Positions 1 to 64,000 of a DNA stretch of 64,000 bases are shown here, piece by piece (positions within the stretch are counted from its first letter, which is position 1; every line of letters starts with the position of its first letter). Below the pieces are notes generated by a model that saw only the letters and a list, made by a program, of their open reading frames with translations, was not told where the DNA came from and ran no database searches. The position numbers were made by a program, and so were the translations under genes. Location of the stretch: the IMG/VR virus record IMGVR_UViG_3300046167_000825, positions 124,001 through 188,000 of that record, one strand, 5' to 3'.

Positions 1-11
1 TCCCTAGTTCG

Positions 12-998
12 ATGTGGGAGTTCGATGAACAATCTCAGAGTATCTTCGTGAAACAGCCATTGGGTTTCACGGAGGGTAAGCCCTACATTGGATTGGTTCA
101 TAGCCATGAGGGAATCTTGATGGTGGGGGAGTATCACATTGAGGATGCGAACCAAGAGATTCTTGAGATACGGGAACATTACACAGCCCACATCTCTTAC
201 GCCCCCTCTAGGACAACTCGGACAAAGACTTATCTGAAAAACCAAGAGGTTCTTTCTTCCATCACTTTATTGAATGAAGGAACACCTCCCGTACCCAAGT
301 CGCAGATTGCAGATGCCATCAGAGAAGTCGTCTTTGGTTCGGGTGTTAATATAGTTCAAGATGTCTTGAACAATGACCCCGACTTCTTCTTAAATGACCC
401 TTCCAAGTCTGTCCAGTTCAGAGATCCCAATGAAAGATATGAAAACTTAGAGTTCATTGAGAAGGAACTCGGTTCAGATGAACCCATCACGATTGCTTGC
501 GATGACTTCAACGAGATCGATATCAGAGGCTCAAAGTTCTCAGAGAATGTGGAGGTCGTGAAGCAAACCCCTCAACAAATCGGTCATGTCATGCACTTAT
601 CTGGTGGGGCATATCTAGGGAAGACACTCGGGGGGACAAATGCCGTTCTGTACCCCAATGCTCCCGCCACACAAGTAGGGAAAGGATCAGTCCAACGACA
701 ATGTCTTATTAAACTTAGTGTGAAATCTATTCTGAGAGGGAACACGGAAGAAGCCCTAGAAGAAACAATCCCAACCCCAAATGACGGGGGGTCTTGTGAT
801 ATGGTTCTCACAGATTATGCCAACCTACACACGCACATCGCTCCTTGGGGTACTATGATAGCGTTAGGTCAGAACTCATTGTTGTACGGTGCTAGTTCTG
901 TTCAACCAACTGGCGTGCCAAGTTCTGGCACGGGGGTGACCCTTGAAGGAGGACTCCCTTTACCTCAACCAACCACAACTACAATAACTGTTCCATAA
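12..998 (+). CDS. Virion structural protein, probably the 3' part of a gene starting before the window
   Basis: Long ORF at the window edge, co-oriented with the tail gene block; no SD is visible before position 12. Confidence 0.55.
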   Translation: MWEFDEQSQSIFVKQPLGFTEGKPYIGLVHSHEGILMVGEYHIEDANQEILEIREHYTAHISYAPSRTTRTKTYLKNQEVLSSITLLNEGTPPVPKSQIADAIREVVFGSGVNIVQDVLNNDPDFFLNDPSKSVQFRDPNERYENLEFIEKELGSDEPITIACDDFNEIDIRGSKFSENVEVVKQTPQQIGHVMHLSGGAYLGKTLGGTNAVLYPNAPATQVGKGSVQRQCLIKLSVKSILRGNTEEALEETIPTPNDGGSCDMVLTDYANLHTHIAPWGTMIALGQNSLLYGASSVQPTGVPSSGTGVTLEGGLPLPQPTTTTITVP

Positions 999-1047
999 TT
1001 CTTCTATTGAAAGAAATAGATAACCCCAACACATTGGTGGAGATAAA

Positions 1048-1677
1048 ATGAAAAAAGATAAAATGAATCCTATGCGTGAAAATCTGAATGTCGGTTTCCA
1101 ACTAGCCCCTAGTGAAATTGGACAGTTTGTTAAGAAGGGGAGCATCATATTTGATATGTATGATCACGCAACGGGCGAGAGAACGTACTTCGAGAAAGAC
1201 AATGTCATTACATTGGATGCTGGTATCCACGCTGCTCGTTTATTCAAAGACAATGCCGAACCGAACTTCGGGATGTTTATGTTAGCGTGTGGGACGGGTG
1301 CAACTGGTGCGTTGTTATCCCCCGATGCTCCAGACCCCCGTCAGAGAAAACTCAACAACGAAATTGAAAGAAAAGGTTTCTCAGCAACAACTTTCAGAGA
1401 CTCTTTAGGGAACGCTGTGGCTTACCCCACCAACATTGTGGATTTCACATGCACTTACGGTGAAGCAGAAGCAGTGGGGCCTCTCAACGAAATGGGTTTA
1501 TTATCACCCCTTTCAGAGAACCCAGCCCAAAAGACACCGAACCCAAATAACTTCCCAACTAGAGATACAACAGTGGATGTCACGCAATATGATGTTCTTC
1601 TGAACTATCTCACTTTTGGTGTGATCACCAAGCCCTCAACGGCTACCCTAAGCATTTCCTGGCGAATTACGTTTTAA
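1048..1677 (+). CDS. Tail collar/baseplate-fibre junction protein (DUF3751-like)
   Basis: Pattern NVIT...A.GTG...L.NEI.RK...EAVGPLNEMGL...ITK...ISWRITF is typical of tail-collar proteins; GGAG SD. Confidence 0.65.
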   Translation: MKKDKMNPMRENLNVGFQLAPSEIGQFVKKGSIIFDMYDHATGERTYFEKDNVITLDAGIHAARLFKDNAEPNFGMFMLACGTGATGALLSPDAPDPRQRKLNNEIERKGFSATTFRDSLGNAVAYPTNIVDFTCTYGEAEAVGPLNEMGLLSPLSENPAQKTPNPNNFPTRDTTVDVTQYDVLLNYLTFGVITKPSTATLSISWRITF

Positions 1678-1727
1678 GAGATGTTTGGGATTTTGGGTTT
1701 TTTATAGATTTATGGAGATAGGATAAC

Positions 1728-4700
1728 ATGGCAATACATAAGAAATATTATACGGGTTCGACAGTATCAAGGGATTTGCCCACTGGCGAGCATTCGTTTT
1801 CTCAAGTGGTGTATCAGAGTGGTAAGCCCATTCTCGATGCTGAACTCAACCACGATCAAGATATCAAGCAAGAGATTCAGAAACTCTTAGGAGATGTCCA
1901 TCTTCCCTCTGGGTTCTTCCGTCATCAAACTAGACGGGACAACGAGGCTCAAGATTTTGAGTATGTGGCTGACACCAATACCTTCTTGATAAATAAACTT
2001 CAAGCAGTTGTTGCTGGTTTCCCCCTCACAGTGGAATACACCAACACGAACACAGATGGGAAGAACAAGATTCTTTTAGACCCTTCAACTCCCTTCGATG
2101 GGACTCCCCCAACTTTCAAGAGAACCGATTTCGTTTTCCTTGAAGTGTGGCAGAGTTTGGTTTCTCCTACTCCTTCAGCGAGTGGGTCAGTGCAAGTGGT
2201 TGATTTCTCTACTCTCCTCGCTGGTGATACCATCGTGGTTGTAGACCCGTCAACAGCAACGACAGAAACCTTCACGGCTACTGTCGGTATCCCAGTGGCT
2301 TTCCAGTTCCAAATAGGGGCTGACAACATCACGACAGCAACCAATCTCGCAACAGCGATAGATAATGATTCTACTCTTTGTTATGCGTTCAACCACGCAA
2401 CGGATATGGTGACTATCGTTTCACGAGTGGCTGGTGTTGTGGGTAATGCCTACACGCTCACAAGTTCTACTGCTTCCCTTTTGGCTAGTGGTGTGACCTT
2501 GAGTGGTGGTGGCCCAGATTATACAAATAAGCCCGACCAAAATCACCTTTTCAGACACGGGAACACAGATAGTTCTGTTGCTGTTGCTCTAGCAGATGAT
2601 CTCCAAGATCCAATCATCAACACCGAGAGTGGTAAGCGAGTGCAAGTCCAGTATCGGATTCGTGTGACGGGAAACACAGAGGGAGTCAACTTCAAGAATG
2701 AAGCAAATGGTTTCTCCAACCCAAGTATCTACGCACGAGGAAATGGTGCAAGTCCAGTGGTTGGTTATCGCTTCGTACCCGCAGACGGTACTACGGTCGA
2801 TGCCTCTAGTTCGGCTGTGGCATACGATAAGGTAGACAACGGTTTATACATTGCTGGGGACGGCACAGAGGCTTCTGCAAATGACTTAGGTTCAGTGGAT
2901 GGATTTGTTTATGCCATTCCTATTTGTTTTGTCTTCCGAAAGAATGATTCTAGTATCGGTGGTTTTGACCCAATGAACAATGTTTCGGGTGGTCTTCTTT
3001 CGACACACGGTGGTTTCACCAATACAAATGTTGGTGTCATTCCCGCTGGTGTTTCAGACCGACCCGATGGCTTGTTCCCCGATATTCTAGTTCGGAACGA
3101 TATCCTTGATTTAAGACGGCATGTTTCTCCCAATGGTGTAGACATGGCTGCCGAACTTCAGTATCAAATGAAATGTTTATTAGATGGAAACCTCAGAACT
3201 TGGAGTATAGACAGTGCTGACAAAAACACTTTGGGGGCTGGAACGGGTGATGTTTCAGTCAAACACTTGGTATGCAATGAGATTGGTCGATCCACAACAC
3301 ATGGGGGTTCTGGTTCTATTTCTGGTTCAACAACTCTCAGAGGGGACTTAGTCCGAAACTTTGATCATGTTGCTAGAAGATTTGGAGATCAACCCGTTGT
3401 TGAACGGGCAGTGTGGAGTTTTGTGCCAACCATAACACAAGCCTCAAATGCTGGGCGTTTTGTGGTTCAGAAGCAAGTGGGTGCGAAGTCTTGGGTGGAG
3501 GGTGACAAACTTCATTTGGATTTAACCACACTCAATGCCACGACATTGGGGGACTGGAATCCAGTCACACAATCATTCGGTGGGGCTTCGCCTTCACACA
3601 ATGCCTCCGTGACTGATTTTGCCCCTCCGTTTATGACAATCACAGACATCCTCATTTCTGTCCACGATGATGGACATTACGGAACAGCCATCAATCAAAA
3701 GGTTGAGATTCAATCGGTTGAGGGATTAGGGACAGATTATGTGATTATAACTCTCGATAGAAACGACCGAGTTGCCAATGGTGGTAATCCAGCGAACTTG
3801 GACTATCCTTTAGTTCGTGGAGAAACGGTTGCCGATGTCCATCCAGCACGAAGAATCTTCGTTGAGTATGAAATCACATATCCAGTCGGACATGGTTTGA
3901 CGGACACACCAGATGAAGTTCTCTCTCCCGATCCTTCCGTGTATTCTTACGGGGCAGTGTTGGAGAATGACTTTCAGTATCATGGTGGTGGAACAGACCA
4001 ACGCCCTTCTGACACCGAAGGTTTGATACCCATTGAGTTCCGTGAGGGATATCGTGAGGTAATGTTGGAATATAAAGCCAACAGAGTGGGGACGGGTATT
4101 GGTTCAGCCAATCCCATCACGGATTCATTTGTTAGTTCAGATGCTCTTTCCTTGATTGGTTGGAGAAGGTTTAACAATGATGCCGCCACTTCAATCACAG
4201 ATAGCATCACAACTACTGTCCATACAGTCGATATGCCGAACTCGGAGTTTGGATCTTCTTCAAGAGTCTTAAAACTCGACCCCACTGCTCCTTCTGGGGC
4301 GTTATCTGGAGCACAGACATTGATTGATGTTGAGTATTACGCTCAAGACCCCATCCCCAATCATGGGGCACAAGGATATCAACTCAGTGTTTATTATCGT
4401 AGCAATGCCCCACAGACATGTGGTGTGAAGGCTGGCGATTTAACAACAGACGGCTTGCCGACAACTTTGACAGTGACTCCTTTGGTTATGAGTCACGAGT
4501 TATGGAGTGGGACAGTCGGAATGGGTTCAGTGGAACTACCTTATCCTTACATTGCCCCTCTCGATCAGATTCCCATCAAGGATGACGGTTTTGGGATGGA
4601 AGTGAAGGAATGGTATTTCATGGCGACAGCCAATGTATCAATCGACAACTTCGATGCTGATAGTGGACTCTTGAATCTCCATACTTTCGTGCCAGCAGAT

Positions 4701-5039
4701 GGCACAGCCGATTTCAACTTTAATATCGGAGCACCACACACCACGCAAGTCGATGGTGAGTTCCGTTCGTATTATCATCTCAGTGACCCAACTGCTTATC
4801 GCCCTACGGCTTTTGCACAGAACTTCTCTGGGGTAGTTCGCCATAAGTGTTTCCTTCCTTTCTTAGCGAAGGCGACTGAAGACACAAGATTATTCAGAAA
4901 GGGCGAGGTTCTTCTGATGGTGATTAGTCGGTGGGCTGAACTAGATGGTCAGAACAATGTCGTCTTCTCGGAAGATGATAATCGAACATGTGTCGCTCTG
5001 TACCGAACCAAGAATCTTCTTATCCTATCGGGGGACTAA
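1728..5039 (+). CDS. Large baseplate/tail-associated structural protein
   Basis: N-terminal FSQVVYQSGKPILDAELN motif; G/T/S/D-rich beta composition; paralogue of 9897..15215. Confidence 0.7.
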   Translation: MAIHKKYYTGSTVSRDLPTGEHSFSQVVYQSGKPILDAELNHDQDIKQEIQKLLGDVHLPSGFFRHQTRRDNEAQDFEYVADTNTFLINKLQAVVAGFPLTVEYTNTNTDGKNKILLDPSTPFDGTPPTFKRTDFVFLEVWQSLVSPTPSASGSVQVVDFSTLLAGDTIVVVDPSTATTETFTATVGIPVAFQFQIGADNITTATNLATAIDNDSTLCYAFNHATDMVTIVSRVAGVVGNAYTLTSSTASLLASGVTLSGGGPDYTNKPDQNHLFRHGNTDSSVAVALADDLQDPIINTESGKRVQVQYRIRVTGNTEGVNFKNEANGFSNPSIYARGNGASPVVGYRFVPADGTTVDASSSAVAYDKVDNGLYIAGDGTEASANDLGSVDGFVYAIPICFVFRKNDSSIGGFDPMNNVSGGLLSTHGGFTNTNVGVIPAGVSDRPDGLFPDILVRNDILDLRRHVSPNGVDMAAELQYQMKCLLDGNLRTWSIDSADKNTLGAGTGDVSVKHLVCNEIGRSTTHGGSGSISGSTTLRGDLVRNFDHVARRFGDQPVVERAVWSFVPTITQASNAGRFVVQKQVGAKSWVEGDKLHLDLTTLNATTLGDWNPVTQSFGGASPSHNASVTDFAPPFMTITDILISVHDDGHYGTAINQKVEIQSVEGLGTDYVIITLDRNDRVANGGNPANLDYPLVRGETVADVHPARRIFVEYEITYPVGHGLTDTPDEVLSPDPSVYSYGAVLENDFQYHGGGTDQRPSDTEGLIPIEFREGYREVMLEYKANRVGTGIGSANPITDSFVSSDALSLIGWRRFNNDAATSITDSITTTVHTVDMPNSEFGSSSRVLKLDPTAPSGALSGAQTLIDVEYYAQDPIPNHGAQGYQLSVYYRSNAPQTCGVKAGDLTTDGLPTTLTVTPLVMSHELWSGTVGMGSVELPYPYIAPLDQIPIKDDGFGMEVKEWYFMATANVSIDNFDADSGLLNLHTFVPADGTADFNFNIGAPHTTQVDGEFRSYYHLSDPTAYRPTAFAQNFSGVVRHKCFLPFLAKATEDTRLFRKGEVLLMVISRWAELDGQNNVVFSEDDNRTCVALYRTKNLLILSGD

Positions 5040-5042
5040 CAA

Positions 5043-8000
5043 ATGCCTAGAAAAATAGATCCAAAGAACAAGATTAAAACGGGAACGGGGCTGGCTGGGA
5101 ATGATAGCATTGAAGCCAATGCCTTCCCCGATACCGATCCAAATATGGCAGTGGGTGTTGGGTTGGAAGCCCACATTAAAGACCCCGTTGACGCTCATGA
5201 AGCCTCTGCGATTTCATACGAGAATGAACCCGTGTATTTCGGGGATAATGTCGATGATGTCCTTGATGAGTTGGGTGGGCTTGTGCCTCCCCGACCTCCG
5301 ACTGTTGGGAACTGGAAAACCTATCTAGGTTTCGTGGGGATTACAGATTGGGGTGTCTTGAAACTCAATGATGACACTTTGGATAGTTCATTGTTTGTCC
5401 ACGCCAACATAGGCTCAAGCATTTATCCTTATTATCACAACCCTCCCAAGAGATGGACGGACATCCCTCCCTCTGAACCAAGTGGTGCTGACCTCAGTTC
5501 GGATATGGTGTTCAATGTTTCTGACGGTGCTTACACTGGTGGTGGTGACGGAGTCAGTTTTGCTGGGGGTTACACGAGAGGAACAGACATCAAAGAAACC
5601 CACAATATCTACAAAGACGGGAATGACCATGTGGTTGTTTCGGGTTCTCTTTTCCCAGCAGATAGAGGAACTCTCGCTTTGTTTTATGTACCACCACAAG
5701 GCACTCTAGCAGATGTGGTATGTATTGCTGCTCTCAACTGTGGTCAAGGCATTGAAGATGGTTGTGATGGCGAAACGGGCGGTATATGGAACTACGGACT
5801 CAATGACGACCCTTACCAGTTCCCTTCAGCGGCTAGTGGTCAGTATGATCTCCAAGAGTTGCATACGGGGTATGTCCGTAACAGTGTCACGACAATAACT
5901 TTGATTGAACCCTCAGCCGACCCTAGCATAGCCAATGTCAACTTCGCTGTTCCTCCAACATACATCGTGAGCATTGGCGATAAGATTTACATTGAAGGGA
6001 GTGATTCTACCCCTAGTGTGGATGGGGAACATGAAGTTGTGGGTTTCGGTTTGGGTCTGTATCAGATTGTTGCGACCATCACAGTCAATGGAACAACGGG
6101 GACAGTCGGACAACCCCTTGAGCCAAGTGATTTCAATCCTTCTCTCGCAGATGAGGCTTCTGGTCAAGTTCGTGAGGAATACACCATATTAGGTGGAACA
6201 TCTAGTTCGGTTCTTCCAACAAAAGGTGTGGATTCGAGAGATGACAACAACTTTTTCCGTTATCGGTTGCCTTATCTTGAGAACTACACCGAACTCCTTT
6301 GGACTCCCCCTTCCCAAACAAATAGATATTTCAAGAAACCTCCCGTGTCTCAGAATCCTTCTAGTGATTTAGATTTGGCTGGGAACTACATGGCTTTCAA
6401 TAAAGATTATTGGACATTCCAAGTGGCACGATATCGTCATCGCTTCGCTATCCCAAGTGGGGCGGGTTCTGAAAAGGGTTCTTTCTTCATTATACATTTC
6501 AAGAAAGAAGAATACTTTGAGAACTTGTTGTTGGACACTCTCGCACCAACTGAAGACCAAGTCTATTCTGCGACTTTAACGGATTGGGCTGATTTTGAAA
6601 GCGTGGATAATATCTATACTGTCGATGGGACAACCAAACCTTCTAGTTCGTATAACATCTTGAAATCGAGATTGTTCTCTGACCCAGAAGGGGAAGGCGT
6701 TGTGGTTAATACCCCTCCTTACACTTTGGAACGAACTATCGACACTGTTCTATATGTCAGTGGAATCCGTTACTTCAAGACAACGGCTGGTTTCGGTTTG
6801 AATACCGTCAACTTCACGATGAATAATCTGTTCCTCAACAGTTGGAGAATGGGTGATAAACAAGATGTCACCAAACAAGGGGAAGGCTTTCAAATGCCGA
6901 ATCCTTGTCATTACTTCACGGGGAGTTTCGGGAGAAACCTTTCGGGTGTGACACTCGCTCACGGAGATAGCAAAGGAAATCGCATTGAGATACCCTACAC
7001 TTTGTTGGGTGCATACGATCTAACCAATGCCCCTCTGCCAGCAGATGTTGCTTCTTACACCTCGCCTTCTATCTTCAATGTCGTTGCGACAAGCGAACCC
7101 GTTTTCTCATCGCAAGCGACTCCTATGGTCATTGCTAGACAACCTATCCGACACAAGGATACGAACTACACCGTTGGGGCTTCCGTCTTAGAGAATGCTG
7201 GGAAGAACATTATGGTTCATTCCACTGACGATAGTCTTTATCAAGACTCAACCACACCGATCCACTCGGCTGAACGAGATGTAATGGAGAACTTCCTCGA
7301 TGAGGGTTACCGTTGGATTTGGGATTTAGATGCTTCTGGGACACCCCCAGCAATCACAGCAGACGAGATTACAAGAATCTTGGGTGCTGGACTCCCGACA
7401 ACGGGCGTGATTGATATTCCAGTTCAGATTGGTGCTTCGGCTGTGTACGATGCGGCTAGTTTTATGGTGCAAGGAAGACATTTGAATGTGATTCTCGGAA
7501 CACCAGAGGCTCAGTTCGCGGGACTCCCTTTTAGGAATCCTCCTATGCAAGAAGGGGTTGCTCAACCAAATGCCCCTCGTGGTATCCTCATGTACCCCCA
7601 AAAGAATTACTTTGGGAACTATCGACCGTCTGCCGTTGATGGGGATTTAACCATCGCACAACCAGATTATTCGGGTGCTACTGGTGATAAAGTGTTCATA
7701 AGAGCCTTTGACACAGCGTTCTCCCGTTCGGTTACCCCACTCCCCGAAGCGATTGGGAGTTCCTTCTTCAAACTGAGAATACATGGGCTTCAATTGAATG
7801 ACTTCGCTTGGAGTGGTGGTGCTAGTGCTGGTGGCTTGGGTATCGCTATCCTTGTCAAACTAGCGGGATTAACCACTTGGATGGACATCGGACGAGTTGA
7901 TGGTTCGGGTGCATCCAAACAAGATGCTTTCTCTGATGGGGCTGGTTGTCAAATCAATGACCCCACAGAAACGAAGAATGGTGTTGATTCCTTGACGGGG

Positions 8001-8204
8001 ATTGTTTATGCTGATGTGTTGATACACACGGGTGCAGTGGCAACTCTTTATGACAATGGTCTAGGGGAAGCCCCAATACTTGTGAAGGTTGTTATCAAGG
8101 ACAGTGTGGAAGGTAAGGCATTAAACTTTGAACAAGGTGGTGCGAATGATTACATTGGAAATGCTCGTGGGCTTGTGGGTCTTGAGTTATTACGACCAGA
8201 ATAG
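5043..8204 (+). CDS. Virion structural (tail) protein
   Basis: HIKDPVDAHEASAIS fibre-type motif; starts 3 nt after the upstream structural gene. Confidence 0.65.
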   Translation: MPRKIDPKNKIKTGTGLAGNDSIEANAFPDTDPNMAVGVGLEAHIKDPVDAHEASAISYENEPVYFGDNVDDVLDELGGLVPPRPPTVGNWKTYLGFVGITDWGVLKLNDDTLDSSLFVHANIGSSIYPYYHNPPKRWTDIPPSEPSGADLSSDMVFNVSDGAYTGGGDGVSFAGGYTRGTDIKETHNIYKDGNDHVVVSGSLFPADRGTLALFYVPPQGTLADVVCIAALNCGQGIEDGCDGETGGIWNYGLNDDPYQFPSAASGQYDLQELHTGYVRNSVTTITLIEPSADPSIANVNFAVPPTYIVSIGDKIYIEGSDSTPSVDGEHEVVGFGLGLYQIVATITVNGTTGTVGQPLEPSDFNPSLADEASGQVREEYTILGGTSSSVLPTKGVDSRDDNNFFRYRLPYLENYTELLWTPPSQTNRYFKKPPVSQNPSSDLDLAGNYMAFNKDYWTFQVARYRHRFAIPSGAGSEKGSFFIIHFKKEEYFENLLLDTLAPTEDQVYSATLTDWADFESVDNIYTVDGTTKPSSSYNILKSRLFSDPEGEGVVVNTPPYTLERTIDTVLYVSGIRYFKTTAGFGLNTVNFTMNNLFLNSWRMGDKQDVTKQGEGFQMPNPCHYFTGSFGRNLSGVTLAHGDSKGNRIEIPYTLLGAYDLTNAPLPADVASYTSPSIFNVVATSEPVFSSQATPMVIARQPIRHKDTNYTVGASVLENAGKNIMVHSTDDSLYQDSTTPIHSAERDVMENFLDEGYRWIWDLDASGTPPAITADEITRILGAGLPTTGVIDIPVQIGASAVYDAASFMVQGRHLNVILGTPEAQFAGLPFRNPPMQEGVAQPNAPRGILMYPQKNYFGNYRPSAVDGDLTIAQPDYSGATGDKVFIRAFDTAFSRSVTPLPEAIGSSFFKLRIHGLQLNDFAWSGGASAGGLGIAILVKLAGLTTWMDIGRVDGSGASKQDAFSDGAGCQINDPTETKNGVDSLTGIVYADVLIHTGAVATLYDNGLGEAPILVKVVIKDSVEGKALNFEQGGANDYIGNARGLVGLELLRPE

Positions 8205-8248
8205 TTTGTCTATATTAAAGATTAAGTAAATATTTTAAGGGGTTTGTT

Positions 8249-8989
8249 ATGGGTGCAGAAAGTTTTTTTGATTATGGTCGTGGGCGTGACGCTCGCAGTA
8301 TTTTTAACTACCTCGTATCGGAGGCAGAAGCAGAATACGGTAGTCGAGGCTATACGGGTTCTATTGCCGAAAAAGCGGGTGAGGGATTCTTTGTCGTCAC
8401 ACAAGATGCTAAACCTATGAGTTATTGGCGAAGTGAAGAAGCCCGACAACAATTTGGTGATGGTGAAAAATGGGGGCCAGCACTTGCTGCTCCTTATGCC
8501 GAAGAAGTCGTTAAGGGTTCAAAGGATTACACCATTAAAGTGTCTGCGAGAACAAAGAGTGAGGCAGCCGATTTAGCAAGAGAAGCAATAAAGAACAAAG
8601 GTCGTTCTAAGGCTGGCACAACCATCCAAGTTGACTTAAAGGCTATCAAAAAAGTGAGTGATGCTGGGAAGGCTTCCATCAAGAAAACCAAACTGCGTTA
8701 TCCAGCACAATTTAAAGTGTTATATGATCTGAATGGACAAACTACAGTAGGGCAGACTACTTACGCCAATGTCACGGAAGCAAAGAAAGGCGTTGCAGCG
8801 TTTGCTGCGAAGTTCGTTAACGGTCAAACAAGGTATAATCCCATCGGTATAGTGAAAACCGAAGGTGTTCAAGGTTATGAAGTGACGGCTAGTTCTAAAA
8901 TGCCGAAATGGGAAATAACGGGAACACGGAAACAAGTGGCTGTGGGTCGAGCAATCGGTTGGGTCTTTTGGGGCTGGGCTTCTTCCTAA
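8249..8989 (+). CDS. Phage hypothetical protein (MGA..F / GYTGSIAEK / KWGPA / GWxFxGWASS motifs)
   Basis: Clean 246-aa ORF behind a late-type motif. Confidence 0.6.
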   Translation: MGAESFFDYGRGRDARSIFNYLVSEAEAEYGSRGYTGSIAEKAGEGFFVVTQDAKPMSYWRSEEARQQFGDGEKWGPALAAPYAEEVVKGSKDYTIKVSARTKSEAADLAREAIKNKGRSKAGTTIQVDLKAIKKVSDAGKASIKKTKLRYPAQFKVLYDLNGQTTVGQTTYANVTEAKKGVAAFAAKFVNGQTRYNPIGIVKTEGVQGYEVTASSKMPKWEITGTRKQVAVGRAIGWVFWGWASS

Positions 8990-9007
8990 CAAATAAAGGA
9001 TAGACAA

Positions 9008-9775
9008 ATGAGAGTATCAATAGAACTAATGAAAAACAACATTCTTCAAGGGGAAAAGATTCCCGACATTGGAGAAAGCACACCATACAATGGGAAATAC
9101 GCCATTGAGATACCTTCTTTTGTCAATGTGGATATGGATGAAGGGCAACCGTGTAGTGATTATGTCCTCCCCATTGATGGGGGTGACCTCTACTCAAAAA
9201 TCTTTACGGGTCTCCTCGCCTCGTACCCAATGTATGACAACATCCTTTTCAATCCTCTCTTAAATGAAGGGGATATGGATGACTTGGATATTGTAGGGGT
9301 TATGCCCGATGGTGCAATCACAAGAGCACAGTATGGGCGTGGTTTGGGGCAACCCCCTTATCACACCACCACGCAAGTGGGGACTGCTCCTTGCTCGGTG
9401 GCATTGCTTCCAGCCAATAAATCTGTGACCCCACAGAGAGATGGTTTGTTGATTACATCTACAATGGATATCACAACGGAAACTGCTGGTGCTGGAGCAA
9501 GAGAGTTTATGGTGTATTGGAAGATATATCAGTTTGAATGTACACACGATGTCAATGATGTGGCTAACACTCCCGCCCTCCGTAAGATTCTTGAAGTTGA
9601 TCAAGAGCCATCAGATTTGGAGGTGTTCCTTTCCGTTGATGATGGTGCGAACTACTTCCCAATTGGGCGACTTGAGCCAACGGCTTTCTGTGTTTCTGGT
9701 ACAAAGATTCGAGTGGCTTTTCGGAATACTGGTGATGTGAAGTATTACATTGCTTCTTATGCCGTGATGTTTTAA
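9008..9775 (+). CDS. Putative structural protein
   Basis: Lies in the structural block; AAGGA SD; C-terminal VFLSVDDGANY Asp-box-like motif. Confidence 0.55.
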   Translation: MRVSIELMKNNILQGEKIPDIGESTPYNGKYAIEIPSFVNVDMDEGQPCSDYVLPIDGGDLYSKIFTGLLASYPMYDNILFNPLLNEGDMDDLDIVGVMPDGAITRAQYGRGLGQPPYHTTTQVGTAPCSVALLPANKSVTPQRDGLLITSTMDITTETAGAGAREFMVYWKIYQFECTHDVNDVANTPALRKILEVDQEPSDLEVFLSVDDGANYFPIGRLEPTAFCVSGTKIRVAFRNTGDVKYYIASYAVMF

Positions 9776-9896
9776 TTGGAGTTTCCAGAACCGTTACTAG
9801 ACAAAAAGCCACTACCCAAAGTGGCTTTTTCTGTTGATTGGTAGAATGTCTATATTAAACCAAAGATAGTATATAAAATGTAAATGGAGAAAATCA

Positions 9897-12800
9897 ATGT
9901 CTGAAAAATTAGGGAATGGCGTATCACGCACACTATCGGCTCTAGGAAGAAACTTTTCGCAAGTGGTTTGGCAGAAGGGGAAGCCTCCTTTAGACAGCGA
10001 ACTGAACTTGATGAGTCAGATTGAATCAGAAAAAATGCAAGAGGTCTTACGCTCGCAAGTTCATTCTGGGTTCTTTCTTGATCCTACGCTCGCACCTTCA
10101 GACTTCATAACGAAGCCAAACTGGTCTAACTTCTTTGCTCTCGGTGAAGACAATAGCGAGTCAAAGAACTTCTTGTGGGCTTGCGTTAACGGTTGGGTTC
10201 TTCCGATTGCTTCGACTGATCTATTTGATGGCATGTCTGAGAACACCAATGTCGTGAAACTCAATCCTCCTCCAGCGAGTGATACTCGTGTTGATTTGGT
10301 TTTCCTTGAAGTATGGACGACACCCGTTGCTCCAAACCCCTCAGAAGAGAACAAACCCTCCAAAGATAAAGTGTATCGTTATGGGAATGTTGAGTGTAAG
10401 AACAACATCCTTGATGACATCCAAGATTCCACAATCGGTTATGAAACAACCGAACGCCTCCAAGTGCAATATCGTATCCGAGTCTTCGGTGCTGGTGAAG
10501 GATTGGGCAGTGGTGTCGCTCTCGATGTCTTCCCCGATGGATTGGATGACCCAAATGTACTCGGTCAAGGGACAAATACATCTCCTCTCGGTGGGATGGT
10601 TTTCTCTAACATGAAAAACGAACTCGGAGATCCTTCTCTTTGGCGTGCTGGTGACGGAAACCCCGACAACGAACTAGGAACTAGCGATGGTTATGTTTAT
10701 GCCGTTCCCGTGTGTGCTGTGTTCCGAAGAAATCACTCTGGGTTCGTGGCTGTTCAAAATGCTGGTAATGCTCAGAAGAATGGTGGCTTCGACAGAAACC
10801 CTTCGGCTAAGTTCTTGGCTTCCCCACGACAAGGTGCGAAAATCCTTGCAGAAGCGACCCTCACGAACACGATTGGTATCACTGACACGGGTTACATCCA
10901 AGTGGATAACTTGATAGACAGTGGGATTGATGACCTCAAGCACGACTTCATTGATTTCTTCGTTGAGGTCAACGGTGAGATAATGCGAGTGACTGAGTTC
11001 GATACTGTATCTGTACCCGCCTTAATTAAAGTGACCGAAAGAGGTCGTTACGGAACTCAAGCCAAGCGACAAACATCGGGGTCTTCTTTAAGAATCTTCA
11101 ATTCACGACCAGACGGGAAGTGGGCTGACGGGATTCACACCGATGATCTCCTTGATTTAAGACGGGGATTGAACACGGGTGATTGGGATTACACTCGATT
11201 GCTTCTTCATAACCTCCGTTCGTTGGTTCAAGGTCAGTTGAAGACCTCTTACAAGCAAGCGGGAACTGGTGACACAGAAGGACACAGTGTCCTAGAGGTT
11301 TCTTTCCTCCATGCTGTTGGTTCTATCATGAACCCCAATCAAACTGAAGCAGTTGATGGTGCAGATGGTATCCGAACTGTTTGGTCAGACGGTGCGACAC
11401 TCCAAAGTGATATCTCAATGTTTTGTGATGTGGGGCATCTCCCATTAAATACTTCTGGTGGTATCCCCGATATGTCTGCTGGTGCTTTTTGGGATGTCAC
11501 TCCCGATTTCAAACCTAAGATGTTCACTGTCGATGACACTGTTTTCTGTGATGGCTCGACTATGTTCTTACACATTGGTGGTGATGATGGGAATCAAGGT
11601 GCGAGATATACTTTCCGTGATTCCTCTGAGAGAAAAGTCCGATTTGTTTCCCCTCAAGAGATGTGGAACTCCCAAGAAACAGATGGTTCTGATGGGCTTG
11701 TTTCTCCAGTTCGCTTACGATGGGTAGGTGAGGGTGTTTTCAATCCTTCGGCTGGTGGGGAAGCAACCACTGATCATTTGGGGGAGATGTATCCAACTTT
11801 CGAGAGTGGTTTCACGAAGCCCTTCATCTTTTTGGGTGATGTTCTCAGCACTCAGTTGAAAGTATCTAAGGGTGTTGGAACGGGTGGTGACTTCTATAAC
11901 AATAGTTCGCCCGATTCTCTCTGTGAGATTGATTTTGGGATTGATTTCGATGACCCTTCTTGGGTGGGTGCAGATCCGACCAACAAGTTGTTGAATGCTT
12001 CAAGGACTCTGAGAGATATGTTGACTGACAATGGTCGTGATTTCTCTGGAGATAGTTCTGAAGTTTATCTTGTTGTTTATGGGGATAATGATTTCCCTCA
12101 AAACAATGGGGCTTTCAAGGTTCTAGGTGCTGGGACATCTGAACTGACGGGTTACAAAGCCTCTACTCCAACGAGAATTGTTGTTGAGTTCTTGACAGAG
12201 GGCGTTACTGCCTTTGATTTGACGGCTGTTGTGCCGAAGACAGTCACCATTGAAACTCGTTCTCCTTATTGTACGAACAAAGGTGGTAATGGTTTCACTT
12301 TGGGGACATCTGCTGCTACGGTAACCTTCACGGGATTGTCTAACAATCAATGGCAAGGCAAAAGCACTTCAATGATCAACACGGGTGCAAGTGGTCGAAT
12401 GGGTTACCCAAGTTCTATGGTCGTGAATACCTCTTTGATGTACAACTCTGGGCGAGGAGCAATGGCACGAGTTGCTGATAAGTTCTTGAGATTCTCTGTC
12501 GTTGATGGGGGTAGTGAATATCTTCGTCAAGCACCTAGTTCGCTAGATATCAATTTCCCACCAGAAGCGGGAGTTCCCGACAATGAAATCTTTTTTGACC
12601 ACGCTCACTTCCAAGTTTGGAATCGTTTGGGTTCGTTGGGTCTTTCTGCCCCACAAGCAGATTCTTACGGTGGGAAAGTTCTTGCATTCTCGGAACAAGA
12701 CCGTGAAGCAGAAGTCTTCTTCGACAACGGTTCAAAAACAGTAATGTTCCGTCCATTCCTTGACCGTTCGATGACTCTCCATAGTTATGTCATCACGGCT

Positions 12801-15215
12801 GGAACACTCATTCCTAGCACTTACACATTGGGTCACCCCGTTGATGGTGCGACTCTATTTGAGAGTAGTCACCAAGTGGGGTTTGCTTTACCTCCCGAGT
12901 TCATGCCTCGATTTGGTCGCCAAGATATTCCTTTTTACAATGACACAACGGGCGATGGTAGTGGGACTTTCCTCACTGGTGTCAATCACCTTTTCACGGA
13001 CGACATCGACAATACAAAGAATGTCTTTTATGTCGTTGGTGGATTTGATAATGGTGGTGCTCCTTATGTTGGGTCTCTGTTATTCCAAACGGGTGCAACA
13101 AGTGGATTGGACTACGGTGTCTTCGGGAACATAACGGGAGGTTCTTTACCTCCAGCGGGTCACAGCACTTACCAAGCACGCTTGATGTCAGACGACACTG
13201 TCGTTAGTTCTGATTTTGGGAAGGGATTGCGAGGAATCGAACTACCCCCTTATATTGGTGTTGCAAGAATCTACGGTGTCTATGACAGACGGGATTATGT
13301 CAACAAAGGTGGTGCGACATTTGAGAGCAATCGTCTGACGGTAGCGGCTGACCCCGCCACAAACCTTCTCCGAACTGACGGAAAGAAGCAGACACTCTTT
13401 ATCAAACAAGGTGGTGGTAACGATGCCACTGGATTGACTGACTCACACACTTATGTTTTACCTTCTGAGTTGATTGATATCACACGCTCACCAGAATGGT
13501 CGGAGGGAGAGAACTTCCAAGACCTTGAGTATGTCGTTGAGTGTGTTGGATTTGGTTTCTCTGAGGGATTCATCAATAAGAACAATTATGTGTTGGCTCG
13601 TCAGCACGCTGGTAATGGGGCATCCCTCTCTAAGGCAACGGCATTGGCTACCCCTTATGTTTTGACAGACCTCCATATGTGTATCCCCTCTCCCGCACCA
13701 AAAGGTGACAAGTCGTATGTCCTAGCACAACGAACTGTCTATCAAGGAGATGCTTACATGACTCGTGCTGGGGCTGTGAGAACAGTTTCTGATTACGAAC
13801 ATCGTTATGGTGAAGTGTCTGTCAATATGGCACAGAAGTTGAGTGAGCCAATCCAACAGACAGACATCGGTGGGAACTTGATTGTTGATCTCCCTAACCC
13901 TCGTCAATTCCAAGTGTTGGCTTCCGTTGATTTCTACACCACATTGGGGACGGGTAAAGTGGGAGGGAAACTCTATAAAGGAACTCCTCTCGATGTTGGT
14001 CATAAAGCCTCTGTCGGAACTAGAAGACCCGAGTCCGAACTACAAATGGTTGCCCGAACCTTCACTGAAGGTCAAATGAAGAATACATCTCGTGCTTCTT
14101 TGATTATCGGTCATGGAGCATCCCTTGTGGGAACGAGATTGGTTGTTTCAGATGAGGGGGTTTCCTATTCTTTCAGTGAAGGTGTTGATTTCACAATTGG
14201 TGCGACAGCCTCAGACACAATGGAGTCTTTAGCCACAGCCATTTCTTCTTCCAATGCTCCCGTCACGGCACAATGGCGAAGTGTTGAGATTGTACTGACC
14301 TCTCAGTATGTCGGTGAACGAGGAAACAAAACGAGTGTTGCTTCCACTGGTGGTACAAACCTCAAGGGATTCATCTTCTCCTCTCCGTATTCCCCTTTCC
14401 AAAGTGCTGGTTCTACAACTAGCACCCATTTGATGGGAGGGCTTGATTTGATGACCAATGCTGGGAACGGCACATCACAACTTGACCTCACGGGGATGAC
14501 AGAACGATTGCCTCTCGGTGTTCTCTTGCAAGATCATGATTTCTTGTGTGAGAACCCTCTCAATGATATGGCAAGTGCCTTCGTGACAATGCCTTCTGGA
14601 ATCCGACCTCCTCAGACACTTCTGCCTCTAACGAACTCAGCGACATCTGAAGCCGAAAGATTCTTGGGAGTAGGACAGAACATCGTTATGGTAGACGGGG
14701 GTGTTAATCTCTATCAAGCCTACAACATTGTTAGTTCGCCAACGGGAACTCGGAAGTTCAGAGTTCATCGTGGTGGTGCGGCATACACTGTTTCACAAGA
14801 CCCCAACAAAACGGGTTCTCCCATTGATTTCTATTCGACAAATCTTCATGGCTCTTTGAACCCCGTGCTTAAAGGCTGTGTATTGGCTGGTAAAGCCCTC
14901 TTAGTTCGCAACTTTGAAGAACACGCCTTCGCTCCTTCAGAACCCAACAGACGGGTTTCTACGGGAGATGAAATCCAAATGGTCATTCTCACACAAGGTT
15001 TGGTTGGGAGTCCAGATGTCAGTAAAAATGGGTTGGACATTCAAGGTTTGATTAGCCCTACTGGTTATGGTGAAGGTTATTCAGCGATTGATCGGTATCG
15101 TTTGATTGGTAAGCCAATGTTCAAGGGGCGTGACCGAGTTCCGACACAGTTGGATGACAAGCCTATAATCTATCCATACGAGACATTGTTGGATACCCCC
15201 AACTTGGAGGAGTAA
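9897..15215 (+). CDS. Very large baseplate/tail structural protein (paralogue of 1728..5039)
   Basis: Shares FSQVVxQxGKPxLDxELN, RxDxVFLEVW, QVQYRIRV, DGxVYAxPxCxVFR and RPDG...LDLRR blocks with 1728..5039. Confidence 0.75.
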   Translation: MSEKLGNGVSRTLSALGRNFSQVVWQKGKPPLDSELNLMSQIESEKMQEVLRSQVHSGFFLDPTLAPSDFITKPNWSNFFALGEDNSESKNFLWACVNGWVLPIASTDLFDGMSENTNVVKLNPPPASDTRVDLVFLEVWTTPVAPNPSEENKPSKDKVYRYGNVECKNNILDDIQDSTIGYETTERLQVQYRIRVFGAGEGLGSGVALDVFPDGLDDPNVLGQGTNTSPLGGMVFSNMKNELGDPSLWRAGDGNPDNELGTSDGYVYAVPVCAVFRRNHSGFVAVQNAGNAQKNGGFDRNPSAKFLASPRQGAKILAEATLTNTIGITDTGYIQVDNLIDSGIDDLKHDFIDFFVEVNGEIMRVTEFDTVSVPALIKVTERGRYGTQAKRQTSGSSLRIFNSRPDGKWADGIHTDDLLDLRRGLNTGDWDYTRLLLHNLRSLVQGQLKTSYKQAGTGDTEGHSVLEVSFLHAVGSIMNPNQTEAVDGADGIRTVWSDGATLQSDISMFCDVGHLPLNTSGGIPDMSAGAFWDVTPDFKPKMFTVDDTVFCDGSTMFLHIGGDDGNQGARYTFRDSSERKVRFVSPQEMWNSQETDGSDGLVSPVRLRWVGEGVFNPSAGGEATTDHLGEMYPTFESGFTKPFIFLGDVLSTQLKVSKGVGTGGDFYNNSSPDSLCEIDFGIDFDDPSWVGADPTNKLLNASRTLRDMLTDNGRDFSGDSSEVYLVVYGDNDFPQNNGAFKVLGAGTSELTGYKASTPTRIVVEFLTEGVTAFDLTAVVPKTVTIETRSPYCTNKGGNGFTLGTSAATVTFTGLSNNQWQGKSTSMINTGASGRMGYPSSMVVNTSLMYNSGRGAMARVADKFLRFSVVDGGSEYLRQAPSSLDINFPPEAGVPDNEIFFDHAHFQVWNRLGSLGLSAPQADSYGGKVLAFSEQDREAEVFFDNGSKTVMFRPFLDRSMTLHSYVITAGTLIPSTYTLGHPVDGATLFESSHQVGFALPPEFMPRFGRQDIPFYNDTTGDGSGTFLTGVNHLFTDDIDNTKNVFYVVGGFDNGGAPYVGSLLFQTGATSGLDYGVFGNITGGSLPPAGHSTYQARLMSDDTVVSSDFGKGLRGIELPPYIGVARIYGVYDRRDYVNKGGATFESNRLTVAADPATNLLRTDGKKQTLFIKQGGGNDATGLTDSHTYVLPSELIDITRSPEWSEGENFQDLEYVVECVGFGFSEGFINKNNYVLARQHAGNGASLSKATALATPYVLTDLHMCIPSPAPKGDKSYVLAQRTVYQGDAYMTRAGAVRTVSDYEHRYGEVSVNMAQKLSEPIQQTDIGGNLIVDLPNPRQFQVLASVDFYTTLGTGKVGGKLYKGTPLDVGHKASVGTRRPESELQMVARTFTEGQMKNTSRASLIIGHGASLVGTRLVVSDEGVSYSFSEGVDFTIGATASDTMESLATAISSSNAPVTAQWRSVEIVLTSQYVGERGNKTSVASTGGTNLKGFIFSSPYSPFQSAGSTTSTHLMGGLDLMTNAGNGTSQLDLTGMTERLPLGVLLQDHDFLCENPLNDMASAFVTMPSGIRPPQTLLPLTNSATSEAERFLGVGQNIVMVDGGVNLYQAYNIVSSPTGTRKFRVHRGGAAYTVSQDPNKTGSPIDFYSTNLHGSLNPVLKGCVLAGKALLVRNFEEHAFAPSEPNRRVSTGDEIQMVILTQGLVGSPDVSKNGLDIQGLISPTGYGEGYSAIDRYRLIGKPMFKGRDRVPTQLDDKPIIYPYETLLDTPNLEE

Positions 15216-15523
15216 TGCGAAAGTTTTCCTTTGAAGAAAAACAAATCATCTCGTCAGCCCTACTGAAAGCCCTTGAGGTTATCGGTGGGCGAGCGATGGC
15301 GAATCAAGATAGGATGTTGAACTTGATGTCACGAGTGGAGTTCGATAAATATCGCCACCAAGAACTGATGGCACTCTCAAAACAGATACAAGCAAGTTCT
15401 GATGTGGTTTCTTTGGTGCGGTTGTTGAACCAACACACAGATATCCTCATTGAACTAGCAGAAGTATCGAGAGATGCTCAACAGACATTCAAGCGATTGC
15501 AAGTGAAACCAAAACGGAGATAA
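15215..15523 (+). CDS. Hypothetical helical protein
   Basis: TAATG stop/start overlap; GGAGG SD. Confidence 0.6.
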   Translation: MRKFSFEEKQIISSALLKALEVIGGRAMANQDRMLNLMSRVEFDKYRHQELMALSKQIQASSDVVSLVRLLNQHTDILIELAEVSRDAQQTFKRLQVKPKRR

Positions 15524-15525
15524 CA

Positions 15526-15732
15526 ATGTATCGAATACACAAAGAACAAATACCACAAAAAATAGCACAAAAATCCATAACCGAGTACAAAGACCAGTTG
15601 AAGAGAGAACTACAAAATCCATCTCTCAATGCCAAACAAAGGAAGGCATTGAAGCAACGCTTAAAGAGCGTGGGGTGTTGTAGGAACTATTCAAAGGAAA
15701 AAGCCCTTGACGGAGCAATCAAAAACAAGTGA
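15526..15732 (+). CDS. Small basic hypothetical protein
   Basis: GGAG SD; operon position. Confidence 0.5.
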   Translation: MYRIHKEQIPQKIAQKSITEYKDQLKRELQNPSLNAKQRKALKQRLKSVGCCRNYSKEKALDGAIKNK

Positions 15733-15885
15733 TATCTCTTGAGAGAGATTTCTTTCAGAGTTGCCCGTGAGATTGGGATGAGGGACGGTTTGGATGACAA
15801 GCCCCCTTTGACAAACCCTTTCAAACGAAGTAACTCTATAAACTGCCTTTCGTATGAGAGGCATTAACCCTAAATGGAGGCAGAA

Positions 15886-16467
15886 ATGCAAAACATTTTA
15901 ATGTCAATAATCACGGTGTTTCTCTTTATCACAGCACCTTACCCAGCACACGCTGAAGAACCAACCCCTTCTGAAACCACAGAAGAAGTTGCCCCTACCC
16001 CCTCTGAAGAGGTTGCTCCTAGCGACACAGAAGCCGAAGCAGAAAAGAAAGTAGAGGAAGTTGAGAAAGTAGAGGAAGTTGAGAAAGTAGAAGCAACTGA
16101 AGAAGTTGTCGAAACCATCCCAACCACAGATCAAGAAGCCGTTGAAGACGCTCTTGCTTTATGGAAGGCTTTGAACTCACAAGATTGGCCCCTCGCTATC
16201 GGATTTCTAGTGATGATTCTCGTCTACATCGCAAATCGTTTCGGTCTGAAAGACAAGATTGGAAAGAAAGCCATCCCTTATGTATCATTGGCGATTGGTG
16301 TTCTAGCCGCTGTTGGTGTCGCTCTTGCGAGTGGTAGTTCTGTGGCAGTTGCACTTGAGGCTGGCGTTCTGGCTGGACTTGCTGCTGTTGGTTCTTGGGA
16401 AGTCCTATTCAAGAAGATTCTTGGGGACTCCAACGACACAAGTCACGAAGTGACAGAAGAAGCGTAA
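15886..16467 (+). CDS. Signal-peptide membrane protein with an acidic linker and about 3 TM helices (holin-like C-terminus)
   Basis: Signal peptide ending AHA; EEVEKV repeats; hydrophobic C-terminal segments; start refined to the ATG after GGAGG. Confidence 0.6.
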   Translation: MQNILMSIITVFLFITAPYPAHAEEPTPSETTEEVAPTPSEEVAPSDTEAEAEKKVEEVEKVEEVEKVEATEEVVETIPTTDQEAVEDALALWKALNSQDWPLAIGFLVMILVYIANRFGLKDKIGKKAIPYVSLAIGVLAAVGVALASGSSVAVALEAGVLAGLAAVGSWEVLFKKILGDSNDTSHEVTEEA

Positions 16468-16490
16468 ATCTAGCGTTCTTCTAAAACACG

Positions 16491-16521
16491 AAAGGGTGGT
16501 CGTAATGACCACCCTTTTTTT
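16491..16521. terminator. Intrinsic terminator between convergent genes
   Basis: AAAGGGTGGTC-GTAAT-GACCACCCTTT followed by a T-run. Confidence 0.8.
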
Positions 16522-16538
16522 GTGTCCTAATATCGGAA

Positions 16539-17003
16539 CTAGAAACGTAAGTAAAGCCCCGTTGCTTTCTCAAAGAGTTCCACTAATTGGTCGTTATAGA
16601 TCCCTTGATGAGAAACGACAACCTTCTTCTTCGGTGTGCGTGGCTTGCTAGAGGGAACTGGAATACGCATACCAACCAAACCCAATAAGGCTGGTTCTTC
16701 TGCTGCCATTTCCTCAGTCACATGAATCTTCTTCATGCGAGGCATACGGAGAGTGTATATTTCCATGTCGTACAAGTCCAGAGAAGTGAGAGAAACCTCA
16801 CAGACTGTCTTGCTTCTTTTCATTGGGAACTCAAACCGTAAGGTTTTCCCCCCATTCATATATGAAAACTTCTTTGCCCCAATCATTGCTGATAAGCGTC
16901 TTGCCCCACCCATCTGCTGTAAGATGATATCGGCTGGTTTAGATGCTTCCTTGTCGTGGGATTGTTTCAATAATTTGGCTGCCATTCGTTCATATTTATC
17001 CAT
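16539..17003 (-). CDS. Phage protein (ILQQMGG...AMIGAK...D.Y...FE..TGL type) with a short N-terminal extension
   Basis: Recognisable phage-family core follows MDKYERMAAKLLKQSHDKEA; AGGAG SD. Confidence 0.65.
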   Translation of the reverse strand: MDKYERMAAKLLKQSHDKEASKPADIILQQMGGARRLSAMIGAKKFSYMNGGKTLRFEFPMKRSKTVCEVSLTSLDLYDMEIYTLRMPRMKKIHVTEEMAAEEPALLGLVGMRIPVPSSKPRTPKKKVVVSHQGIYNDQLVELFEKATGLYLRF

Positions 17004-17074
17004 AGGTCACTCCTAAAAGGTATTCGGTTCATTAACGGTATAGTTATAAACAAAATACCACGAGAGAACTACCC

Positions 17075-17809
17075 ATGATTATCCGAAAAAGAGATGCCAT
17101 CGAAACCCTCAACAAACTTAAAGATGGATCTGCTGACTTGATATTGCTTGATCCCTTTTACAATGAATGGGATGACTGGCTTGAAAAAGGAATCATCGAA
17201 CTAGCAATGTCCAAACTGAAAGAGAGTGGGAATCTATTATGTTTCACAGCCCAACCTTTTGACTTCAATCTCCGAGTACATCTCCAAGAATCTTTCAGAA
17301 GGGAACTCATCTGGCACATGCCAAAGCGACCAAAGTGGGTGAGCAATAAACTTCCCCTCGTGACACACCAAAAAATATTCTGGGCAGTGAAAACAAAGGA
17401 GGAGAACTTCTTCCAACCACGAACTGGATTGGATTATTCTCCTCACACGGTCACGGGCAACAAAGGACACATGGTGTTCCGTGATTTCAAAGGAAAACTA
17501 CGCCCATTTGAGAAACACGAAGAAGGGATATGGATGAATGATGTCCAAGTGTTTGACAAACCCCACAATGAAAAGAGAGAAAGTGCAAAGCCCCTTGAAC
17601 TAATGGAGGTGTTAATCCGATGTCTGTGTCCAATAGAGGGGAAAGTTGTAGACCCCTTCGCTGGGAGCGGTGTCGTCTGTTATGCTTGTCAAAACTTGGG
17701 GATCACCGATTGTGTGGCAACCGATATTGACTTTGAAATGTTGGGGGAAGTGAAGAAAGACATAGGTTTTCTTCAAGGCTTCATGGGATTCACAGCAAAT
17801 CCTTCGTGA
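17075..17809 (+). CDS. Orphan N6-adenine/N4-cytosine DNA methyltransferase (beta class)
   Basis: DPFY (DPPY-type motif IV) precedes the DPFAGSG SAM-binding motif. Confidence 0.85.
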   Translation: MIIRKRDAIETLNKLKDGSADLILLDPFYNEWDDWLEKGIIELAMSKLKESGNLLCFTAQPFDFNLRVHLQESFRRELIWHMPKRPKWVSNKLPLVTHQKIFWAVKTKEENFFQPRTGLDYSPHTVTGNKGHMVFRDFKGKLRPFEKHEEGIWMNDVQVFDKPHNEKRESAKPLELMEVLIRCLCPIEGKVVDPFAGSGVVCYACQNLGITDCVATDIDFEMLGEVKKDIGFLQGFMGFTANPS

Positions 17810-17860
17810 TTTGTTCTATATGCCATCTCTTATATATGAACAACCAAACGGAGGTGAAGT

Positions 17861-18223
17861 ATGGATTCAGTAAGTACAGCCTTGCTAGAATACGGTGCTA
17901 TGGGTATTTTTGCGGCTTTTCTTGTATGGCAACATCTGTCTATGCAAAAACGATCCGATGCTATGATAGAGAAGTTTCAATCTCAACTAAAAGAAATTAT
18001 GAACACACACAAATCGGAACTTGACAATATGAGAGCGAGGTACGACCAAGTGATTGAAAAACATCAACAGAACTACGAACAAATACGGGCATTGATTGCA
18101 GATAAAATCGCTGAGGTAGATCGGGACACCGATTCCATCATTGATATCTTACGAGAAATGCAGAGTGAAAAGAAACTGAAAGAACTAGCCAAACAAATGG
18201 CATCCGAAGATATAAAACTATGA
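17861..18223 (+). CDS. Single-TM coiled-coil membrane protein (BhlA/holin-like)
   Basis: LLEYGAMGIFAAFLVW TM segment followed by a coiled coil; GGAGGTG SD. Confidence 0.55.
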   Translation: MDSVSTALLEYGAMGIFAAFLVWQHLSMQKRSDAMIEKFQSQLKEIMNTHKSELDNMRARYDQVIEKHQQNYEQIRALIADKIAEVDRDTDSIIDILREMQSEKKLKELAKQMASEDIKL

Positions 18224-18492
18224 TCCAAAGATATGTAAATCTTGTCAGAAGGTTATTTGACTCTCGACCAGATGACACCCCAAATGCTCCGATAGACGAT
18301 CCTCGTGTTTCAAAGTGGTATCGTTCTATCGGGCTATTTGAGGGGCAAAGGAAAAAGAAGCCTCTTACCCTCCATCTATTACAATCCCACGACAAGAGAG
18401 AGTTCGCTATCCTCGTCAATGGGAAAGACCTACAAACCATCACAAACAGATCGGCTATTCGGGTAGCCAATAGATTCTTGAAGAACGGATAA
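18220..18492 (+). CDS. Hypothetical protein ending in IRVANRFL
   Basis: ATGA overlap with the upstream gene. Confidence 0.5.
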   Translation: MIQRYVNLVRRLFDSRPDDTPNAPIDDPRVSKWYRSIGLFEGQRKKKPLTLHLLQSHDKREFAILVNGKDLQTITNRSAIRVANRFLKNG

Positions 18493-18542
18493 CGCCCAGT
18501 ATTCTGAACATTATCGTGGTCTTTTGTATAACATAATATACA

Positions 18543-18884
18543 TTATGCTATCGCTTTCACCAATTCACGAGGGGCGATAACTGACTGACCAGCCATATCT
18601 ATTACTTGAAGATGGTCGCATCCTAGAAAGTCATTCATCAACACCCCCACAAAGTTCTTATGGTCACCGTCTGTGACAACAACAAGAGTGCTATCCACAT
18701 TGACCTTAGTAGAAAGTTCAAAGACACGACCTTGAATCTTTGACACCTCTGTGCCGTCCATTAAGAACTCGTGGATTGTACGGCTGAAATCCCATTGTGA
18801 GGGCTTTCTGTCGAATACCCTACACATTTGAGGTATGTCCTCACCAAGAGGGCTTTCATTGTCGTTTATGAGTATGCAATACAT
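18543..18884 (-). CDS. Hypothetical protein
   Basis: AAGGAG SD before MYCILIND. Confidence 0.55.
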   Translation of the reverse strand: MYCILINDNESPLGEDIPQMCRVFDRKPSQWDFSRTIHEFLMDGTEVSKIQGRVFELSTKVNVDSTLVVVTDGDHKNFVGVLMNDFLGCDHLQVIDMAGQSVIAPRELVKAIA

Positions 18885-18886
18885 AA

Positions 18887-19105
18887 TTATTCTCCTTGTA
18901 AGCATGAGTAGTAGATTTCCATTCGGGCTTGACTATTGTCTTGATCGATACCACTGTATTCCACACAGTGATCAGCCATTGTCATCACGGCAGTTTGGTT
19001 CTCGATTGACCACTCAAGCCAGAAGAAAGCGGCTGTGAGAGCGATAGCGAGGTAGATGGCGTATTCAAGTTCGGTTTTGTTTGGTAAAAGGCTTTTGACA
19101 TTCAT
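18887..19105 (-). CDS. Small membrane protein
   Basis: One TM segment; GGAG SD; directly behind a promoter motif. Confidence 0.6.
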   Translation of the reverse strand: MNVKSLLPNKTELEYAIYLAIALTAAFFWLEWSIENQTAVMTMADHCVEYSGIDQDNSQARMEIYYSCLQGE

Positions 19106-19143
19106 TTTAATCTCCGTTGTTAATGTATTGACTTGTCAATAGA

Positions 19144-19174
19144 TATACGGAACTATTAAAAAAGTGCAACCGCA
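19144..19174 (-). promoter_or_regulatory. Class-I phage promoter motif
   Basis: TGCGGTTG-N16-CCGTATA. Confidence 0.8.
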
Positions 19175-19175
19175 C

Positions 19176-19580
19176 TCAAACAAAACGCATTGGGTCAGCC
19201 TCATAGAGTTGTTGGATTCCCGTGAGGGGGAAGTGATTGAGGGGCTTTGTCATGTCCTCTTCACTGTAAGCGACATAGGATGTGAGTTTATCACTCTCGC
19301 ATTTCATTATGGATTGGATGGGTGCAATGAAGGGATTCTCCCAGTCGAAGTTTCTTTTAATGCTGTCGAAGGTCGTGCTTCTCCATCTCTCACACAGAGC
19401 CATTGGAGATCGGAACGCCCCATTGAAGAACATTGCCGATCCCCCTTTGGTTTCTATGGTATCCACACCTTTTTTTACATAGGCGGGCATCCCTCGCTTA
19501 TGACATGATAATAGTGTCATGAGGTCATTCACTTGAACGGGTTTCAAGTCTTTTTTGGTGTCTTCACAGAGTTTAATCAT
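19176..19580 (-). CDS. Hypothetical protein
   Basis: AGGAGG SD; own promoter motif. Confidence 0.6.
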   Translation of the reverse strand: MIKLCEDTKKDLKPVQVNDLMTLLSCHKRGMPAYVKKGVDTIETKGGSAMFFNGAFRSPMALCERWRSTTFDSIKRNFDWENPFIAPIQSIMKCESDKLTSYVAYSEEDMTKPLNHFPLTGIQQLYEADPMRFV

Positions 19581-19608
19581 AGAGCCTCCTCGTTATCTCT
19601 TTGATAAC

Positions 19609-19639
19609 TATACGGATAGTGAGAGGTAAGACGATCCCA
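19609..19639 (-). promoter_or_regulatory. Variant promoter motif (GGGATCG upstream box)
   Basis: TGGGATCG-N16-CCGTATA. Confidence 0.65.
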
Positions 19640-19963
19640 ATGAAACTATCCATGAACATACTCAATGAAACACCCATTCGCCAACGGGGGTTAAGAACCC
19701 TCCGTGACGAAGTGAAGAAGAGGTTTCCCAATGTAATTCCAGAGGAAATCCTTCTGTTATTGATGGATCAACCCTCTATTTCCTTGATAGAGAAAATGGA
19801 TGACCTCATTGGGTATGTCGTCTTCAAAGAAAAGATTCTCATTGAGATCAACAAAGAACAACCACTAATCCTACATATCAATTACCACAAAGACCTATTG
19901 AACCTATCACAACCTCTCCAAGAAATATTGAAACAAAGGTTTGCGTTATTACTGGGAGGATAG
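19640..19963 (+). CDS. Hypothetical protein
   Basis: ORF ends 2 nt before the Nudix gene. Confidence 0.45.
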   Translation: MKLSMNILNETPIRQRGLRTLRDEVKKRFPNVIPEEILLLLMDQPSISLIEKMDDLIGYVVFKEKILIEINKEQPLILHINYHKDLLNLSQPLQEILKQRFALLLGG

Positions 19964-19965
19964 CA

Positions 19966-20343
19966 ATGGGTGCTGGCTGTATAATTATGAGGGACGACAA
20001 GATTCTTGTTCTCCAAAGAAAAGATGGGCGATTTGATTTACCGAAAGGACATCAAGAACCTACAGAAACTTTATTTGAATGTGCTCAACGAGAAACCTTC
20101 GAGGAATGTGGTCTGTGGTTTGAGTTCAACCAAGTTCAAGGATTGATTGAACATGAAGAACTCTCTTTGTATATTGTTAATTATACAACGGGGAAAGTCG
20201 CACTCAAGCCCAACCCCGAAACCAACGAACTAGAGCATGTTGATTACAAATGGATATCTCCATTTGTATTTGTTCTTCAATGCTTGCCCTATATGATTCC
20301 TCACATAAGAAAATATATCGGAGTGAAATATGCCTCTCATTAA
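19966..20343 (+). CDS. Nudix hydrolase (Ap4A hydrolase-like)
   Basis: LPKGHQEPTETLFECAQRETFEECG Nudix box. Confidence 0.88.
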   Translation: MGAGCIIMRDDKILVLQRKDGRFDLPKGHQEPTETLFECAQRETFEECGLWFEFNQVQGLIEHEELSLYIVNYTTGKVALKPNPETNELEHVDYKWISPFVFVLQCLPYMIPHIRKYIGVKYASH

Positions 20344-23300
20344 GTCGACCCTCAAAATAGGGAACACCAGTGCTACGGGACACGACCACATCACAATCGA
20401 AGGTGAGTTCGTTGGGAATCTCGTGCCGAATACCACTAGCACTTACAATCTCGGTGAAGCATCTAAGGTGTGGAATAACTTGTATATTGCAAACATCCAC
20501 ACCAATATCCCCAACAAACAAGTGGTGTATAGCAATGGGGGTGTTCTAACTGGGGACACCAAGATGGTGTTCAACAGTGGCACAAACCGTCTGGCTGTTG
20601 GTTCATCGGGGAACTATGGCACTGTTTCGGCATATAGTGGTAGTAGCCAACCCTACTTAGACCGTGATGACCATGACGATTACCAACTCAATGCGATGGG
20701 TCACTCCACTATCGGATACAGTTCGGGGCTTTCTTTTGGAAATGCTTCTAGCGTAAGTGCCTCCATCATACAAAGAAACACGGGGAACTTCGGACAAGGA
20801 GATTTAATCTTCTACACGAAAGAGGACAACACCAGCCACACGGTAGACCCTCAACAACGAGTCATAATGAAATATGACGGGCGAGTTATCATTGGGGATT
20901 GGTATGGGGGAACAACCTCTGCGAAACTCTCGGTGGTGGAATCTACTCTCAACCCCCTCGATTCTTTGACCACTGTTTCTAATTATCATCTTGGATTATA
21001 CGGCAACGCAAATGTCGGTGGTGCAATGGGGCTTTCTTTTGGAACTGTCACTTTGGTTGGTTCGGCTATCGTCCATAAAAACACGGGTGTCAACAACGAA
21101 GGCGAACTAGCGTTTCACACCAATCATGCTGGAACTGTTTCTGAAAAAATGGTCATCAAGTCAGATGGCAAAATTGGGATTGGATTGAATGACCCCTCGA
21201 CAGATTTGGAAGTGGAGGGAACTATCGGAGTGAGTGGTCAATCACATGGGGGCGAACTAGAGTTTCGCCTCAATGGGAACAACGCCACCAACACTCAAGA
21301 ACTCGGAAGAATCCGTTTCGGAAATGACCTCGCCACACAAGGGAGTATCTACGGAGTGGCATCAGAGAACTGGGTGGCGAACTCGGCTCGTGGCACAAAT
21401 GTCGTCATCTCTGGAACAGCAACGGGGAGTACAAGCGAATCCCCGATAGCGATATTCGACCCCACAGAAACCTATTTCAATAGCCCCGTCAATGTCGGTT
21501 CTTCTGTCACTGCCCTAACATTCAATGGGAATGGTGCGAACCTCACGAACATTGCAAAAGGCTCACCCACCCAAATGCAATACAACGACAACGGTGTTCT
21601 GAACGGTGGGGTTGTCTATTACGAAAAAACAACGGGCAAAGTGATAATGGGTGTGTCCTCTGCTGGGTTCTCTTCCAAACTGCTTATCCATGACACCTCA
21701 CTCAACGCTTACACGAACCTCGCTTCAGTTTCAAGTTATCACTTACACATCTCTGGGAGCAACACAAACGGTCAAGCGATGGGTATCGGCTTCGGTAGAG
21801 ATCAGTACGGTGTCGGTGGGGCAGTCTTGTTTGAAGATACAGATTCAAACAACAAAGGGGATCTGGTTTTCCTCACAAAGTCCTCGACAAGTTCTGGTGT
21901 CGCACCCGTAGAGCGAGTTCGGATGCACGCTAATGGTATAGATGTCAAAGGGGCAACTAGCACTTTCGGTGGGTCGGTGGCTTTCCATAATGGAGTGAAT
22001 TACCCACAAGCGAACGCCACAATTGGGCTTGTCACTTTCGGTTCTCCCATAGGCGACAACGCTATGATCAGAGGGGGAGTCCCATCGAGTTGGAGTACGG
22101 CAAGCAGAGAAACTGACCTCAGTTTCTGGATCACGAAAAACGGACAGACCACATGGAGTGAAGTCGCTATTATGGATCAGAGTGGCTTGACCGTCAATGG
22201 TGATGTGGAAGCCGATTACTTTATCGGTGACGGTTCTCAACTCACGAACCTCCCTATCCCCTCTGCACAAGGAACGAGTAACGCTGTGCAGTACAATAAC
22301 GGTGGTGTCTTCGGTGGGTCAAATGTCTATTACTTCAACAATAACGGTGGGTTATCCATTGGATACAATGCACACACCATCGGTGGGGGTTTGACGGTTT
22401 TCAATAACACTCTAAACCCAGTGTCTTCTGCTGGTAACATGGCGAGTCACCATGTGAAGATTCTAGGTTCGACAACAACGGGACAAAGCACGAGTATTGG
22501 TATTGGTTCTGCCAACAACGTGGGTGTGTTTATTATGCAAGCGAACACAAACTCACAGAACCAATCAGAGTTGCTCATTGGTGTTAAAGACACAACGGTA
22601 CAAGGGGACGCACCAACCGCCTACCTACAAATCGGTAGTGGGATCAATAAGGCTAGGAAACCCCTTCAGATTACAGACACCTCTCTGATTGTCCATGCTA
22701 GTCCAAACAGTGACGAACACCACCTAACCCTTAAAGGCAGTAACTCAAATGGGGAAGGGTCAAGCATCGGCTTTGGGGCAACAAACAAAACGGCACAGAT
22801 TGCTACTGTCAACACCAACAGCAATGGTTACGGGGATCTACTCTTTCGTGTCAAGGAAAACACGACTATCGGTGGGTCATTGACCGAGTATCTAAGACTC
22901 GGAGGTCTACTAGCCCAGTTCAACAAAAGAGTTCAAGTGACGGATCTGTCTATCGATCCAGAAAACGCCTCTCATGGAGCACATCAATTAGAACTGAAGG
23001 GTGACCCCAACCGTTCTTCGGGAATCTCTCTTGGAACAAGCAATGGAGTGTCTTGGAGTATCACGGCAACTCCAGAGAACGCAACATCAAGAAGGGGTAC
23101 ACTCAAGTTCCGATATCCCAACTCAACATATAACAGTCACACCTCTTTCAACGGAACATCGGCTCTCTCTATTCGAGAAGATGGGCATGTGGGTATCCAC
23201 GAGGACAACCCTCCCAAAGATTTCAGTGTGACGGGTGACACACTGTTTAATAAGTCTGGTGGGGCTTACACCTATTGGCGAAACGACACCTCGTATCCAA

Positions 23301-24727
23301 TTGCGGGACAACCTATTGGCACTCTTAATTTCGGTACGGACATCGGTGAAAACCAAGCATACTTCGAAGTCACAACTCTTGGGAACTGGTCGTCCTCAAT
23401 AAAGGGAACACAACTAAAATGGTTCGCCACACCCTCCACCTCAAACACACCCCAAAACATCTATACATGGTACAACAAACACTATTTCTACGGGCTGACA
23501 GAGTTCGATAACACGATAATCGTCAATGGTGGTGCTTCTTTTGTAGGGAATTACACGGTTTCTGGATATAAGTTCACGGCTTCAAATAGCATGACCACCG
23601 AAGATTTAACCGTGAATGACGATGCGACCATATCGGGTGACCTCATGATGGGTTGGTCTTCCGATATCAATTGCAACCGATACTATTATAGGGGAACATT
23701 GACCTCAACACTAGAGAAGAAAATAGAGTTCTCAGATGCTTCAGTAGTGGTTTCCAACTCTGATTTCTATGTGTTGTCGGCAACGAACCAAAAAACTCTT
23801 TTCGTGGATGCTAGTCCGACATACGGTAGGGTTCTCATCGGAACAGTGAATGGAACTCCCGCGGGTGCGAACTTCCTCGCTGGGCAAGATGCTACGGGAT
23901 TGTATGTCGAGGGATACGGTATCGGAGGACATGACACAACGGCAGACACTGACGGTGGTTATCAAGCAACAGAATCTAGTGTGATGACCGTGTGCAACCG
24001 ATACCAAAGCAACACACAAGTGGTTATGGATGTTCTCGCTGGGTCTGGAGTCTACGATAACTCCACCATCAATAACCCCACCAATTACACGAACTGGACA
24101 ACCAGCAGCACCTCTTTCATAAGATTCTTGAACAAAAATAAGATAACCTCTAATGGGAGTCAATCAGCGGGTGTCCCCAAACGAGTAGGGCGTATCAGAG
24201 GAAACGGCAGTGGGGGTGTCGCTTTCACGACTTCCTTCACGGGTATGCACGCAACGGTCACCGAACTAAAAACCGAACACAAAGTCGGAATGATCATGGT
24301 CTCTACGGGGGAGATGTGGATCAAAGCAGAAAACAACATCGAAACATGTCTGCCAAGAACAGCACCGACAAGCACACCCAAAGACAAAAGAGTCTTCGGA
24401 GTTCTAGGCGAACTAGAACCAGAGTTCGAGGGATACTCGGCAAATACACCTCCCCGTGAGAACGAATCGCAAGTCCAAGTGTATTCCATTGGGGAAGGGG
24501 GTATTCTCGTGACCAATATAAACGGCAACATTGAGAACGGGGATTACATCTGTTCTTCCGAGATTCTAGGACACGGGATGCTACAAGATGATGACTTGCT
24601 TCATAGTTACACCGTAGCGAAATGCACTGAAACAATCAACTGGGATGACTCAGAACTGGAAACGATTGAACACAAAGGTCAGACATACAAAGCCTATATG
24701 ATGTCTTGCACTTACCACTGTGGATAA
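20330..24727 (+). CDS. Tail fibre/receptor-binding protein with a C-terminal intramolecular chaperone (autocleavage) domain
   Basis: Repeated (H)L.L.G...G...GL.FG...G.L.F..K units; C-terminal SFTGMH...GEGGI.V.NINGNIENGDYI.SS...YTVAK...CTYHCG. Confidence 0.8.
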   Translation: MPLIKSTLKIGNTSATGHDHITIEGEFVGNLVPNTTSTYNLGEASKVWNNLYIANIHTNIPNKQVVYSNGGVLTGDTKMVFNSGTNRLAVGSSGNYGTVSAYSGSSQPYLDRDDHDDYQLNAMGHSTIGYSSGLSFGNASSVSASIIQRNTGNFGQGDLIFYTKEDNTSHTVDPQQRVIMKYDGRVIIGDWYGGTTSAKLSVVESTLNPLDSLTTVSNYHLGLYGNANVGGAMGLSFGTVTLVGSAIVHKNTGVNNEGELAFHTNHAGTVSEKMVIKSDGKIGIGLNDPSTDLEVEGTIGVSGQSHGGELEFRLNGNNATNTQELGRIRFGNDLATQGSIYGVASENWVANSARGTNVVISGTATGSTSESPIAIFDPTETYFNSPVNVGSSVTALTFNGNGANLTNIAKGSPTQMQYNDNGVLNGGVVYYEKTTGKVIMGVSSAGFSSKLLIHDTSLNAYTNLASVSSYHLHISGSNTNGQAMGIGFGRDQYGVGGAVLFEDTDSNNKGDLVFLTKSSTSSGVAPVERVRMHANGIDVKGATSTFGGSVAFHNGVNYPQANATIGLVTFGSPIGDNAMIRGGVPSSWSTASRETDLSFWITKNGQTTWSEVAIMDQSGLTVNGDVEADYFIGDGSQLTNLPIPSAQGTSNAVQYNNGGVFGGSNVYYFNNNGGLSIGYNAHTIGGGLTVFNNTLNPVSSAGNMASHHVKILGSTTTGQSTSIGIGSANNVGVFIMQANTNSQNQSELLIGVKDTTVQGDAPTAYLQIGSGINKARKPLQITDTSLIVHASPNSDEHHLTLKGSNSNGEGSSIGFGATNKTAQIATVNTNSNGYGDLLFRVKENTTIGGSLTEYLRLGGLLAQFNKRVQVTDLSIDPENASHGAHQLELKGDPNRSSGISLGTSNGVSWSITATPENATSRRGTLKFRYPNSTYNSHTSFNGTSALSIREDGHVGIHEDNPPKDFSVTGDTLFNKSGGAYTYWRNDTSYPIAGQPIGTLNFGTDIGENQAYFEVTTLGNWSSSIKGTQLKWFATPSTSNTPQNIYTWYNKHYFYGLTEFDNTIIVNGGASFVGNYTVSGYKFTASNSMTTEDLTVNDDATISGDLMMGWSSDINCNRYYYRGTLTSTLEKKIEFSDASVVVSNSDFYVLSATNQKTLFVDASPTYGRVLIGTVNGTPAGANFLAGQDATGLYVEGYGIGGHDTTADTDGGYQATESSVMTVCNRYQSNTQVVMDVLAGSGVYDNSTINNPTNYTNWTTSSTSFIRFLNKNKITSNGSQSAGVPKRVGRIRGNGSGGVAFTTSFTGMHATVTELKTEHKVGMIMVSTGEMWIKAENNIETCLPRTAPTSTPKDKRVFGVLGELEPEFEGYSANTPPRENESQVQVYSIGEGGILVTNINGNIENGDYICSSEILGHGMLQDDDLLHSYTVAKCTETINWDDSELETIEHKGQTYKAYMMSCTYHCG

Positions 24728-24798
24728 CATGTCAAGAATCTAGATATACCAGTCAGAAGAGCGAGAGGGGCATAAAGCCCCCCTCAGCGACATGATAC

Positions 24799-25782
24799 CT
24801 ATTCACAAACGATATCACCCCACACGGTTTCAGTGTTCTCATTCACCAAAGCCACCGATAACTCACCCCGTTGGAATACTTTCAACTCGCCAGAGCCAGT
24901 GGGGATACCCTCTGTCAAACAATCAGAGAATGTGTTTCGGATCTGAACACATTGGATTCCCTCACTGTCCTCGTAGCACATCACCTCGTCATTGTTATCG
25001 AACTGAACCAAGCCATTGATACCCTCAATGAGAACTTTTTGGTTTTCGTTCTCCCAACACTCAATGAAATCTGCACCAGAACCACAGAAGACACCTTGAC
25101 CTCTCACTGTATCGAAAACACGATTACTCTCGTAGTTCATCCAATAACCCAACTGAAAGTCGTCATCGAAACAAGCAACTGACTTGTCGCTTGAACGAAT
25201 ACCACAGACCTCGTGGTTGTTCGCTGAAATCATATCGTACTCACCCTCAACGACAAACGAGCGATTCAAATCATCCCAACAATCGACTGAACCATCAAAG
25301 CCCAAGCCACATAACAACTTGCGACCATTCGATACTTGTGAGTACTCAGTCTCGTCAATGTGATTAGCAGTCTTGCCGTCAAAGGCAGAGCAGTCACCCT
25401 CTCCGACACACTCACACTCAATCTTACTCTCACCGTTCAAACCACATACGAAACGAGTTTCCTCAACTTCTACGGTTGGCAACTGGATAAAATCGGCATA
25501 CCAACCGTGTGCCTCAGAAATCGAACTCCAACCAAAGTCAGAAGCATAGAGGAACTCAGCAGAACCATCTATGTTCGCAACGACATAAGGGTCTTCAACA
25601 ACGACTTCTTCTTCAATGACGGGTTCTTCCGAACTGTCCTCAACTACCGTTTCTTCTTCCTCAGAAACATCAACAAAGGTTTCCGACTCTGTTAAGACAT
25701 CGTAATCCCCAGCCAAGTTCTCACCAAGCCCCTTGTCGATTAACCCGTACTCCATACACCCAATGATAGCAAATAACAACAT
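24799..25782 (-). CDS. Putative lipoprotein with RCC1/BLIP-II-like beta-propeller repeats
   Basis: MLLFAIIG-C lipobox; repeats such as CGL..DGSVDCW and CGI.SSDKSVACF. Confidence 0.65.
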   Translation of the reverse strand: MLLFAIIGCMEYGLIDKGLGENLAGDYDVLTESETFVDVSEEEETVVEDSSEEPVIEEEVVVEDPYVVANIDGSAEFLYASDFGWSSISEAHGWYADFIQLPTVEVEETRFVCGLNGESKIECECVGEGDCSAFDGKTANHIDETEYSQVSNGRKLLCGLGFDGSVDCWDDLNRSFVVEGEYDMISANNHEVCGIRSSDKSVACFDDDFQLGYWMNYESNRVFDTVRGQGVFCGSGADFIECWENENQKVLIEGINGLVQFDNNDEVMCYEDSEGIQCVQIRNTFSDCLTEGIPTGSGELKVFQRGELSVALVNENTETVWGDIVCE

Positions 25783-25826
25783 AATATACTCCGTTTTGTA
25801 AATGAAAAATAATTGCTTACATCTCT

Positions 25827-25857
25827 TATACGGGTCTAATCAAATACTACAACCGCA
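25827..25857 (-). promoter_or_regulatory. Class-I phage promoter motif
   Basis: TGCGGTTG-N16-CCGTATA. Confidence 0.8.
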
Positions 25858-25861
25858 ACAC

Positions 25862-26980
25862 TCAATACAACCCACACCCAAAACCAGTCTTCAATAAAGA
25901 CTCCGTCCACAAACGCTCCGAACCACGAGCGTTCTCACGAAGATTAAACCAACCACTGGGAACTAAATAATTACGACCATTCAAATCCAACACCAAATCC
26001 GATAAAGGATTGACACCAACATAAGAACCCAACCAAGTACGAATGTACTGAACCAATATCTGCTTGTACTCAACATCCTTATCGAAACCCTCCCTCTTCA
26101 AACGATTCGATAAAACCCAACCCCTCCAAATATCACCAGTGGGTGTCCGATAACCCAACTCATTGACGGAAGCAGATAAAGGCTGCCAACCCAACCAACC
26201 ACCCGAAAGCAATAGACCACGAACTGCACCAAACAAACCCTCCCAATACTCATAATAAGAATCAGTCATGTTCCTCCAACCCATGTCATCCAGAAGATCA
26301 CTCAGTTCACGAGAACGAACCAAACCCAAATGGGCATACACACTCTCCTTCGTCTCAAATGAACCCAAATCAAGACCAGACAAAAGAACACGGAAAGACT
26401 CAGTCTTCTCTGAAGAAATCACGAGAGGAGATACAAACGACCAATCCCAAGAAGGATTCTTGTCCTTTATATAGGTCATAGTCTGACGAGTGATCTCCTT
26501 ACCATTCTTTGAACGGAAATCAAGAGCCTTCATCTCAACAACAACAGCATTGAATGAAGTACTACGACAATCCTCCACAATAGAACGATAAAGAGCATGG
26601 GCTTCCTTATGCCACGAAGGAACAGTGACACGATGCTTCTTACGAACTCGCACACCCTTCGTCCTCTTACCAAAGACCCTACTCCATGTAGCACTCGACC
26701 AAGCCTTACCAGTCTTAGTATAGAAACCACGACCATTCAAATAAGAAAAGTTATACTGACCAACAGCACCCATCTCTGAAAGATAATATGAATCGTCATA
26801 ACGACTCACCAAAATACCAGACAAAATACCACGACTCAAATCACAACGAGAATCACGGTATGCCTCCGAAACAGTGTAGTAATAACCCATAAGAACCAAC
26901 GACCTAAAACTATACCTCTCATAAATCTCACCCTCTGTAAGACCACCCTCAATGTATGACCAATAGTGTTCCATAAACAC
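25862..26980 (-). CDS. DNA-binding protein with about 4 serine-recombinase-type HTH (recombinase domain-like) repeats; no catalytic domain seen
   Basis: LNGRGFYTKTGKAWS, MKALDFRSKNGKEIT, VNELGYRTPTGDIWR, LNGRNYLVPSG...LWT; AGGAGG SD. Confidence 0.6.
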   Translation of the reverse strand: MFMEHYWSYIEGGLTEGEIYERYSFRSLVLMGYYYTVSEAYRDSRCDLSRGILSGILVSRYDDSYYLSEMGAVGQYNFSYLNGRGFYTKTGKAWSSATWSRVFGKRTKGVRVRKKHRVTVPSWHKEAHALYRSIVEDCRSTSFNAVVVEMKALDFRSKNGKEITRQTMTYIKDKNPSWDWSFVSPLVISSEKTESFRVLLSGLDLGSFETKESVYAHLGLVRSRELSDLLDDMGWRNMTDSYYEYWEGLFGAVRGLLLSGGWLGWQPLSASVNELGYRTPTGDIWRGWVLSNRLKREGFDKDVEYKQILVQYIRTWLGSYVGVNPLSDLVLDLNGRNYLVPSGWFNLRENARGSERLWTESLLKTGFGCGLY

Positions 26981-26992
26981 CTCCTAAACAAC

Positions 26993-27023
26993 TATACGGA
27001 AACACAATAGGGGAACGATCCCC
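26993..27023 (-). promoter_or_regulatory. Variant promoter motif (GGGATCG upstream box)
   Basis: GGGGATCG-N16-CCGTATA. Confidence 0.65.
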
Positions 27024-27177
27024 CTTTGGAATAAAAAGCCCCCCACGGGGGGGAGAAACGCCCCCTTTTCCCACACTTACACGAAGATGTGATGTGGGCT
27101 TTATTTTTAAGTCTTAAAAAACACCCCTAAACACGCATTGAAAAGCAAAAAGTGATTCCGTATGTCAAAAAAATCAT

Positions 27178-27322
27178 TATTTTGCAGAAATCTGGATATT
27201 TTTGCAGAGAAACTGACAAAATAATTGGGATAATGACAGATGTTGTCATTATCGTGTTTTTTTCTGCAACAGAAGTACATGATTTGGGAAAAAACTGCAA
27301 GAAAGTCTAAAAAGTTGCAGAT
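27178..27322. repeat. A/T-tract TGCAG repeat array (copy 1)
   Basis: TTTGCAGA at 27181 and 27201, CTGCAA at 27264 and 27295, AAAAGTTGCAGATT at about 27310. Confidence 0.6.
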
Positions 27323-27397
27323 TTGGTTTCAAGAATCTAAACTGCCTCCACAGAGGGTGAGCCTCCCGAAGTGGGAGGTTCGTCCCCAAGTTAAATG

Positions 27398-27598
27398 TCA
27401 TGTTTCCTTGAGTTCGTATGTTATTATTGTTTGTCCCTCTTTGAGGGTGGTCTTGCCCGTCACCGACAGTTCACTGAACTTCTTCTTTCCCAGTGTCTTT
27501 TTCAGATGTGGGACATCGACTTTGCGATGGGTGTTCTCGACCAACGGGAGTCGCCACCCGTTGGTGAGGGTTGTTTCTCTTGTTATTACTAGTGTCAT
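27398..27598 (-). CDS. Small basic protein, tandem paralogue A
   Basis: LGKKKFSELSVxGKT...ITYEL shared with its neighbour; GAGGTG SD. Confidence 0.65.
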   Translation of the reverse strand: MTLVITRETTLTNGWRLPLVENTHRKVDVPHLKKTLGKKKFSELSVTGKTTLKEGQTIITYELKET

Positions 27599-27605
27599 AA
27601 TCACC

Positions 27606-27794
27606 TCATTTCTCTATTAGTTCGTATGTTATTGTTATGTTCCCTTCTCCGACTTCCGTCTTCCCTAGCACGGAGAGTTCGCTGAACTTCTTCTTCCCTA
27701 GCATCCTTCTCAGATGGATGATGTGTTCTCTCGTCAGCGATCTGAGGTGTCTCTTCCAGACAGAGCCCGTGTCTGTTGTGATTTTCAGTTTCAT
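27606..27794 (-). CDS. Small basic protein, tandem paralogue B
   Basis: Start refined to MKLKITTD behind AAGGAGG. Confidence 0.65.
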   Translation of the reverse strand: MKLKITTDTGSVWKRHLRSLTREHIIHLRRMLGKKKFSELSVLGKTEVGEGNITITYELIEK

Positions 27795-27804
27795 ATTGCC
27801 CTCC

Positions 27805-28032
27805 TTATTTCTTGACCTTTTGTATTTTGTAGACTCGCCAGCCTTTACCGCAATAGCGAGGCTTCCGTCTAGCGGCTTTGGCATCGGCACAGTAGAGGGC
27901 GTTCGGAGAGTTCGCTCTCCACTTGCCATTGGGTTGCCTTGTGTAGTGTTGCTGCACCCACTCCCACATCTTTGGGTCGATCTGATCCTCGTGGCATGTT
28001 TCCAGCCATTGATGATATTCTGTTCCTAGCAT
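27805..28032 (-). CDS. Hypothetical protein
   Basis: AAGGAG SD; directly behind a promoter motif. Confidence 0.6.
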   Translation of the reverse strand: MLGTEYHQWLETCHEDQIDPKMWEWVQQHYTRQPNGKWRANSPNALYCADAKAARRKPRYCGKGWRVYKIQKVKK

Positions 28033-28063
28033 AGTTGTCTCCTTGATTGTTGATTACACCCCT

Positions 28064-28094
28064 TATACGGGTCTTCCCTAGAGATACAACCGCA
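28064..28094 (-). promoter_or_regulatory. Class-I phage promoter motif
   Basis: TGCGGTTG-N16-CCGTATA; one of a divergent pair. Confidence 0.8.
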
Positions 28095-28126
28095 GTGTGA
28101 TTCTATAAAGAGGGTGATTCTATGAG

Positions 28127-28157
28127 TGCGGTTGCGTTTTTTGAATAGTTCCGTATA
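28127..28157 (+). promoter_or_regulatory. Class-I phage promoter motif
   Basis: TGCGGTTG-N16-CCGTATA. Confidence 0.8.
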
Positions 28158-28195
28158 TAGATTGCAATCAACAATCAACCATTAAGGAGTCCATC

Positions 28196-28720
28196 ATGGC
28201 TACATTGCACAATCATTCTTCTACTTGCTCTCACACTGGAGGTCGTATGACCACAAATAACTCAGCACCACATCTTAATGTGGCATCCCTCAAGGGTATG
28301 TCTGTCAGCCAATTCTTTGGTATCCGAAAGGGTATGACCCTCACAACTTGTTGTGTGTGTTCAAAGCCCCTCGAAGATGCCCAATCAGTAACGGATGGTG
28401 TCGGCCCTATCTGCTCTCGCAAATATGGCTATCACACTCATGTTCCTACTCAAGAGGCTATCCAAGCAGCACTCGGTCACCTTGCTCTTCTGCCTATCGC
28501 GGCAGAGTTGGATGTGATGAACTACCTTCTGGCTAACAAGGGTGATGAACGAAAGTTCGCAAACATCCTTGTGGCGTACTGCTCTCACCTCACCTCAATC
28601 GGGAAGGATGCCGATGTGTTCATGTACACGGGTGCTATCAAGGCACTTGGTTTGGACAAATTGGCAGAGCAGTTGAGAATATCCCGTTGTGATATTCGGC
28701 ATCGTATCCAATACCGATGA
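28196..28720 (+). CDS. Zinc-finger protein (DUF6011-like)
   Basis: CCVCSKPLED..SV..GVGPIC..KY motif. Confidence 0.65.
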   Translation: MATLHNHSSTCSHTGGRMTTNNSAPHLNVASLKGMSVSQFFGIRKGMTLTTCCVCSKPLEDAQSVTDGVGPICSRKYGYHTHVPTQEAIQAALGHLALLPIAAELDVMNYLLANKGDERKFANILVAYCSHLTSIGKDADVFMYTGAIKALGLDKLAEQLRISRCDIRHRIQYR

Positions 28721-29346
28721 CGGTACACGATTCGGGCAACCCAATCGCTGGTCAGTTCGTGGTCAAGTTCACTCCAACCACCAGTTCAGTGAACTTCTGG
28801 AAGTTGGGTCGTTATTACGGCTTTGTTTCCAGCAAGTCTTTACTGAAAGGTATTGGCACTGGGAATCGTTACTTGGTGGATGCCAAGAACTTGGAGTTGC
28901 TCTTGTGGGCGATTGCTGGGACGGGTCACGGTGGAACTGCTCGTGTTTATAACTGTGGCACTATTCTGACATTGCCCGTTCAATCGGCTCTGCCAGTTCC
29001 TTCGGCTGTTGCTGCTTACAAGGCACGGTTCGCTCGCCCTAGTCGTCAAGTTTCGACCACCCCAACCCCTTCTTCGATTGGTTTGAAGATCACAAAGAAG
29101 AACGGAAAGAACGGGGCGTTCTTCACTGTGTCTCTCCCACCCTTTTGGAACATGGGGTTCTGGAAGCCTAACAAGGCTGATCAGAGAGCCTTTTGGGATG
29201 TCATGAAGAACGATTTCAAGGCATCGTGTCGCCCGTTCTGGAATGCTCAGTATAAGAACTGGGTAGTCAAGGGATCGAATGAACAAGCGATGGTGGATGC
29301 TTTAACTCGGCATCTTGGCTACACCCGTCAGCAACTCGGACTGTAA
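28717..29346 (+). CDS. Hypothetical protein
   Basis: ATGA overlap; followed by a hairpin and T-run. Confidence 0.55.
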   Translation: MTVHDSGNPIAGQFVVKFTPTTSSVNFWKLGRYYGFVSSKSLLKGIGTGNRYLVDAKNLELLLWAIAGTGHGGTARVYNCGTILTLPVQSALPVPSAVAAYKARFARPSRQVSTTPTPSSIGLKITKKNGKNGAFFTVSLPPFWNMGFWKPNKADQRAFWDVMKNDFKASCRPFWNAQYKNWVVKGSNEQAMVDALTRHLGYTRQQLGL

Positions 29347-29406
29347 GGGTCTAGGTTGTTCCCCCCTCGTCTTTGACGGGGGTTTTTTTTATCTTATGGA
29401 GGTCTT

Positions 29407-29628
29407 ATGACTTATGTATTTATTGTGTCTCGTGGCGAACGAGGCGAAGGTTCTTCTGTCGTTGGTGTTTACTCTGACGAGGCGGAGGCGACTGAAGTGG
29501 CTCTTTCCCAACAAGACTGTGAGGAATGGAGGCTAGAACCAAAACTCTTCGAGCATGGTGGCAATAAAGTCACCGTCTGGGGGAATGGATACGAATATGT
29601 GAAAGTAGTCAGACATCAAGTCCAATAG
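29407..29628 (+). CDS. Small phage hypothetical protein
   Basis: GGAGG SD; VVGVYSDEAEA motif. Confidence 0.6.
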   Translation: MTYVFIVSRGERGEGSSVVGVYSDEAEATEVALSQQDCEEWRLEPKLFEHGGNKVTVWGNGYEYVKVVRHQVQ

Positions 29629-29674
29629 GGCTTGCCGTCTGGCTCTTTTGCTGGGAGCACCTTAGATTCTTGAT

Positions 29675-29705
29675 TGCAATTGAATCGCCATTCTTTACCC
29701 GTAGA
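29675..29705 (+). promoter_or_regulatory. Variant class-I promoter motif
   Basis: TGCAATTG-N16-CCGTAGA. Confidence 0.55.
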
Positions 29706-29734
29706 CAAATAACAATCGAACTAGGAGAAACAAC

Positions 29735-30199
29735 ATGTCTAAACTTATCATTCTTAGAGGCTTACCCTCTGCTGGAAAATCAACTCTCGCTCGGACTCTC
29801 GTTCCAGAAGGGAGGGATATCGCAACGGATGATTTCTTCCACACGAACTTCGATAGGAGTACCCCTTATGTCTTTGATTTCGAGAAGATTCGGAGTGGTG
29901 CAGCACACGGCTGGGCTGAAGGGAAAGTTCGGGAACTCTTGTCAGATGGAACTGGTCTTCCAGTTTGTTTGGCTAACACCAACTCAATGCGGTGGGAGTT
30001 CGAGGCGTACATCCAAATCTGTACGGAACTAGAAATCCCCTTCGAGGTCATTGATTTATATGACGGAGGCTTGAGCGACTCCGAACTACACGCTCGGAAT
30101 ACTCACGAAGTCCCCCTTGAGGTCTGGCAGCGGATGAGAGATCGCTGGGAACACGACTGGGAAAATGCCGACAGCCGACAGCCTTGGCTTAGGGGTTGA
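29735..30199 (+). CDS. P-loop kinase (AAA_33 / polynucleotide kinase-like)
   Basis: LIILRGLPSAGKST...ATDDFF...NTN...RNTHEVP. Confidence 0.8.
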   Translation: MSKLIILRGLPSAGKSTLARTLVPEGRDIATDDFFHTNFDRSTPYVFDFEKIRSGAAHGWAEGKVRELLSDGTGLPVCLANTNSMRWEFEAYIQICTELEIPFEVIDLYDGGLSDSELHARNTHEVPLEVWQRMRDRWEHDWENADSRQPWLRG

Positions 30200-30215
30200 A
30201 CAAAAAAGAGGTCAG

Positions 30216-30246
30216 TGCAATTGACTCAACACTTCTTTTCCGTATA
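30216..30246 (+). promoter_or_regulatory. Variant class-I promoter motif
   Basis: TGCAATTG-N16-CCGTATA. Confidence 0.65.
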
Positions 30247-30272
30247 ACATTTTCAATCAACTAGGAGAAATC

Positions 30273-30605
30273 ATGGATTTCAAAACTTTCACGGAGGGCT
30301 TCAATGTCACTCCCCCCAACACAATCAACATCGGCTCAAAGCCAGTCGAAGTTCTCACTTATATAAAGTCGAAAGGTACTTTGGCATTGGATATCGACTT
30401 CATTGACGATTACATTTTAACTCACACACCACCCCACCCAGACGAATGGGAAGTGGATGAGGATTGTGTTGGAGAAATCGAAGACTTCCGAAACCTCGCT
30501 GAGAAAGATCAAGAGGTTGAGGATGCTCGTTGGGAGGCAGCCGTCAACAACCCCGACCACCCAGATCACAAAGCCGAGTGGGAAAAGTTAAATGCAAAGA
30601 AATAG
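30273..30605 (+). CDS. Acidic hypothetical protein
   Basis: AGGAG SD; own promoter motif and terminator hairpin. Confidence 0.6.
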   Translation: MDFKTFTEGFNVTPPNTINIGSKPVEVLTYIKSKGTLALDIDFIDDYILTHTPPHPDEWEVDEDCVGEIEDFRNLAEKDQEVEDARWEAAVNNPDHPDHKAEWEKLNAKK

Positions 30606-30825
30606 TCACGAGTCGTGACACCCCTCTCGGAGTTCAGCAGTCGCATTGACTCCGAGATTTTTTGTTTCATCGGGTTTAGAATCCAACGGTGAGGCAATCC
30701 TTAATCCCAGTTGGTCTGTCGGGAAGGTAATGTGGCAACAGACTGGGGCTTCGTTCATAGCGAAGCCCTCTTTTCCCTAGAACCTCTATACAGATTCTTT
30801 AATATAAACCCACAAGGAGAACGAC

Positions 30826-31257
30826 ATGTCCAGACCAAGTTTAGGTTACAGCAATTATTACTGGATTCGACAAGACCAGAAGAAAGCAGAAGCGAAAGCC
30901 AGCGAACTAGAACTACAAGATGACAACACATCTAATGGCCCAGCAGCCTCTGCTGCCGCTAATCCTAACAATCCTCCTACCCTAGAGGAAAAAACCAAAG
31001 ATTCTTGGAAGTCCCAGCATGATTCTCTGGTTGTTAACCCACAAAATAGACTGGAATCGAGCGAACTAGCCGCAGCACAACATGATTCCCCAGAATCGCT
31101 GGTTGAATCACCCCCAGACACTCAAGAATCTTACAGTTCTCTCCCAGAGTCCCTCGAAACTCCAGTGATTCCCGTCCCTCCAGAAGTGATGCCTCCGAGT
31201 TTCCCTCTAGTGAATCAAATCACATCGTGGAAACCCCAAACAGATTCCGAAAAGTGA
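30826..31257 (+). CDS. Low-complexity (P/E/S-rich) hypothetical protein
   Basis: AAGGAG SD. Confidence 0.5.
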   Translation: MSRPSLGYSNYYWIRQDQKKAEAKASELELQDDNTSNGPAASAAANPNNPPTLEEKTKDSWKSQHDSLVVNPQNRLESSELAAAQHDSPESLVESPPDTQESYSSLPESLETPVIPVPPEVMPPSFPLVNQITSWKPQTDSEK

Positions 31258-31268
31258 ATCAAAGTCTG

Positions 31269-31277
31269 TGGTATAAT
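31269..31277 (+). promoter_or_regulatory. Host sigma70-type extended -10 (TGnTATAAT), probably giving a leaderless mRNA
   Basis: TGGTATAAT lies 5 nt before the sigma-factor ATG; no SD. Confidence 0.55.
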
Positions 31278-31282
31278 GTCTT

Positions 31283-31906
31283 ATGAAAAATGAAATAGAA
31301 ATGTTCCAGCAAGCCCAAGCGAACCCCGTGATTCGTGAGCGATTCCTAATGAAGAAGCAAAAACTCGTGAAGACGATTTGTTTCCGATATTGTGGGCGTG
31401 CTGATGAAGACCTCCTCCAAGAAGGGAACATTGGGCTGATGATTGCCTTCGATAAGTATGATCCAGAAATCGGGAAGTTTGATACTTACGCTCGGCAATG
31501 GATATTCGCTTACATGCAGCAGTTCAACTGGAAGAAGCCCGTAGTTCGTATGGGGAAACGAATCCGAAATAAGAGATTACAGACTGGAGGGGAAACCCGC
31601 CTCCCGATTATTTCGCTGACTTACAGTGAGGAAGGAGTCAACATCGAGATTCCCTCTGGGGATTTACACATCTTAGATGTGTTGCAGCAGCGGGAAGCCT
31701 CCCAGTTACTTCAAGAATCTTTGAAGAACATCAAGAAAGACCGCACGAGAGAAATGATTGTTGCCTATTATGGTCTGGGGGAAGAAGACAATGTCAACAT
31801 GAATGTCCTTTCCGAGAGATACTCCGTATCGAAGCAACGCTGCCAGCAAATCATCTCGGAAGAAATCAAAAAGATGGCGAAAGAGAACCCCCAACTAGAT
31901 TCTTGA
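31283..31906 (+). CDS. Phage-encoded RNA polymerase sigma70-family factor
   Basis: Region 2 EDLLQEGNIGLMIAFDKYDPE.GKFDTYARQWI; region 4 YYGLG...LSERYSVSKQRCQQI. Confidence 0.88.
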   Translation: MKNEIEMFQQAQANPVIRERFLMKKQKLVKTICFRYCGRADEDLLQEGNIGLMIAFDKYDPEIGKFDTYARQWIFAYMQQFNWKKPVVRMGKRIRNKRLQTGGETRLPIISLTYSEEGVNIEIPSGDLHILDVLQQREASQLLQESLKNIKKDRTREMIVAYYGLGEEDNVNMNVLSERYSVSKQRCQQIISEEIKKMAKENPQLDS

Positions 31907-31917
31907 TTGTTCGAGGC

Positions 31918-31962
31918 AAAAAAAAAGAACCCCGCCAGACCGAATTGTCTGACGGGGTTCTT
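31918..31962 (-). terminator. Intrinsic terminator
   Basis: AAGAACCCCGTCAGAC/GTCTGGCGGGGTTCTT stem followed by a U-tract on the minus strand. Confidence 0.8.
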
Positions 31963-32005
31963 AGCAATCAATCATCATTAGGAGTAATGATTCGTTAAAA
32001 GGGGT

Positions 32006-32180
32006 AGGTCTTTATTTATACTCGCATCTACATTCGAGTTGAAAGGGAGCGACTGATTCTGTTTCGGACTTCAAATAGGTGTCCACTGACGATGAGAGTT
32101 AACCTCTCGTGATAGGATGTTTTCGCTAGAGGCAAGCCTCCCTACTCAATCGCATCACCAGTCGCAAATCGCCAAGACCT
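32006..32180 (-). ncRNA. Candidate multibranched structured RNA, family not recognised
   Basis: Nested stems AGGUCUU/AAGACCU, GCGACUG/CAGUCGC, GUGAU/AUCAC, GAGG-CUUG-CCUC, GAGAG/CUCUC, GGAC/GUCC, ACUCG/CGAGU; no ORF in the track. Confidence 0.55.
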
Positions 32181-32187
32181 TAACAGA

Positions 32188-32772
32188 CTATACCGCTGTG
32201 ATTGACCAATCGCCTCCAGCAGCGAGTCGATATTGAACCCATTGACCAACGGGAATCAACTTGCGAGCCACTTTCTTTGCTTCAGTGAAAGCATTACGAG
32301 GCTTGCTCTTTGGTACAGAACCATTGGCATCCTCTTCAAGTACTTCGTATTCTCTACGGACACCAGAGAGATGGATGTCACCCACTTTGGCATCGTCAGA
32401 TCCGTTGTAGACCTTGACACCAGCGATGGCGTTCCCATCAACTTCGTAAGCCTCATAATGGCTCTGAGAAGTGTGTTCCCCACGCAAGGTCTTGCCGAGA
32501 CTTTCATAGACCTCAGTAATGGCGTTGCGAGCAGTTGTTTCGTCACAGTCGTGAGTTGTGCAACCAGCCATAACCTTCTCTATCATGCCGTCAGCACTGA
32601 GTGCGTTCATGCTATCCATCACGAGGGTTTCATAAGAAACACCAATCTGGATGGTGGCAGCCACTCGGTGACGACCTAACCATTTCCTATCAGATCCTCT
32701 ACCTCGTTGAGCCCCTTTGAGGGTGGTTTCGATTTTGATTTCACAGTAGGGTGTGATTTGAGCAATTTTCAT
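32188..32772 (-). CDS. Hypothetical protein
   Basis: Start refined to MKIAQ behind GGAGG; own promoter motif. Confidence 0.7.
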   Translation of the reverse strand: MKIAQITPYCEIKIETTLKGAQRGRGSDRKWLGRHRVAATIQIGVSYETLVMDSMNALSADGMIEKVMAGCTTHDCDETTARNAITEVYESLGKTLRGEHTSQSHYEAYEVDGNAIAGVKVYNGSDDAKVGDIHLSGVRREYEVLEEDANGSVPKSKPRNAFTEAKKVARKLIPVGQWVQYRLAAGGDWSITAV

Positions 32773-32814
32773 TGTGACCTCCAAGTCTAGTAGTTGATTG
32801 TTGCTTACAAGTAC

Positions 32815-32845
32815 TATACGGATCTTCCGTAAAAATGCAACCGCA
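32815..32845 (-). promoter_or_regulatory. Class-I phage promoter motif
   Basis: TGCGGTTG-N16-CCGTATA. Confidence 0.8.
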
Positions 32846-32846
32846 C

Positions 32847-33020
32847 TCACTTCGGGAGAAATATCCGAGCCATTCTTTCTGGGATAACAACGGTGTGGTT
32901 ACAAGTGTCGCAGCACCTCCCGTCAAAGACGGGGAGGGCATTGTGACCCCAGTAAATGGGATCGATTTTCGAGGTGGGGTGGGGAGGGCGAAGTTTCGCC
33001 CCGCAGATACAACATTTCAT
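32847..33020 (-). CDS. Small zinc-finger protein
   Basis: CCICG...GHNALPV.DGRCCDTCN..VVIPER phage motif. Confidence 0.65.
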   Translation of the reverse strand: MKCCICGAKLRPPHPTSKIDPIYWGHNALPVFDGRCCDTCNHTVVIPERMARIFLPK

Positions 33021-33069
33021 TTTGTTCTCCATAGAATACCCCCTTCAGTATTATGGCTTGATTATTGGA

Positions 33070-33387
33070 TTATTTGTCGGGAAGGCTGTTGAGAATGGCA
33101 TCTACTTCGGTTTTGATTGCCTCGAACTGGCTGAGGAGTTTCTGTCCACTCCCTTTGATTCCGAAGTACTCTTTGCATTGTGATACCTTCCAGTTGCGGT
33201 GGGGCTTCATCTTAAACTCGACCCACCGCTTGATATCACGGTACGAACATACGAAGTTCCAGATGGCGTGAGGCATGAAGTTCCCATTGACGGGCATGCC
33301 TTCGCCCCCAATCAATTCTTGCATGAAAGGGGTGTTGATTCTCTTGTTGAGTTCGGGGTATTTGTTCAGTTCTATAACATATGACAT
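33070..33387 (-). CDS. Hypothetical protein
   Basis: AGGAG SD; own promoter motif. Confidence 0.65.
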   Translation of the reverse strand: MSYVIELNKYPELNKRINTPFMQELIGGEGMPVNGNFMPHAIWNFVCSYRDIKRWVEFKMKPHRNWKVSQCKEYFGIKGSGQKLLSQFEAIKTEVDAILNSLPDK

Positions 33388-33410
33388 ATATTCTCCTAGT
33401 TGTTAATGTT

Positions 33411-33441
33411 TATACGGAAGTGTTCGCCAAAAGCGATCCCT
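33411..33441 (-). promoter_or_regulatory. Variant promoter motif (GGGATCG upstream box)
   Basis: AGGGATCG-N16-CCGTATA. Confidence 0.65.
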
Positions 33442-33443
33442 CC

Positions 33444-33893
33444 TCAAGGTTTTTTTATTCCTCGAACTGCCACGATGTGTCCTTTCTCATTGCGAACTGG
33501 ATTATCGCTTGGAGATGTGCAAGGGACAAACACATCGACACGGTCTCGAAGATGGCTTCCAGCCATACCACTGACCAACAGCACCATGTCATCCCTCTCT
33601 GGGATATCAGAGAGGGGGCAAATCACTTCTTTGGTGACGTTGTCGATGAGGACAACTTCACCAACGGTGTCTCTGTCGAACATCTCGATCCAGTCACCGA
33701 TAGTCCCCACTGCACCACCAGAACTTGTAGATACACGGACTTGGTATCCAGAAGCCTCCAGTAACACGGTTTCACTGTCATCCCCTTTGTGTGGGAGGAT
33801 GACCGTGATTGCATGTGGTGTCAGATTTACTACCGTCACGCCATTAGCGACAGAGGTTTTGGGGAAGGCGTTGGTTGGATAAAAAGTAGTCAT
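33444..33893 (-). CDS. Viral NLTPH-motif hypothetical protein
   Basis: VVNLTPH...LVS...VRNEKGHIVAV motif; AAGGAG SD. Confidence 0.7.
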   Translation of the reverse strand: MTTFYPTNAFPKTSVANGVTVVNLTPHAITVILPHKGDDSETVLLEASGYQVRVSTSSGGAVGTIGDWIEMFDRDTVGEVVLIDNVTKEVICPLSDIPERDDMVLLVSGMAGSHLRDRVDVFVPCTSPSDNPVRNEKGHIVAVRGIKKP

Positions 33894-33931
33894 GATTTAT
33901 TCTCCTTGAATATGGTTGATTGACTAATCCC

Positions 33932-33962
33932 TATACGGAACTATTAAAAAAACGCAACCACA
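33932..33962 (-). promoter_or_regulatory. Class-I phage promoter motif
   Basis: TGTGGTTG-N16-CCGTATA. Confidence 0.75.
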
Positions 33963-34003
33963 AACAGTCAAGAATCTATATAATCCCCCCAGAGGGGGGA
34001 GGC

Positions 34004-34429
34004 TTACGCTCTCGTATCCTCCCACCCCTCTGGTCTTGCCTCGATGTTCTGGACGATGCGAACTGCACGCTCGACCAGTTCCATACGACCGTCAAGGAAT
34101 TGGTTCAACAGCACCGCCCGACAGTAGGTTTCGAGACACCCTCTGCTGAGGTCACGGTGATAGAAAGAGATGTCCAGTTCGTCAACTCGCAGCACACCAG
34201 ACGAATCAACTAAGAGGTTGTGAATCATCTGGAACTCTGGGTTAGCGGGAGTGACTTCAACTGAATCACCTCCACTAGCGATGAGAGCGTACTCCACGAC
34301 AACATCGTTAATTTCGGTGACTTGTATTTCATACTTACCATCATTGATGGCATATTCGAGGGCAGACATAGCGAACTCCTTGATAGGGTTGGATGATTGA
34401 GATTGAGTGAATTGAGAGATTGTAGTCAT
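34004..34429 (-). CDS. Hypothetical protein (distant paralogue of 34467..34865)
   Basis: AAGGAGG SD; alternative start at 34369. Confidence 0.6.
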   Translation of the reverse strand: MTTISQFTQSQSSNPIKEFAMSALEYAINDGKYEIQVTEINDVVVEYALIASGGDSVEVTPANPEFQMIHNLLVDSSGVLRVDELDISFYHRDLSRGCLETYCRAVLLNQFLDGRMELVERAVRIVQNIEARPEGWEDTRA

Positions 34430-34466
34430 AATGACCTCCTTATTGTTGAATATATGTGTCGATGGC

Positions 34467-34865
34467 TTAGACTGCTGCGGCTTTGGCAGCACGCTCTCGC
34501 TTCTGAATCAACTTCATGGCTTGACGGATTTGAACCATTGGCTGTTTGCAGTATGGATTTGAAAGAACACTTCTAGAGAAGATATCCAAGTTCTCCTCCG
34601 TAATCGTCTCTTCCGTGAAACGCATACCCAGAGGGGCAGACCGAGCGACATCGATCATCTCTTGAAAGTCTGGGTGACTAGTGTCAAACTCTTGAGGGTC
34701 ACCGTACTCCCCACGATTATCGTATGGGAGGATTGTAACTGACTTGGCATAACCAGTCCCATTTTCGGATTCGCCTCGCCAGTCTTTCTTAGTGTTCTCG
34801 AAGAGCACTGCCGAAGCAGTGTAGTTACGGACTCGGATTGCTTTTTGGAAATTGACATTAGACAT
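34467..34865 (-). CDS. Hypothetical protein
   Basis: GAGG SD before MSNVNF. Confidence 0.6.
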   Translation of the reverse strand: MSNVNFQKAIRVRNYTASAVLFENTKKDWRGESENGTGYAKSVTILPYDNRGEYGDPQEFDTSHPDFQEMIDVARSAPLGMRFTEETITEENLDIFSRSVLSNPYCKQPMVQIRQAMKLIQKRERAAKAAAV

Positions 34866-34949
34866 AATGACCTCTTTGAATGATGAGGATATGGGGGATA
34901 ATAGAAATATCAAGCAACCCCCCCGTATGGTTATCTACTTGATAGTATA

Positions 34950-34980
34950 TATACGGGTCTCTTAAAAAACTGCAACCGCA
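34950..34980 (-). promoter_or_regulatory. Class-I phage promoter motif
   Basis: TGCGGTTG-N16-CCGTATA. Confidence 0.8.
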
Positions 34981-34990
34981 ACCCCTCTGC

Positions 34991-35428
34991 CTACCGTATT
35001 CGGCAGACAGCGAGAACTTTGAGGGCAGCGACTGGAGTGTCAGACCAAACGACACAGCCATCGGGGTCAACCAGTTCGATGAGGTCACCGTTGGAACGAA
35101 CTTCCCCGATTTCTCTGGGGAACGACCCAACGGGCTTCTGGATTTGATAGCCCTTATCTATCTTCTGGTTGAACACTTTGAATGGGCGTGTTGTGCCGAA
35201 GCCTTTCGTTTGACCCCTTGTGCCAACCTTCCCCCATCGTCTACCAATGCTCCCATCTATACGAGTTTCGATTCTCCAGAACTTGTGAGAACCGTCTGTG
35301 GTGTTCTTCAGAACTACATACGGGAAGAAGCCCTTGTTGCATAGTTGTTTGAACTTTATGTATCCACCCACTTGAATGGGTTGCCCATGAAGTTCGTGTT
35401 TGTGCCAGGCTGAAAGATTTACTTGCAT
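34991..35428 (-). CDS. WGR-domain protein
   Basis: SHKFWRI...RRWGKVGTRGQ...K..KGY. Confidence 0.8.
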   Translation of the reverse strand: MQVNLSAWHKHELHGQPIQVGGYIKFKQLCNKGFFPYVVLKNTTDGSHKFWRIETRIDGSIGRRWGKVGTRGQTKGFGTTRPFKVFNQKIDKGYQIQKPVGSFPREIGEVRSNGDLIELVDPDGCVVWSDTPVAALKVLAVCRIR

Positions 35429-35464
35429 GATATCCTCCTATGGATAATGATTGTTTACATTTCT

Positions 35465-35495
35465 TATACGGATCTCTTAAAAAACTGCAACCACA
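35465..35495 (-). promoter_or_regulatory. Class-I phage promoter motif
   Basis: TGTGGTTG-N16-CCGTATA. Confidence 0.75.
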
Positions 35496-35700
35496 AAAAA
35501 TGAACCTCCTAGACACCTAGAATGGGGTTTGACCCCTATGAGGTACAAGGTTTGATACAAAAACTGAAGGGTCAGACACAAAAGAAGCCCCTCTGACCAT
35601 CTGTTCAGTTGATTCTCGGGTGCAGCACTCTCAAAAACAACTAGAACACTGGCAACCCATTCAGTTTTACTTCGTGGGGGGTTGCACAGCCTAAAAACAA

Positions 35701-35862
35701 ATCGGCAACTTTCGGAGGATTTCTGCAACTTTTTCATTTTTTCTGCAACTTTTTACGAAATCCTGTACTTTTTCTGCTGTTTTTTTCATGATTTCTGCAA
35801 AAACTCTCCAAAAGTTGCAGAAAACCGTCAAAAAATGCAGAAAAGTATCAAAAAGTTGCAGA
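35701..35862. repeat. Phased (~20 bp) CTGCAACTTTT/AAAAGTTGCAG array (copy 2)
   Basis: TGCA cores at 35724, 35744, 35796, 35816, 35836 and 35857; left units are inverted relative to right units. Confidence 0.7.
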
Positions 35863-35958
35863 TTGGGTTTCTGGACAAGAAATGTCCAAGAATCTATGTG
35901 AGTGGCTTCCAGAGAGGCAACCACTCATCCAAATAAGGATGGTGGTTGCTGTGTGGGC

Positions 35959-36270
35959 TTAGAACCCTCGTGCGTAGCATGCACGCTCACGGGCTAGTTC
36001 GTAAGAGTAGTCCTCTTCCTCGACTTCCAATGTGTCGATGTATTCCCAGCCCACCTTATGGGCAATCTCGACAGCCTCTTGTGTGTTGCACACAGAGAGG
36101 AACTGTGCCTCAGAACCGAAGCCTTCGAGGATTTCCTCTTTGTAGGTCTCAAGTTCTCCTCCCATAAAGGATACGAGGTCTGAGGGCGTTGAAATACCCT
36201 CTTGGGCAATTAAAAGTTCTTTACAGTCGTATGCTGCAAGGAACTTTTCCATTTGTTGTAAATCAGTCAT
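35959..36270 (-). CDS. Small acidic protein
   Basis: AAGGAG SD; E/D-rich. Confidence 0.65.
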   Translation of the reverse strand: MTDLQQMEKFLAAYDCKELLIAQEGISTPSDLVSFMGGELETYKEEILEGFGSEAQFLSVCNTQEAVEIAHKVGWEYIDTLEVEEEDYSYELARERACYARGF

Positions 36271-36311
36271 TTTATTCTCCTTGAATAGTTTGGTTGATTG
36301 CTTACATTTCT

Positions 36312-36342
36312 TATACGGATCTCTTAAAAAACTGCAACCGCA
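36312..36342 (-). promoter_or_regulatory. Class-I phage promoter motif
   Basis: TGCGGTTG-N16-CCGTATA. Confidence 0.8.
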
Positions 36343-36434
36343 ACCCTCTCAGAGGGGGTTCTGTTCAGATTCTTGACTACCCCCCAAAAGCAAAGAGGAG
36401 GCATCCATTTCTGGATACCCCCTCGCAACCTCCC

Positions 36435-37271
36435 CTAGCCCACAAGGTGGCTAGAGCAGAATACTCCAACCTCACCCCATTGGGAAATCCCCTCAGAGCC
36501 TTGTGGGAGAGCCTTACCACACTTGCTGCATGTGGTGTCGATGGGAGTGATAACACTCGTGTAAGTCACACCCTCGGTTCTCTGAACTGCATGTGGGTCA
36601 GTAGAGGACACGGTTTCTCGAACTGGCTCAACCCGTTCTTGAATCACTTCCTCAACAACGGGTTCGTTGCCCTTGTCCAACTGACGAGCGACCTCTGTCA
36701 AGTCAGCAAGCCAAGCCTTCTTGCACGAACGAGCCAACGGGCAAGTTCGGCAAGTAGGACTCCGTTCAGCATGAAAGCCGAAACAAGAGGTCTGCTCAAT
36801 AGCCAAGGCTACGATGTACTCATCCTCGTGGTACGAGTCGGTCAAGGTTGAGAACAAGTCCTCGAATGACAAGCCAGTTCCCACTCCAACCTCACTAGTA
36901 ACGGGTTGGACGGGTTGAACTTGAACCGTTTCAACTTGAACCGTTTCAACTGGTGCAGCAGTGGGTTGAACTCCCAATTCACGGGCTTTCTCCCAACCCT
37001 TTTGAGTCAGTCCGTATCTCCCACGCTTAGGCTTCTTGATGTATCCAGAAGCATCCAAGAAACGGATAGCACGGACACCGTTATAGCGTGTCCATTGAGG
37101 CTTGGATGCTTGACTTTCGACAACGCCCCAAGCATCGAGGTCGATGCCGAGTTGGTTGCACATTGCTCCGATTGCACCGTCAGTGCTGACATCAGCACGA
37201 GGTGAAGGGAGGACGTTGGCAAGAGCCACCAACATAGGGTTTTGAAGATTGGATGGTGATTGTCTAGTCAT
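36435..37271 (-). CDS. Mrr-N-like winged-helix protein with two Zn-binding modules
   Basis: FLDASGYIKKPKRGRYGLTQKG; CFG...CRTCPLARSC; CSKCG...FCSSH. Confidence 0.65.
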   Translation of the reverse strand: MTRQSPSNLQNPMLVALANVLPSPRADVSTDGAIGAMCNQLGIDLDAWGVVESQASKPQWTRYNGVRAIRFLDASGYIKKPKRGRYGLTQKGWEKARELGVQPTAAPVETVQVETVQVQPVQPVTSEVGVGTGLSFEDLFSTLTDSYHEDEYIVALAIEQTSCFGFHAERSPTCRTCPLARSCKKAWLADLTEVARQLDKGNEPVVEEVIQERVEPVRETVSSTDPHAVQRTEGVTYTSVITPIDTTCSKCGKALPQGSEGISQWGEVGVFCSSHLVG

Positions 37272-37314
37272 GATATATTCTCCTTGAATAATGATTTGAT
37301 TGATTGACACTTCT

Positions 37315-37345
37315 TATACGGAACTAACTCAAAAGTGCAACCGCA
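37315..37345 (-). promoter_or_regulatory. Class-I phage promoter motif
   Basis: TGCGGTTG-N16-CCGTATA. Confidence 0.8.
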
Positions 37346-37483
37346 AATCGATCAGTTAGTTCGGTGGATAGTTCTGGATAATTCTGGGGGTTCAAGTAGA
37401 TTCTTGACTATCCCCTCGCAGCAAGAAGCCCGAACCTAGAATGAACTAGGAACGGGCTGAAACGGATAGGGGGGTTGACCCTC

Positions 37484-38740
37484 TTACGAGAGGTCAACCA
37501 ACTCACCGTCACCGATGTGGCTTGTGTTGCCTTGATCCACGACACCACCACGAATGAAGGTATCCACCAACATATCCAGTTGAGCGTGCATTGAAGCATC
37601 GACTCCACCACGAACTTGACGGAAGGAATCCTTGACAAGTGTCGTTGGGATCTTGCGACCTCTCTTGTGGTAGAAGACCACACGAGATTGCATGTGCTTC
37701 ATCCAACCACACAACTCACGGTGTCCGAACTCCATCTCAATGCTATCAGACTTGACAGCACCACGAATGGCTTTCACGACATCCCCGATGTTATCGAAGA
37801 AGTCACGCTCACCTTGTTTCATGCCCCCACAGAGCCTTGCCAACAGAGGGAACTTCGCCTTGACGATGTTGCTCTCATCTTTCCAGTCGAGGGTTGTAAA
37901 CTCCCATTTTGAGTCAAAGCGACTGAGGATTGAAGCATCCATCACTTGTGCCGAAGAATAGCGACTAGAACCGTTCCCAATGCTATTCGCAGTGGCAACG
38001 ATACGAGTACCCTCCAGAACGGGCAGAGTGCTACCATCTGGATGTTGGATACGCTTAGAAACACTGTCCAACATAAGACGAAGATGCTCGCCTTGTTGTG
38101 GGTCACAACGGTCAACATCTGTCAGAACGACAAGGTATGGAACTCGTCTGCCACTAGTGGGAGATACATAGCCCTCTGTCAGAGCCTTCGCCAAAGCACC
38201 CATTTTGTAAATCGTTCCCTCGTTCGGGTCGATCTCGTGGGAGAACAACACCTTGCTGATATCCACATCGGGATTGATTTGGATTGACATACAAGGAGTG
38301 CGAGTAACCCAAGAGTAGTTCAGCCAGAAAGCATCCTTACCCGTTCCAGCAGCACCGTAGATGAGTTGAGTTGCACCACTCTCGATATCCAAGCAAATGT
38401 CGAACACGACTTTCTTGGCATTGCCATAAGAGGGCAGTTTGTAATGTGATGGACGGACACCGTTAGCACCACAAACACCGACCTCTACATCAAGGTTGAT
38501 TTCCATATCGAAGTCGTGAAACATTGCTCTCAAGTCTTGTGGGGCGACTGGTTGAGTTCTTCTCTTTCTGCGAGCAGAAACAGCATCCATAGCCTCTTGC
38601 GAAACAATAGGGCTATTGGGGTGAGCCTCAGCATAGGCTTCAAGGCTCATTGAGTGTGCCTCTTGAATGTGATTGACAAGTGAGTGGGCTTCAAACCCAC
38701 AGATAGCACAAATCGGTAAAGCAGTAGATAAAGTAGTCAT
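37484..38740 (-). CDS. MoxR/CobS-like AAA+ ATPase with an N-terminal C2H2 zinc finger
   Basis: CAICG...HIQEAH; Walker A GAAGTGKD; Walker B-like VVLTDVDR; IVATANS.G; D.S.LSRF. Confidence 0.82.
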   Translation of the reverse strand: MTTLSTALPICAICGFEAHSLVNHIQEAHSMSLEAYAEAHPNSPIVSQEAMDAVSARRKRRTQPVAPQDLRAMFHDFDMEINLDVEVGVCGANGVRPSHYKLPSYGNAKKVVFDICLDIESGATQLIYGAAGTGKDAFWLNYSWVTRTPCMSIQINPDVDISKVLFSHEIDPNEGTIYKMGALAKALTEGYVSPTSGRRVPYLVVLTDVDRCDPQQGEHLRLMLDSVSKRIQHPDGSTLPVLEGTRIVATANSIGNGSSRYSSAQVMDASILSRFDSKWEFTTLDWKDESNIVKAKFPLLARLCGGMKQGERDFFDNIGDVVKAIRGAVKSDSIEMEFGHRELCGWMKHMQSRVVFYHKRGRKIPTTLVKDSFRQVRGGVDASMHAQLDMLVDTFIRGGVVDQGNTSHIGDGELVDLS

Positions 38741-38782
38741 GTTGTATTCTCCTATGAATATATTGATTGATTGACTGATTGT

Positions 38783-38813
38783 TATACGGAACTACTTAAA
38801 AAACGCAACCGCA
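38783..38813 (-). promoter_or_regulatory. Class-I phage promoter motif
   Basis: TGCGGTTG-N16-CCGTATA. Confidence 0.8.
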
Positions 38814-38824
38814 AATCACAAAAT

Positions 38825-38868
38825 TAGTTCGGAGATAGTTCGGAGATAGTTCTGAAACAGTTCGGAGG
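38825..38868 (+). repeat. Four tandem 11-bp TAGTTCGGAGA-like repeats
   Basis: TAGTTCGGAGA x2, TAGTTCTGAAA, CAGTTCGGAGG between divergent promoters. Confidence 0.7.
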
Positions 38869-38929
38869 GTCGAGGTTTATGGGGATTCCTATGTGGGGGG
38901 GTTTCTGGGCTTCTCTATTATAGTCTCTT

Positions 38930-38960
38930 TGCGGTTGCATATATAAAGGAGATCCGTATA
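38930..38960 (+). promoter_or_regulatory. Class-I phage promoter motif
   Basis: TGCGGTTG-N16-CCGTATA. Confidence 0.8.
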
Positions 38961-39004
38961 GAGATTAGTCAATCAATCAAATCATTATTCAAGGAGAATA
39001 AATC

Positions 39005-40339
39005 ATGGCTCAATACACTGCAAATCAATATCGTTCAGCAATCAAGTTTATCCCACAATCATTGGGGCTTCACGGTGTTCCCGTTTATGCTCAAGGTCAA
39101 ATGTTCTTTTGCACTGCGAACTTCACATTGAACAAGTTCATCGTTCAATTGTGTCAGTGGGCGAAACACCATCCAGACGGTGTCCCCTCTCAAGGTCACA
39201 TCAAGCATTGGTGTTCTGAGGCTAATCGCTCTCACTATGTCACTGGACATGGCGACCGTATCAACACGACCCCACAGAAGAAGATCGTCATTCAGACCAT
39301 CCCCGATGTCCTCACACAGAGGATGATCATGGCACTCAATGGTGGCTTGTTGCACGAATCGGCTCATCTACTCTACACTCACCAAGCCCGTTTGGACTGG
39401 AAAGTTATGTGCAAGATGGTTCTTCCGTTGTGGGGCAAGGTCAATGACTGGTCGAAAATGCAATCGGCTCTTTTGTCTTGGACTAACCTCATTGAGGACA
39501 TCAGAATTGAGCGTCTTCTTCGTCAGAATTACGCCAATACTGCTACCCAGTTGGCTGACTTGCAAGACCTCATCCTCCGTATGGAAGGACACGAGAGTGG
39601 TAAGTTCGATGCCAACGCAAAGGCTCTACAAGTCATCTGTGGTTCTTTCAGAGATATCGGATTGGGCTACAATACAGTTCTAGGTCGCAAGGCTATCGCA
39701 TCGTACAAGAAGGTCGATGAGAAGGCTTTCAACTTCGTGACCAAAGGTGCTTTACGACCTATGCTTCTTGAAAGCATGAACCCAGATGAAAGTGACGGGG
39801 TCAAAACACTAGGATTGGCTCTCAAAGTGATCTGCAATATCGCAGACCTCATTGAGGCGAATACCCCCGATCAACCACAACCAAATCAACCCCAACCTCC
39901 AAAAGAAAGCAAATGCCCTAAGTGTGGTGCTGGTGCTAAGTCACTCGTTATCAAGGCGTTGTACGAACAAGGTCACAATGTACGAGTAAAGGGCAAGGGT
40001 GTCCTATGTTGTACCAACTGTGGGCATCAAGATGTCATCGACATTGAAGAGGAGGGAGGTCAAGGGCAACCACAACCAAATCAACCTATGCCACCTCAAC
40101 CCCGTTGGGAGGGCTTCGATGGTGATGACGATGCCGACAAGCCCGAAGACGGTGAGGGTCAAGAGGGTGAACAAGGTGATGACAAAGACGGTGAGGACAA
40201 CGGCTCTGGGAAGGGTTCTAAGCCTCCATTGTTCAAGGTCGGTGACAAAGCCTACTTGAATGGTCAAGAGGTTGTCGTTGTGGTCGCTGGTACTCCCAAT
40301 GACAAGGGTGTTCAAGAGGTCGAAGTCGAAGCCGTGTGA
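39005..40339 (+). CDS. CobT-like N-terminal half: HExxH metallopeptidase-like domain plus Zn ribbon
   Basis: GLLHESAHLLYT...NLIEDIRIER; CPKCG...CTNCG; acidic linker. Confidence 0.72.
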   Translation: MAQYTANQYRSAIKFIPQSLGLHGVPVYAQGQMFFCTANFTLNKFIVQLCQWAKHHPDGVPSQGHIKHWCSEANRSHYVTGHGDRINTTPQKKIVIQTIPDVLTQRMIMALNGGLLHESAHLLYTHQARLDWKVMCKMVLPLWGKVNDWSKMQSALLSWTNLIEDIRIERLLRQNYANTATQLADLQDLILRMEGHESGKFDANAKALQVICGSFRDIGLGYNTVLGRKAIASYKKVDEKAFNFVTKGALRPMLLESMNPDESDGVKTLGLALKVICNIADLIEANTPDQPQPNQPQPPKESKCPKCGAGAKSLVIKALYEQGHNVRVKGKGVLCCTNCGHQDVIDIEEEGGQGQPQPNQPMPPQPRWEGFDGDDDADKPEDGEGQEGEQGDDKDGEDNGSGKGSKPPLFKVGDKAYLNGQEVVVVVAGTPNDKGVQEVEVEAV

Positions 40340-40454
40340 TCGGCTCGGCTCTCGGAGGGGGGGATTTCCCTCCCCTATCGCTTCTGGGGGTAGTCAAGAA
40401 TCTACATGACTACCCTCGATAGTTCCTATATCCACTGCTCTTTATAAGGATGAT

Positions 40455-40485
40455 TGCGGTTGCATATATAAAAGAGATCCGTATA
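40455..40485 (+). promoter_or_regulatory. Class-I phage promoter motif
   Basis: TGCGGTTG-N16-CCGTATA; near-identical to the 38930 cassette. Confidence 0.8.
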
Positions 40486-40527
40486 GGGATTAGTCAATCA
40501 ATCAATATATTCATAGGAGAATAAATC

Positions 40528-41910
40528 ATGCGTATTTCAACACTGAACACGGCTCTGTCACTCACTCTCAAACAAGACCCCTCTAAAGATCAAGGCGACA
40601 ACAAAGATAGCCAAAACCCAGAGGGTTCTGACGGTCAAGGGCAAGACCAAGATCAAGACGGTGGCGACACTGGCAAGGGTGACAGTGACACTGACAAAGA
40701 CACCTCTGACGGCTCTGACAAGGGCGAGTCCGATAAGTCCGAGAAAGGCAAGTCCGAGAAAGGCAAGTCCGACAAGGGTGACGAAGAAGGCGAAACCCAA
40801 GAGGGCGAGGGCGACAAAGACGAGGGCTACGGGAATAACTCTGGTGGCAAGGGCGAACATCAAGGTGGAGGCGATGCCTCTGACGACCTCACCGATGTCG
40901 CTCAACAACTTGCCAATGCTATCCATCAAGGGCTATTCGGAACTACTGACCGTGACGATGCCCTCAATGACTCCCTTGAACAAGAAGTTCAAAAGAGTGA
41001 CCCCCTCCAGAGAGGTGAAGCGAGATACAATCCCACACAACGGATGTATCCAAAACAACTCTCTCACACTGAGAGAGATACTCTCTCAGCGAATAAGGTC
41101 TTGAAAGAGATCGCTAAAGAGAGTGGTCAAGTGAAAGTCGGTCTTCAACGCCTCATTCGGGCTATGGAGCAGACAAATGTTTCACACGGAACTCGTGATG
41201 GTCGTTTGTCATCCCGAATGTATGCAAAAACTTGGGGCGAACTGAAAGGTGGGAAATCCCCTAGTCGTCCGTACTACAAGAGATCGGAAAAGATGGATAT
41301 ATCCATCGCTTGTTCGGTGGTTGTCGATCAGTCCTCATCTATGAATGGATTGAAGAGACAAACCATCAAGGGTATGTTGGCTCTTGCCGATGCCCTCAAT
41401 AGTGTGGGTGCAGCAACACAAGTGACGGGCTACCGATACGGTGGGTATGACAACCCGAATCACTTTCATGGTGTCATGACAACACAAGTGAATGGTTCGG
41501 GTGCTTGCATTGATGTATTCCAACAGTTCGGGGAGAAGTTCACGGCTGTTAAAGGTCGATTCGCTCACCTCCGTGCCACTGGTGGAACTCCAACGGCTGA
41601 CGGTATGCAATATGCCTTAGAGGGCTTGTCAGAACGACCCGAAGCCTTTCGTGTGATGTTCGTCTTGACTGACGGTTATGCTGACGGGGGTCATCAACCC
41701 ATCATCAATCGACAAATCCGTCTAGCAATGGAGGCTGGAATACATATTGTCGGTGTCGGGCTTGGTCGTGGCACTCAAGGTGTCGTGAGTTCATATCCCG
41801 ATCACATCGTGGCAGAGAACATGGCTCAACTGCCAGAGAAACTCATTGCCAAACTCAAGGTGATACTCAAGCCCTCTGCCAACAAGAGAGGTCGTAGAGT
41901 GGCTTCCTAA
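40528..41910 (+). CDS. CobT-like C-terminal half: acidic linker plus von Willebrand A (MIDAS) domain
   Basis: VVVDQSSSM (DxSxS), GGTPT, FVLTDG, IVGVGLG. Confidence 0.8.
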   Translation: MRISTLNTALSLTLKQDPSKDQGDNKDSQNPEGSDGQGQDQDQDGGDTGKGDSDTDKDTSDGSDKGESDKSEKGKSEKGKSDKGDEEGETQEGEGDKDEGYGNNSGGKGEHQGGGDASDDLTDVAQQLANAIHQGLFGTTDRDDALNDSLEQEVQKSDPLQRGEARYNPTQRMYPKQLSHTERDTLSANKVLKEIAKESGQVKVGLQRLIRAMEQTNVSHGTRDGRLSSRMYAKTWGELKGGKSPSRPYYKRSEKMDISIACSVVVDQSSSMNGLKRQTIKGMLALADALNSVGAATQVTGYRYGGYDNPNHFHGVMTTQVNGSGACIDVFQQFGEKFTAVKGRFAHLRATGGTPTADGMQYALEGLSERPEAFRVMFVLTDGYADGGHQPIINRQIRLAMEAGIHIVGVGLGRGTQGVVSSYPDHIVAENMAQLPEKLIAKLKVILKPSANKRGRRVAS

Positions 41911-42078
41911 GCCCTCTGCGTTCTTCTGGGGGAGTGGTGTGTTCGCACACCGTTCCCCCTCTGCACTTCTGGGGAGTGACCTAGGATTCTTTAATGTCGT
42001 GCTGCACCCTCCGTGACGGGGCAGTTGCAGTTCCCCCTAGTTCACAATCACAATCACAATCAATAAGGAGTATCACCA

Positions 42079-43557
42079 ATGGCTGATATCTTTTCTGTCG
42101 ACCTCAAAGGTCTTTCTAATCTCTTACCACAAGACGGTCTGGCGTGGATCGTCAATGAACTCGTCCAGAACGCTTGGGATCAAGAAGTTCAGACGGTTCG
42201 CCTCGAACTCGACAAGATGTCCAACACGAGAAACCGTATTCGACTCGCCATCGAGGACGATGACCCAATCGGATTCATCAACCTCGCCCACTCTTTCACT
42301 CTCTTCGCCAAGTCGCACAAGTTGGGCAACGCTGAGAAACGTGGGAGATTCAATCTCGGTGAGAAACTGGTCATCGCTTATGCGATTGCCTCTGGTGGCT
42401 CTGTCAAAATCGAATCCACCAAAGGTGGCTTCCACTTCAGCAAGGACGGTCGGACATCCATCCGTAAGAAGAGAGCCTTTGGTTCTCGTGTCGAAGTTGT
42501 GTTCAAAGCAACCCAAGCACAGTATGACGAACTGGTGGCACATGTCGGAACTCTCATCCCACCAAAAGACCACACCGAGTTCGTTGAGATAGAGCAGTCA
42601 ATCAAGACCACGCTCTCCAAACCGACTCTCATTAAGTCAGTGACGGGTGTCAATCTCCCAACCATGTTGGCTAATAGTGAAGGTGTCCTCCGTAGGACTA
42701 GAAGGAACACCACTGTCGACCTCTATGAAGTGATTGACGGTGACACACCATATCTATATGAAATGGGAATCCCAGTAGTCCCAAGCGAAACACCCTATCA
42801 CATAGATATCCAACAGAAGATACCATTGAACATGCAGCGAGACAATGTCACGCCAGCGTACTTCAAGGCAATCGCTACCACTGTCCTCAACGCAACGGCT
42901 GACCTTCTGACAGTAGAGCAGATCACTCAGAGTTGGGTCAAGGAAGCAATGGAGGACAAGGATGTCGATGCCGAATCAGTCGAGGCAGTTCTCGATACCA
43001 AGTACGGGAAGAAGAGAGTAGTCCACGACCCCAATCACCCAGAATCCTCTGCTGTCGCTATCGCTAAAGGATACACCGTTGTCTACGGTGGCAATGAATC
43101 ACGAAGCACATGGGAGAATATCAGAACGCACAGACCAGTGACCTCCGCTGGAATCAAGTTCGATACAACCAATACCGTCTCCTTCGACCCAGACGGTATA
43201 GATGTCTCCCTCCCAGAAGACCAATGGACTGACGGGATGAAAAGCCTCGCTCTATTCTGCCAGAAGACCCATAAGGAAATCTTCGGAGCGAAATTAAGAA
43301 TCCAGTTCTTCAAAGACCCTAGAGGCTACCTCGCTTGCTACTCCCGAAACTCTCTGACCTTCAACTACCGAAGCATCGGGAAGACGAAGTGCAGCAACTG
43401 GAAGACCCACCTTGAGTACTTCGTGGATTTAATCATCCACGAGTTCGCTCATCGCTATGGGAGTTCGCACTTCTCAGAAGACTACTGGCGAGGCACGACT
43501 AAGGTCGGAGCGAAGATGGCTCTGCTGCTGAGAGCAAAACCCGAACTGCTGGACTAA
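42079..43557 (+). CDS. GHKL (HATPase) domain fused to a C-terminal HExxH metalloprotease-like domain
   Basis: ELVQNAWD, IEDDDPIGF, RGRFNLGEK, GS.V; C-terminal LIIHEFAH...HFS. Confidence 0.78.
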   Translation: MADIFSVDLKGLSNLLPQDGLAWIVNELVQNAWDQEVQTVRLELDKMSNTRNRIRLAIEDDDPIGFINLAHSFTLFAKSHKLGNAEKRGRFNLGEKLVIAYAIASGGSVKIESTKGGFHFSKDGRTSIRKKRAFGSRVEVVFKATQAQYDELVAHVGTLIPPKDHTEFVEIEQSIKTTLSKPTLIKSVTGVNLPTMLANSEGVLRRTRRNTTVDLYEVIDGDTPYLYEMGIPVVPSETPYHIDIQQKIPLNMQRDNVTPAYFKAIATTVLNATADLLTVEQITQSWVKEAMEDKDVDAESVEAVLDTKYGKKRVVHDPNHPESSAVAIAKGYTVVYGGNESRSTWENIRTHRPVTSAGIKFDTTNTVSFDPDGIDVSLPEDQWTDGMKSLALFCQKTHKEIFGAKLRIQFFKDPRGYLACYSRNSLTFNYRSIGKTKCSNWKTHLEYFVDLIIHEFAHRYGSSHFSEDYWRGTTKVGAKMALLLRAKPELLD

Positions 43558-43565
43558 CGAATGGA

Positions 43566-43588
43566 TGACTGGGGGAATCCCCCAGTCA
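43566..43588. terminator. Perfect GC-rich hairpin after the GHKL gene
   Basis: TGACTGGGGG-AAT-CCCCCAGTCA. Confidence 0.55.
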
Positions 43589-43871
43589 GTTCCACCTCCC
43601 CTAGTCAAGAATCTAGGAGAGACCCCCTCCCTCCCCCCTCCCGCCTCCTCGATTCTAAAATCCAGACCCCCTCTGCGAACACGAAAAACCGTTCGATTAA
43701 CTATCGGGGGGGCGGGGATCAACCAAAATTGCCGTATTGAAAACGCATTGATTTTCTCAAACCTTTGTTTAACCCCCGTTTTTAACCCCGCATCTTCGTG
43801 CAAGGAGGGAACGCAAGGAGGAAATAATCTTTCTATATCTCTTTAATAGTAACTGTTTATGGAGAGATATT

Positions 43872-44333
43872 ATGTCAGATTTACGAGGCAACCTTATTCG
43901 TTTAGCACACGCCAACCCAGAACTCCGAAAGGACTTGATACCCTTGTTGAAGCAAGCCAACCCGATAAGACATTGGAAACTTAAGAAAGGTGTTGCACAC
44001 ATTAGATATCGGATAGAGTCTGGTGGCAAGCGACTCCTAGTGCTGATCTCTTATCGTGGTAATAAAGATAGAGTGCTGATAAGTGATTTGGCACAAGAAC
44101 TGACATACGTTGAAAATGAAGCCAAAGGAACGGCTAAAACTCTGAGTAGTCTGATGTCACAAGGTAGTTTGGGTCTTCAGACCTTCTCAATGGACAGTGT
44201 CGAGGCAGAGTTCGACAGCAAGTATCCAATCTTGGTAAGACACTCCTCCTACTATGAGATTTTTGACGGTAAAGAAGAAACCGTCAGAGGGATGATGGAG
44301 AACCTCATGGGTGCTTCCGAATTGAAAAGGTAG
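43872..44333 (+). CDS. Hypothetical protein with an N-terminal LIRLAHANPELRKDLIPLL tag
   Basis: GGAG SD; tag shared with the 48846 and 56034 ORFs. Confidence 0.7.
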   Translation: MSDLRGNLIRLAHANPELRKDLIPLLKQANPIRHWKLKKGVAHIRYRIESGGKRLLVLISYRGNKDRVLISDLAQELTYVENEAKGTAKTLSSLMSQGSLGLQTFSMDSVEAEFDSKYPILVRHSSYYEIFDGKEETVRGMMENLMGASELKR

Positions 44334-44482
44334 AAAGCACTGGGTTTTTCAAAACGCATTTGCGAATTAGTGATCCGTGAAATTGTTCTGGTAATTTTTT
44401 TTGGGGGGTTGGTTTTGACCCCCCTTTGGTATTCTGTCTATATTGTATAGAAAGGTGAAGCATTATAAGGGGTATTGAAAAC

Positions 44483-45139
44483 ATGAAAGATGTTGAACTA
44501 TGGCATGGGGATTGTCTAAAATTGATGAAAGACATTGAAGACAATAGTGTTGATTTGTGTCTCACGGACATACCGTACGATGTTGTCAATAGATCCAGCA
44601 ATGGCTTGAGATCCCTTGATAAAGGTACGGCAGATATTTTAACCTTTGATTTGACTGACTTTTTAGACGAGGTCACAAGAATAAGCAAGACGGTCATTAT
44701 CTTTTGTGGTAAAGAGCAATTCTCTACAATTTATGCCTACTATGCCTCTAAAAAAGGGACAACTAGACCTATTGTATGGCAAAAATCAAATCCATCCCCT
44801 ATGAACGGTCAATATGTATATTTATCGGGGATTGAAATGGCAGTGTGGTTTAAGTCAAAAAAATCAAAAACATTTAATGCCCACTGTAAAAACACAGTAT
44901 TCAAGCATCCAAATGGCAGAAATAAACTACACCCAACAGAGAAAAATCATAGGTTACTAGAAGAATTAATACTTGATAACACCAATGAGGGCGATCTTGT
45001 GCTCGATCCGTGTGGTGGTAGTTTCTCGACTGGGATTGCTTGTCTAAAAATCAAGCGTAGATTTAGGGGTATAGAAAAAGACCCAATGTATTTCGAGATA
45101 GCAAAGAAACGCATTGAAGAACATCAAAAAACAATTTAA
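44483..45139 (+). CDS. Orphan N6A/N4C DNA methyltransferase (beta class)
   Basis: GDCL...VDLCLTDIPY...HPTEK...VLDPCGGS..TG...GIE; more AT-rich than its neighbours. Confidence 0.88.
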   Translation: MKDVELWHGDCLKLMKDIEDNSVDLCLTDIPYDVVNRSSNGLRSLDKGTADILTFDLTDFLDEVTRISKTVIIFCGKEQFSTIYAYYASKKGTTRPIVWQKSNPSPMNGQYVYLSGIEMAVWFKSKKSKTFNAHCKNTVFKHPNGRNKLHPTEKNHRLLEELILDNTNEGDLVLDPCGGSFSTGIACLKIKRRFRGIEKDPMYFEIAKKRIEEHQKTI

Positions 45140-45150
45140 GGGGTATTGAA

Positions 45151-45792
45151 ATGAAGAAACTATCAAAAGAAGCGACACTTCGGTTGTTGTTACAAGGTAT
45201 GTACAAGGGTTTACAAGATGCAAAGAACGACCCATTGGTACAAGCGAAGTATCCTCGTGGGTTATCCTTCATTGAGGGGATGGTTGTAGATTTGGGTAAG
45301 AAGGCAGCCCGTGACCCCAACTTCAAATTGAGTGAGAAGCAAGTGAAGAAACTCAATCAGTTCTTGGGTGGTAGTTCGGGAGTCTTGAGTTCTGTTCTCC
45401 GTAGGCACATTGTCCGTCATTGTAATGGCAATGAGTGTACGATGGTATCCCCCAATGAGTTTCGTTTTGAGTATGTCAAGCCGACCTTTCACGTTACGGG
45501 TGAGTTGCGAGTTGGTGGTACATACAAAGAAGACACTTATCAGATAGACAGCACGGTAGAGACCTTATCGGAGGTGTTAGCCCAGTATGCCATTTCAATG
45601 AAGGGTTATCGTAGAGGTATGACAGAGTATTCCTTTGAGAATGGTGTCATCAAGATGGAGTCAATGCACCGTAATCGTGCAGATATTTTTGATGTCAATG
45701 AAAAGACATCGGAACTAGAGTTATTTATCAACGGCAAGCCTTTAGCGAAAGCATTGGGTGAGCAAGCCATTAAGTATTTCCAAAGGAGTTAA
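45151..45792 (+). CDS. Hypothetical protein
   Basis: Clean ORF; starts MKKLSKEA. Confidence 0.6.
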   Translation: MKKLSKEATLRLLLQGMYKGLQDAKNDPLVQAKYPRGLSFIEGMVVDLGKKAARDPNFKLSEKQVKKLNQFLGGSSGVLSSVLRRHIVRHCNGNECTMVSPNEFRFEYVKPTFHVTGELRVGGTYKEDTYQIDSTVETLSEVLAQYAISMKGYRRGMTEYSFENGVIKMESMHRNRADIFDVNEKTSELELFINGKPLAKALGEQAIKYFQRS

Positions 45793-45794
45793 TC

Positions 45795-46160
45795 ATGAAA
45801 TGGACAATAACGGGAAGATATCAATCTGGATCGAAGAACATTATATCGGGCAACATGGGTCGGTGGTCAGTACAATCCGACACGGCTTTCAGTATTGAGG
45901 TATCTCGGTTCTCTGAGGTATTCCATCAACAGAAATACCCCATGATGCCTATACCTTCTGGTCGTGGTACAGACACAGTGGGTTATCGTATGTCGAAAGA
46001 CAAGACTGGCATCGTGATGGATCAAGTTCATCATCATTCCACGAAGCCCGTCAAGATGATTTTCCGTAGAGCAATCCACGAGTTGAAGATCAACGGTGCA
46101 GCACCTTCAAGAGAGATGTTGGAGAAAACCGTGAAGTACCTAGAACGTAAGTTCAAATGA
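45795..46160 (+). CDS. Hypothetical protein
   Basis: AAGGAG SD; C-terminus resembles that of the upstream ORF (EL.ING......L.E..(I/V)KY). Confidence 0.6.
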   Translation: MKWTITGRYQSGSKNIISGNMGRWSVQSDTAFSIEVSRFSEVFHQQKYPMMPIPSGRGTDTVGYRMSKDKTGIVMDQVHHHSTKPVKMIFRRAIHELKINGAAPSREMLEKTVKYLERKFK

Positions 46161-46957
46161 AGAAATTAGCGAAGGCTATGGTTATCCCCGTTCGTCAGAG
46201 AACGCAATACACTTGCGTTCCTTGTTCTTTGTCTATGTGCTTGAAGGCATTGGGTATGGAGTGGATGACGGAGGACATCGTCAATGACGTGATGGGTGCT
46301 AGACCGATGAAGGGTGCTACTTGGGAAGCCGTCATCAATGCCGCCCAGCATTTCGGTAAGCGTGCAACTCTCACTGCTCCTTGTACAATCGAGCAAATGA
46401 AGGAATGGACTGACCAAGGGTTACCGATAATGATTGCTTGGAATCCAGAGGGTCGAGAGTGGAGTCACGCTTCCACTGTGTTCCATGTTTGTGAGGAATA
46501 TGTTTGGGTGGCTGACCCGAACATCCCCGACCCCAATGAAGTGGTTAGGAAAGTGCCTCACAAAGATTTTTATTCCAAGTGGTACGAGAAGCACACGAAC
46601 TATCTAGTTCGGAGACCCGCTGTTGTGATATCCCACGAGATATCTGAATCTGGCATGCAAGTGCCGTATCCCAATATGAGGATGGCGAAAACGGCTGGAA
46701 GTGATTACATGTCCAAGCAGAACATTCGAGATTCTTTGCGTATGTGCCAAGAGTTAGTTCTGTGGGTTGACGGTGAGAACATGGAGGACTGGGTGGAGGA
46801 CAAGTTGTCGGTCATTCGTGCAGCACTCTCAGATGTCCATCGTTTCTACACCAATGGTAAGTGGGATATCGGGAAAGAGAAGATCACTCTTTGGCGAGAA
46901 GCCAGCAGTGTCGGGAGAGTTTCAGATCGTTATCAAGCACGAGTTGAGGACAGTTGA
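46157..46957 (+). CDS. Papain-like C39-family cysteine peptidase plus a C-terminal helical module
   Basis: Q.TQYTC (Gln, catalytic Cys)...WSHAS (His)...VWVADP (Asp). Confidence 0.78.
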   Translation: MKKLAKAMVIPVRQRTQYTCVPCSLSMCLKALGMEWMTEDIVNDVMGARPMKGATWEAVINAAQHFGKRATLTAPCTIEQMKEWTDQGLPIMIAWNPEGREWSHASTVFHVCEEYVWVADPNIPDPNEVVRKVPHKDFYSKWYEKHTNYLVRRPAVVISHEISESGMQVPYPNMRMAKTAGSDYMSKQNIRDSLRMCQELVLWVDGENMEDWVEDKLSVIRAALSDVHRFYTNGKWDIGKEKITLWREASSVGRVSDRYQARVEDS

Positions 46958-47247
46958 TTTGGTTCGTGCTATTCGATATTTCATATCGGAACTTAGTTGA
47001 AGACACCCAATGTTTTTATGTAACGACACCCGAACTAGAGGGGTTGTCGGAAGCAGAGAAGGATTGGGTGTTTTTTCATACGCTTGGTATTGAGTTCGGT
47101 TGGGTATTATCTTCGTGGGACAAGGAATCCAGAACTATTTTTTTGGATGATGGTCGAGAAATCTTTATGTTGGATTATTGGGAGGAGAACCCTTCCCATA
47201 AGCCCCACACAAGATTATTGAACAATACACTATGGCACAACAAATAG
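46954..47247 (+). CDS. Hypothetical protein
   Basis: TTGA overlap; fills the operon gap. Confidence 0.45.
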   Translation: MIWFVLFDISYRNLVEDTQCFYVTTPELEGLSEAEKDWVFFHTLGIEFGWVLSSWDKESRTIFLDDGREIFMLDYWEENPSHKPHTRLLNNTLWHNK

Positions 47248-47257
47248 GAGAATAACA

Positions 47258-48796
47258 ATGTCGAAAGAGATATATTTTGGGGAAGACTTCCGAACTCAAA
47301 TACTGAAGGGTGCTGACATATTTGCGAACACCGTGACCAAGACAATGGGGCCATTTAGTGGCACAGTCATGATGAATCGAATGGGGGGTTTGCTCCAAAC
47401 GAAAGATGGTGTGACGGTCGCCCGTGAGATCAATCTGAAGAACCCCGTAGCGAATATGGGTTGTCAAGTGTTGAAGGAGGCTTGTATCAAGGTCAATGAC
47501 GAGGCTGGTGATGGCACGACCACCACTGCTTGTTTGACCAACGCCATTTTGAGAGAGGGGCATAAGATGATCACGGCTGGGTTTGACCCCATGACTCTCC
47601 AAAGGGAACTCCGTCAAGCGAGTGATAAAGTTATCAAGACCTTGTGGGATAATGCCTTCCCCGTTGAGGAGGAATCCGAACTTCATTCAGTTGCAATGAT
47701 TTCTTGTAACGGTGACCGAGAGGTAGCCGATGTCTTAACTGAGGCTTGTCTTGCTGTCGGTAAAGATGGGACAGTGGTTATCGAAGAAGGGAAGGGCATT
47801 GGTATCGAGATGGATTTCAAGGAGGGCTTTGAGTTATCTTGTGGGGCAGTGAGTCGTCATTTTATGGACAACGCCCTTGAGAAGAAGTTGATTTCCCCTT
47901 TGGTTGCGATTGTTCCGAAAGTGATTACATCCATGAAGGATGTCCATTCGATGCTTGAAGAATCTTCCCAGTTCCCCCAGAATGAGTTGTTGTTAATTTG
48001 TTATGGGTTGGAAGGGGAAGCCTTGAAGTTTATGGCGACCAATCATGTGAAGGGTGTTTGTACATCAATGCCCATCAATATCGCTGGGGTATCTCTGAGG
48101 AGAGCCGAGTACATGAAGGACTTGGCGGCTCTTTGTGGTTGTGAAGTTTTAGAGGTGGATCAGTATGACATCACGAAGTTCAATACGGACTGGTTTGGGT
48201 CTTGCTTGGAGGTTCTTGTCCAAGAGAAGAAAACCATCTTCTCGGCTTTCGATGAAGCCGAAACCTCCATCGAAAGGAGAGTCAACGAACTCCAAACAGA
48301 TATGGCGAGTTCGATTTCAGATTACGACCGAGATGACATCACAAAAAGAATATCCAAACTGAAGGGTGGTTTCTGTTTGGTTTCAGTTGGTGGTCACACC
48401 GAACTGGCTATGAAAGAGAAACGTGCTCGGATTGAGGATGCACTTGGTGCTGTTCAGAGTGCTTTGAAAACTGGGATAGTCGCTGGTGGTGGGGCTTCTT
48501 ATCTTTGGGCATCTCAAGTTCTGAGTGACGATGGTGGTGAAGGTATTCTTAAACGGGCTTTAAGGAAACCAATGGAAACGATAGTGGGCAATGCTCGGCA
48601 GAACGGTGACTTCGCTGTGGAGATTCTGCTCCGTGATGGTGAACATGCTTGGCACGGGTGGGATGTCCGTAAGAAAAAGGTGATTGATCTTTATAAGACA
48701 AAGATTATTGACCCTCTCCTCGTGGCAGAGAAAGCCGTTGAGAGTTCGGTTTCTGTTGCTGGATTGATGATTACTGCTGAGGCTGGTATCGTTTGA
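47258..48796 (+). CDS. groEL: Phage chaperonin, GroEL/Cpn60-like
   Basis: TKDGVTVAREI, AGDGTTT, KEKRARIEDAL...GIVAGGG, IIDP; no GGM tail. Confidence 0.92.
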   Translation: MSKEIYFGEDFRTQILKGADIFANTVTKTMGPFSGTVMMNRMGGLLQTKDGVTVAREINLKNPVANMGCQVLKEACIKVNDEAGDGTTTTACLTNAILREGHKMITAGFDPMTLQRELRQASDKVIKTLWDNAFPVEEESELHSVAMISCNGDREVADVLTEACLAVGKDGTVVIEEGKGIGIEMDFKEGFELSCGAVSRHFMDNALEKKLISPLVAIVPKVITSMKDVHSMLEESSQFPQNELLLICYGLEGEALKFMATNHVKGVCTSMPINIAGVSLRRAEYMKDLAALCGCEVLEVDQYDITKFNTDWFGSCLEVLVQEKKTIFSAFDEAETSIERRVNELQTDMASSISDYDRDDITKRISKLKGGFCLVSVGGHTELAMKEKRARIEDALGAVQSALKTGIVAGGGASYLWASQVLSDDGGEGILKRALRKPMETIVGNARQNGDFAVEILLRDGEHAWHGWDVRKKKVIDLYKTKIIDPLLVAEKAVESSVSVAGLMITAEAGIV

Positions 48797-48845
48797 TAAT
48801 CTATTTATATTCTCATTTGAGAGAAAGACTTATATTGGAGTGATT

Positions 48846-50066
48846 ATGAAGATTGATAGAAAAATGGAAATAGGTGGGAAGCCCTTCAAGATATATGATC
48901 AAGAGAATGATGGGGTCACTACTTTATGGAGTTCCAATGGACAGCGTAATTTTCCTCAGATGAGTCGTGAGAAAAAACTCATTGCAGAGGATATTTTTGG
49001 TCTTCTAACCTTCCGTTATACTTGGGGTGGTTTTGGGGATTTGACTCTCCGAGAGCAACTTGAGAATAAGTTCGATTCTTTTTGGTACAACGCTAAGGCG
49101 AATCGTTATTGGTTTCAGTTTTTGTTTCCTTTAATGGAAGGACAACCCCAGTTGAAGAATCTTGTTGCTGAAAAACTCCAGTTGGATTTCACGGGTGTTT
49201 CTCGTCTCAAGGTTCGGGATAGTGATTCCGAGTCCATTGCAAAGGCGATATGGGAAGCGAGAAAAATGCGAGATATCTATGAACCATTCAAGGATGCTTT
49301 CTTCTCTCAGAGAGGCACGGCTCTTCTGCCCGAACAAGAGGGTTCTTCTTTAGAGAAGGGAACTATCGTTATTGCCATGAAGTTGAACGAGGGTCAAGGA
49401 GCGAGTTTTGCTGGAGTTCGGGTCTTCAGTGATGACAGTCGTGGTTTGAAAAGTGCTATCCAGAAAGAAGCGACTAAGTTGTATCGTGGTTTCATTGCAC
49501 CTCACACAAGTATCTTCGAGAACCGTATGAGAGATGAGTACATGAAGGGTGGATACACCGTTTATGACTCGGAAGGCTACAATGAATTGATGGCAGCCGA
49601 ACTAGAAGCAATGATACCAACTTTGTTCGGGGGTAATGTCTCCATCCGTTCAGCCAGTTCGGGGGATTCTTTAAGAAACAAAGTCATTCGTCTTGCTCAC
49701 AGTAATCCAGAACTCCGAAAGGATTTGTTACCTCTCTTGAAAGAAGCACGCTTACACGACAAGGCTCTCGCTCTCCGAATCCAAAACTCAAAGGCTGGTA
49801 AGGCGTACGGTCTTTACTTTGCCGCTGGGTTCAAGTCTAATCGTGCAGATAGCGATGGAGCGATCACTTACGAGTTTGAAACCAACATACAAAACGGCAA
49901 CTTCAAAGAGGTCATCTATATAGATGTGACCAAATGGGATAGCGGTGACGAGATGTACAGCGTTCAAGCCAAGTACGGTAAAGGAACTTGGGATCACAGA
50001 TCAGAGAAAGACCTCTTGAAAAACCTCCCTAGTATTCTAGCCAACCTCGAAAAACAACTCGGCTAA
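48846..50066 (+). CDS. Modular hypothetical protein with an internal VIRLAHSNPELRKDLLPLL tag
   Basis: GGAG SD; tag flanked by RSA and KEA. Confidence 0.7.
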   Translation: MKIDRKMEIGGKPFKIYDQENDGVTTLWSSNGQRNFPQMSREKKLIAEDIFGLLTFRYTWGGFGDLTLREQLENKFDSFWYNAKANRYWFQFLFPLMEGQPQLKNLVAEKLQLDFTGVSRLKVRDSDSESIAKAIWEARKMRDIYEPFKDAFFSQRGTALLPEQEGSSLEKGTIVIAMKLNEGQGASFAGVRVFSDDSRGLKSAIQKEATKLYRGFIAPHTSIFENRMRDEYMKGGYTVYDSEGYNELMAAELEAMIPTLFGGNVSIRSASSGDSLRNKVIRLAHSNPELRKDLLPLLKEARLHDKALALRIQNSKAGKAYGLYFAAGFKSNRADSDGAITYEFETNIQNGNFKEVIYIDVTKWDSGDEMYSVQAKYGKGTWDHRSEKDLLKNLPSILANLEKQLG

Positions 50067-50138
50067 GAGTATGTGATCCCGTAAGGGAACATTCTCGGTC
50101 TTCCGAACTAAATCAAGCCCAATTGTTCCTTAACGGGA

Positions 50139-50261
50139 TCATTGGGCTTTTTTGTTAAGCACAAACCCGAAGATGAATCCAGTGCAGAAGGACAATATGG
50201 AAGCGAGTCCTATGGTGGGATAAAGTTCAATCACACACATTGTGTATTCGATGGCGTTCAT
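50139..50261 (-). CDS. 40-aa single-TM protein (not in the ORF track)
   Basis: MNAIEYTMCVIELYPTIGLASILSFCTGFIFGFVLNKKAQ; AGGAG SD directly after the upstream stop. Confidence 0.5.
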   Translation of the reverse strand: MNAIEYTMCVIELYPTIGLASILSFCTGFIFGFVLNKKAQ

Positions 50262-50270
50262 AAGAAACTC

Positions 50271-51200
50271 CTAGTATTCGTAGGCGATTTCCACGAGGGC
50301 ATCACCGTTGGGGGTTACATCAAACACCACGACATTCCGAGAACTGTCATAGTGCCAATCACTTGATGGCTGACCATCAATAAAAACAAAGATTCCTTGC
50401 TCACCATAATAGGGGACATTTGTCAGTTCCCATTCACTATACGGTTGTATCTGTTGGAGAGCATCTTGGACAGAGGGTGTCCAATCATCACTACATATAT
50501 CAACCACAATGCCATTCAAAAGGTTTGTGGCTTCCATGTATCTATCCCCGATGTCGGGTTCACAATCGGTGGTGGATACCACGATAGATGCTAGAAAGAC
50601 AGTATTACGGATACCCGAATACCACTGAACGAAATCAGATGCTTGAGAGAACATATTCGTGGATTGGTCATCTTCGTCAGACACAAAAATAACGAGGAGG
50701 GAGGCTTCATGTCGCATCCAGTTCTGAGCATACGAACCCGTGTAATAAGAATAGAAAGCCTTGAAGCCTTCTTCCCTATGACCCCCCGTGTTTTGGAGCA
50801 TGGTTATGGCATCTATTTCTGTGTCCCCAAACAACAAGGGGAACTGCTGTTCATTTGCAGCATAATTACTATCGGCTGATATTATAGCAACTCGCCACAT
50901 AGCATCCCACGAGGCATTGAGATCCGTCAACATCGCTTGGAATCCCAATTCTAACTTGGTTTGATTATTGCTCATCGAACCCGAACGGTCAACCACCCAC
51001 ACAATATCGACACCCGAACTAGAACTAGGTTGGGTGAAACTATCCACCCAGATGTCATCTGCTGCTGTGTCCTCAACGGGAACTTCGACAATGACCTCAA
51101 CTGGATTGGAAGTGTCTTCAAGATATACATACTCAATGATCACTTTCTCGTAGCCCAACGAATAGTCGGAACACGCCCACAAAAACAAAAAACCCCACAC
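50271..51200 (-). CDS. vWA-domain lipoprotein
   Basis: LWA-C lipobox; VDIVWVVDRSGSM MIDAS; LLVIFVSDEDDQS; G.RY...DICS.DW. Confidence 0.75.
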   Translation of the reverse strand: MWGFLFLWACSDYSLGYEKVIIEYVYLEDTSNPVEVIVEVPVEDTAADDIWVDSFTQPSSSSGVDIVWVVDRSGSMSNNQTKLELGFQAMLTDLNASWDAMWRVAIISADSNYAANEQQFPLLFGDTEIDAITMLQNTGGHREEGFKAFYSYYTGSYAQNWMRHEASLLVIFVSDEDDQSTNMFSQASDFVQWYSGIRNTVFLASIVVSTTDCEPDIGDRYMEATNLLNGIVVDICSDDWTPSVQDALQQIQPYSEWELTNVPYYGEQGIFVFIDGQPSSDWHYDSSRNVVVFDVTPNGDALVEIAYEY

Positions 51201-51381
51201 GATTCCCCCATCACCTCCAAAGAGGTCAACTTGGTTAAAAAAATCGCATAGAGTTCAGATACAAAAAGACGAGGTTCGCCCATACTTATTTGTTTGTGGT
51301 ATGGATTGATTATTGAAGGTTGTCCCAGAATATCTTAAAAAAGTGTTCCCATTCTTGATCCTCAAGAATATCTTGCTGTCC

Positions 51382-51699
51382 TCAGCCGAACTTATCGATC
51401 CCCGTTTTATCCATATGACGGGAAGCGACACGGAACTCAATGGGGGGTTCGTGTGAGGATAGCACCAACCATTCTTCGTAGAGGGATTCTTCCAAGAAGG
51501 CTTTCAGTTCTTCGGTGGCTGTATCCATCAAGGCTAGTTCGTCACCTTCGAGATACTCCCACACTTCATCTATATCGACAATGCCCGATGAGTAATCATT
51601 CTCTAGTGTTTCGGATGGGTCACGACCATTAGTCCAAACCAAGAGTGCCTTTGACACCTCTGCTTCCCACTTTATCCGATGTTCTTCTGGTATTGACAT
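51382..51699 (-). CDS. Acidic hypothetical protein ending in FRVASRHM
   Basis: AAGGAG SD. Confidence 0.6.
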   Translation of the reverse strand: MSIPEEHRIKWEAEVSKALLVWTNGRDPSETLENDYSSGIVDIDEVWEYLEGDELALMDTATEELKAFLEESLYEEWLVLSSHEPPIEFRVASRHMDKTGIDKFG

Positions 51700-51876
51700 A
51701 GAGACTCCTTTCTTCTTCGGTATCTTATTAAAGAACTATTGCACCAAAAAAATAGGGGGCTAGAACACCAGCCCCCTAGAAATCAACATCAAATCAACAT
51801 CATATACCATAAGGAATACTGATAAGATACATCATAATTCTGAAAATGGTTCAACAATAATTGAGGGAAAAACAAG

Positions 51877-52212
51877 ATGTCAGATACAACCCCACAAAAG
51901 AGTGTCGAAATAAATTGGGAAGCCTCTGTGAAAGTCTTAATCGAGATGGTGCAGCATGAAGATTCTTGGTTTTCTAAGCACCAACCCTTAACGAATGAAG
52001 ATTATCAACAACTGTTGGCACTGCCTTCTGGAGGAATGACTCAAGTTTCCCACACCTTGTTGATGGAGGCTATAAAGAGGGAGGTCTATCTTTCTTTCTA
52101 TGCCCTCAAATCAAAAGAGGACTTGGAGGGGAGGGTTTATCAAGTGATGTCCGAAATCTTGAAGAGAGAGATACCCCGTGTGGTTGAGAACCTCAAGTTA
52201 GAGGGGTTGTAA
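51877..52212 (+). CDS. Hypothetical protein
   Basis: GAGG SD; clean ORF. Confidence 0.55.
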   Translation: MSDTTPQKSVEINWEASVKVLIEMVQHEDSWFSKHQPLTNEDYQQLLALPSGGMTQVSHTLLMEAIKREVYLSFYALKSKEDLEGRVYQVMSEILKREIPRVVENLKLEGL

Positions 52213-52232
52213 GGCAACCCCTTTTTCGTATA
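52202..52232 (+). promoter_or_regulatory. Variant class-I promoter motif
   Basis: AGGGGTTG-N16-TCGTATA. Confidence 0.5.
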
Positions 52233-52261
52233 GAACACACACACAAATAAAGGAGAGCAAA

Positions 52262-52447
52262 ATGTTCTACAAAATCAATGACTGGAAAAACTTTTTATTG
52301 GATTATCTCTCAGATAGACGGAAAAAGTTGAACACCGAATCGAAGCAGTTTACAAATATCGAAGAAGCCTACCGTGCTGGTTTTCTACGAGGGTTCTGGG
52401 AAGGGGCTGGTGAATCTTTCGGACACACTGAAAAGAGAGTGACCTAA
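52262..52447 (+). CDS. Small hypothetical protein
   Basis: AAGGAG SD. Confidence 0.55.
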   Translation: MFYKINDWKNFLLDYLSDRRKKLNTESKQFTNIEEAYRAGFLRGFWEGAGESFGHTEKRVT

Positions 52448-52695
52448 TGGCTCGTAAAACTGAGTGCCTAACACCAAACTGCCAATTCCACATAGGAATA
52501 AACTCAAAAGGGATCTCTGTGCAAGTAGATTTCCCAAAGCCAATTCACTTTTCAAGAAAAGAAGCAAAGTTAATTGAGGACTTATTACACAATAGTGTAG
52601 AAACTGTCTTGCGACCTTATTTCAAACAACAAAGGAAATCAAAAAGGTCACTTATCACACAATGGATTTTTAAGTTGGTGGCAAATGGCTCGTAA
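52447..52695 (+). CDS. Small hypothetical protein
   Basis: TAATG coupling. Confidence 0.55.
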   Translation: MARKTECLTPNCQFHIGINSKGISVQVDFPKPIHFSRKEAKLIEDLLHNSVETVLRPYFKQQRKSKRSLITQWIFKLVANGS

Positions 52696-53257
52696 AGTCT
52701 GGAAACGAAAGAAAGGTGCTGACCTCAATGAAAAACTCAGTGATGAACATCAAATCACAAACAAACAGTTTGAATGTTATTTCCGTGACTTGGAAACACA
52801 CCTCATTGAGTTCATAGAAGCCTCTGAGAGCGTTGTCTGTTGCGTGGCTTGGCTTACCTCACAGAAAGTCATCAAAGCCCTTCTTGAGAAACCTAGTGTT
52901 CTTATATTACGGAATGAGAGTTGGCTCAATAAGAAGGGGGGTCTCGCCAAGAAAACCCGTGAGATGTATGGGAAAATGAGAGCCAGTAAAAAAACCTTCC
53001 CAGTTATGGGTGAAACCATAGAAGAAGATATACTGGTTTGTGGGATGATATCCCACCCACAGAACATGCACCACAAGTTCGTGATTCGTTTGGAGAAGGG
53101 GAAACCTATTGCCTTGTGGAATGGTTCTTTCAATCCCACCACGAATGGGAATCAATCCATAGAGAACGCAACGGTGATACACAATCCGACCGTAGCGAAA
53201 GCCTATGCCTCAGAGTTTCTGGCGGTACATGGTATCAGCAAACCCTTGAAGGTCTAG
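52685..53257 (+). CDS. Phospholipase D-like (HKD family) nuclease
   Basis: CVAWLT...MHHKFVI...W.GSFNPT.NG..S.ENA; the Asp of HxKxxxxD is not in register. Confidence 0.75.
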   Translation: MARKVWKRKKGADLNEKLSDEHQITNKQFECYFRDLETHLIEFIEASESVVCCVAWLTSQKVIKALLEKPSVLILRNESWLNKKGGLAKKTREMYGKMRASKKTFPVMGETIEEDILVCGMISHPQNMHHKFVIRLEKGKPIALWNGSFNPTTNGNQSIENATVIHNPTVAKAYASEFLAVHGISKPLKV

Positions 53258-53541
53258 GATTTCTTCAGAGGTGTTCCTACAGCCCCTTTGATACGCCCGT
53301 ACTTATCTTCTTTGGTTCTCCAGTCCTTCGCTAGTTCTTCATCGGTCTGTTGGATGGTCACCATCACCATAATGCCTTTACCCCCAACTCGGCAATACTC
53401 CCGACCACCGTCAATGTAACCCCCCTTGCGAGGTTCTTTGTTCTCCTCCCAACAGACGCAGCAAGCGAAGGCATGCCTAGTTCGACTGAAATAGGTCACA
53501 TCACATTCGGGGCAATATCTCCCTAGTACTTCTCTCTCCAT
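53254..53541 (-). CDS. Cys-rich hypothetical protein
   Basis: CPEC...SRTRH.F.CC.C...IDGGREY.R phage motif. Confidence 0.65.
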   Translation of the reverse strand: MEREVLGRYCPECDVTYFSRTRHAFACCVCWEENKEPRKGGYIDGGREYCRVGGKGIMVMVTIQQTDEELAKDWRTKEDKYGRIKGAVGTPLKKS

Positions 53542-53666
53542 TATTCACCTCTTGGGAGAGTGATATCGTGTATCCATTCTGCCCGTTGATTCATTCCGAG
53601 CAAATAGAAGATTTCCATTAAAGGATGCCCGATTATATTATGTATTGTATATCTAAATCTTCTCAT
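53541..53666 (-). CDS. 41-aa phage protein (not in the ORF track)
   Basis: MRRFRYTIHNIIGHPLMEIFYLLGMNQRAEWIHDITLPRGE; translationally coupled on both sides. Confidence 0.55.
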   Translation of the reverse strand: MRRFRYTIHNIIGHPLMEIFYLLGMNQRAEWIHDITLPRGE

Positions 53667-53824
53667 TTTTTCTTTCCCTTCTGAGATACACGGAACTTTT
53701 CATAGAGTTCGACTCCCATTGCTTTTCTGAGATGAGATTCAAAATCTTCTCCTTTCGGCTGAGGGGCTTGGTATTTCTTCTTTGGTTTTTCTTCCAACCA
53801 CGAACTACCTCTTTCTATCTTCAT
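53663..53824 (-). CDS. 53-aa basic protein (not in the ORF track)
   Basis: AAGGAG SD; ATGA overlap with the next gene. Confidence 0.5.
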   Translation of the reverse strand: MKIERGSSWLEEKPKKKYQAPQPKGEDFESHLRKAMGVELYEKFRVSQKGKKK

Positions 53825-53907
53825 GGGTCTTCTCCTTTTGAACCAATATACCCCTTCAATAATCTTTCAATAGATTCGTATCAATGATAAACCTATAAGA
53901 GAATTAT

Positions 53908-56034
53908 ATGAAAACTTTTGAGTTATATGGTGATGTGTATCCAGAGGACAGCAAGTACTCTCGTTTGATGGCTCAGTACATAATGACACCGAACTACGAT
54001 TCCGACTCAAAAAAAGAGTGGGAACTGTATAGGGATTTCGCAGTCAAAAAACGAATGGGCGACAACGAGATGAAAGCGTTCTTGGTCGCCAAAGATTCTA
54101 GCCATCACAATATGATTCTCGGAAGACCTCCTAGAGATTCTCGTGACTTAGAACAAGTGTATTCTCGCCAGTTCGGAAAGAGTGCTTCTTCACGGGAAGA
54201 CGAAAAGGAACTGACGGAAATCTTTCGTTTGTTGCAGAGAAGGTTCGGTCAAGCGAGGCGTTGGCATGAGTCTGGTTTTGAGGATCAGTATTTCCACATT
54301 GACAACGGCATAATGTTCTTCGCATATACCACGGGGCTTCGTGGTGAAGATGCCGACAACTCTGATTTGGAAGGTGGAATCCGTAGAGATAACAAAGACG
54401 ATGTCCAACAGTTCTTGGAGAGAAAAGGGTACGAGTTTATCCTAGAATGTGCCAACGCATATTGCGACACTTTAATGTTGACCTTGAAAGGGAAAGAGTG
54501 GATGAAGAACAATCGACCACGATACGCCAAACAAGCAGAGGATGAGTGTTCGGGGATGACCAACACAATGGATTATGTTCATTGCCGAGCAAAGAAGATG
54601 GAAAAAGAAAATGGCACATCAGCCGACAAAGCGTTTCCGACAGCGTGGTCTATTGCTTGTAAATACAAGCGTGACCAGTTGAGCGATGCCGATGAACATT
54701 GTCAGAAAAAACCTAATGAATATTTCAAATCTAAAAAAGCAAATGGAGAACCCATGAAAAAGAAAGCGGCTAGAGTGCCTCAAATCCTAATTGAAACGAT
54801 AATGCCAGCCTTGTACCAATGGAGGGTTGACAAACTTTCTCGTGATCTTCGTAGTGATCTCAAAGAACTCGCCATAGGTGACATGATGGAAGAACTTGTT
54901 GTGAAAGATCACTATGATGAGTTGTTTGCACTCAAAGATAACTCAGAGGCTATGGCTTGGATTGGAGTAGATTCTAAGACCTACAAGAAAGCCATCATGC
55001 AAACTTTGATTGCTGCTCGTCAGATGAAGTTGGGTTCTTCCGAACTAGAACTTATGGCTGGACACACCCCAGAGTCCTTCAAGAAAATGATGAAAGACAA
55101 TCCCGAACTAGCCGAAGAATGGGAGAAGCAAATCAAAGAGAACGAAGGTGTTGTCGAGAAGAAATCTTCTGAAGCAGATATCGTTGCCAATTTGGTTGAG
55201 AAATGGGCTGGTTGTGAGAAACTCCCTAACGAGAAGATGCAGCAAATGTGCGAGGATAAGAAAGAAGAATCCAAGAAGGAAGACAAAGAGGATGGGGAAG
55301 ACAAGAAAGACAAGAAAGCCCATGACAAAACAGCCCGTCTGATGAAGCGACAGATCAAGATTCTTGAGACCTATCTTCGCACCCAAACTTCTATCCCTAT
55401 GTTTTTTGAGGCTCTTCCTCCGAAAATCCAACAAGCATTACAGCGAGTCAAGTACCAAGAAACTCTTGAGATGGATGTTGAGAGATGGTTGTCTGATTAC
55501 CGATTGGAGCAACAAATAAATCAAAACCGTTGGGCATCTAATGGCTCTACGAAGGAGAACCCCATGAACAAAGAAGCAAAAACTGCTTTGAGAACCCTTA
55601 CTGCTAGTTGGGGACTCACAGCCGATGAAACCTACGAGATGTTAGCCGAAGACGAACTAGGGGAGTACCTTGCCGAAATGGAAGCCGAAATGTGGGCTGA
55701 AGAAATGGAAGCGGGTGCATCAAAGAACCCAGCGAACGCTGGTTTCAAAAAGTATCAAATACAGAAGAAGCCCTCTGAGCCTTATTACCGAGAGAAATGG
55801 TGGAAGCCCAACACTTCTAACGAAGACAAAGGTGGGAACGGTGCTGGTGGTACTGCCAACTTCAATCGCAACTACCACGAGTATGGTGAGAAGGCTAATG
55901 TGAGCGAGAAGGAGTACCAAAAGTCCTATTACCAAAAACGCTTTGTGGAAAACAAGCCCATCAAGCGTAAGACTTGCCCTAAGTTTCATGGGAGAAAGGG
56001 GCCTTGTGATGAATCCGTAAGTAAGGCAAAGTAA
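53908..56034 (+). CDS. Modular polyprotein-like hypothetical protein (putative head-internal protein)
   Basis: Many K/R-x-A-delimited segments; two internal SD+ATG starts. Confidence 0.7.
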   Translation: MKTFELYGDVYPEDSKYSRLMAQYIMTPNYDSDSKKEWELYRDFAVKKRMGDNEMKAFLVAKDSSHHNMILGRPPRDSRDLEQVYSRQFGKSASSREDEKELTEIFRLLQRRFGQARRWHESGFEDQYFHIDNGIMFFAYTTGLRGEDADNSDLEGGIRRDNKDDVQQFLERKGYEFILECANAYCDTLMLTLKGKEWMKNNRPRYAKQAEDECSGMTNTMDYVHCRAKKMEKENGTSADKAFPTAWSIACKYKRDQLSDADEHCQKKPNEYFKSKKANGEPMKKKAARVPQILIETIMPALYQWRVDKLSRDLRSDLKELAIGDMMEELVVKDHYDELFALKDNSEAMAWIGVDSKTYKKAIMQTLIAARQMKLGSSELELMAGHTPESFKKMMKDNPELAEEWEKQIKENEGVVEKKSSEADIVANLVEKWAGCEKLPNEKMQQMCEDKKEESKKEDKEDGEDKKDKKAHDKTARLMKRQIKILETYLRTQTSIPMFFEALPPKIQQALQRVKYQETLEMDVERWLSDYRLEQQINQNRWASNGSTKENPMNKEAKTALRTLTASWGLTADETYEMLAEDELGEYLAEMEAEMWAEEMEAGASKNPANAGFKKYQIQKKPSEPYYREKWWKPNTSNEDKGGNGAGGTANFNRNYHEYGEKANVSEKEYQKSYYQKRFVENKPIKRKTCPKFHGRKGPCDESVSKAK

Positions 56035-56669
56035 TGAAGCGAGTTCGTCTTACACAAGTATGGCAAAAAGATATCACTGCTAGTTCGGGTCTTTATGGCT
56101 CGACTAAAGCAGTCGATAACTCTGTGCAAGCCAGTATCCGAAAGATACAACGCAAAGCCTCGAAGGTGGCTAAGGCTCTTTATAAGAGAGACCCCAAGTC
56201 ATCTGAGTTCCTTGCTATGCACGCCAAGAAAAGCAAATCGGCTTCTGCTCAGATTCTTGTTAATGCCATCAAGGAACTTGCTCCCAAGTTCGCAACCGAG
56301 ATGAACAAACAAGCCTCTTGGGGGATGTACGGATATCCTAAAAAGACAGTCACTCGTTCGTTGGGTGCTTGTGCTGAGATGAAGGATTTCGCTGGCTCTG
56401 TGGCTAGTGACCTCCATCGTAGGAAGCATGACAAGTATGATGCTTTGTTGTCCTACTTGAAATCCCATAAGAAGGAAACGAAGTGTCCTTGTACTTCAGC
56501 CCTTCTGAACTATTACCCTTCAAAAGAAATGCGTTTCGCTTCTGAAGAAGAACCCACTCTCCGTGAGTCTTTGATTCGATTGGCAAATGAAAAACCCCAT
56601 CTCCGAACTCATCTGAGTTCATTGATAGGGGAAGCACCGAACTGGCTTTATTGGTCAGACTGGGATTAA
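56034..56669 (+). CDS. Two-repeat helical protein with a C-terminal LIRLANEKPHLR tag
   Basis: Repeats start with GLYG and GMYG; TAATG coupling. Confidence 0.7.
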   Translation: MKRVRLTQVWQKDITASSGLYGSTKAVDNSVQASIRKIQRKASKVAKALYKRDPKSSEFLAMHAKKSKSASAQILVNAIKELAPKFATEMNKQASWGMYGYPKKTVTRSLGACAEMKDFAGSVASDLHRRKHDKYDALLSYLKSHKKETKCPCTSALLNYYPSKEMRFASEEEPTLRESLIRLANEKPHLRTHLSSLIGEAPNWLYWSDWD

Positions 56670-57112
56670 GTTCTCTTCCGTATGGGTTGCTTGACCAAAC
56701 GAACGGTTGCTTTTTTTTGTCGTTGTTCGACATTATTAAAGAGTGCCGTTTTTTGGCGTTCGGGTAGCCCCACAAGGGTTTCCTCAAACTTGGGTGTCGT
56801 CTGCAACTTGGCGTAGAACAATACATTGAACATTGAGCCGAGTTCTCGCTGGAGTGCTAGAAGGTCAGCATCTGATTTCAGAACCCAATTGGACTTGGAC
56901 TCAATCACATGGAAGTGTGCTGTGTCCGACACGGGCACTCGGCTCTCCTCATAGCCTCGTAGTTCGTCTTTGTATGTGTCGAGTATGGTCTTGATGCTAG
57001 ACTGGGCTTCCCACAAAGTATAGGCTATTTCCGAGCGTTCTCTGGTGGGTGTGTCATCCCATTGTTCTTGTATGGTGTTTATTAGTTGTTTGAGTATTCT
57101 GAGTTCTTGCAT
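56666..57112 (-). CDS. Hypothetical protein
   Basis: AAGGA SD. Confidence 0.6.
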   Translation of the reverse strand: MQELRILKQLINTIQEQWDDTPTRERSEIAYTLWEAQSSIKTILDTYKDELRGYEESRVPVSDTAHFHVIESKSNWVLKSDADLLALQRELGSMFNVLFYAKLQTTPKFEETLVGLPERQKTALFNNVEQRQKKATVRLVKQPIRKRT

Positions 57113-57195
57113 AGTCTGTTCCTTTGAGATTAAAGAATCTAGTTAAGTGTTTGAAGAACACCCCCTCAAAGTGAGGGGGGCTTACGGCTCTCGGC

Positions 57196-58089
57196 TTAGG
57201 AGAGGAGGTGGTACGGGATGCTCTCTCGGAAAACACGAGGTGTCGTTGGGAGGTCAGCGAAAACCCGACCAATATTCGTAATGTCACCGTTGCGATCAAT
57301 TATTTTCTTCCCTTGCATCAAGAGCATAAGTTGTGGGTCGGCATTGGGAACACGACCACCACCAATTAAAATCTTGAGGATTCCAAGACAGTCACGGTGA
57401 ATACTCGCCCAGTGGTCGATAGCAAGCCGAGCAACAACCATTTTCTCACGAGCGTTCCCCCGATTGATACCGAGTTCTTGGGCTAACTCCGTACTCGTCC
57501 AGCCGAATATTTCGGCTACGACAGCCTCTTTAGCATAAGGGATGGGCTTACCCCGTTTTTTGAAGAGGGCAGTCATCTCACCCATCAGTTCAAAGAGGGC
57601 TTCATGTTCCACTGGGTCAATCTCATCGGCTCTCTCTTCTATAGAAGAAGGGGTGGCTACTACAATAGTGGTAGCCTCTTCAACACCGACTGAACCCTCG
57701 TAGGCTTCACTGAGTGCCGAAGGTGGGGTTGCGTAGAACTTGACCATCTGACGGTCATCATCATTGGTGACTGCCCATTGCTGTGCTACATCCACATTGT
57801 GACGGATGTTCTTGTCAAGGCTGTCCAACATCGCATTAAATGCGAAGAGTGCAAGACGAGAGGCTGTGATTTCCTTGCCTTTGATTTCAACCACATCTCC
57901 GTTTTCATCTGTCGTTAAACGACACGCTAGTCTATCGGAGGAGGCAGCAACAAGATAGTAATCGTGAAGGATATCCGCTAGGTCTATCTTCCGAAAGTTG
58001 TGCTTCACTTTGACTTGAAGCCAATCGAGCGTGGATTTGTAGAGGGAGGAAAAGTTGGCTTGTAGCCATGTAGTAGACAAATTAGTCAT
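57196..58089 (-). CDS. Divergent sigma-like/HTH transcription factor
   Basis: DLADILHD...FAFNAMLDSL (region-2-like); GWTSTELAQELGINRGNAREKM..AR (region-4-like HTH). Confidence 0.5.
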   Translation of the reverse strand: MTNLSTTWLQANFSSLYKSTLDWLQVKVKHNFRKIDLADILHDYYLVAASSDRLACRLTTDENGDVVEIKGKEITASRLALFAFNAMLDSLDKNIRHNVDVAQQWAVTNDDDRQMVKFYATPPSALSEAYEGSVGVEEATTIVVATPSSIEERADEIDPVEHEALFELMGEMTALFKKRGKPIPYAKEAVVAEIFGWTSTELAQELGINRGNAREKMVVARLAIDHWASIHRDCLGILKILIGGGRVPNADPQLMLLMQGKKIIDRNGDITNIGRVFADLPTTPRVFRESIPYHLLS

Positions 58090-58228
58090 AGGGCGAGTAC
58101 CTTATTTTATGGGTTAGGGGTGACCGTAGTCAGAGAGATAAACGAGTACATTATCCAAAAGAGGACAATGATTTTTAATAATTCACACAAAGCGTAGTTG
58201 TGCTACTAGACTTAGTATAGCATATTTA

Positions 58229-58259
58229 CATACGGGTCACAAGCAAAAACGCAACCGCA
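58229..58259 (-). promoter_or_regulatory. Class-I phage promoter motif
   Basis: TGCGGTTG-N16-CCGTATG. Confidence 0.75.
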
Positions 58260-58358
58260 GAGCGTTATGGACAGATTTTGACCTCTCTCGAGAAAAGATT
58301 TGAACTCAATAATTCGTTTATCTTTGGTAGATTATGAAAAGCCTTATTGGAGATAACA

Positions 58359-59879
58359 ATGCGTACAATTAAAAAGATAGCGATGAACCGACAGATGAAG
58401 TTTCAAATGATCAATGACTTTGCAAAGTCTGTTGGTGTGATGGACTTAAGTCAATATGGCGATACTGCTGTGGGTATTTACAATGATCTTGTGACGGCTA
58501 TGTACTCCGTGATGGATGTGAAGGTACTTGAAAAAGATGACCTTGAGCAGATGTTAAATCTCTATCTCGCTGGGATAAACCCTTCGTCTTACTGGTCTGA
58601 GGGTAAATTGAAGCAGAGCCTTAGTGATGATAATGTCGATAAAGCCCAAGCGTTCTTGTCGGCTTTCTCTGACCGATCCACGGCTGTGTGGGCTTCCTTG
58701 TGGGGGTCACGGGATGCGTCATCCATAAAGGACATCAAAACAACTTTCGCTCAAATGAAGACAAGTCTCCGACAAAGAGCCAGAGATGAAATCCGACAAG
58801 AAAATGCCCGCCAAGAGGGCATGGTTCAAATGGATAATAGTGGTGACGACAGTGATTCAGCACAAGCCTACCAAAACGCAATGGAGGGGGAAATCTCTCG
58901 TTCGGTCGGTGTTGGGCAGACTTTCAACTTGAACTCTTGGGATGAGATCCAAGCCGCTGGGAATCGGGATGAGAAAGTGGGGCAAGCAGTGGCAGACATT
59001 GAGGCACTATTCTCAAGCAATATTTCCCAGATTGCTTTGGCTGTAATGGATATTGCTTTTGTAGGGGATAGAAAAACAGATGCTTTTGAGAGAAAACTTT
59101 TTGAAATAGCGAACTCCGTTGGTGATTACTCCGTAAAGGTCACGACATTGTTTGGGGATATAAACATCGATCAGAATATCACTATCGGTCGCCCCGTAGC
59201 CTTGAAGTCTAAGAACTGGCTAACCAATCTCACAGCCCATCTCGTTGTGACAAGATATCCCGCACTACGCTATTTGGTAGTTCCAGACAAGAAGGTCAAG
59301 AATCTTCCCGAAGGTGATTTCCGTGACCTACTAGACGGGAAACACACTCGACCCTTTTCAAACGCTTCTATTTCTCTGCCACAACACTTGAGTATCTCTG
59401 CAAGGGATATTGCTAGAAACTCAGATGCTCAAACCATCGTTGGTCGGTTCGACCCTTCTTCTGCTGATATTGAGAGTAAAGATGGTGTGATAGCAATGAC
59501 AAACAAGTCTTTCATAAAACTCATGAAAGCCGCTAGAGAGTCTTTGAACCAAAAATGGGTTTCTGGGAAAAGGTTGAGAAACAAGCCTTTCTGGAAAAAA
59601 GGAATGGATTGTCTTGTTCGTCAAGTTCAGATTGACTTTGAAACAGACCCTACCACATGGCTTGATTATGTAGAACTCCCGAGTAGTGTTTCAGCCGAAA
59701 CAAAAAGGTTCGTAGAAAACTTCCGTTTTTTACTAATCCGTGCGTTGGTTGACCTTGATGAAGCACACGGTTGGTACGAACTACGCAATAAGAGATTCGC
59801 TAAAAAGAAAGAAGCCAAACAACATCGTCTGGCTTCCAAAGTCGCTTACAAATGGTTGCTGAAACAATCTAAAGCATAA
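58359..59879 (+). CDS. Hypothetical protein (possible virion-packaged factor)
   Basis: GGAG SD; N-terminal KKIA; C-terminal RFA/KEA and RLASKVAYKWL. Confidence 0.65.
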   Translation: MRTIKKIAMNRQMKFQMINDFAKSVGVMDLSQYGDTAVGIYNDLVTAMYSVMDVKVLEKDDLEQMLNLYLAGINPSSYWSEGKLKQSLSDDNVDKAQAFLSAFSDRSTAVWASLWGSRDASSIKDIKTTFAQMKTSLRQRARDEIRQENARQEGMVQMDNSGDDSDSAQAYQNAMEGEISRSVGVGQTFNLNSWDEIQAAGNRDEKVGQAVADIEALFSSNISQIALAVMDIAFVGDRKTDAFERKLFEIANSVGDYSVKVTTLFGDINIDQNITIGRPVALKSKNWLTNLTAHLVVTRYPALRYLVVPDKKVKNLPEGDFRDLLDGKHTRPFSNASISLPQHLSISARDIARNSDAQTIVGRFDPSSADIESKDGVIAMTNKSFIKLMKAARESLNQKWVSGKRLRNKPFWKKGMDCLVRQVQIDFETDPTTWLDYVELPSSVSAETKRFVENFRFLLIRALVDLDEAHGWYELRNKRFAKKKEAKQHRLASKVAYKWLLKQSKA

Positions 59880-61044
59880 ACTGCTTGACCTTGACGGTCT
59901 GAATAGTTTTCTCTCTTCGGGGTAGATGTGCGTTGCACACTGCCCCTTTTCTTTTGCCTTGCACGAGGTATAGATAGCCCTCTCCACTCCGTCTAGGCTT
60001 CTTGGCTATAACTTCCATACCCACTTCAAGATTCGCTCTCAGAACCCACTTCTTGGCTTCACACGGCTGTCTTTCATATTGATAGGATTGAGTCCTAGTC
60101 ATGGATTGAGGGGCTTCTCTCAAAGAGTTGATTTGTTGGAGTGTTTCGGGTTCAACAAACAGTGTTTTTGTTCTTGTGAGATTTCGTTTTCTTTTCTTTG
60201 CTTGTTTGATTTGTTGCCTTGAATAGTTTGATGTTTCCTTGACGACTGTCTTGGGATTTTGGAGGCAAGTGAGGAGGTTGAGGTGCGTGAATAGAAAACG
60301 GTGACTGGTTTCTGTTTCTGTGAGAAACTTTTCCTCGAATACCACGTCCTCTTTGAACAACATAATTTTGCTCGCCCAAGCATACGCACTGTCTTGTGGG
60401 CGAGAGCCATCATATATGATTTTTCCGTTTCGGTCACAGAGGCAAAGGTGATATTCACAATAGACAAAGACACCTTCATTGAAGGTTAAGGCATGTCCTC
60501 TATGTAAGTTATTCAAGGCGATATTCGTCTTAACCCTCTGATTATGGATTTGTTGGAAACGCTTCGTTGAAGATAAAGGTGCTGCGAGGGTTTTACTGGT
60601 ATCCAGCCACATCAAAACTGATATCACCTCGTCTGAATGTCGTAGTGCATGGGGAGAGAAGGGTTTGAAAGCCACTGGGTGTTCTTTCAAGTCGAACCGA
60701 TAGGGAAACACTTCCACCCCACCTTGTTTCTTTCGGTACTCCAAGCCGTTCGTTTGCAAACTTTCTAGGAGAGTGGGTTCGATGTCATACAAGACAGAAG
60801 ACTCAATCTTCCAGTGATTAAACAGCACACTAGCGTGATACTGGTAAAGCATTTCAGAGAACCTTATCCCCTCTTGTCTGAACTTGGGTAGATTGTCAAG
60901 CCATAGTGGATAAGGAATCCCAGATTGAACAACCTTCGCCAACGTGTCCATAAAACCGTTTGACTTGTAATAACCTACGAGGGACTTTTTGAAGAAGTCT
61001 TTGAGGTGGGCGATTTGATTGGTGGTTGATAGGGCTAGTTTCAT
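59869..61044 (-). CDS. Hypothetical protein with a basic C-terminus
   Basis: AAGGAG SD; own promoter motif. Confidence 0.65.
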   Translation of the reverse strand: MKLALSTTNQIAHLKDFFKKSLVGYYKSNGFMDTLAKVVQSGIPYPLWLDNLPKFRQEGIRFSEMLYQYHASVLFNHWKIESSVLYDIEPTLLESLQTNGLEYRKKQGGVEVFPYRFDLKEHPVAFKPFSPHALRHSDEVISVLMWLDTSKTLAAPLSSTKRFQQIHNQRVKTNIALNNLHRGHALTFNEGVFVYCEYHLCLCDRNGKIIYDGSRPQDSAYAWASKIMLFKEDVVFEEKFLTETETSHRFLFTHLNLLTCLQNPKTVVKETSNYSRQQIKQAKKRKRNLTRTKTLFVEPETLQQINSLREAPQSMTRTQSYQYERQPCEAKKWVLRANLEVGMEVIAKKPRRSGEGYLYLVQGKRKGAVCNAHLPRREKTIQTVKVKQFML

Positions 61045-61067
61045 TTGTATGCTCCTTTGCTGAGAGG

Positions 61068-61098
61068 TATACGGAAAGCCCTCAAAAAAACAACCCGA
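61068..61098 (-). promoter_or_regulatory. Variant class-I promoter motif
   Basis: TCGGGTTG-N16-CCGTATA. Confidence 0.65.
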
Positions 61099-61159
61099 GT
61101 CAAGAATCTGATGTCACCTCAAAAAAGAGGGAGGGTTCTAATGAACCCCCCAGAGTGAC

Positions 61160-61384
61160 TTACTGAACTGCCCACCACCCATAGCCCTCGTTCTTCAAAG
61201 TGAGGATAGCGAACTCACCCACCTCGTTGAAGAAGTCCGTGTGCTTCTTGTCATAGCCCCCACGATACTTTCTCATAGCAATGAGATCGAGAGGACTGAT
61301 TTGAATCTCCTCCTCTGTCGGTTTGCGACCGTAATAGGTCACTTCCATTTCGTTACACATGTCTTGATCGATATAAATACGCAT
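61160..61384 (-). CDS. Small hypothetical protein
   Basis: AAGGAG SD before MRIYID. Confidence 0.55.
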   Translation of the reverse strand: MRIYIDQDMCNEMEVTYYGRKPTEEEIQISPLDLIAMRKYRGGYDKKHTDFFNEVGEFAILTLKNEGYGWWAVQ

Positions 61385-61403
61385 TGTCATTCTCCTTGAT
61401 TGT

Positions 61404-61877
61404 TTATTTTTTCCAGCAGAGAGCAGAACAGCACTCTTTGCCTTTTTTGGTGATAAAGTTCCTTGCCCCACAAGACTTACAGAAGGTAGGGTTTGTGTGA
61501 GCAGTACGGGCTTCTCCGTAAGCCGAACGCATACGCTCTAGCATACGGTCTGGGATGGCTTGAACGCCTCCCACACGATTGATACGCTTGCGTTTGATAA
61601 TGCCTCGTGTTGAACCGTCAGCGAACTTGCGAACGCCACAAACCCGAATGGCATCCTCTCCGACAATTCTCATTTCATTGGAGCGAATATCAATGGATGT
61701 GTAAACCAAAACACGAACATCTGAGTTCGGGATGGCACGAGAAAACACCCTCTCTTTGCAGAGGGGTTGATGTTGTGCTGTTTCGTCAGTGAAACCAGCA
61801 GTTTTGAGTTTGTGGAGCAACGAACCAGCGAGAGTGGAACGGTGGTGTTGATCACGAGGATTGTATTTGATAGGCAT
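61404..61877 (-). CDS. Phage hypothetical protein with a C-terminal Zn ribbon
   Basis: VYTSI...R.VGEDAIRV...RINRVG; CKSCGA...CSALCW; GGAGG SD. Confidence 0.7.
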   Translation of the reverse strand: MPIKYNPRDQHHRSTLAGSLLHKLKTAGFTDETAQHQPLCKERVFSRAIPNSDVRVLVYTSIDIRSNEMRIVGEDAIRVCGVRKFADGSTRGIIKRKRINRVGGVQAIPDRMLERMRSAYGEARTAHTNPTFCKSCGARNFITKKGKECCSALCWKK

Positions 61878-61907
61878 ATGCCCTCCCAAGTTATTGATTG
61901 TGGGAGG

Positions 61908-61938
61908 TATACGGGTCTATTCTAAAAACACAACCGCA
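61908..61938 (-). promoter_or_regulatory. Class-I phage promoter motif
   Basis: TGCGGTTG-N16-CCGTATA. Confidence 0.8.
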
Positions 61939-61939
61939 G

Positions 61940-62281
61940 TTATGAGTTGTTGTCCAAGTAAGAGAGGGGCTTACGAGAACCACCTACAACTAAAATGGGA
62001 TCGATATCCCCGTCAATCACGGCATCTGGAATGAAGATCCCTAGTTTGGATTCATCTGACATAACTGCGATGCCTTTGCGTTCAGAACCATGCACATCCA
62101 AAGATACAGATTCTGTGAAAATGAAGTACTGATATGTGTCTTCTAGGGCTTTTTTCATGACCTTGTACGCACCACCTAATGCTGCATGGCTGTTTTGATA
62201 CTGTTCTATGACTTGGTGGACTTCACCCGTTTCACGAGTAAACAACCAAGTGGTGGTGTTTAAATTAATTCGATTATCCAT
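61940..62281 (-). CDS. Hypothetical protein
   Basis: Overlaps the thyX stop; clean ORF. Confidence 0.55.
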   Translation of the reverse strand: MDNRINLNTTTWLFTRETGEVHQVIEQYQNSHAALGGAYKVMKKALEDTYQYFIFTESVSLDVHGSERKGIAVMSDESKLGIFIPDAVIDGDIDPILVVGGSRKPLSYLDNNS

Positions 62282-62936
62282 TTGAGATTCCTAATTTGAG
62301 AGAGGTAGGGAAAAGAGGGGCTACAAGTTGCCGAATGGCTACGGCATACTCTTGTATCTCCTTTTGAGCGTGAGAATCCTCACGCAAAACTAAAAAGTGC
62401 ATCAAGGCTTGGAGCGAACATGTCCAATAACATTCAGTGTAAAGAGATAAGGGTAACACACAGCGTGCTTGCTCTCTGCACACCCCTTTACTCAACAAAG
62501 CACGATAAGAAGAGATGGCATTTAAGCAAGCCTCCTCAAAGATAGACTGGGCTTCCAACTCTTGAGCGAGTCCCAGTTCTCCAAACGACCCTTGTTTATT
62601 ATCCTTACTTTGTTTTCGGAAGAACTCTGGTTGATGATAATCCCCATCGAACTCAATATATCTTAAACTAGCCTCATTCCAAGAACACCCAATTTGATGT
62701 TTCATCCATTGGCGAAGCACAAAGATCGGTGCTTTGATGTGTATCTGAACTGTAGCGTGTCGGAAAGGCGAACTGTGTTTATGTTCCCAAAGGTATTTGA
62801 TGAGTTTTTCATCACGAGGTCTAAGTTCCTCTGTTCGTTTCCCGAAAGAAACCCTTGCCGAGTTCACAACAGATATGTCACTACCCATGTGGTCAACAAG
62901 TGACACGAATCCTTTATCCAAAACAGTTATTTGCAT
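62274..62936 (-). CDS. thyX: Flavin-dependent thymidylate synthase
   Basis: VLDKGFV.LVDHMGSD..VVNSARVSF, HSSPF, PIFV.RQW.KH...SWNE.S.RY, REQAR.VLP, HAQKEI. Confidence 0.93.
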   Translation of the reverse strand: MQITVLDKGFVSLVDHMGSDISVVNSARVSFGKRTEELRPRDEKLIKYLWEHKHSSPFRHATVQIHIKAPIFVLRQWMKHQIGCSWNEASLRYIEFDGDYHQPEFFRKQSKDNKQGSFGELGLAQELEAQSIFEEACLNAISSYRALLSKGVCREQARCVLPLSLYTECYWTCSLQALMHFLVLREDSHAQKEIQEYAVAIRQLVAPLFPTSLKLGISNG

Positions 62937-62972
62937 GATTCTCTCCATCTTACAGAAAGAATACCCAAAAAC

Positions 62973-63281
62973 TTATTTCTTTGGGAAAGTTTTCATCGGG
63001 TCAAGGCTAGGGAGTTCGGTTGCTCTGATTGTTGGGATAGTGATAAGCCCGATCTCAACTCCTTCCCACCTCTCTGGTGTGAAAACCAAGTCTTTCAAAT
63101 TATCGGGGGATAACTTCAAGATATGATGGTCACCACCCCAGTGAACATAAGACTCTTGAACTGTTGCACCACCACATGCACCACAAGAACACCAACGACA
63201 GACATCCTCTAACTTGAAGATATCAAAACATTTACGACAGAATATTAACAGCATTGCAGCCTCCAAAACAGTTGGTAGCAT
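62973..63281 (-). CDS. Cys-rich hypothetical protein
   Basis: LIFCRKCFDIFKL...CSCG..GG; the start may be internal. Confidence 0.5.
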   Translation of the reverse strand: MLPTVLEAAMLLIFCRKCFDIFKLEDVCRWCSCGACGGATVQESYVHWGGDHHILKLSPDNLKDLVFTPERWEGVEIGLITIPTIRATELPSLDPMKTFPKK

Positions 63282-63377
63282 ACAATCTCATAGGGATACA
63301 CTTATTGGATTCTGAAATAGAGTCCTTATTGCAATACTCAATAAATAATCTCCTTCTATATGTAGGAGGAAAACCAA

Positions 63378-63734
63378 ATGTCTGATGAATTGCCCGATGG
63401 ATTAACGAACTTAATCTCACAGAATATGGAGAGGATGTTGGAATGGGAAATCCTCCTCAGTAAAACCCTCGACAACGGCAGTGTCTTGTCTATCCGAAAA
63501 GGGGACTTCATCGAAAAAGAATGGTGGGCTGTTTTTGTGGAAGCCCATGTCGACAATGAAGACCATCTCAAAGATATCCCCCCACAAGATGAATGGGGTG
63601 AGTTTGCACTGATGTCTTTCCAAATCGGTGATCGGGGAATGGTCTTATGGGTTTTTAGTTCAATCAATGAGTTGACCCTTGAACTGACGAGACTCTTTGG
63701 GATGTTCACAGCGAAAACAACCACCGAAATCTAA
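63378..63734 (+). CDS. Hypothetical protein
   Basis: AGGAGG SD. Confidence 0.6.
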   Translation: MSDELPDGLTNLISQNMERMLEWEILLSKTLDNGSVLSIRKGDFIEKEWWAVFVEAHVDNEDHLKDIPPQDEWGEFALMSFQIGDRGMVLWVFSSINELTLELTRLFGMFTAKTTTEI

Positions 63735-64000
63735 AAAAGATTCAAAAAAGTTGGCGTGTCAAGATAAAAGAGTGTATCTTTATTTTTGAGTCATTTCGCA
63801 CGATTTTTTCAGAGACCAATCACTTTGTGGTGTGGTTTCTTATGCTGTTTTTTGGGGGTTTTTATGGTCGCTGTTGCTGGTGAGGTTTTATATACAAAGC
63901 AAAAACATGGTTCTTTACCGATAAAGATATTGGATTCGGGGTTTCTCTTGGGTGAGAAAAAGTACGATACAGAGAAAAGATTATTTGAAGAACTGTACGG

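What the first reader, a model, noticed from the sequence alone, without database searches (positions are those of the whole stretch)
1..64000. Near-absence of CAGG/CCTG, CCGG, AGCT and GCGC
Seen by eye, not exhaustively counted: I noticed CCTG only at 1658 and 35762, CAGG only at 35406, and no AGCT, CCGG or GCGC. Each 4-mer would be expected on the order of 100-250 times. Codon pairs route around them: Thr/Ala/Ser-Gly as NCG GG or NCT GG, and Glu-Leu often as GAA CT, which explains the abundant GAACTA/TAGTTC. Known: palindrome avoidance reflects Type II restriction. The non-palindromic 4-mer CAGG/CCTG is unusual, since CCAG/CTGG is common. Inference: a host defence recognises a very short asymmetric site, possibly C(A/C)GG.
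Basis: partly seen in the sequence, partly recalled or inferred. Interest (0 to 1): 0.62.

Follow-up and report, generated by a model that had tools for sequence, protein, structure and literature searches.

The report
Marine jumbo phage erases restriction sites
A 289-kb marine phage has removed about forty short DNA words that restriction enzymes cut, including one unusual asymmetric 4-letter word (CAGG/CCTG), so completely that four amino-acid pairs have almost vanished from its proteins.

Summary
In the window AGCT, CCGG and GCGC are absent, CAGG occurs once (35406) and CCTG twice (1658, 35762). In the whole 289-kb phage contig the counts are CCGG 0/715 expected, GCGC 0/715, AGCT 1/1100 and CAGG+CCTG 17/1778. 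CGCG, ACGT and GGCC are at 1-6% of expectation. A synonymous-codon shuffle still predicts 270-814 copies of each word.

Thirty-nine minimal words are below 10% of expectation, and 31 of 64 hexamer palindromes are absent. Most survivors have no synonymous escape (Gly-Pro, Trp-Pro, Pro-Gly). As a result, the proteome has lost Pro-Gly (8 against 255 expected), Trp-Pro, Gly-Pro and Pro-Trp.

Related phages with 85-90% identical capsid proteins each erase a different set of words. One erases CCTGA/TCAGG, a documented restriction-modification (R-M) target. Others erase CCAG/CTGG.

Best reading: extreme restriction-site avoidance against many enzymes at once, including an uncharacterised activity on the 4-bp asymmetric site CAGG/CCTG. 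CCWGG does not explain it, and the proposed merged site C(A/C)GG is not supported. The host is unknown.

The parts
1..64000 (.). Window-wide absence of AGCT, CCGG and GCGC. Near absence of CAGG/CCTG, CGCG, GGCC and ACGT, plus many longer palindromes.
   Evidence: The same holds over the whole 289-kb contig.
1658..1661 (+). Surviving CCTG, codons TCC-TGG (Ser-Trp) in the + strand gene 1048-1677. A synonymous escape exists.
   Evidence: genome position 125658.
35406..35409 (-). Surviving CAGG on the + strand. On the coding (-) strand it reads GCC-TGG (Ala-Trp). A synonymous escape exists.
   Evidence: genome position 159406.
35762..35765 (.). Surviving CCTG in an intergenic stretch.
   Evidence: genome position 159762.
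1478..1481 (+). Surviving GGCC, Gly-Pro (GGG-CCT). No synonymous escape, because every Gly-Pro spells GGNCC.
2511..2514 (+). Surviving GGCC, Gly-Pro (GGC-CCA). No synonymous escape.
8475..8478 (+). Surviving GGCC, Gly-Pro (GGG-CCA). No synonymous escape.
16187..16190 (+). Surviving GGCC, Trp-Pro (TGG-CCC). No synonymous escape.
28403..28406 (+). Surviving GGCC, Gly-Pro (GGC-CCT). No synonymous escape.
30937..30940 (+). Surviving GGCC, Gly-Pro (GGC-CCA). No synonymous escape.
47349..47352 (+). Surviving GGCC, Gly-Pro (GGG-CCA). No synonymous escape.
56000..56003 (+). Surviving GGCC, Gly-Pro (GGG-CCT). No synonymous escape.
7517..7520 (+). Surviving CGCG (TTC-GCG, Phe-Ala). Escapable. Two more lie at 23860 (CCC-GCG) and 28498 (ATC-GCG).
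17075..17809 (+). Phage DNA methyltransferase, N6_N4 (beta) class, motif IV DPFY, 244 aa (P0001). Target unknown.
   Evidence: PF01555 at 2.4e-19; best solved relatives are small adenine MTases and M.RsrI.
44483..45139 (+). Phage DNA methyltransferase, N6_N4 (beta) class, motif IV DIPY, 218 aa (P0002). Full-length homologue of the Helicobacter adenine MTase 5HEK/5HFJ. Target unknown.
   Evidence: PF01555 at 2.0e-23; 5HEK at E 3.6e-26 over residues 4-212.

Best explanation
The window belongs to a marine jumbo phage whose genome has been purged of the recognition sequences of a very large and varied set of host restriction enzymes. The contig is 289 kb and estimated about two-thirds complete. 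It belongs to a large clade with a capsid protein distantly like that of Bacillus phage G. A phage DNA that lacks a site cannot be cut at it, so every mutation that creates a site is removed by selection. Here this has happened for at least 39 minimal words. There are seven 4-mers: AGCT, CCGG, GCGC, CGCG, GGCC, ACGT and the asymmetric CAGG/CCTG. There are five 5-mers: CGWCG, GGWCC, CGSCG, GACGC and GCGGA. There are 27 hexamers, including the GGNNCC and RAATTY families and, partly, CCNNGG. CAGG/CCTG is most simply the target of one further restriction activity with a 4-bp asymmetric site, of Type IIS/IIA or Type III kind, that has not been characterised. The phage also carries about eight methyltransferase genes, which presumably protect other sites that are not avoided. 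Shown: the depletion, its independence from codon usage and from flanking bases, the codon and dipeptide consequences, and its lineage specificity. Inferred: that host restriction enzymes are the selective agent, and that one enzyme reads CAGG/CCTG.
For: (1) Magnitude. O/E is 0-0.06 for seven 4-mers over 289 kb under composition, Markov and synonymous-shuffle expectations. Thirty-one of 64 hexamer palindromes are absent and 41 are below 0.1. There are 39 strand-merged minimal depleted words. (2) Apart from CAGG/CCTG and a few others, the words are the recognition sequences of well-known Type II enzymes (my knowledge of standard specificities, not looked up in REBASE): AluI, HpaII/MspI, HhaI, BstUI, HaeIII, MaeII, AvaII, Hpy99I, NlaIV, BsaJI/SecI and ApoI, plus the asymmetric HgaI GACGC, BsmBI CGTCTC and BsrBI CCGCTC. 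(3) Selection acts on DNA, not protein. Codon routing is absolute. Of 43 GGCC survivors, 36 have no synonymous escape, and 8 of 17 CAGG/CCTG survivors are Pro-Gly. (4) Proteome effect. Control phages show PG and GP at 0.44-1.08. None of 168 PG positions in relatives' orthologues is kept. (5) Lineage specificity. Contigs with 85-90% identical MCP erase different sets, as expected if hosts with different R-M repertoires drive it. (6) Asymmetric targets recur in the clade: CCTGA/TCAGG 12/373 in G003 and CCAG/CTGG 28/545 in G001. CCTGA is a documented R-M specificity: Type III M.Hin1209I (PMC4525171), Type IIG Cj0031 CCYGA (PMC4889913), and a Type IIS motif in the Bacteroides fragilis group (PMC10333322). 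A 4-bp asymmetric Type III site exists (CGAG, PMC4525171). (7) It is not an artefact. The same DNA is held in seawater metagenomes from 21 studies, and two other IMG/VR contigs of the same phage show the same profile (L020 and L021).
Against: The host is not identified, so no cognate R-M system has been shown for any word. No enzyme or methyltransferase with CAGG/CCTG specificity turned up in full-text searches, and REBASE could not be consulted. A large survey found avoidance almost only for orthodox Type II sites, very rarely for Type III and not for Type IIG (PMC6286503). An asymmetric target is therefore atypical.
Confidence: 0.72

Rival explanations
1. CAGG/CCTG is not one 4-bp site but the sum of several 5-bp or longer specificities that together cover every flank, for example CCWGG plus CCTGA/TCAGG plus two or more others.
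For: The phage avoids dozens of specificities, so a few more would not be surprising. CCWGG alone is erased in G001 and G002, and CCTGA/TCAGG alone in G003, so both sub-specificities exist in the clade's hosts.
Against: At least four independent 5-mers would all have to be driven to about zero. The residual counts are uniformly tiny in all eight flank classes (0-12, and the 12 are mostly forced Pro-Gly). No relative among the 80 sampled shows an intermediate state.
Confidence: 0.13
2. The words are avoided because the phage itself makes frequent-cutting nucleases to destroy host DNA, and must lack their sites in its own unmodified genome.
For: The genome encodes several HNH-type, homing-type and other endonuclease families and a PD-(D/E)XK nuclease. 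Avoided sets differ between relatives as gene content does.
Against: About forty specificities would need about forty nucleases. The nuclease hits are families usually annotated as homing or recombination enzymes, and none was linked to a methyltransferase or a short site. The avoided words are the classic host Type II repertoire.
Confidence: 0.06
3. CAGG/CCTG is a CRISPR protospacer-adjacent motif (PAM) that the phage has eliminated to escape spacer acquisition and interference.
For: PAMs are short and asymmetric, and depletion would be seen on both strands. PAM depletion in phages has been examined in the literature (PMC4246573, seen).
Against: From my own knowledge, known PAMs are mostly 2-3 specified bases and usually tolerate variants, so total erasure of one 4-mer is not expected. 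The word sits among about 38 other erased words that are restriction sites. No host or CRISPR system is known here.
Confidence: 0.03
4. The depletion is a mutational by-product, not selection: deamination of 5-methylcytosine at methylated sites, driven by the phage's three C5-methyltransferase loci or by host enzymes.
For: All seven 4-mers contain C. Transition products such as AACT/AGTT-containing hexamers are over-represented, for example CGAACT/AGTTCG at 4.3-fold in all frames.
Against: Mutation pressure lowers frequencies but does not drive them to 0 in 289 kb. It cannot explain why survivors are precisely the sites with no synonymous escape. It also cannot explain the replacement of Pro-Gly at conserved positions, or the loss of A/T-only words such as AAATTT and of RAATTY.
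Confidence: 0.03

Closest known systems
Restriction-site avoidance in virulent dsDNA phages (surveyed by Rusinov et al. 2018, PMC6286503)
   Same: Short recognition sequences, mostly palindromic orthodox Type II sites, are eliminated completely or almost completely from a phage genome as a passive anti-restriction strategy.
   Different: The breadth is far greater: 39 minimal words and 31 of 64 hexamer palindromes absent. Several asymmetric words are erased, a class for which the survey found little or no avoidance. The avoidance also has a clear protein-level cost, with four dipeptides purged. My searches found no report of that, though the check was not exhaustive.
R-M systems acting on CCTGA/TCAGG: Type III M.Hin1209I (ModA9; PMC4525171), Type IIG Cj0031 CCYGA (PMC4889913), Type IIS motif in the Bacteroides fragilis group (PMC10333322)
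   Same: These are asymmetric sites that contain CCTG/CAGG. Exactly this 5-mer is erased in the clade-mate G003 (12/373).
   Different: In the focal phage the fifth base does not matter: CCTGA, CCTGC, CCTGG and CCTGT are all about zero. The selecting specificity is one base shorter, and no characterised enzyme was found for it.
Four-base asymmetric R-M sites such as AciI CCGC, MnlI CCTC/GAGG (both from my own knowledge) and Type III ModA4 CGAG (PMC4525171)
   Same: They show that 4-bp non-palindromic recognition exists in Type II and Type III systems. CCGC is itself partly depleted here (O/E 0.19).
   Different: CCTC/GAGG is not avoided here (O/E 1.57). CAGG/CCTG is a different word with no known cognate enzyme in the sources I could search.
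CCWGG (EcoRII / Dcm-type) avoidance
   Same: CCWGG is strongly depleted here (10/396) and in G001 and G002 (0/171 and 3/260).
   Different: CCWGG accounts for only about a quarter of expected CAGG/CCTG occurrences. The other three quarters are gone too, while CCAG/CTGG, the other half of CCWGG, is at normal frequency.

Membership tests
Restriction-site avoidance (passive anti-restriction) | Specific short words far below expectation after correcting for composition, neighbouring-base effects and codon usage | tested here: met
   O/E 0-0.09 under three null models.
Restriction-site avoidance (passive anti-restriction) | The depleted words are recognition sequences of restriction enzymes | tested here: inconclusive
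   Most words match textbook Type II specificities from my own knowledge, but REBASE was not available. CCTGA is confirmed from papers. No source was found for CAGG/CCTG or GCGGA/TCCGC.
Restriction-site avoidance (passive anti-restriction) | Selection acts at DNA level: synonymous routes are used wherever available | tested here: met
   absolute codon routing. Of 43 GGCC survivors, 36 have no synonymous escape.
Restriction-site avoidance (passive anti-restriction) | The host encodes the cognate R-M systems | not testable with these tools
   Host not identified.
Restriction-site avoidance (passive anti-restriction) | The pattern differs between related phages with different hosts | tested here: met
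   relatives with 85-90% identical MCP erase different word sets. Their hosts are also unknown.
Target of a Type III or Type IIS/IIG system (for CAGG/CCTG) | Asymmetric site depleted in both orientations and independent of flanks | tested here: met
   CAGG 6 and CCTG 11, with all flank classes about zero.
Target of a Type III or Type IIS/IIG system (for CAGG/CCTG) | A characterised enzyme or methyltransferase with this specificity | tested here: not met
   Full-text searches gave only the 5-bp CCTGA/CCYGA systems. REBASE was not consulted.
CCWGG (EcoRII/Dcm-type) avoidance as the full explanation of CAGG/CCTG loss | Depletion confined to CCAGG/CCTGG contexts | tested here: not met
   ACCTG 0/466, GCCTG 1/384, TCCTG 4/441, CCTGA 4/466, CCTGC 1/348, CCTGT 2/441.
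   Relatives erase CCGG but keep CAGG at 0.77-0.95. At Pro-Gly the phage uses CCWGG 8 times and CCSGG 0 times.
CRISPR PAM depletion | The word matches the PAM of a CRISPR system of the host | not testable with these tools
   No host and no spacer data.

The most novel reading that the evidence does not exclude
The host population of this marine phage carries a still uncharacterised restriction activity that reads the 4-bp asymmetric word CAGG/CCTG, a one-base-shorter relative of the known CCTGA systems. Together with CCGG, GGCC, GGWCC and CCNNGG enzymes, it has closed every synonymous route for certain dipeptides. Restriction enzymes have therefore directly constrained which amino-acid pairs the phage's proteins may contain: Pro-Gly is down about 30-fold, and all 168 ancestral PG positions have been replaced.
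Probability: 0.5. Interest if true: 0.78.

Novelty: new variant of a known kind. Interest (0 to 1): 0.68.

Why it matters
Site avoidance is usually described as a modest effect limited to synonymous changes and to a handful of palindromes. This phage shows how far it can go. About forty words are erased from a genome of more than 289 kb, asymmetric sites are included, and four dipeptides are nearly removed from some 350 proteins. That makes restriction enzymes a measurable force on protein sequence space.

It also gives a practical read-out. The erased words predict the R-M repertoire of an uncultured marine host, so they can be used to search for that host among metagenome-assembled genomes and methylomes. 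They also point to at least two specificities, CAGG/CCTG and GCGGA/TCCGC, for which I found no characterised enzyme. The clade has 545 relatives with near-identical capsids but different erased sets, which makes it a natural system for timing how fast avoidance is gained and lost.

Tried and rejected
I replaced it with programmatic enumeration of all palindromes and words, so nothing was lost.

2. Megablast of 20 kb of the window against the phage collection found no match.

3. Host inference failed. A GroEL scan of reference genomes returned one unrelated MAG at 35% identity. No photosystem gene was found in G000, G003 or G004. Only one tRNA is present. Pfam hits to ROS/MucR and a CcrM-like MTase hint at Alphaproteobacteria. 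The list of erased sites resembles cyanobacterial enzyme repertoires from memory. Neither hint is evidence, and I assign no host.

4. A PolA-based search for relatives in IMG/VR found nothing. The MCP search worked.

5. The specificity of the phage MTases could not be read from sequence. The C5 enzymes match only the catalytic half of M.HhaI/M.HaeIII, and NCBIfam gives superfamily-level hits.

6. The population SNP test with read laying was underpowered: 40 variants, of which 1-2 create forbidden words against 4-6.6 expected. It carries no weight either way.

7. LR745208.1, initially taken as the closest relative, lacks the pattern. G003, at first called a sister, shares only 63 of 269 proteins at about 40% identity.

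8. Rejected explanations: CCWGG as the full cause, C(A/C)GG as a single site, 5mC deamination, and assembly artefact.
Full report
**1. The observation**

- In the 64-kb window AGCT, CCGG and GCGC are absent.
- CAGG occurs once (35406) and CCTG twice (1658, 35762).
- Expected numbers are 174-246 from base composition and 43-200 from a second-order Markov model.

The window is positions 124001-188000 of a 289,014-bp IMG/VR virus contig estimated 66% complete. I loaded the whole contig, and the depletion is genome-wide:

| Word | Observed | Expected |
|---|---|---|
| CCGG | 0 | 715 |
| GCGC | 0 | 715 |
| AGCT | 1 | 1100 |
| CAGG+CCTG | 17 | 1778 |
| CGCG | 10 | 715 |
| ACGT | 57 | 1100 |
| GGCC | 43 | 715 |

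That model keeps protein sequence and codon usage, yet still predicts 271-814 copies of each word. Observed/expected is therefore 0-0.09. CCAG and CTGG come out at 0.95 and 0.99.

**2. The depletion is much broader than reported**

An iterative scan looked for minimal words below 10% of expectation. It gives seven 4-mers, five 5-mers and 27 hexamers.
- The 5-mers are CGACG/CGTCG 0/396, GGACC/GGTCC 0/396, CGCCG/CGGCG 4, GACGC/GCGTC 29 and GCGGA/TCCGC 8.
- As degenerate patterns: CCNGG 10/715, GGNCC 43/715, CGNCG 4/715, GGNNCC 24/715 and CCNNGG 49/715.
- Of the 64 hexamer palindromes, 31 are absent and 41 are below 0.1. Ten of the absent ones do not contain an erased 4-mer: AAATTT, AGATCT, ATGCAT, CCATGG, CTGCAG, GAATTC, GCTAGC, GGATCC, GGTACC and GTGCAC.
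- Several asymmetric words that I recognise as Type IIS sites are also erased: GACGC, CGTCTC and CCGCTC.
- CCGC/GCGG stands at 0.19.
- Not avoided: TCGA, CTAG, GANTC and CCTC/GAGG (1.57). GATC and CATG are only mildly low (about 0.6).

**3. The survivors show how strong the selection is**

- **GGCC:** 36 of 43 have no escape. Thirty are Gly-Pro, 5 are Trp-Pro and 1 is a Met-Ala in a constraining context. Gly-Pro is GGN-CCN, so it always spells GGNCC. The phage always writes GGSCC and never GGWCC, which explains why every surviving GGCC reads GGGCC or GGCCC.
- **CAGG/CCTG:** 8 of 17 are Pro-Gly, which always spells CCNGG. The phage always writes CCWGG and never CCSGG. Three more are intergenic and six are escapable.
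- **ACGT and CGCG:** the survivors are mostly escapable, so selection on these two is weaker.
- **Ranking:** CCGG is selected against more strongly than CAGG/CCTG, and GGWCC more strongly than GGCC.

Codon routing elsewhere is absolute:
- Gln before a G-starting codon is CAA 1041 times and CAG 0 times. Elsewhere CAG is 43% of Gln codons.
- Glu-Leu is never GAG-CTN.
- Ser/Thr/Ala before Gly use NCA once and NCC never.

**4. The avoidance reaches the proteins**

Among all 400 dipeptides in the 88,262-residue proteome, the four rarest relative to expectation are exactly those that force a forbidden DNA word:

| Dipeptide | Observed | Expected |
|---|---|---|
| Pro-Gly | 8 | 255 |
| Trp-Pro | 5 | 50 |
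| Gly-Pro | 30 | 255 |
| Pro-Trp | 10 | 50 |

- A 50-kb stretch of the relative LR745208.1 shows 0.78-1.08 for the same four.
- Clade-mates G001-G003 show Pro-Gly and Gly-Pro at 0.44-0.59.
- In 252 alignments between the focal proteins and orthologues from relatives (mean identity 57%), none of 168 Pro-Gly positions is kept. They are replaced mostly by PA, PN, PH or AG.
- Trp-Pro is kept 0 of 15 times and Pro-Trp 0 of 12. Control dipeptides are kept 12-40% of the time.
- These counts are not independent, because many relatives share columns, but the zero is clear.

**5. What the phage is**

- PHROGs and Pfam find a major head protein, portal, PolA, RecA/UvsX-like recombinase, helicases, ribonucleotide reductase, PhoH, a sigma factor, GroEL, CobS/CobT-like proteins and several homing-type endonucleases.
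- The capsid protein (genome 257761-258672) is 86% identical to that of the 485-kb uncultured phage LR745208.1. It is 49% identical to a Tunturiibacter phage and 40% identical to Bacillus phage G.
- IMG/VR holds 545 contigs with a related capsid protein. The best 80 are 84-100% identical.
- The DNA of the window is held in seawater and marine metagenomes from 21 studies, so the sequence is not an assembly artefact.
- The host is unknown.

**6. Relatives give the key comparison**

I profiled every relative locus of at least 10 kb and three longer contigs.
- L020 and L021 are the same phage and show the same profile.
- A group with 40-43% GC, including the 227-kb G003, erases ACGT, CCGG, CGCG and GCGC but keeps AGCT (0.9-1.6) and CAGG/CCTG (0.77-0.95).
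- G003 also erases CGWCG, RCATGY, CYCGRG, GDGCHC-type words and about 30 hexamers. It erases the asymmetric 5-mer CCTGA/TCAGG (12/373) while CCTGC, CCTGG and CCTGT remain.
- GC-rich members erase AATT, CTAG and TTAA.
- G001 and G002 erase AGCT, CCWGG, CTCAG, CAGTG and several Type IIS-type hexamers. CCAG/CTGG stands at 28/545 in G001 and 104/822 in G002.

Avoidance is therefore a clade-wide strategy with lineage-specific targets. Asymmetric targets recur. CCGG loss is separable from CAGG loss.

**7. CAGG/CCTG**

- It is the lowest of the 120 asymmetric 4-mers by 11 standard deviations.
- All eight flank classes are near zero, so CCWGG cannot explain it.
- CCTGA is a documented target of a Type III methyltransferase (M.Hin1209I, PMC4525171) and of a Type IIG enzyme (Cj0031, CCYGA, PMC4889913). 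It is also a Type IIS motif in the Bacteroides fragilis group, where it is depleted in the bacteria's own genomes (PMC10333322).
- A 4-bp asymmetric Type III site, CGAG, is documented in PMC4525171.
- I found no source for an enzyme that reads CAGG/CCTG itself and could not consult REBASE.
- The survey of about 4000 viruses by Rusinov et al. (PMC6286503) found avoidance essentially only for orthodox Type II sites. Total loss of an asymmetric word is therefore unusual.

I take it as the footprint of an uncharacterised 4-bp asymmetric restriction activity. A union of several 5-bp specificities is the main rival.

**8. The phage's methyltransferases**

- Both are beta-class N6_N4 enzymes. Their motif IV reads DPFY and DIPY, which from general knowledge points to adenine methylation.
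- The second is a full-length homologue of the Helicobacter adenine MTase in 5HEK/5HFJ. From memory that enzyme acts on GAGG, a word that is not avoided here.
- Outside the window there are three C5-cytosine MTase loci, one of them split, at 225.3, 227.2 and 267.0 kb. There is also a cluster of interrupted CcrM-like genes at 86.8-92.0 kb and an MT-A70 gene at 103.8 kb.
- Their targets cannot be read from sequence.

The phage therefore combines methylation with avoidance. Which sites each strategy covers is an inference that long-read methylation data would settle.

**9. Other tests**

- Laying contigs of four other seawater runs on 6 kb of the window showed a nearly clonal population. This is inconclusive.
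- No alternative genetic code was needed.

**10. Verdict**

The kind of phenomenon, restriction-site avoidance, is known. Three things are unusual: its extent, the inclusion of a 4-bp asymmetric word with no known enzyme, and above all the near removal of four dipeptides from the proteome.

Noticed in passing
Genome-wide; about 229 copies, of which 142 lie in frame as GAT-ATC: GATATC is the only hexamer palindrome that is strongly over-represented in the focal phage (229 against 84 expected, 2.7-fold). In clade-mate G003 the same word is erased (1/68).
   Followed up: partly
Genome-wide, in all three frames and both orientations: CGAACT/AGTTCG is 4.3-fold over-represented (586 against 136), and GAACTC and GAACTA about 3-fold. 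The excess is not confined to the Glu-Leu frame, so rerouting of GAG-CTN explains only part of it. GAAC/GTTC as a 4-mer is 1.76-fold over.
   Followed up: partly
L006:6761-11980 (genome 86761-91980): A cluster of CcrM-like N6_N4 methyltransferase ORFs appears interrupted. Two ORFs carry only the N-terminal part, and one 636-aa ORF has a weak intein-splicing hit. A 577-aa ORF has the two halves of the domain about 300 residues apart.
   Followed up: no
L011 (genome 225274-228142): There are two neighbouring C5-cytosine methyltransferase loci. In the second, the C-terminal motifs lie in a separate 61-aa frame, so it may be split or frameshifted.
   Followed up: no
L006:13703-16399 (PolA) against LR745208.1: The PolA match to the 485-kb relative comes in three pieces spread over 4.9 kb of the relative. 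This suggests insertions (inteins or homing elements) in one of the two genes.
   Followed up: no
L012:17761-18672 (MCP) and loci L020-L099: The capsid protein is 84-90% identical across contigs whose GC ranges from 33% to 65% and whose other proteins are only about 40-57% identical. That is an unusually conserved capsid in a very diverse clade.
   Followed up: partly
Window 37484-41910 and 47258-48796: A CobS-like AAA_5 ATPase lies on the minus strand, next to two CobT/vWA-like proteins. A phage GroEL follows further on (PHROG E 2.5e-114), only 35% identical to the nearest bacterial GroEL found.
   Followed up: no
Window 1728-24727: Four very large ORFs (1103, 1053, 1772 and 1465 aa) have no Pfam family and almost no PHROG match. 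They are presumably virion or tail proteins.
   Followed up: no
Window 24001-28000: There is a sharp local GC-skew reversal (-0.195), coinciding with a short block of minus-strand genes (24799-26980).
   Followed up: no
Genome, from Pfam scan A1 (position not located): One protein matches the Volactin family (E 2.6e-71) and another ROS/MucR (E 1.8e-12). One tRNA-Ala (L013:8830-8904) sits just downstream of the 405-aa C5 methyltransferase.
   Followed up: no

What the first reader, a model, noticed from the sequence alone, without database searches (positions are those of the whole stretch)
19144..61938. Twenty-two copies of a non-canonical bipartite promoter forming one-gene-one-cassette arrays
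Seen: TGCGGTTG-N16-CCGTATA or a variant, with an invariant 16-bp spacer, at 19144, 19609, 25827, 26993, 28064, 28127, 29675, 30216, 32815, 33411, 33932, 34950, 35465, 36312, 37315, 38783, 38930, 40455, 52202, 58229, 61068 and 61908. Every copy points into the next gene, and many are followed by a CAAT-repeat leader and an AGGAG SD. Upstream-box classes are GCGGTTG/GTGGTTG, GCAATTG and GGGATCG. It does not match the sigma70, sigma28, sigma32 or sigma54 consensus; the CGTA core recalls ECF -10 boxes. Known analogue: PeSL promoter/stem-loop cassettes that shuffle genes in T4-like phages. Inference: a phage-specific regulon whose repeats may also act as recombination substrates.
Basis: partly seen in the sequence, partly recalled or inferred. 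Interest (0 to 1): 0.68.

Follow-up and report, generated by a model that had tools for sequence, protein, structure and literature searches.

The report
Phage-specific promoter cassettes, marine jumbo phage
An uncultured marine jumbo phage puts one rigid two-box promoter, unlike the standard bacterial one, in front of about fifty of its early and DNA-replication genes; one of the phage's own sigma factors most likely reads it, and the repeated promoter copies have served as crossover points that swap, add and remove single-gene cassettes between related phages.

Summary
All 22 copies are at the stated coordinates, 16 of them on the minus strand. Each sits 18-44 nt upstream of a Shine-Dalgarno (SD) site plus start codon on its own strand; two have long leaders (84 and 139 nt).

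The window is part of a 289-kb viral record (CheckV 66% complete). That record holds about 48 such sites. The spacer is rigid: 49 matches at one spacing, 0-2 at any other.

The motif is G(C/G)G(G/A)T(T/C)G-N16-(T)CCGTATA.

The motif drives DNA polymerase, helicases and many small genes of unknown function. It is absent from the structural modules. It is kept, with lineage-specific -35 flavours, in related marine metagenome contigs. Sigma70-consensus sites are not enriched.

No RNA polymerase gene was found. The record has two clear sigma genes and two sigma-like ones. The 207-aa protein at 31283-31906 is the best candidate reader: it has invariant DNA-reading helices and its own TGGTATAAT promoter. 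It resembles sigma32/RpoS, not ECF sigmas.

A relative of about 83% identity shows cassette swaps, indels and replacements with junctions in or beside promoter cores. This supports the PeSL-like recombination idea. No transcription start sites could be mapped.

Verdict: a new variant of known kinds.

The parts
19144..19174 (-). Promoter, class A (TGCGGTTG-N16-CCGTATA), drives 72-aa ORF 18887-19105
   Evidence: leader 38 nt
19609..19639 (-). Promoter, class B (TGGGATCG), drives 134-aa ORF 19176-19580
   Evidence: leader 28 nt; hairpin upstream (-17 kcal/mol)
25827..25857 (-). Promoter, class A, drives 327-aa ORF 24799-25782
   Evidence: orthologous promoters in L081, L084 and L087
26993..27023 (-). 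Promoter, class B (GGGGATCG), drives 370-aa ORF 25862-26974
   Evidence: the orthologue in L109 reads GGGGGTTG
28064..28094 (-). Promoter, class A, divergent partner of 28127; drives 75-aa ORF 27805-28032
   Evidence: the block downstream of it is replaced in L107 and L109
28127..28157 (+). Promoter, class A, drives 174-aa ORF 28196-28720
   Evidence: identical core in L107
29675..29705 (+). Promoter variant TGCAATTG...CCCGTAGA, drives 154-aa ORF 29735-30199 (AAA_33 family in relatives)
   Evidence: the orthologue in L107 has CCGTATA
30216..30246 (+). Promoter variant TGCAATTG, drives 110-aa ORF 30273-30605
   Evidence: in L109 the orthologous site carries a TGCGGTTGCG-type promoter, i.e. the promoter was replaced
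31269..31277 (+). TGGTATAAT, a canonical extended -10 located 5 nt before the ATG of the sigma gene; candidate host-type early promoter, possibly giving a leaderless mRNA
   Evidence: GGTATAAT or GGTATAGT at the same place in L084 and L081
31283..31906 (+). s1: 207-aa two-domain sigma70-family factor, the best candidate reader of the motif
   Evidence: Pfam Sigma70_r2 1.7e-11; TIGR02937 65 bits and RpoH/RpoS models; invariant region 2.4 and 4.2 helices in 15 homologues; best fold hit sigma32 8hkc_E
32815..32845 (-). Promoter, class A, drives 194-aa ORF 32188-32772
   Evidence: conserved in every relative next to s1
33411..33441 (-). Promoter, class B (AGGGATCG), drives 105-aa ORF 33070-33387
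   Evidence: L107 has one extra gene between promoter and ORF
33932..33962 (-). Promoter, class A (TGTGGTTG), drives 149-aa ORF 33444-33893; this whole cassette is absent in L107
   Evidence: hairpin upstream (-21.6 kcal/mol)
34950..34980 (-). Promoter, class A, followed by a conserved structured 84-nt leader, then ORFs 34467-34865 and 34004-34429
34866..34949 (-). Conserved structured 5' leader: hairpin ATCAAGTAG...TTGCTTGAT plus a second helix that covers the SD and start codon
   Evidence: 5 lineages, near-invariant sequence; no Rfam family
35465..35495 (-). Promoter, class A, drives 145-aa WGR-domain ORF 34991-35428; a junction of the cassette swap against L107
36312..36342 (-). Promoter, class A, drives 103-aa ORF 35959-36270; a junction of the cassette swap against L107
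37315..37345 (-). Promoter, class A, drives 278-aa ORF 36435-37271
38783..38813 (-). Promoter, class A, divergent partner of 38930; drives the AAA_5 (CobS-like) ATPase 37484-38740
38930..38960 (+). Promoter, class A, drives 444-aa ORF 39005-40339
40455..40485 (+). Promoter, class A, drives the VWA (CobT-like) protein 40528-41910
52202..52232 (+). Promoter variant (AGGGGTTG...TTCGTATA); its -35 box is the 5' arm of the hairpin GGGGTTG-TAAGG-CAACCCC followed by a T-run; drives 61-aa ORF 52262-52447
58229..58259 (-). Promoter variant with weakened -10 (CCCGTATG) and a 139-nt conserved leader; drives the 297-aa sigma-like protein
57196..58089 (-). sX: 297-aa protein of two helical domains plus a linker; weakly sigma-like (ECF-like fold); a member of the motif regulon in three lineages
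   Evidence: Pfam r4_2 only at E 0.05; Atlas feature hits to sigma clusters at 0.92; fold hits to Mtb SigH/SigL, AlgU and SigE at E 0.02-0.4, below threshold
61068..61098 (-). Promoter variant (TCGGGTTG), drives 391-aa ORF 59869-61044
61908..61938 (-). Promoter, class A, drives 157-aa ORF 61404-61877
   Evidence: orthologous promoters in L090, L111 and L089

Best explanation
The repeats are the promoters of the phage's own early-to-middle regulon.

Recognition (inferred):
- Host core RNA polymerase carrying a phage-encoded sigma70-family factor binds a -35 box G(C/G)G(G/A)T(T/C)G and an extended -10 box (T)TCCGTATA held exactly 16 bp apart.
- Transcription would start a few bases after TATA, giving short leaders of 18-44 nt that run into an AGGAG ribosome site.
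- The most likely reader is the 207-aa two-domain sigma at 31283-31906. It has its own host-type TGGTATAAT promoter, so host sigma70 would make it first and it would then switch on the roughly 50 motif promoters.

What the regulon contains: DNA polymerase, helicases, nucleases, many small genes of unknown function, a sigma-like 297-aa protein, and the operon holding a double-sigma4 protein and a NusG-like protein. Structural genes use other signals, including a TCTATAT(T/A) element.

Class A: the TGCGGTTG(C/T) sub-family is a portable expression module. It comprises, in many copies, an upstream hairpin, then the promoter, a CAATCAA-type leader and the SD. It has been copied and homogenised within the genome. 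Homologous exchange between its copies has swapped, inserted, deleted and replaced single-gene cassettes between related phages.

Shown here: the anatomy, the regulon content, conservation in relatives, and cassette junctions at promoter cores.

Inferred only: that transcription starts there, and which sigma reads the motif.
For: Promoter:
- 49 sites at one spacing against 0-2 at other spacings.
- About 48 of 52 relaxed matches lie 15-45 nt upstream of SD + start on the same strand.
- The boxes are conserved while the spacers vary.
- The same architecture occurs in seven relatives whose s1 is 50-60% identical.

Phage-specific, not host primary sigma:
- Sigma70-consensus scan of window 25-45 kb finds 24 sites against 23.5 expected.
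- No motif between 12.8 and 68.3 kb, the module with tail sheath and baseplate genes.
- Motif genes include DNA polymerase, two helicases and an SbcD-like nuclease.
- No RNA polymerase catalytic subunit or T7-type polymerase was detected.

Sigma genes: s1 and s2 carry region 2.

Arguments for s1:
- Its region 2.4 and 4.2 helices are invariant across lineages that keep CCGTATA and the GRTYG core.
- It has its own TGGTATAAT or GGTATAAT promoter.
- Its model has two domains, and the best fold hit is sigma32.

One recogniser for all box types: orthologous promoters read TGGGATCG, TGGGGTTG, ACGGGTCG or AGCGGTCT in different lineages, and GGGGATCG against GGGGGTTG.

Recombination:
- In L107, two cassettes are swapped with junctions inside the promoter cores. 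One cassette including its promoter is absent, and two blocks are replaced between conserved promoter and terminator flanks.
- Paralogous spacers match at 15-16 of 16 positions, while orthologous spacers match at 8-14 of 16.
- Inversions and moves of single cassettes are seen among L081, L084 and L087.
Against: - No transcription start site or expression data: no RNA run holds the sequence.
- The host is unknown, so a host alternative sigma cannot be excluded.
- Three other sigma-like proteins exist. s2 has a lineage-variable region 4.2 helix. The 57196 protein is itself preceded by the motif, which would fit an autoregulated ECF-type sigma.
- In G000 the s1 gene also lies downstream of motif promoters in the same orientation (30216).
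- The record is only 66% complete, so a polymerase or further factors may be missing.
- Breakpoints are expected to fall in intergenic DNA anyway, through selection.
- No cassette-level joints were seen in four metagenome runs over window 31900-37899.
- The hairpin-plus-promoter composite holds for only about 40% of sites.
Confidence: 0.65

Rival explanations
1. The motif is read by the 297-aa sigma-like protein at 57196-58089, acting as an ECF-type sigma that activates its own gene. The 207-aa sigma would serve another promoter class, for example the TCTATAT or late class.
For: - Its best fold matches are all ECF sigmas: Mtb SigH/SigL, AlgU and SigE.
- Language-model feature hits fall on sigma clusters.
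- Its gene is preceded by a motif-type promoter in three lineages. Autoregulation is typical of ECF sigmas (my own knowledge).
- The CGTATA -10 equals the B. subtilis SigW -10 as I recall it.
- Its C-terminal helix-turn-helix (HTH) region varies between lineages, as the class-A -35 flavours do.
Against: - All matches are below threshold: fold E 0.02-0.4, Pfam r4_2 E 0.05.
- The protein is only 30-44% identical between lineages, with no invariant residue in the HTH region. Yet CCGTATA, the spacer and the GRTYG core are invariant.
- The -35 box has no AAC motif.
- Its own promoter copies are the weakest variants: CGTATG and CGTACC.
Confidence: 0.13
2. The motif is read by the 250-aa group-1-like phage sigma s2 (record 191237-191989, outside the window). 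Its region 4.2 would track the lineage-specific -35 flavours.
For: - s2 has regions 1.2, 2 and 4 and is the strongest sigma match (137 bits to the cyanobacterial RpoD model).
- Its region 4.2 helix differs between lineages: SRPQVYQT, SRTQVHQI, SRSQVCQI and SRAQVCQT.
- Its operon has its own conserved non-motif promoter, so it could be made first.
Against: - Its -10-reading residues are almost those of primary sigmas (FSTYAIWWVRQS). That predicts a TATAAT-like -10 with a conserved T at -7, which the motif lacks.
- The helix variants do not map cleanly onto box variants: the C-type helix goes with both GCGGTTGAG and GCGGTTGC.
Confidence: 0.1
3. Host RNA polymerase holoenzyme reads the sites. Either a host alternative sigma does so directly, or host sigma70 reads TATA while a phage activator bound to the upstream box replaces -35 contacts, as in T4 MotA/AsiA sigma appropriation.
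For: - TTG(C/A)nn-N16-TATAnn can be read into class-A copies.
- The -10 resembles sigma32-type CCCCATnT (my own knowledge).
- The genes served are early or middle genes, as with T4 middle promoters.
- The lineage-specific upstream boxes would fit a fast-evolving activator.
Against: - Class-B boxes (GGGATCG) have no TTG, yet occupy orthologous positions to GGGGTTG boxes.
- The invariant CCG before TATA and the lack of a conserved T at -7 do not fit sigma70.
- There is no enrichment of sigma70-type sites.
- The phage carries two clear sigma genes and two sigma-like ones, which would then lack an obvious target.
Confidence: 0.09
4. The repeats are not promoters. They would be recombination or mobility sites, or RNA-level signals, that happen to lie between genes.
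For: Cassette junctions fall in them.
Against: - Strict co-orientation with the downstream gene at all sites, at a fixed distance to the SD.
- Two boxes with a rigid but unconserved spacer.
- No complementarity between the boxes.
- They also stand before conserved core genes such as the DNA polymerase.
Confidence: 0.03

Closest known systems
PeSL (promoter-early stem-loop) cassettes of T4-like phages (Arbiol et al. 2010, PMC2839356; Comeau et al. 2014, PMC4122927)
   Same: - A short conserved promoter-containing module is repeated between small non-essential genes in a plastic genome region.
- Indels, replacements and reshuffling between related phages have their junctions at the modules.
- Many copies have a terminator-like hairpin just upstream.
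   Different: - PeSL promoters are strong sigma70-like early promoters. Here the promoter is a non-sigma70 motif, most likely read by a phage sigma, and it also serves core replication genes.
- The hairpin is present at only about 40% of sites genome-wide.
- Mini-circles were neither testable nor seen.
- The phage is an unrelated, uncultured marine jumbo phage.
Phage-encoded sigma cascades with their own promoter consensus (Bacillus phage SPO1 gp28 and gp33/34; T4 gp55 late promoters; phiEco32 gp36), from my own knowledge
   Same: - A phage sigma redirects host core polymerase to a phage-specific consensus.
- There are several promoter classes in one genome: the motif, a TCTATAT class, and TGnTATAAT.
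- The sigma gene itself lies behind a host-type promoter.
   Different: - The consensus sequence is different.
- Two clear sigma genes and two sigma-like genes sit in one genome.
- The sigma is a two-domain protein with an RpoH/RpoS-like region 2 and no region 3 domain.
- No experimental data exist.
E. coli sigma32 promoters (CTTGAA-N13-15-CCCCATnT), and B. subtilis SigW/ECF promoters (TGAAAC-N16-CGTATA), consensus from my own knowledge
   Same: - Extended C-rich -10 (CC..ATA) and a rigid spacer.
- L081 and L084 copies read GTTGAGA-N12-14-CCGTATA, which is close to the sigma32 layout.
- The CGTATA core equals the SigW -10.
- The best solved-structure match of s1 is sigma32.
   Different: - The -35 box lacks both CTTGAAA in most copies and the ECF AAC motif.
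- s1 scores far below the RpoH model cut-offs (60 vs 323 bits).
- s1 has no ECF hits in sequence or fold searches.
T4 middle promoters (MotA box plus sigma70 -10; sigma appropriation), from my own knowledge
   Same: - A phage-specific upstream box replaces the canonical -35 at a fixed distance from the -10.
- The promoters serve replication-type genes.
   Different: - The -10 here is not TAnnnT with free flanks but TCCGTATA.
- No MotA or AsiA search was made.
- Phage sigmas are present.

Membership tests
Sigma70-family bipartite promoter (generic) | Two conserved boxes about 35 and 10 bp upstream of the start, with a narrow spacer range | tested here: met
   49 sites at one spacing, 0-2 at others; boxes conserved, spacer free
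Sigma70-family bipartite promoter (generic) | Upstream of, and co-oriented with, transcription units | tested here: met
   All 22 window sites and about 48 record sites precede SD + start on the same strand
Sigma70-family bipartite promoter (generic) | Transcripts start 5-10 nt downstream of the -10 box | not testable with these tools
   No RNA runs hold the sequence; only assembled contigs could be laid
Host primary-sigma (sigma70 consensus) promoter | TTGACA-N16-18-TATAAT, with A at -11 and T at -7 | tested here: not met
   Consensus scan finds 24 vs 23.5 expected in window 25-45 kb; no conserved T at -7, invariant CCG before TATA, class-B boxes lack TTG
ECF (group 4) sigma promoter and regulon | -35 box with an AAC core | tested here: not met
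   -35 is G(C/G)G(G/A)T(T/C)G in all lineages
ECF (group 4) sigma promoter and regulon | -10 box with a CGT core | tested here: met
   CCGTATA is invariant
ECF (group 4) sigma promoter and regulon | A cognate two-domain ECF sigma, usually autoregulated | tested here: inconclusive
   s1 has two domains but is RpoH/RpoS/SigA-like, with no ECF hits. The 57196 protein has sub-threshold ECF fold hits and a motif-type promoter
Sigma32-type promoter | CTTGAAA-N13-15-CCCCATnT | tested here: not met
   Only partial likeness: CCnnATA in the -10, and GTTGAGA in the L081 and L084 lineages. G000 boxes read GCGGTTGC or GGGATCG
PeSL cassettes | Composite of a stem-loop terminator and a promoter in one conserved module | tested here: inconclusive
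   A hairpin of -10 kcal/mol or stronger within 70 nt upstream at 40% of 48 sites vs 27% of random 70-mers, p = 0.06; 7 of 8 sites in the 33.9-40.5 kb array; terminator-like sites 40 vs 19 expected
PeSL cassettes | The promoter is a strong sigma70-like early promoter | tested here: not met
   Non-sigma70 consensus
PeSL cassettes | Concentrated in hyperplastic regions of small genes of unknown function | tested here: met
   Class A is dense in window 28-41 kb, with roughly one promoter per gene and mostly no family hits
PeSL cassettes | Indels and replacements between related phages are bounded by the modules | tested here: met
   G000 vs L107 and L109: cassette swap with junctions inside promoter cores, cassette presence or absence, block replacements; concerted evolution of spacers
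PeSL cassettes | Mini-circles formed by exchange between nearby modules | not testable with these tools
   Only assembled contigs were available; no joints found in 4 runs
T4 MotA-type middle promoter | MotA and AsiA homologues, and a sigma70 -10 TAnnnT | not tested
   No search for MotA or AsiA was made; the -10 does not fit TAnnnT

The most novel reading that the evidence does not exclude
A cosmopolitan lineage of uncultured marine jumbo phages runs a multi-sigma programme with two clear sigma factors and two sigma-like proteins. In this reading, a minimal two-domain sigma, RpoH/RpoS-like and lacking region 3, reads a previously undescribed rigid-spacer promoter. The promoter-leader module doubles as the homology that moves, inverts and replaces single-gene cassettes. 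That would be a PeSL-like shuffling system built on a phage-sigma promoter rather than a host-sigma70 promoter, with lineage-specific -35 dialects.
Probability: 0.35. Interest if true: 0.65.

Novelty: new variant of a known kind. Interest (0 to 1): 0.55.

Why it matters
- **Regulatory map without a host.** The work gives a nearly complete, sequence-defined map for a widespread marine jumbo phage that has no cultured host: about 50 early/middle promoters, a candidate late element and a host-type promoter. The region occurs in runs from 21 studies.
- **Testable pairs.** It names concrete sigma-promoter pairs that can be tested in vitro or in E. coli reporters.
- **Generality of promoter-mediated shuffling.** It extends the idea of promoter-mediated modular shuffling (PeSLs) beyond T4-like phages and beyond host-type promoters. 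Repeated expression signals may therefore be a general engine of gene-cassette turnover in large phages.
- **Possible tools.** The rigid, orthogonal promoter and its small sigma are also of the kind used as orthogonal expression parts.

Tried and rejected
- **Exact class-A motif in IMG/VR.** 64 single chance hits. The only related contig (IMGVR_UViG_3300021085_000024) carries two sites that are letter-for-letter the same as two G000 sites. The motif search therefore did not find relatives.
- **Peptide-pattern search for s1 in viral contigs.** Nothing found. Relatives came from the word-index protein search instead.
- **Nucleotide search against GenBank phages.** One irrelevant methyltransferase hit.
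- **RNA evidence.** No RNA run holds the sequence, so no start sites could be mapped.
- **Metagenome contigs from four runs laid on window 31900-37899.** No cassette-level joints. The 'loose ends' at promoters proved to be cross-mapped paralogous promoter copies, and contig breaks at repeats. I do not count them as recombination.
- **Co-variation of sigma helices with the -35 dialects.** The s1 and s3 helices are invariant. The s2 helix varies but does not map cleanly onto box variants.
Rejected on one genome, LR745208.1, which has s3 but neither the motif nor a region-2 sigma.
- **Phage RNA polymerase.** No match to Rpb2_6, Rpb1_2 or the T7-type family. The control for the T7 family rang nowhere, so that negative is weak. 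The 3376-aa ORF has no Pfam or PHROG hit, so an N4-like virion polymerase is not excluded.
- **Host inference from the GroEL-like gene.** The best genome hit is only 35% identical, which is uninformative.
- **'Moraphage' lineage (PMC12619734).** Considered as the home clade. No link could be made. Those phages are predicted to infect Bacteroidota, whereas this phage uses strong SD sites.
- **Rfam scan of the window.** No family found.
- **Access to metagenome records.** The contigs behind L081, L084 and L087 are not held for whole-record searches.

Full report
**1. What the window is**

The window is bases 124001-188000 of a 289,014-bp IMG/VR virus record (linear, CheckV 66% complete). GC content is 45.6%.
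- The record has tail-sheath and baseplate genes, a DNA polymerase and helicases, a GroEL-like chaperonin and a CobS/CobT-like pair. It is a myovirus-type jumbo phage.
- The same DNA is held by marine and seawater metagenome runs from 21 studies.
- Homologues of its proteins lie on Tara and other ocean contigs of up to 302 kb.
- No cultured relative exists in GenBank phages. The host is unknown.

**2. The observation**

All 22 coordinates carry the motif.
- With up to three mismatches the pattern is found 24 times. The expectation is 2.2, and 0 of 100 shuffles reach 24. The two extra hits are genic chance matches.
- In the whole record, G[GA]T[TC]G-N17-CGTATA occurs 49 times at exactly this spacing and 0-2 times at any other spacing from 12 to 20. 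The 'invariant spacer' is therefore real and striking.
- All 22 window copies are followed on the same strand by an SD and a start codon. The leader is 18-44 nt in 20 cases, 84 nt at 34950 and 139 nt at 58229.
- Across the record, about 48 of 52 relaxed matches have this anatomy.
- The consensus is a.tG(c/g)G(g/a)T(t/c)G..ttt.......ttTCCGTATA.

**3. Classes**

- Class A, TG(C/T)GGTTG(C/T): 21 sites in the record. It has a T-rich, partly conserved spacer and a CAATCA-type leader in 17 of 21 sites. Median distance to the start codon is 37.5 nt.
- The other 27 sites read GGGATCG, AGGATCG, GGGGTTG, GGGGTCG and similar. They have shorter leaders (median 28 nt), and only 2 carry a CAATCA leader.
- The classes are not discrete. 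The orthologous promoter in front of the 367-aa gene after s2 reads TGGGATCG (this phage), TGGGGTTG (L088), ACGGGTCG (L089) and AGCGGTCT (L090).
- The orthologue of 26993 (GGGGATCG) reads GGGGGTTG in L109, with the spacer kept.
- The simplest reading is one recogniser with a tolerant -35 core GRTYG.

**4. It is a promoter, and a phage-specific one**

- The two boxes are conserved while the 16-bp spacer is free. There is no complementarity between the boxes. Orientation always follows the gene.
- Relatives keep CCGTATA and the spacing but show lineage-specific -35 dialects:
  - GCGGTTGAG in L081 and L088;
  - GTCCGTTGAGAA in L084 and L112;
  - GCGGTTCGT in L087, L090 and L111.
- In this phage the motif precedes the DNA polymerase, two helicases, an SbcD-like nuclease and many small genes without family hits.
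- The motif is absent from the 55-kb structural module at 13-68 kb and from the large-gene block at 110-143 kb.
- Sigma70-consensus sites are not enriched in the cassette region: 24 found vs 23.5 expected.
- A perfect extended -10, TGGTATAAT, sits 5 nt before the ATG of the sigma gene at 31283. GGTATAAT and GGTATAGT stand at the same place in L084 and L081. The host-type signal therefore looks canonical and differs from the motif.
- A third element, (T)CTATAT(T/A), is enriched 9-13 fold in upstream regions that lack the motif. It sits 26-42 nt before many large genes. It is a candidate late class.

**5. Who reads it**

No RNA polymerase catalytic subunit was detected, with two caveats: the record is incomplete, and the T7-family control was silent. 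There are two clear sigma genes and two sigma-like ones.

- **s1 (31283-31906, 207 aa).**
  - Family matches: Sigma70_r2. It passes the general sigma70 model TIGR02937 (65 bits). The next-best models are RpoH and RpoS, far below their cut-offs.
  - Structure: the model has two helical domains joined by a disordered linker at 103-138. The best solved-structure match is E. coli sigma32, then SigA and RpoS; no ECF sigma appears.
  - Conservation: the region 2.4 segment and the 4.2 helix (VSKQRCQQI) are invariant in 15 homologues that are only 50-60% identical overall. This matches the invariance of CCGTATA and of the -35 core.
- **s2 (record 191237-191989, 250 aa).**
  - It is group-1-like, with regions 1.2, 2 and 4.
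  - Its -10-reading residues are nearly those of primary sigmas. Its 4.2 helix varies by lineage but does not track box variants cleanly.
  - Its operon has its own conserved TTGAGA-N16-TAAATA-like upstream sequence.
- **s3 (202 aa).**
  - It consists of two sigma4-like helix-turn-helix units and lies next to a NusG-like gene.
  - It belongs to a very large family: 939 hits, invariant helices.
- The one GenBank phage that has it, LR745208.1 (485 kb), has neither a region-2 sigma nor the motif.
- **The 57196-58089 protein (297 aa).**
  - Pfam gives only a sub-threshold region-4 hit (E 0.05).
  - Language-model features and the fold point weakly to sigma factors. The fold hits are ECF sigmas at E 0.02-0.4.
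  - It evolves fast: 30-44% identity between lineages and no invariant residue in the helix-turn-helix part.
  - In three lineages its gene lies behind a motif-type promoter with a weakened -10 and a conserved leader of about 140 nt.

The proposed order is host sigma70, then TGGTATAAT, then s1, then the motif regulon. The 57196 protein and s2 are rivals. This assignment is inference.

**6. Likeness to known consensus sequences (from my own knowledge)**

- The -10 shares CC..ATA with the sigma32 box CCCCATnT.
- In the L081 and L084 lineages the layout GTTGAGA-N12-14-CCGTATA comes close to CTTGAAA-N13-15-CCCCATnT.
- CGTATA also equals the SigW -10, but the -35 lacks the ECF AAC core.
- The best sigma candidate is not an ECF sigma.

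**7. Recombination**

*Distant relatives.* Among G000, L081, L084 and L087, single cassettes or small blocks are inverted or moved. In G000 the s1 gene and its neighbour are inverted as a pair.

*The close relative L107.* L107 is about 83% identical at the nucleotide level and syntenic with window 27.0-40.0 kb. It differs by five cassette-level events in 13 kb:
- the block 27358-28038 is replaced between a conserved promoter-leader and a conserved terminator region;
- L107 has an extra gene behind promoter 33411;
- the whole cassette 33492-33953, promoter 33932 included, is missing in L107;
- the block 34087-34835 is replaced;
- the cassettes 34982-35465 and 35495-36312 are in the opposite order.

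For the swapped pair, the flanks upstream and downstream of the three promoter cores are recombined. The junctions therefore lie inside the 31-bp cores.

*Spacer comparison.* The three neighbouring promoters 34950, 35465 and 36312 share 15-16 of 16 spacer positions in this phage. They share only 14, 8 and 11 positions with their L107 orthologues. In L109 the orthologue of 30216 carries a different promoter type. This is concerted evolution or promoter replacement.

*Negative result.* Laying contigs of four metagenome runs on 31900-37899 showed no cassette joints. It showed only small indels and cross-mapped paralogous promoters.

*The composite stem-loop.* A hairpin upstream of the promoter is common in the 33.9-40.5 kb array (7 of 8 sites). 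Over all sites it is only marginally enriched (40% vs 27%, p = 0.06).

*Overall.* The system works like PeSLs (PMC2839356, PMC4122927), but it fails the PeSL criterion of a sigma70-like early promoter.

**8. Verdict**

- The finding is real and its interpretation is largely right.
- It is a new promoter consensus for a probable phage-sigma regulon, combined with PeSL-like modular shuffling, in an uncultured but widespread marine jumbo phage.

Noticed in passing
whole record; window examples 29664(+), 33977(-), 36367(+), 37398(+), 40403(-), 61109(-): The 9-mer AGATTCTTG occurs 108 times in 289 kb, against about 2 expected, equally on both strands. 79 copies are genic and 29 intergenic. It is the most frequent 9-mer of the genome. 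It is also frequent in relatives (18 copies in 20 kb of L081, 21 in L084) and absent from 40 kb of LR745208.1. Several copies sit just 5' of a -35 box or inside the hairpins before promoters. CGAACTAGA (54 copies) is a second such word. Their role is unknown.
   Followed up: partly
window 8206-8216(+), 44434-44444(+), upstream of 9897 and 17861; many sites in the record: A second intergenic element, (T)CTATAT(T/A), is enriched 9-13 fold in upstream regions that lack the main motif. It lies 26-42 nt before the start codons of many large genes. It is a candidate third, late promoter class made of a -10 box only.
   Followed up: partly
window 34866-34949(-): An 84-nt leader behind promoter 34950 is almost invariant in five lineages whose proteins are only 50-60% identical. 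It folds into a hairpin (ATCAAGTAG...TTGCTTGAT) and a second helix that covers the SD and start codon. It looks like a translational control element or a small RNA. It has no Rfam match.
   Followed up: partly
window 31269-31285(+): TGGTATAAT lies only 5 nt before the ATG of the sigma gene, and there is no SD. A start at the usual distance would give a leaderless mRNA beginning at AUG. In L084 the same -10 is followed by a 26-nt leader with an SD.
   Followed up: no
L012:1360-1968 (record 236702-237310) and L012:830-1363: A 202-aa protein made of two sigma-region-4-like helix-turn-helix units, without region 2, lies next to a NusG-like gene and after a clamp-loader-like gene. It has 939 homologues with invariant helices and an invariant NLNILREVQRP tail, on contigs of up to 436 kb. 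It is a core transcription factor of a large group of huge phages, of unknown role.
   Followed up: partly
record 189640-189700 and orthologous places in L088, L089, L090: The operon that holds the group-1-like sigma s2 has a conserved upstream sequence, TTGAGA-actaTTGAgtaat-N3-TAAATAagt, in four lineages. This is yet another promoter type.
   Followed up: no
window 58090-58228(-): The 139-nt leader of the 297-aa sigma-like gene carries a conserved block, GACTACGGTC(A/G)C...TAACCCA...TAAGG, just before the start codon in three lineages. It also has a TATACT-like hexamer shortly after the motif's -10.
   Followed up: no
window 52202-52226(+); record 228135: In some copies the -35 box (GGGGTTG) is the 5' arm of a hairpin followed by a T-run. 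One sequence could then serve as terminator for the upstream gene and as promoter for the next.
   Followed up: no
record 51021-61151(-) (L095:6021-16151): A 3376-aa ORF has no Pfam or PHROG match at all. Its size recalls virion RNA polymerases of N4-like phages or giant structural proteins.
   Followed up: partly
window 37484-38740(-), 40528-41910(+), 47258-48796(+): An AAA_5 (CobS-like) ATPase and a VWA (CobT-like) protein, each with its own class-A promoter, and a GroEL-family chaperonin only 35% identical to the nearest genome hit.
   Followed up: no

What the first reader, a model, noticed from the sequence alone, without database searches (positions are those of the whole stretch)
32006..32180. 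~175-nt multibranched candidate ncRNA between a stop codon and its terminator
Seen on the minus strand: outer stem AGGUCUU/AAGACCU and inner stem GCGACUG/CAGUCGC. The inner stem encloses a junction of GUGAU/AUCAC (holding a G-CUUG-C tetraloop hairpin), GAGAG/CUCUC and GGAC/GUCC followed by GAAAC. There is also a side hairpin ACUCG/CGAGU. G-U pairs and the CUUG loop favour the minus strand. There is no ORF here in an otherwise dense genome, and I cannot match it to tRNA, tmRNA, RNase P, 6S, SRP or hammerhead. Inference: a possibly undescribed structured RNA (ribozyme, protein decoy/antitoxin mimic or processing element) co-transcribed with the 32188..32772 gene.
Basis: partly seen in the sequence, partly recalled or inferred. 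Interest (0 to 1): 0.7.

Follow-up and report, generated by a model that had tools for sequence, protein, structure and literature searches.

The report
Modular structured RNA in phage 3'UTR
The untranslated stretch after a gene of a marine giant phage holds two conserved folded RNA modules of no known family. They sit just upstream of a short tail that is complementary to the start regions of the phage's own early genes, so this is probably a new phage regulatory RNA, though its expression and function are untested.

Summary
The inner junction (P1 GCGACUG/CAGUCGC, P2, P4, a weaker P3) is kept with compensatory changes in all four sequence variants I could find. The outer stem AGGUCUU/AAGACCU occurs only in the window and competes with a better-supported structure. 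The "side hairpin" plus the A-rich linker and CUAC form an H-type pseudoknot that covaries in nine relatives.

The interval therefore holds two adjacent modules, not one closed multibranched RNA. There is no Rfam, tRNA or tmRNA match. Folding energy alone is weak (z -2.2 for the whole interval, -0.8 for the core).

The modules lie in the roughly 260-nt 3'UTR of a monocistronic unit of a 289-kb marine jumbo phage: its own promoter, a 194-aa ORF, then a strong terminator. Close relatives swap other modules into the same slot, including an ultraconserved M1 element, tRNA-like minihelices and an internal-promoter ncRNA. All keep an invariant tail: a hairpin with a CUCC loop, GAUUGAUUG, and the terminator. 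That tail is strongly complementary to the leaders of 19 genes driven by the phage's conserved promoter family.

Best reading: a 3'UTR-borne regulatory RNA whose structured body includes the flagged element. The element's own role is unknown, and no expression data exist.

The parts
32813..32850 (-). Promoter of the 194-aa gene (GTGCGGTTGCAT... with -35 TTGCAT 32835-32840 and -10 TATAGT 32813-32818). It is one of 19 copies of a conserved promoter family in the 289-kb genome.
   Evidence: the same family stands in front of the homologous gene in relatives
32773..32806 (-). 5' leader with the CAACAAUCAAC motif and the GGAGG Shine-Dalgarno sequence
32188..32772 (-). 194-aa ORF of unknown function. 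It has a confident predicted fold with no solved relative.
32170..32179 (-). GGUCUUGGCG, an invariant 5' segment of the type A module. UUGGCG could pair with CGUCAR of J3/4 as a pseudoknot; this is speculative.
   Evidence: 100% compatible, one U-A/U-G change, no compensatory change
32049..32165 (-). Type A junction domain. P1 is 32159-32165 with 32049-32055. P2 is 32149-32158 with 32109-32118, carrying a window-specific insertion hairpin at 32124-32147. P3 is 32094-32108. J3/4 AUCGUCAGU is 32085-32093. P4 is 32066-32084. J4/1 GAAACAGAAU is 32056-32065.
32004..32039 (-). H-type pseudoknot. S1 is ACUCG 32035-32039 with CGAGU 32020-32024. S2 is GUAG 32028-32031 with CUAC 32004-32007. The A-rich linker is 32008-32019.
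31974..31991 (-). Hairpin AUCAUUA-CUCC-UAAUGAU, which presents an anti-Shine-Dalgarno CUCC in its loop. It is kept in all relatives, with stem changes in L008 and L057.
31965..31973 (-). GAUUGAUUG, complementary to the CAAUCAAUC motif of the early leaders. It lies between the hairpin and the terminator.
31918..31962 (-). Intrinsic terminator: a 16-bp stem at 31925-31962 followed by a U tract. The U tract is present only for the minus-strand transcript.

Best explanation
The flagged interval is part of the roughly 260-nt structured 3'UTR of a monocistronic transcript of a marine jumbo phage. The transcript runs from a promoter at 32813-32840, through the ORF at 32772-32188, to the terminator at 31962-31925.

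The interval holds two independently folding RNA modules:
- a junction domain ('type A': P1, P2, a small P3, P4, with invariant junction strands);
- an H-type pseudoknot with an A-rich linker.

These are cassettes. Closely related phages place other structured modules in the same slot, namely M1, tRNA-like minihelices, and an ncRNA with its own promoter. All keep the same terminal tail: a hairpin with a CUCC loop, GAUUGAUUG, and the terminator.

Most likely mechanism (inferred): the 3' part of this transcript acts as a regulatory RNA, either as the full mRNA or after processing. Its tail would base-pair with the leaders (CAAUCAAUCA ... GGAG) of genes driven by the phage's own conserved promoter family, covering their ribosome-binding sites. 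Type A and the pseudoknot would form the structured body, which stabilises the RNA or recruits a protein.

Shown here: the structures and their covariation, the transcription-unit signals, the mosaic of modules, and the complementarity. Inferred: transcription, processing, pairing in vivo, and any specific role of type A.
For: Type A:
- Four variants keep P1, P2 and P4 with 13 pairs changed on both sides, 94.9% paired against 31-43% when slid.
- RNAalifold agrees for P1, P2 and P4.
- All four variants fold to the same junction as their MFE structure.
- The junction strands and the P4 loop flanks are invariant while the helices change.
- G-U pairs favour the minus strand.

Pseudoknot: nine variants, 96% paired against 26-47% when slid, and 4 pairs compensatory across both helices.

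Transcription unit: a promoter family of 19 copies, one of them in front of this gene, also found in relatives, plus a strong terminator.

Mosaic. The distribution of modules does not follow the protein tree.

In relatives, the downstream ncRNA starts with a copy of the same promoter.

Tail:
- Mean duplex energy with the 19 leaders is -18.8 kcal/mol, against -11.1 for 313 control 5' regions (Mann-Whitney p 2e-12).
- None of 600 random 35-nt genome windows reaches the observed value (mean -9.9, sd 2.1).
- The same holds in nine relatives, including L057 at -24.2.
Against: - No expression data. The only RNA run holds a 175-nt contig of a relative's coding region.
- Type A exists in only four variants, which amount to two lineages, so the covariation counts few independent events.
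- Its folding energy is not better than shuffles in the window (z -0.84).
- No target, partner or catalytic motif was found for type A. There is no significant complementarity elsewhere in the genome.
- The tail could be a relic of an inverted leader rather than a working antisense seed.
- In the MFE fold the seed is only about half unpaired.
- The host and its RNA chaperones are unknown.
Confidence: 0.4

Rival explanations
1. A cis-acting 3'UTR element of the 194-aa gene. Type A (or M1 in relatives) would bind the gene's own product or a nuclease and set the mRNA's stability or translation, with no role in trans.
For: Type A or M1 always directly follows the stop codon of this gene family, even in L057, where the protein is only 52% identical and the sigma-factor neighbour is gone. 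M1 is about 88% identical where the protein is 52% identical.
Against: More distant homologues of the protein (P0029, 36% identity) have no such RNA downstream. The protein has no recognisable RNA-binding family; Sm/Lsm-like structural matches at Z 4.4-4.8 are within noise. The complex prediction was not run by the tool.
Confidence: 0.2
2. Structure without a specific function. The region would be a recombination hotspot that accumulates stable hairpins, decayed tRNA-like genes and leader fragments. These would be tolerated because they shield a long untranslated RNA from Rho or exonucleases.
For: Extreme mosaicism and length variation of the spacer, 268 to 929 nt. tRNA-like pieces are not callable as tRNAs. 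Folding z-scores are weak.
Against: Unpaired junction strands are invariant while the helices covary. The pseudoknot covaries in both helices. M1 and the tail are conserved far better than the adjacent protein.
Confidence: 0.15
3. One reading: one multibranched ~175-nt RNA closed by AGGUCUU/AAGACCU, possibly a new self-cleaving ribozyme or processing element.
For: The outer stem is part of the MFE structure of the window sequence. Type A shows the pattern of conserved junction nucleotides with covarying helices that is typical of ribozymes and aptamers. Its position between the ORF and a putative sRNA would suit a processing role.
Against: The outer stem is absent in the other three type A variants and overlaps the covarying pseudoknot strand. 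There is no match to hammerhead, twister, twister-sister, hatchet, pistol, hairpin or HDV models, even at E<10.
Confidence: 0.1
4. A riboswitch-like sensor that controls termination at 31925-31962, and with it read-through antisense to the sigma-factor gene.
For: A junction aptamer-like fold and a preQ1-I-like pseudoknot architecture lie upstream of an intrinsic terminator.
Against: There is no downstream gene on that strand. Type A is about 80 nt from the terminator, with two other conserved elements in between. I saw no alternative antiterminator pairing. There is no Rfam riboswitch hit.
Confidence: 0.05
5. A DNA-level element such as an origin, a packaging site or a protein-binding site, rather than an RNA.
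For: Both strands fold about equally well, and the opposite strand folds better in L008.
Against: G-U pairs that would be A-C mismatches on the other strand occur in three variants. The element sits inside a promoter-to-terminator unit. It is single-copy with no repeats.
Confidence: 0.03

Closest known systems
3'UTR-derived, terminator-anchored bacterial sRNAs (e.g. CpxQ, SroC, DapZ) and the tRNA-trailer sRNA 3'ETS-leuZ (from my own knowledge, not tested here)
   Same: A regulatory segment sits at the very 3' end of an mRNA, directly upstream of an intrinsic terminator with a U tail, and is complementary to the translation-initiation regions of other mRNAs. In relatives it lies directly 3' of tRNA-like modules, as in a tRNA trailer.
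   Different: There is no evidence of processing, chaperone binding or regulation. The upstream part is a large, conserved, modular set of structured domains. The presumed targets are the phage's own promoter-class regulon.
C-rich-loop sRNAs that target Shine-Dalgarno sequences (e.g. RsaE/RoxS, RNAIII hairpins; own knowledge)
   Same: A hairpin loop presents CUCC, complementary to GGAG.
   Different: The Rfam RsaE model matches only at 20 bits against a gathering score of 79. It is not a member.
preQ1-I / SAM-II-type H-type pseudoknots with an A-rich third loop
   Same: A 5-bp stem, a 4-bp second stem formed by loop nucleotides with a downstream strand, and an A-rich linker able to lie in the minor groove.
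   Different: No match to the Rfam models. It lies in a 3'UTR, not in front of a ribosome-binding site. No ligand is implied.
Viral 3' tRNA-like structures with upstream pseudoknot domains, and the MALAT1 mascRNA arrangement (own knowledge)
   Same: Relatives combine a pseudoknot with tRNA-like acceptor/T-arm minihelices at an RNA 3' region.
   Different: The window itself has no tRNA-like module. These are DNA phages. Aminoacylation and RNase P processing are untested.
Large ornate phage-associated RNAs (GOLLD, ROOL)
   Same: Phage-borne, multi-domain, and close to tRNA-like sequences.
   Different: No Rfam match in the window or in relatives. The element is much smaller, and the mosaic of modules differs.

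Membership tests
tRNA | Cloverleaf with a 7-nt anticodon loop and a T-loop (GTTCRANYC) | tested here: not met
   ARAGORN finds none in the window. No T-loop lies in 32006-32180. P4 has an 11-nt loop, and 10 nt separate it from P1.
tmRNA | tRNA-like domain plus a tag reading frame | tested here: not met
   ARAGORN and Rfam are negative for the window. Only a relative's tRNA-like module gives a 14.5-bit sub-threshold match.
Known self-cleaving ribozyme classes (hammerhead, twister, twister-sister, hatchet, pistol, hairpin, HDV-like) | Match to the family's covariance model and conserved catalytic core | tested here: not met
   No hit on the element at gathering thresholds or at E<10 with relaxed filters. 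CGUCAGU...GAAAC does not fit the hammerhead CUGANGA...GAAA core (direct reading of the sequence).
Known self-cleaving ribozyme classes | Site-specific self-cleavage | not testable with these tools
   Needs in vitro transcription and a cleavage assay.
Riboswitch | Aptamer coupled to an expression platform that controls a downstream gene | tested here: not met
   The element lies downstream of its ORF, no gene follows on that strand, it is about 80 nt from the terminator, and there is no Rfam hit.
preQ1-I riboswitch (for the pseudoknot module) | H-type pseudoknot with an A-rich tail and the family's conserved nucleotides | tested here: not met
   The architecture is similar, but there is no match to the Rfam model at E<10.
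Terminator-anchored 3'UTR sRNA | Seed region next to an intrinsic terminator with a U tail | tested here: met
   GAUUGAUUG 31965-31973 and the CUCC hairpin 31974-31991 lie directly before the terminator 31925-31962.
Terminator-anchored 3'UTR sRNA | Complementarity to target translation-initiation regions beyond chance | tested here: met
   -18.8 against -11.1 kcal/mol, p 2e-12. 0 of 600 random windows reach the observed value. Relatives show the same.
Terminator-anchored 3'UTR sRNA | A stable RNA species that regulates its targets | not testable with these tools
   No informative RNA run exists.
Type III toxin-antitoxin RNA | Tandem direct RNA repeats next to an endoribonuclease toxin gene | tested here: not met
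   No tandem repeats. The neighbouring protein matches no defence or toxin model.

The most novel reading that the evidence does not exclude
Type A and the ultraconserved M1 element are two new classes of functional RNA domain: self-processing, or recruiting a host or phage factor. Placed right after the stop codon, they would release or arm a phage-encoded anti-leader RNA that shuts off translation of the phage's whole early-promoter regulon. This would be an RNA-based temporal switch in jumbo phages, built from exchangeable RNA cassettes that include tRNA mimics.
Probability: 0.12. Interest if true: 0.8.

Novelty: new variant of a known kind. Interest (0 to 1): 0.55.

Why it matters
Regulatory RNAs of uncultured marine jumbo phages are almost unknown. 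This locus offers several things that can be tested directly:
- a defined transcription unit;
- two covarying RNA folds with no known family;
- a set of interchangeable RNA cassettes, including tRNA mimics, among near-identical phages;
- a concrete hypothesis, namely anti-leader pairing with 19 same-promoter genes.

If the hypothesis holds, it would show how a giant phage times its early gene expression with RNA, and it would add new structured RNA classes. If it fails, the locus still documents an unusual hotspot of RNA-module exchange.

Tried and rejected
- **Rfam.** No hit at gathering thresholds on the window and on relatives, and none on the element at E<10.
- **ARAGORN.** Run on the window, six loci and the whole genome; it finds only one tRNA-Ala, far away.
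- **Phage database.** BLAST of 31900-32800 gave no match.
- **Pattern scans.**
  - My first pattern had one N too many and found nothing.
  - The corrected P4 pattern gave 36 loci. Only L034 and L036, which are copies of known variants, pass the covariance model.
  - The leader+P1 pattern gave 120 chance hits, none passing the model.
  - The pseudoknot and M1 patterns are absent from IMG/VR.
- **Second GGTCTTGGCG.** A second copy at genome position 269196 lies in coding sequence and is a chance 10-mer.
- **T4-type late promoter.** I considered reading TATAAATA in the pseudoknot linker as a late promoter and rejected it. Only 11 copies exist genome-wide with no consistent context, and L006 replaces it while keeping the pseudoknot.
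- **Promoter strand.** I first read the conserved TATACGG motif on the wrong strand. Its position relative to SD-ATG fixed the orientation.
- **Type A targets.** No significant antisense or similar sequence for type A exists elsewhere in the genome.
- **RNA-seq.** One oligo-dT run holds only a coding fragment from a relative.
- **Function of the 194-aa protein.** No Pfam, PHROG or PADLOC match, and no convincing structural relative in PDB, BFVD or AFDB. One AFDB cluster labelled TldD/PmbA (TM 0.6) and one uncharacterised phage protein are the only matches.
- **Protein-RNA complex prediction.** The tool did not fold it.
- **One script timed out** and was rerun at a smaller size.

Full report
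**Where the window lies.** The window is bases 124001-188000 of a 289-kb IMG/VR virus record, about 66% complete by CheckV. Near-identical DNA occurs in many seawater metagenomes, and relatives come from TARA and other marine assemblies. It is a marine jumbo phage with a single callable tRNA. The flagged interval lies between a 194-aa ORF (32188-32772, minus strand) and a convergent sigma-factor gene (31283-31906, plus strand; Sigma70_r2, phrog_351). A strong minus-strand intrinsic terminator sits at 31925-31962.

**Checking the observation.** The minimum-free-energy fold of the 175 nt reproduces the drawing, but the energy is only modestly better than shuffles: -52.4 kcal/mol, z -2.2. The plus strand gives z -1.6. 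The 136-nt core alone gives z -0.84. Rfam 15 has no hit at gathering thresholds. At E<10 only the terminator region attracts weak sRNA matches. ARAGORN finds nothing, no conserved ORF is present, and there are no tandem repeats. The element is single-copy in the genome.

**Homologous loci.** The 194-aa protein has 27 close cluster representatives at 77-100% identity and 81 distant ones. I fetched the DNA downstream of twelve of them. The spacer between this gene and the next one ranges from 268 to 929 nt and is a mosaic. The core of the flagged element, which I call type A, occurs in four distinct sequences:
- the window (identical in L036);
- L002 (identical in L003 and L034);
- L008;
- L058.

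A covariance model built from the window and L002 finds exactly these and nothing else. That search covered 126 further candidate loci pulled from IMG/VR and JGI by sequence patterns.

**Structure of type A.** In the model-guided alignment, P1 changes from GCGACUG/CAGUCGC to GCGACCAC/GUGGUCGC. P2 is replaced wholesale, with GUGAUGCGAU/AUCCUAUCAC becoming CCCUAUCG/CGAUAGGG. P4 (GGAC/GUCC) is invariant. P3 shrinks from 5 bp to about 3 bp.

Overall, 94.9% of cells pair, against 31-43% when the partners are slid, and 13 pairs carry changes on both sides. RNAalifold recovers P1, P2 and P4, but not P3. All four sequences give the same junction as their own MFE structure.

The unpaired segments GGUCUUGGCG, CGUCARU, the flanks of the P4 loop, and GAAAYA-AA are invariant. 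G-U pairs at three different P2 positions in three variants favour the minus strand. UUGGCG could pair with CGUCAR as a pseudoknot. This is fully compatible in all four variants, but only one one-sided change supports it.

There is a caveat. The four variants amount to two lineages, so few independent events underlie the counts.

**The outer stem and the side hairpin.** AGGUCUU/AAGACCU exists only in the window. L002 and L058 lack the 3' partner, and L008 has AAGAGCC. The side hairpin, by contrast, is found in nine distinct relatives together with the A-rich linker and a C-rich strand. Four loop nucleotides pair with that strand:
- GUAG/CUAC in the window;
- GUGG/CCAC in most relatives;
- UUGGGU/ACCCAA in L006;
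- GUGGU/GCCAC in L008.

The hairpin stem itself covaries (ACUCG/CGAGU, ACUUG/CAAGU, ACACG/CGUGU). Counts are 96% paired against 26-47% when slid, with 4 pairs compensatory across both helices. This H-type pseudoknot uses bases 32004-32007, which overlap the supposed outer-stem strand at 32006-32012. The interval therefore holds two adjacent modules, not one closed multibranched RNA.

**Context: a promoter family and a transcription unit.** While checking the GATTGATTG motif I found a roughly 60-nt motif present 19 times in the genome. Read in gene orientation it is TGCGGTTGCA (-35), then 16-17 nt, then CCGTATAnn (-10). A leader rich in CAAUCAA(UCA) follows, then GGAG and ATG. One copy stands in front of the 194-aa gene, with -35 at 32835-32840 and -10 at 32813-32818. 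The same family precedes the homologous gene and its neighbours in relatives. The gene plus its structured 3'UTR therefore form a promoter-to-terminator unit. This supports co-transcription and the strand assignment.

**What relatives carry in the same slot.** Directly after the stop codon there is either type A or a 94-nt element I call M1. M1 is about 88% identical between L004 and L057 although their proteins are only 52% identical, and its closing helix changes compensatorily from GGCACAGU/ACUGUGCC to GGAACAGA/UCUGUUCC.

Other modules follow in various combinations:
- the pseudoknot;
- one to three tRNA-like minihelices with canonical T-loops (GGUUCGAnUCC), acceptor-like stems and variable hairpins. 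ARAGORN does not call these, and they reach only 25 bits against tRNA-Sec and 14.5 bits against tmRNA;
- in M1-type loci, an internal copy of the promoter family that starts a separate ncRNA.

The distribution of modules does not follow the protein tree, which indicates exchange by recombination. A more distant homologue of the protein (36% identity) has no RNA downstream.

**The invariant tail.** All arrays end with the same three elements: a hairpin whose loop shows (A)CUCC, then (U)GAUUGAUUG, then the terminator. The hairpin stem differs in L008, L009 and L057 but is retained. This tail is the reverse complement of the leader consensus.

Evidence for the complementarity:
- Its mean duplex energy with the 19 leaders is -18.8 kcal/mol, against -11.1 for 313 other 5' regions (p 2e-12) and -8.2 for shuffled tails.
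- None of 600 random 35-nt genome windows reaches it (mean -9.9, sd 2.1).
- In nine relatives, each phage's tail pairs with its own leaders at -10 to -24 kcal/mol, against about -8 for shuffled leaders. The distant L057 has both UCGGAG leaders and a CUCCGA tail.

In the MFE fold of the whole 3'UTR the CUCC loop is about 80% unpaired and the seed about 50%.

**Interpretation.**

Shown here:
- two conserved, covarying RNA folds of no known family;
- their position inside a defined transcription unit;
- their cassette-like exchange among relatives;
- a conserved tail complementary to the phage's own leaders.

Inferred: the 3' region works as a regulatory RNA that pairs with those leaders and covers their ribosome-binding sites. 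This layout matches terminator-anchored 3'UTR sRNAs and tRNA-trailer sRNAs (my own knowledge). Type A and the pseudoknot would serve as its structured body, giving stability or recruiting a protein.

The specific role of type A remains unknown. I found no target, no catalytic motif and no partner. The upstream protein has a confident predicted fold (pLDDT 95) with no informative relative. No usable RNA-seq exists.

**Verdict.** The outer closure is wrong. The claim of an undescribed structured RNA co-transcribed with the gene holds. Ribozyme or decoy roles are open. I rate it as a new variant of a known kind (a phage or 3'UTR regulatory RNA with novel structured domains), of moderate interest.

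Noticed in passing
window 19144, 25827, 28064, 28157, 32815, 33932, 34950, 35465, 36312, 37315, 38783, 38960, 40485, 61908 (positions of TATACGG as listed), and 5 more elsewhere in the genome: A ~60-nt conserved promoter-plus-leader family with 19 copies: TGCGGTTGCA, 16-17 nt, CCGTATA, then a CAAUCAAUCA-type leader, SD and ATG. It probably defines one temporal class of genes, possibly read with the phage sigma factor encoded at 31283-31906. Relatives have it too; in L057 the upstream half is replaced by AAAGGATCGAAC.
   Followed up: partly
window 31965-31991 (minus strand): The tail of the 3'UTR (CUCC-loop hairpin plus GAUUGAUUG) is the reverse complement of the leader consensus of that promoter family. 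It is far more complementary to the 19 leaders than control regions or random windows are.
   Followed up: yes
L004:3107-3200, L009:673-766, L011:2107-2200, L057:2730-2823: M1 is a 94-nt element that replaces type A directly after the stop codon in most relatives. It is about 88% identical between phages whose adjacent protein is only 52% identical, has compensatory changes in its closing helix, and has no Rfam match.
   Followed up: partly
L004:3600-3760, L015:2570-2690, L002:2300-2380, L058:2215-2290, L009/L061 (several): tRNA-like minihelices with canonical T-loops (GGUUCGAnUCC), acceptor-like stems (up to 9/4 bp as in tRNA-Sec), discriminator A and variable hairpins in place of the anticodon arm. 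ARAGORN does not call them. Only weak tRNA-Sec (25 bits) and tmRNA (14.5 bits) matches appear.
   Followed up: partly
L004:3389-3430, L015:2392-2433, L061:2369-2410, L011:~2375-2416: In M1-type relatives an internal copy of the promoter family (GTGCGGTTGAG...CCGTAYA) starts a separate ncRNA. It consists of hairpins, the pseudoknot, tRNA-like modules and the tail, and ends at the shared terminator. It is preceded by another UGAUUGAUUGA.
   Followed up: partly
window 32188-32772 (minus strand): The 194-aa protein belongs to a family with 81 representatives at 50% clustering, including copies embedded in giant proteins of 1499-4168 aa. It has no Pfam, PHROG or PADLOC match. Its AlphaFold model is very confident (pLDDT 95) but has no convincing solved relative. 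Sm/Lsm- and WYL-like matches at Z 4.4-4.8 are within noise.
   Followed up: partly
window 31916-31962: The hairpin between the convergent genes has a U tract only on the minus strand. Transcription of the sigma-factor gene (plus strand) may therefore read through, antisense to the RNA array and the 194-aa gene.
   Followed up: no
window 37484-38740 and 34991-35428 (minus strand): A CobS/MoxR-like AAA_5 ATPase (phrog_249, 'porphyrin biosynthesis') and a WGR-domain protein lie in the same block of minus-strand genes. A WGR protein also lies near the homologous gene in L057.
   Followed up: no
window 33444-33893 (minus strand): This 149-aa protein matches PADLOC model PDLC01138 ('unknown small protein, sometimes fused to CARF', E 1.7e-8) and two PHROGs of unknown function.
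   Followed up: no
genome G000:C1:268830-268904: This is the only tRNA gene (tRNA-Ala, TGC) found in the 289-kb record, which is unusual for a jumbo phage whose relatives carry several tRNA-like RNA modules.
   Followed up: no
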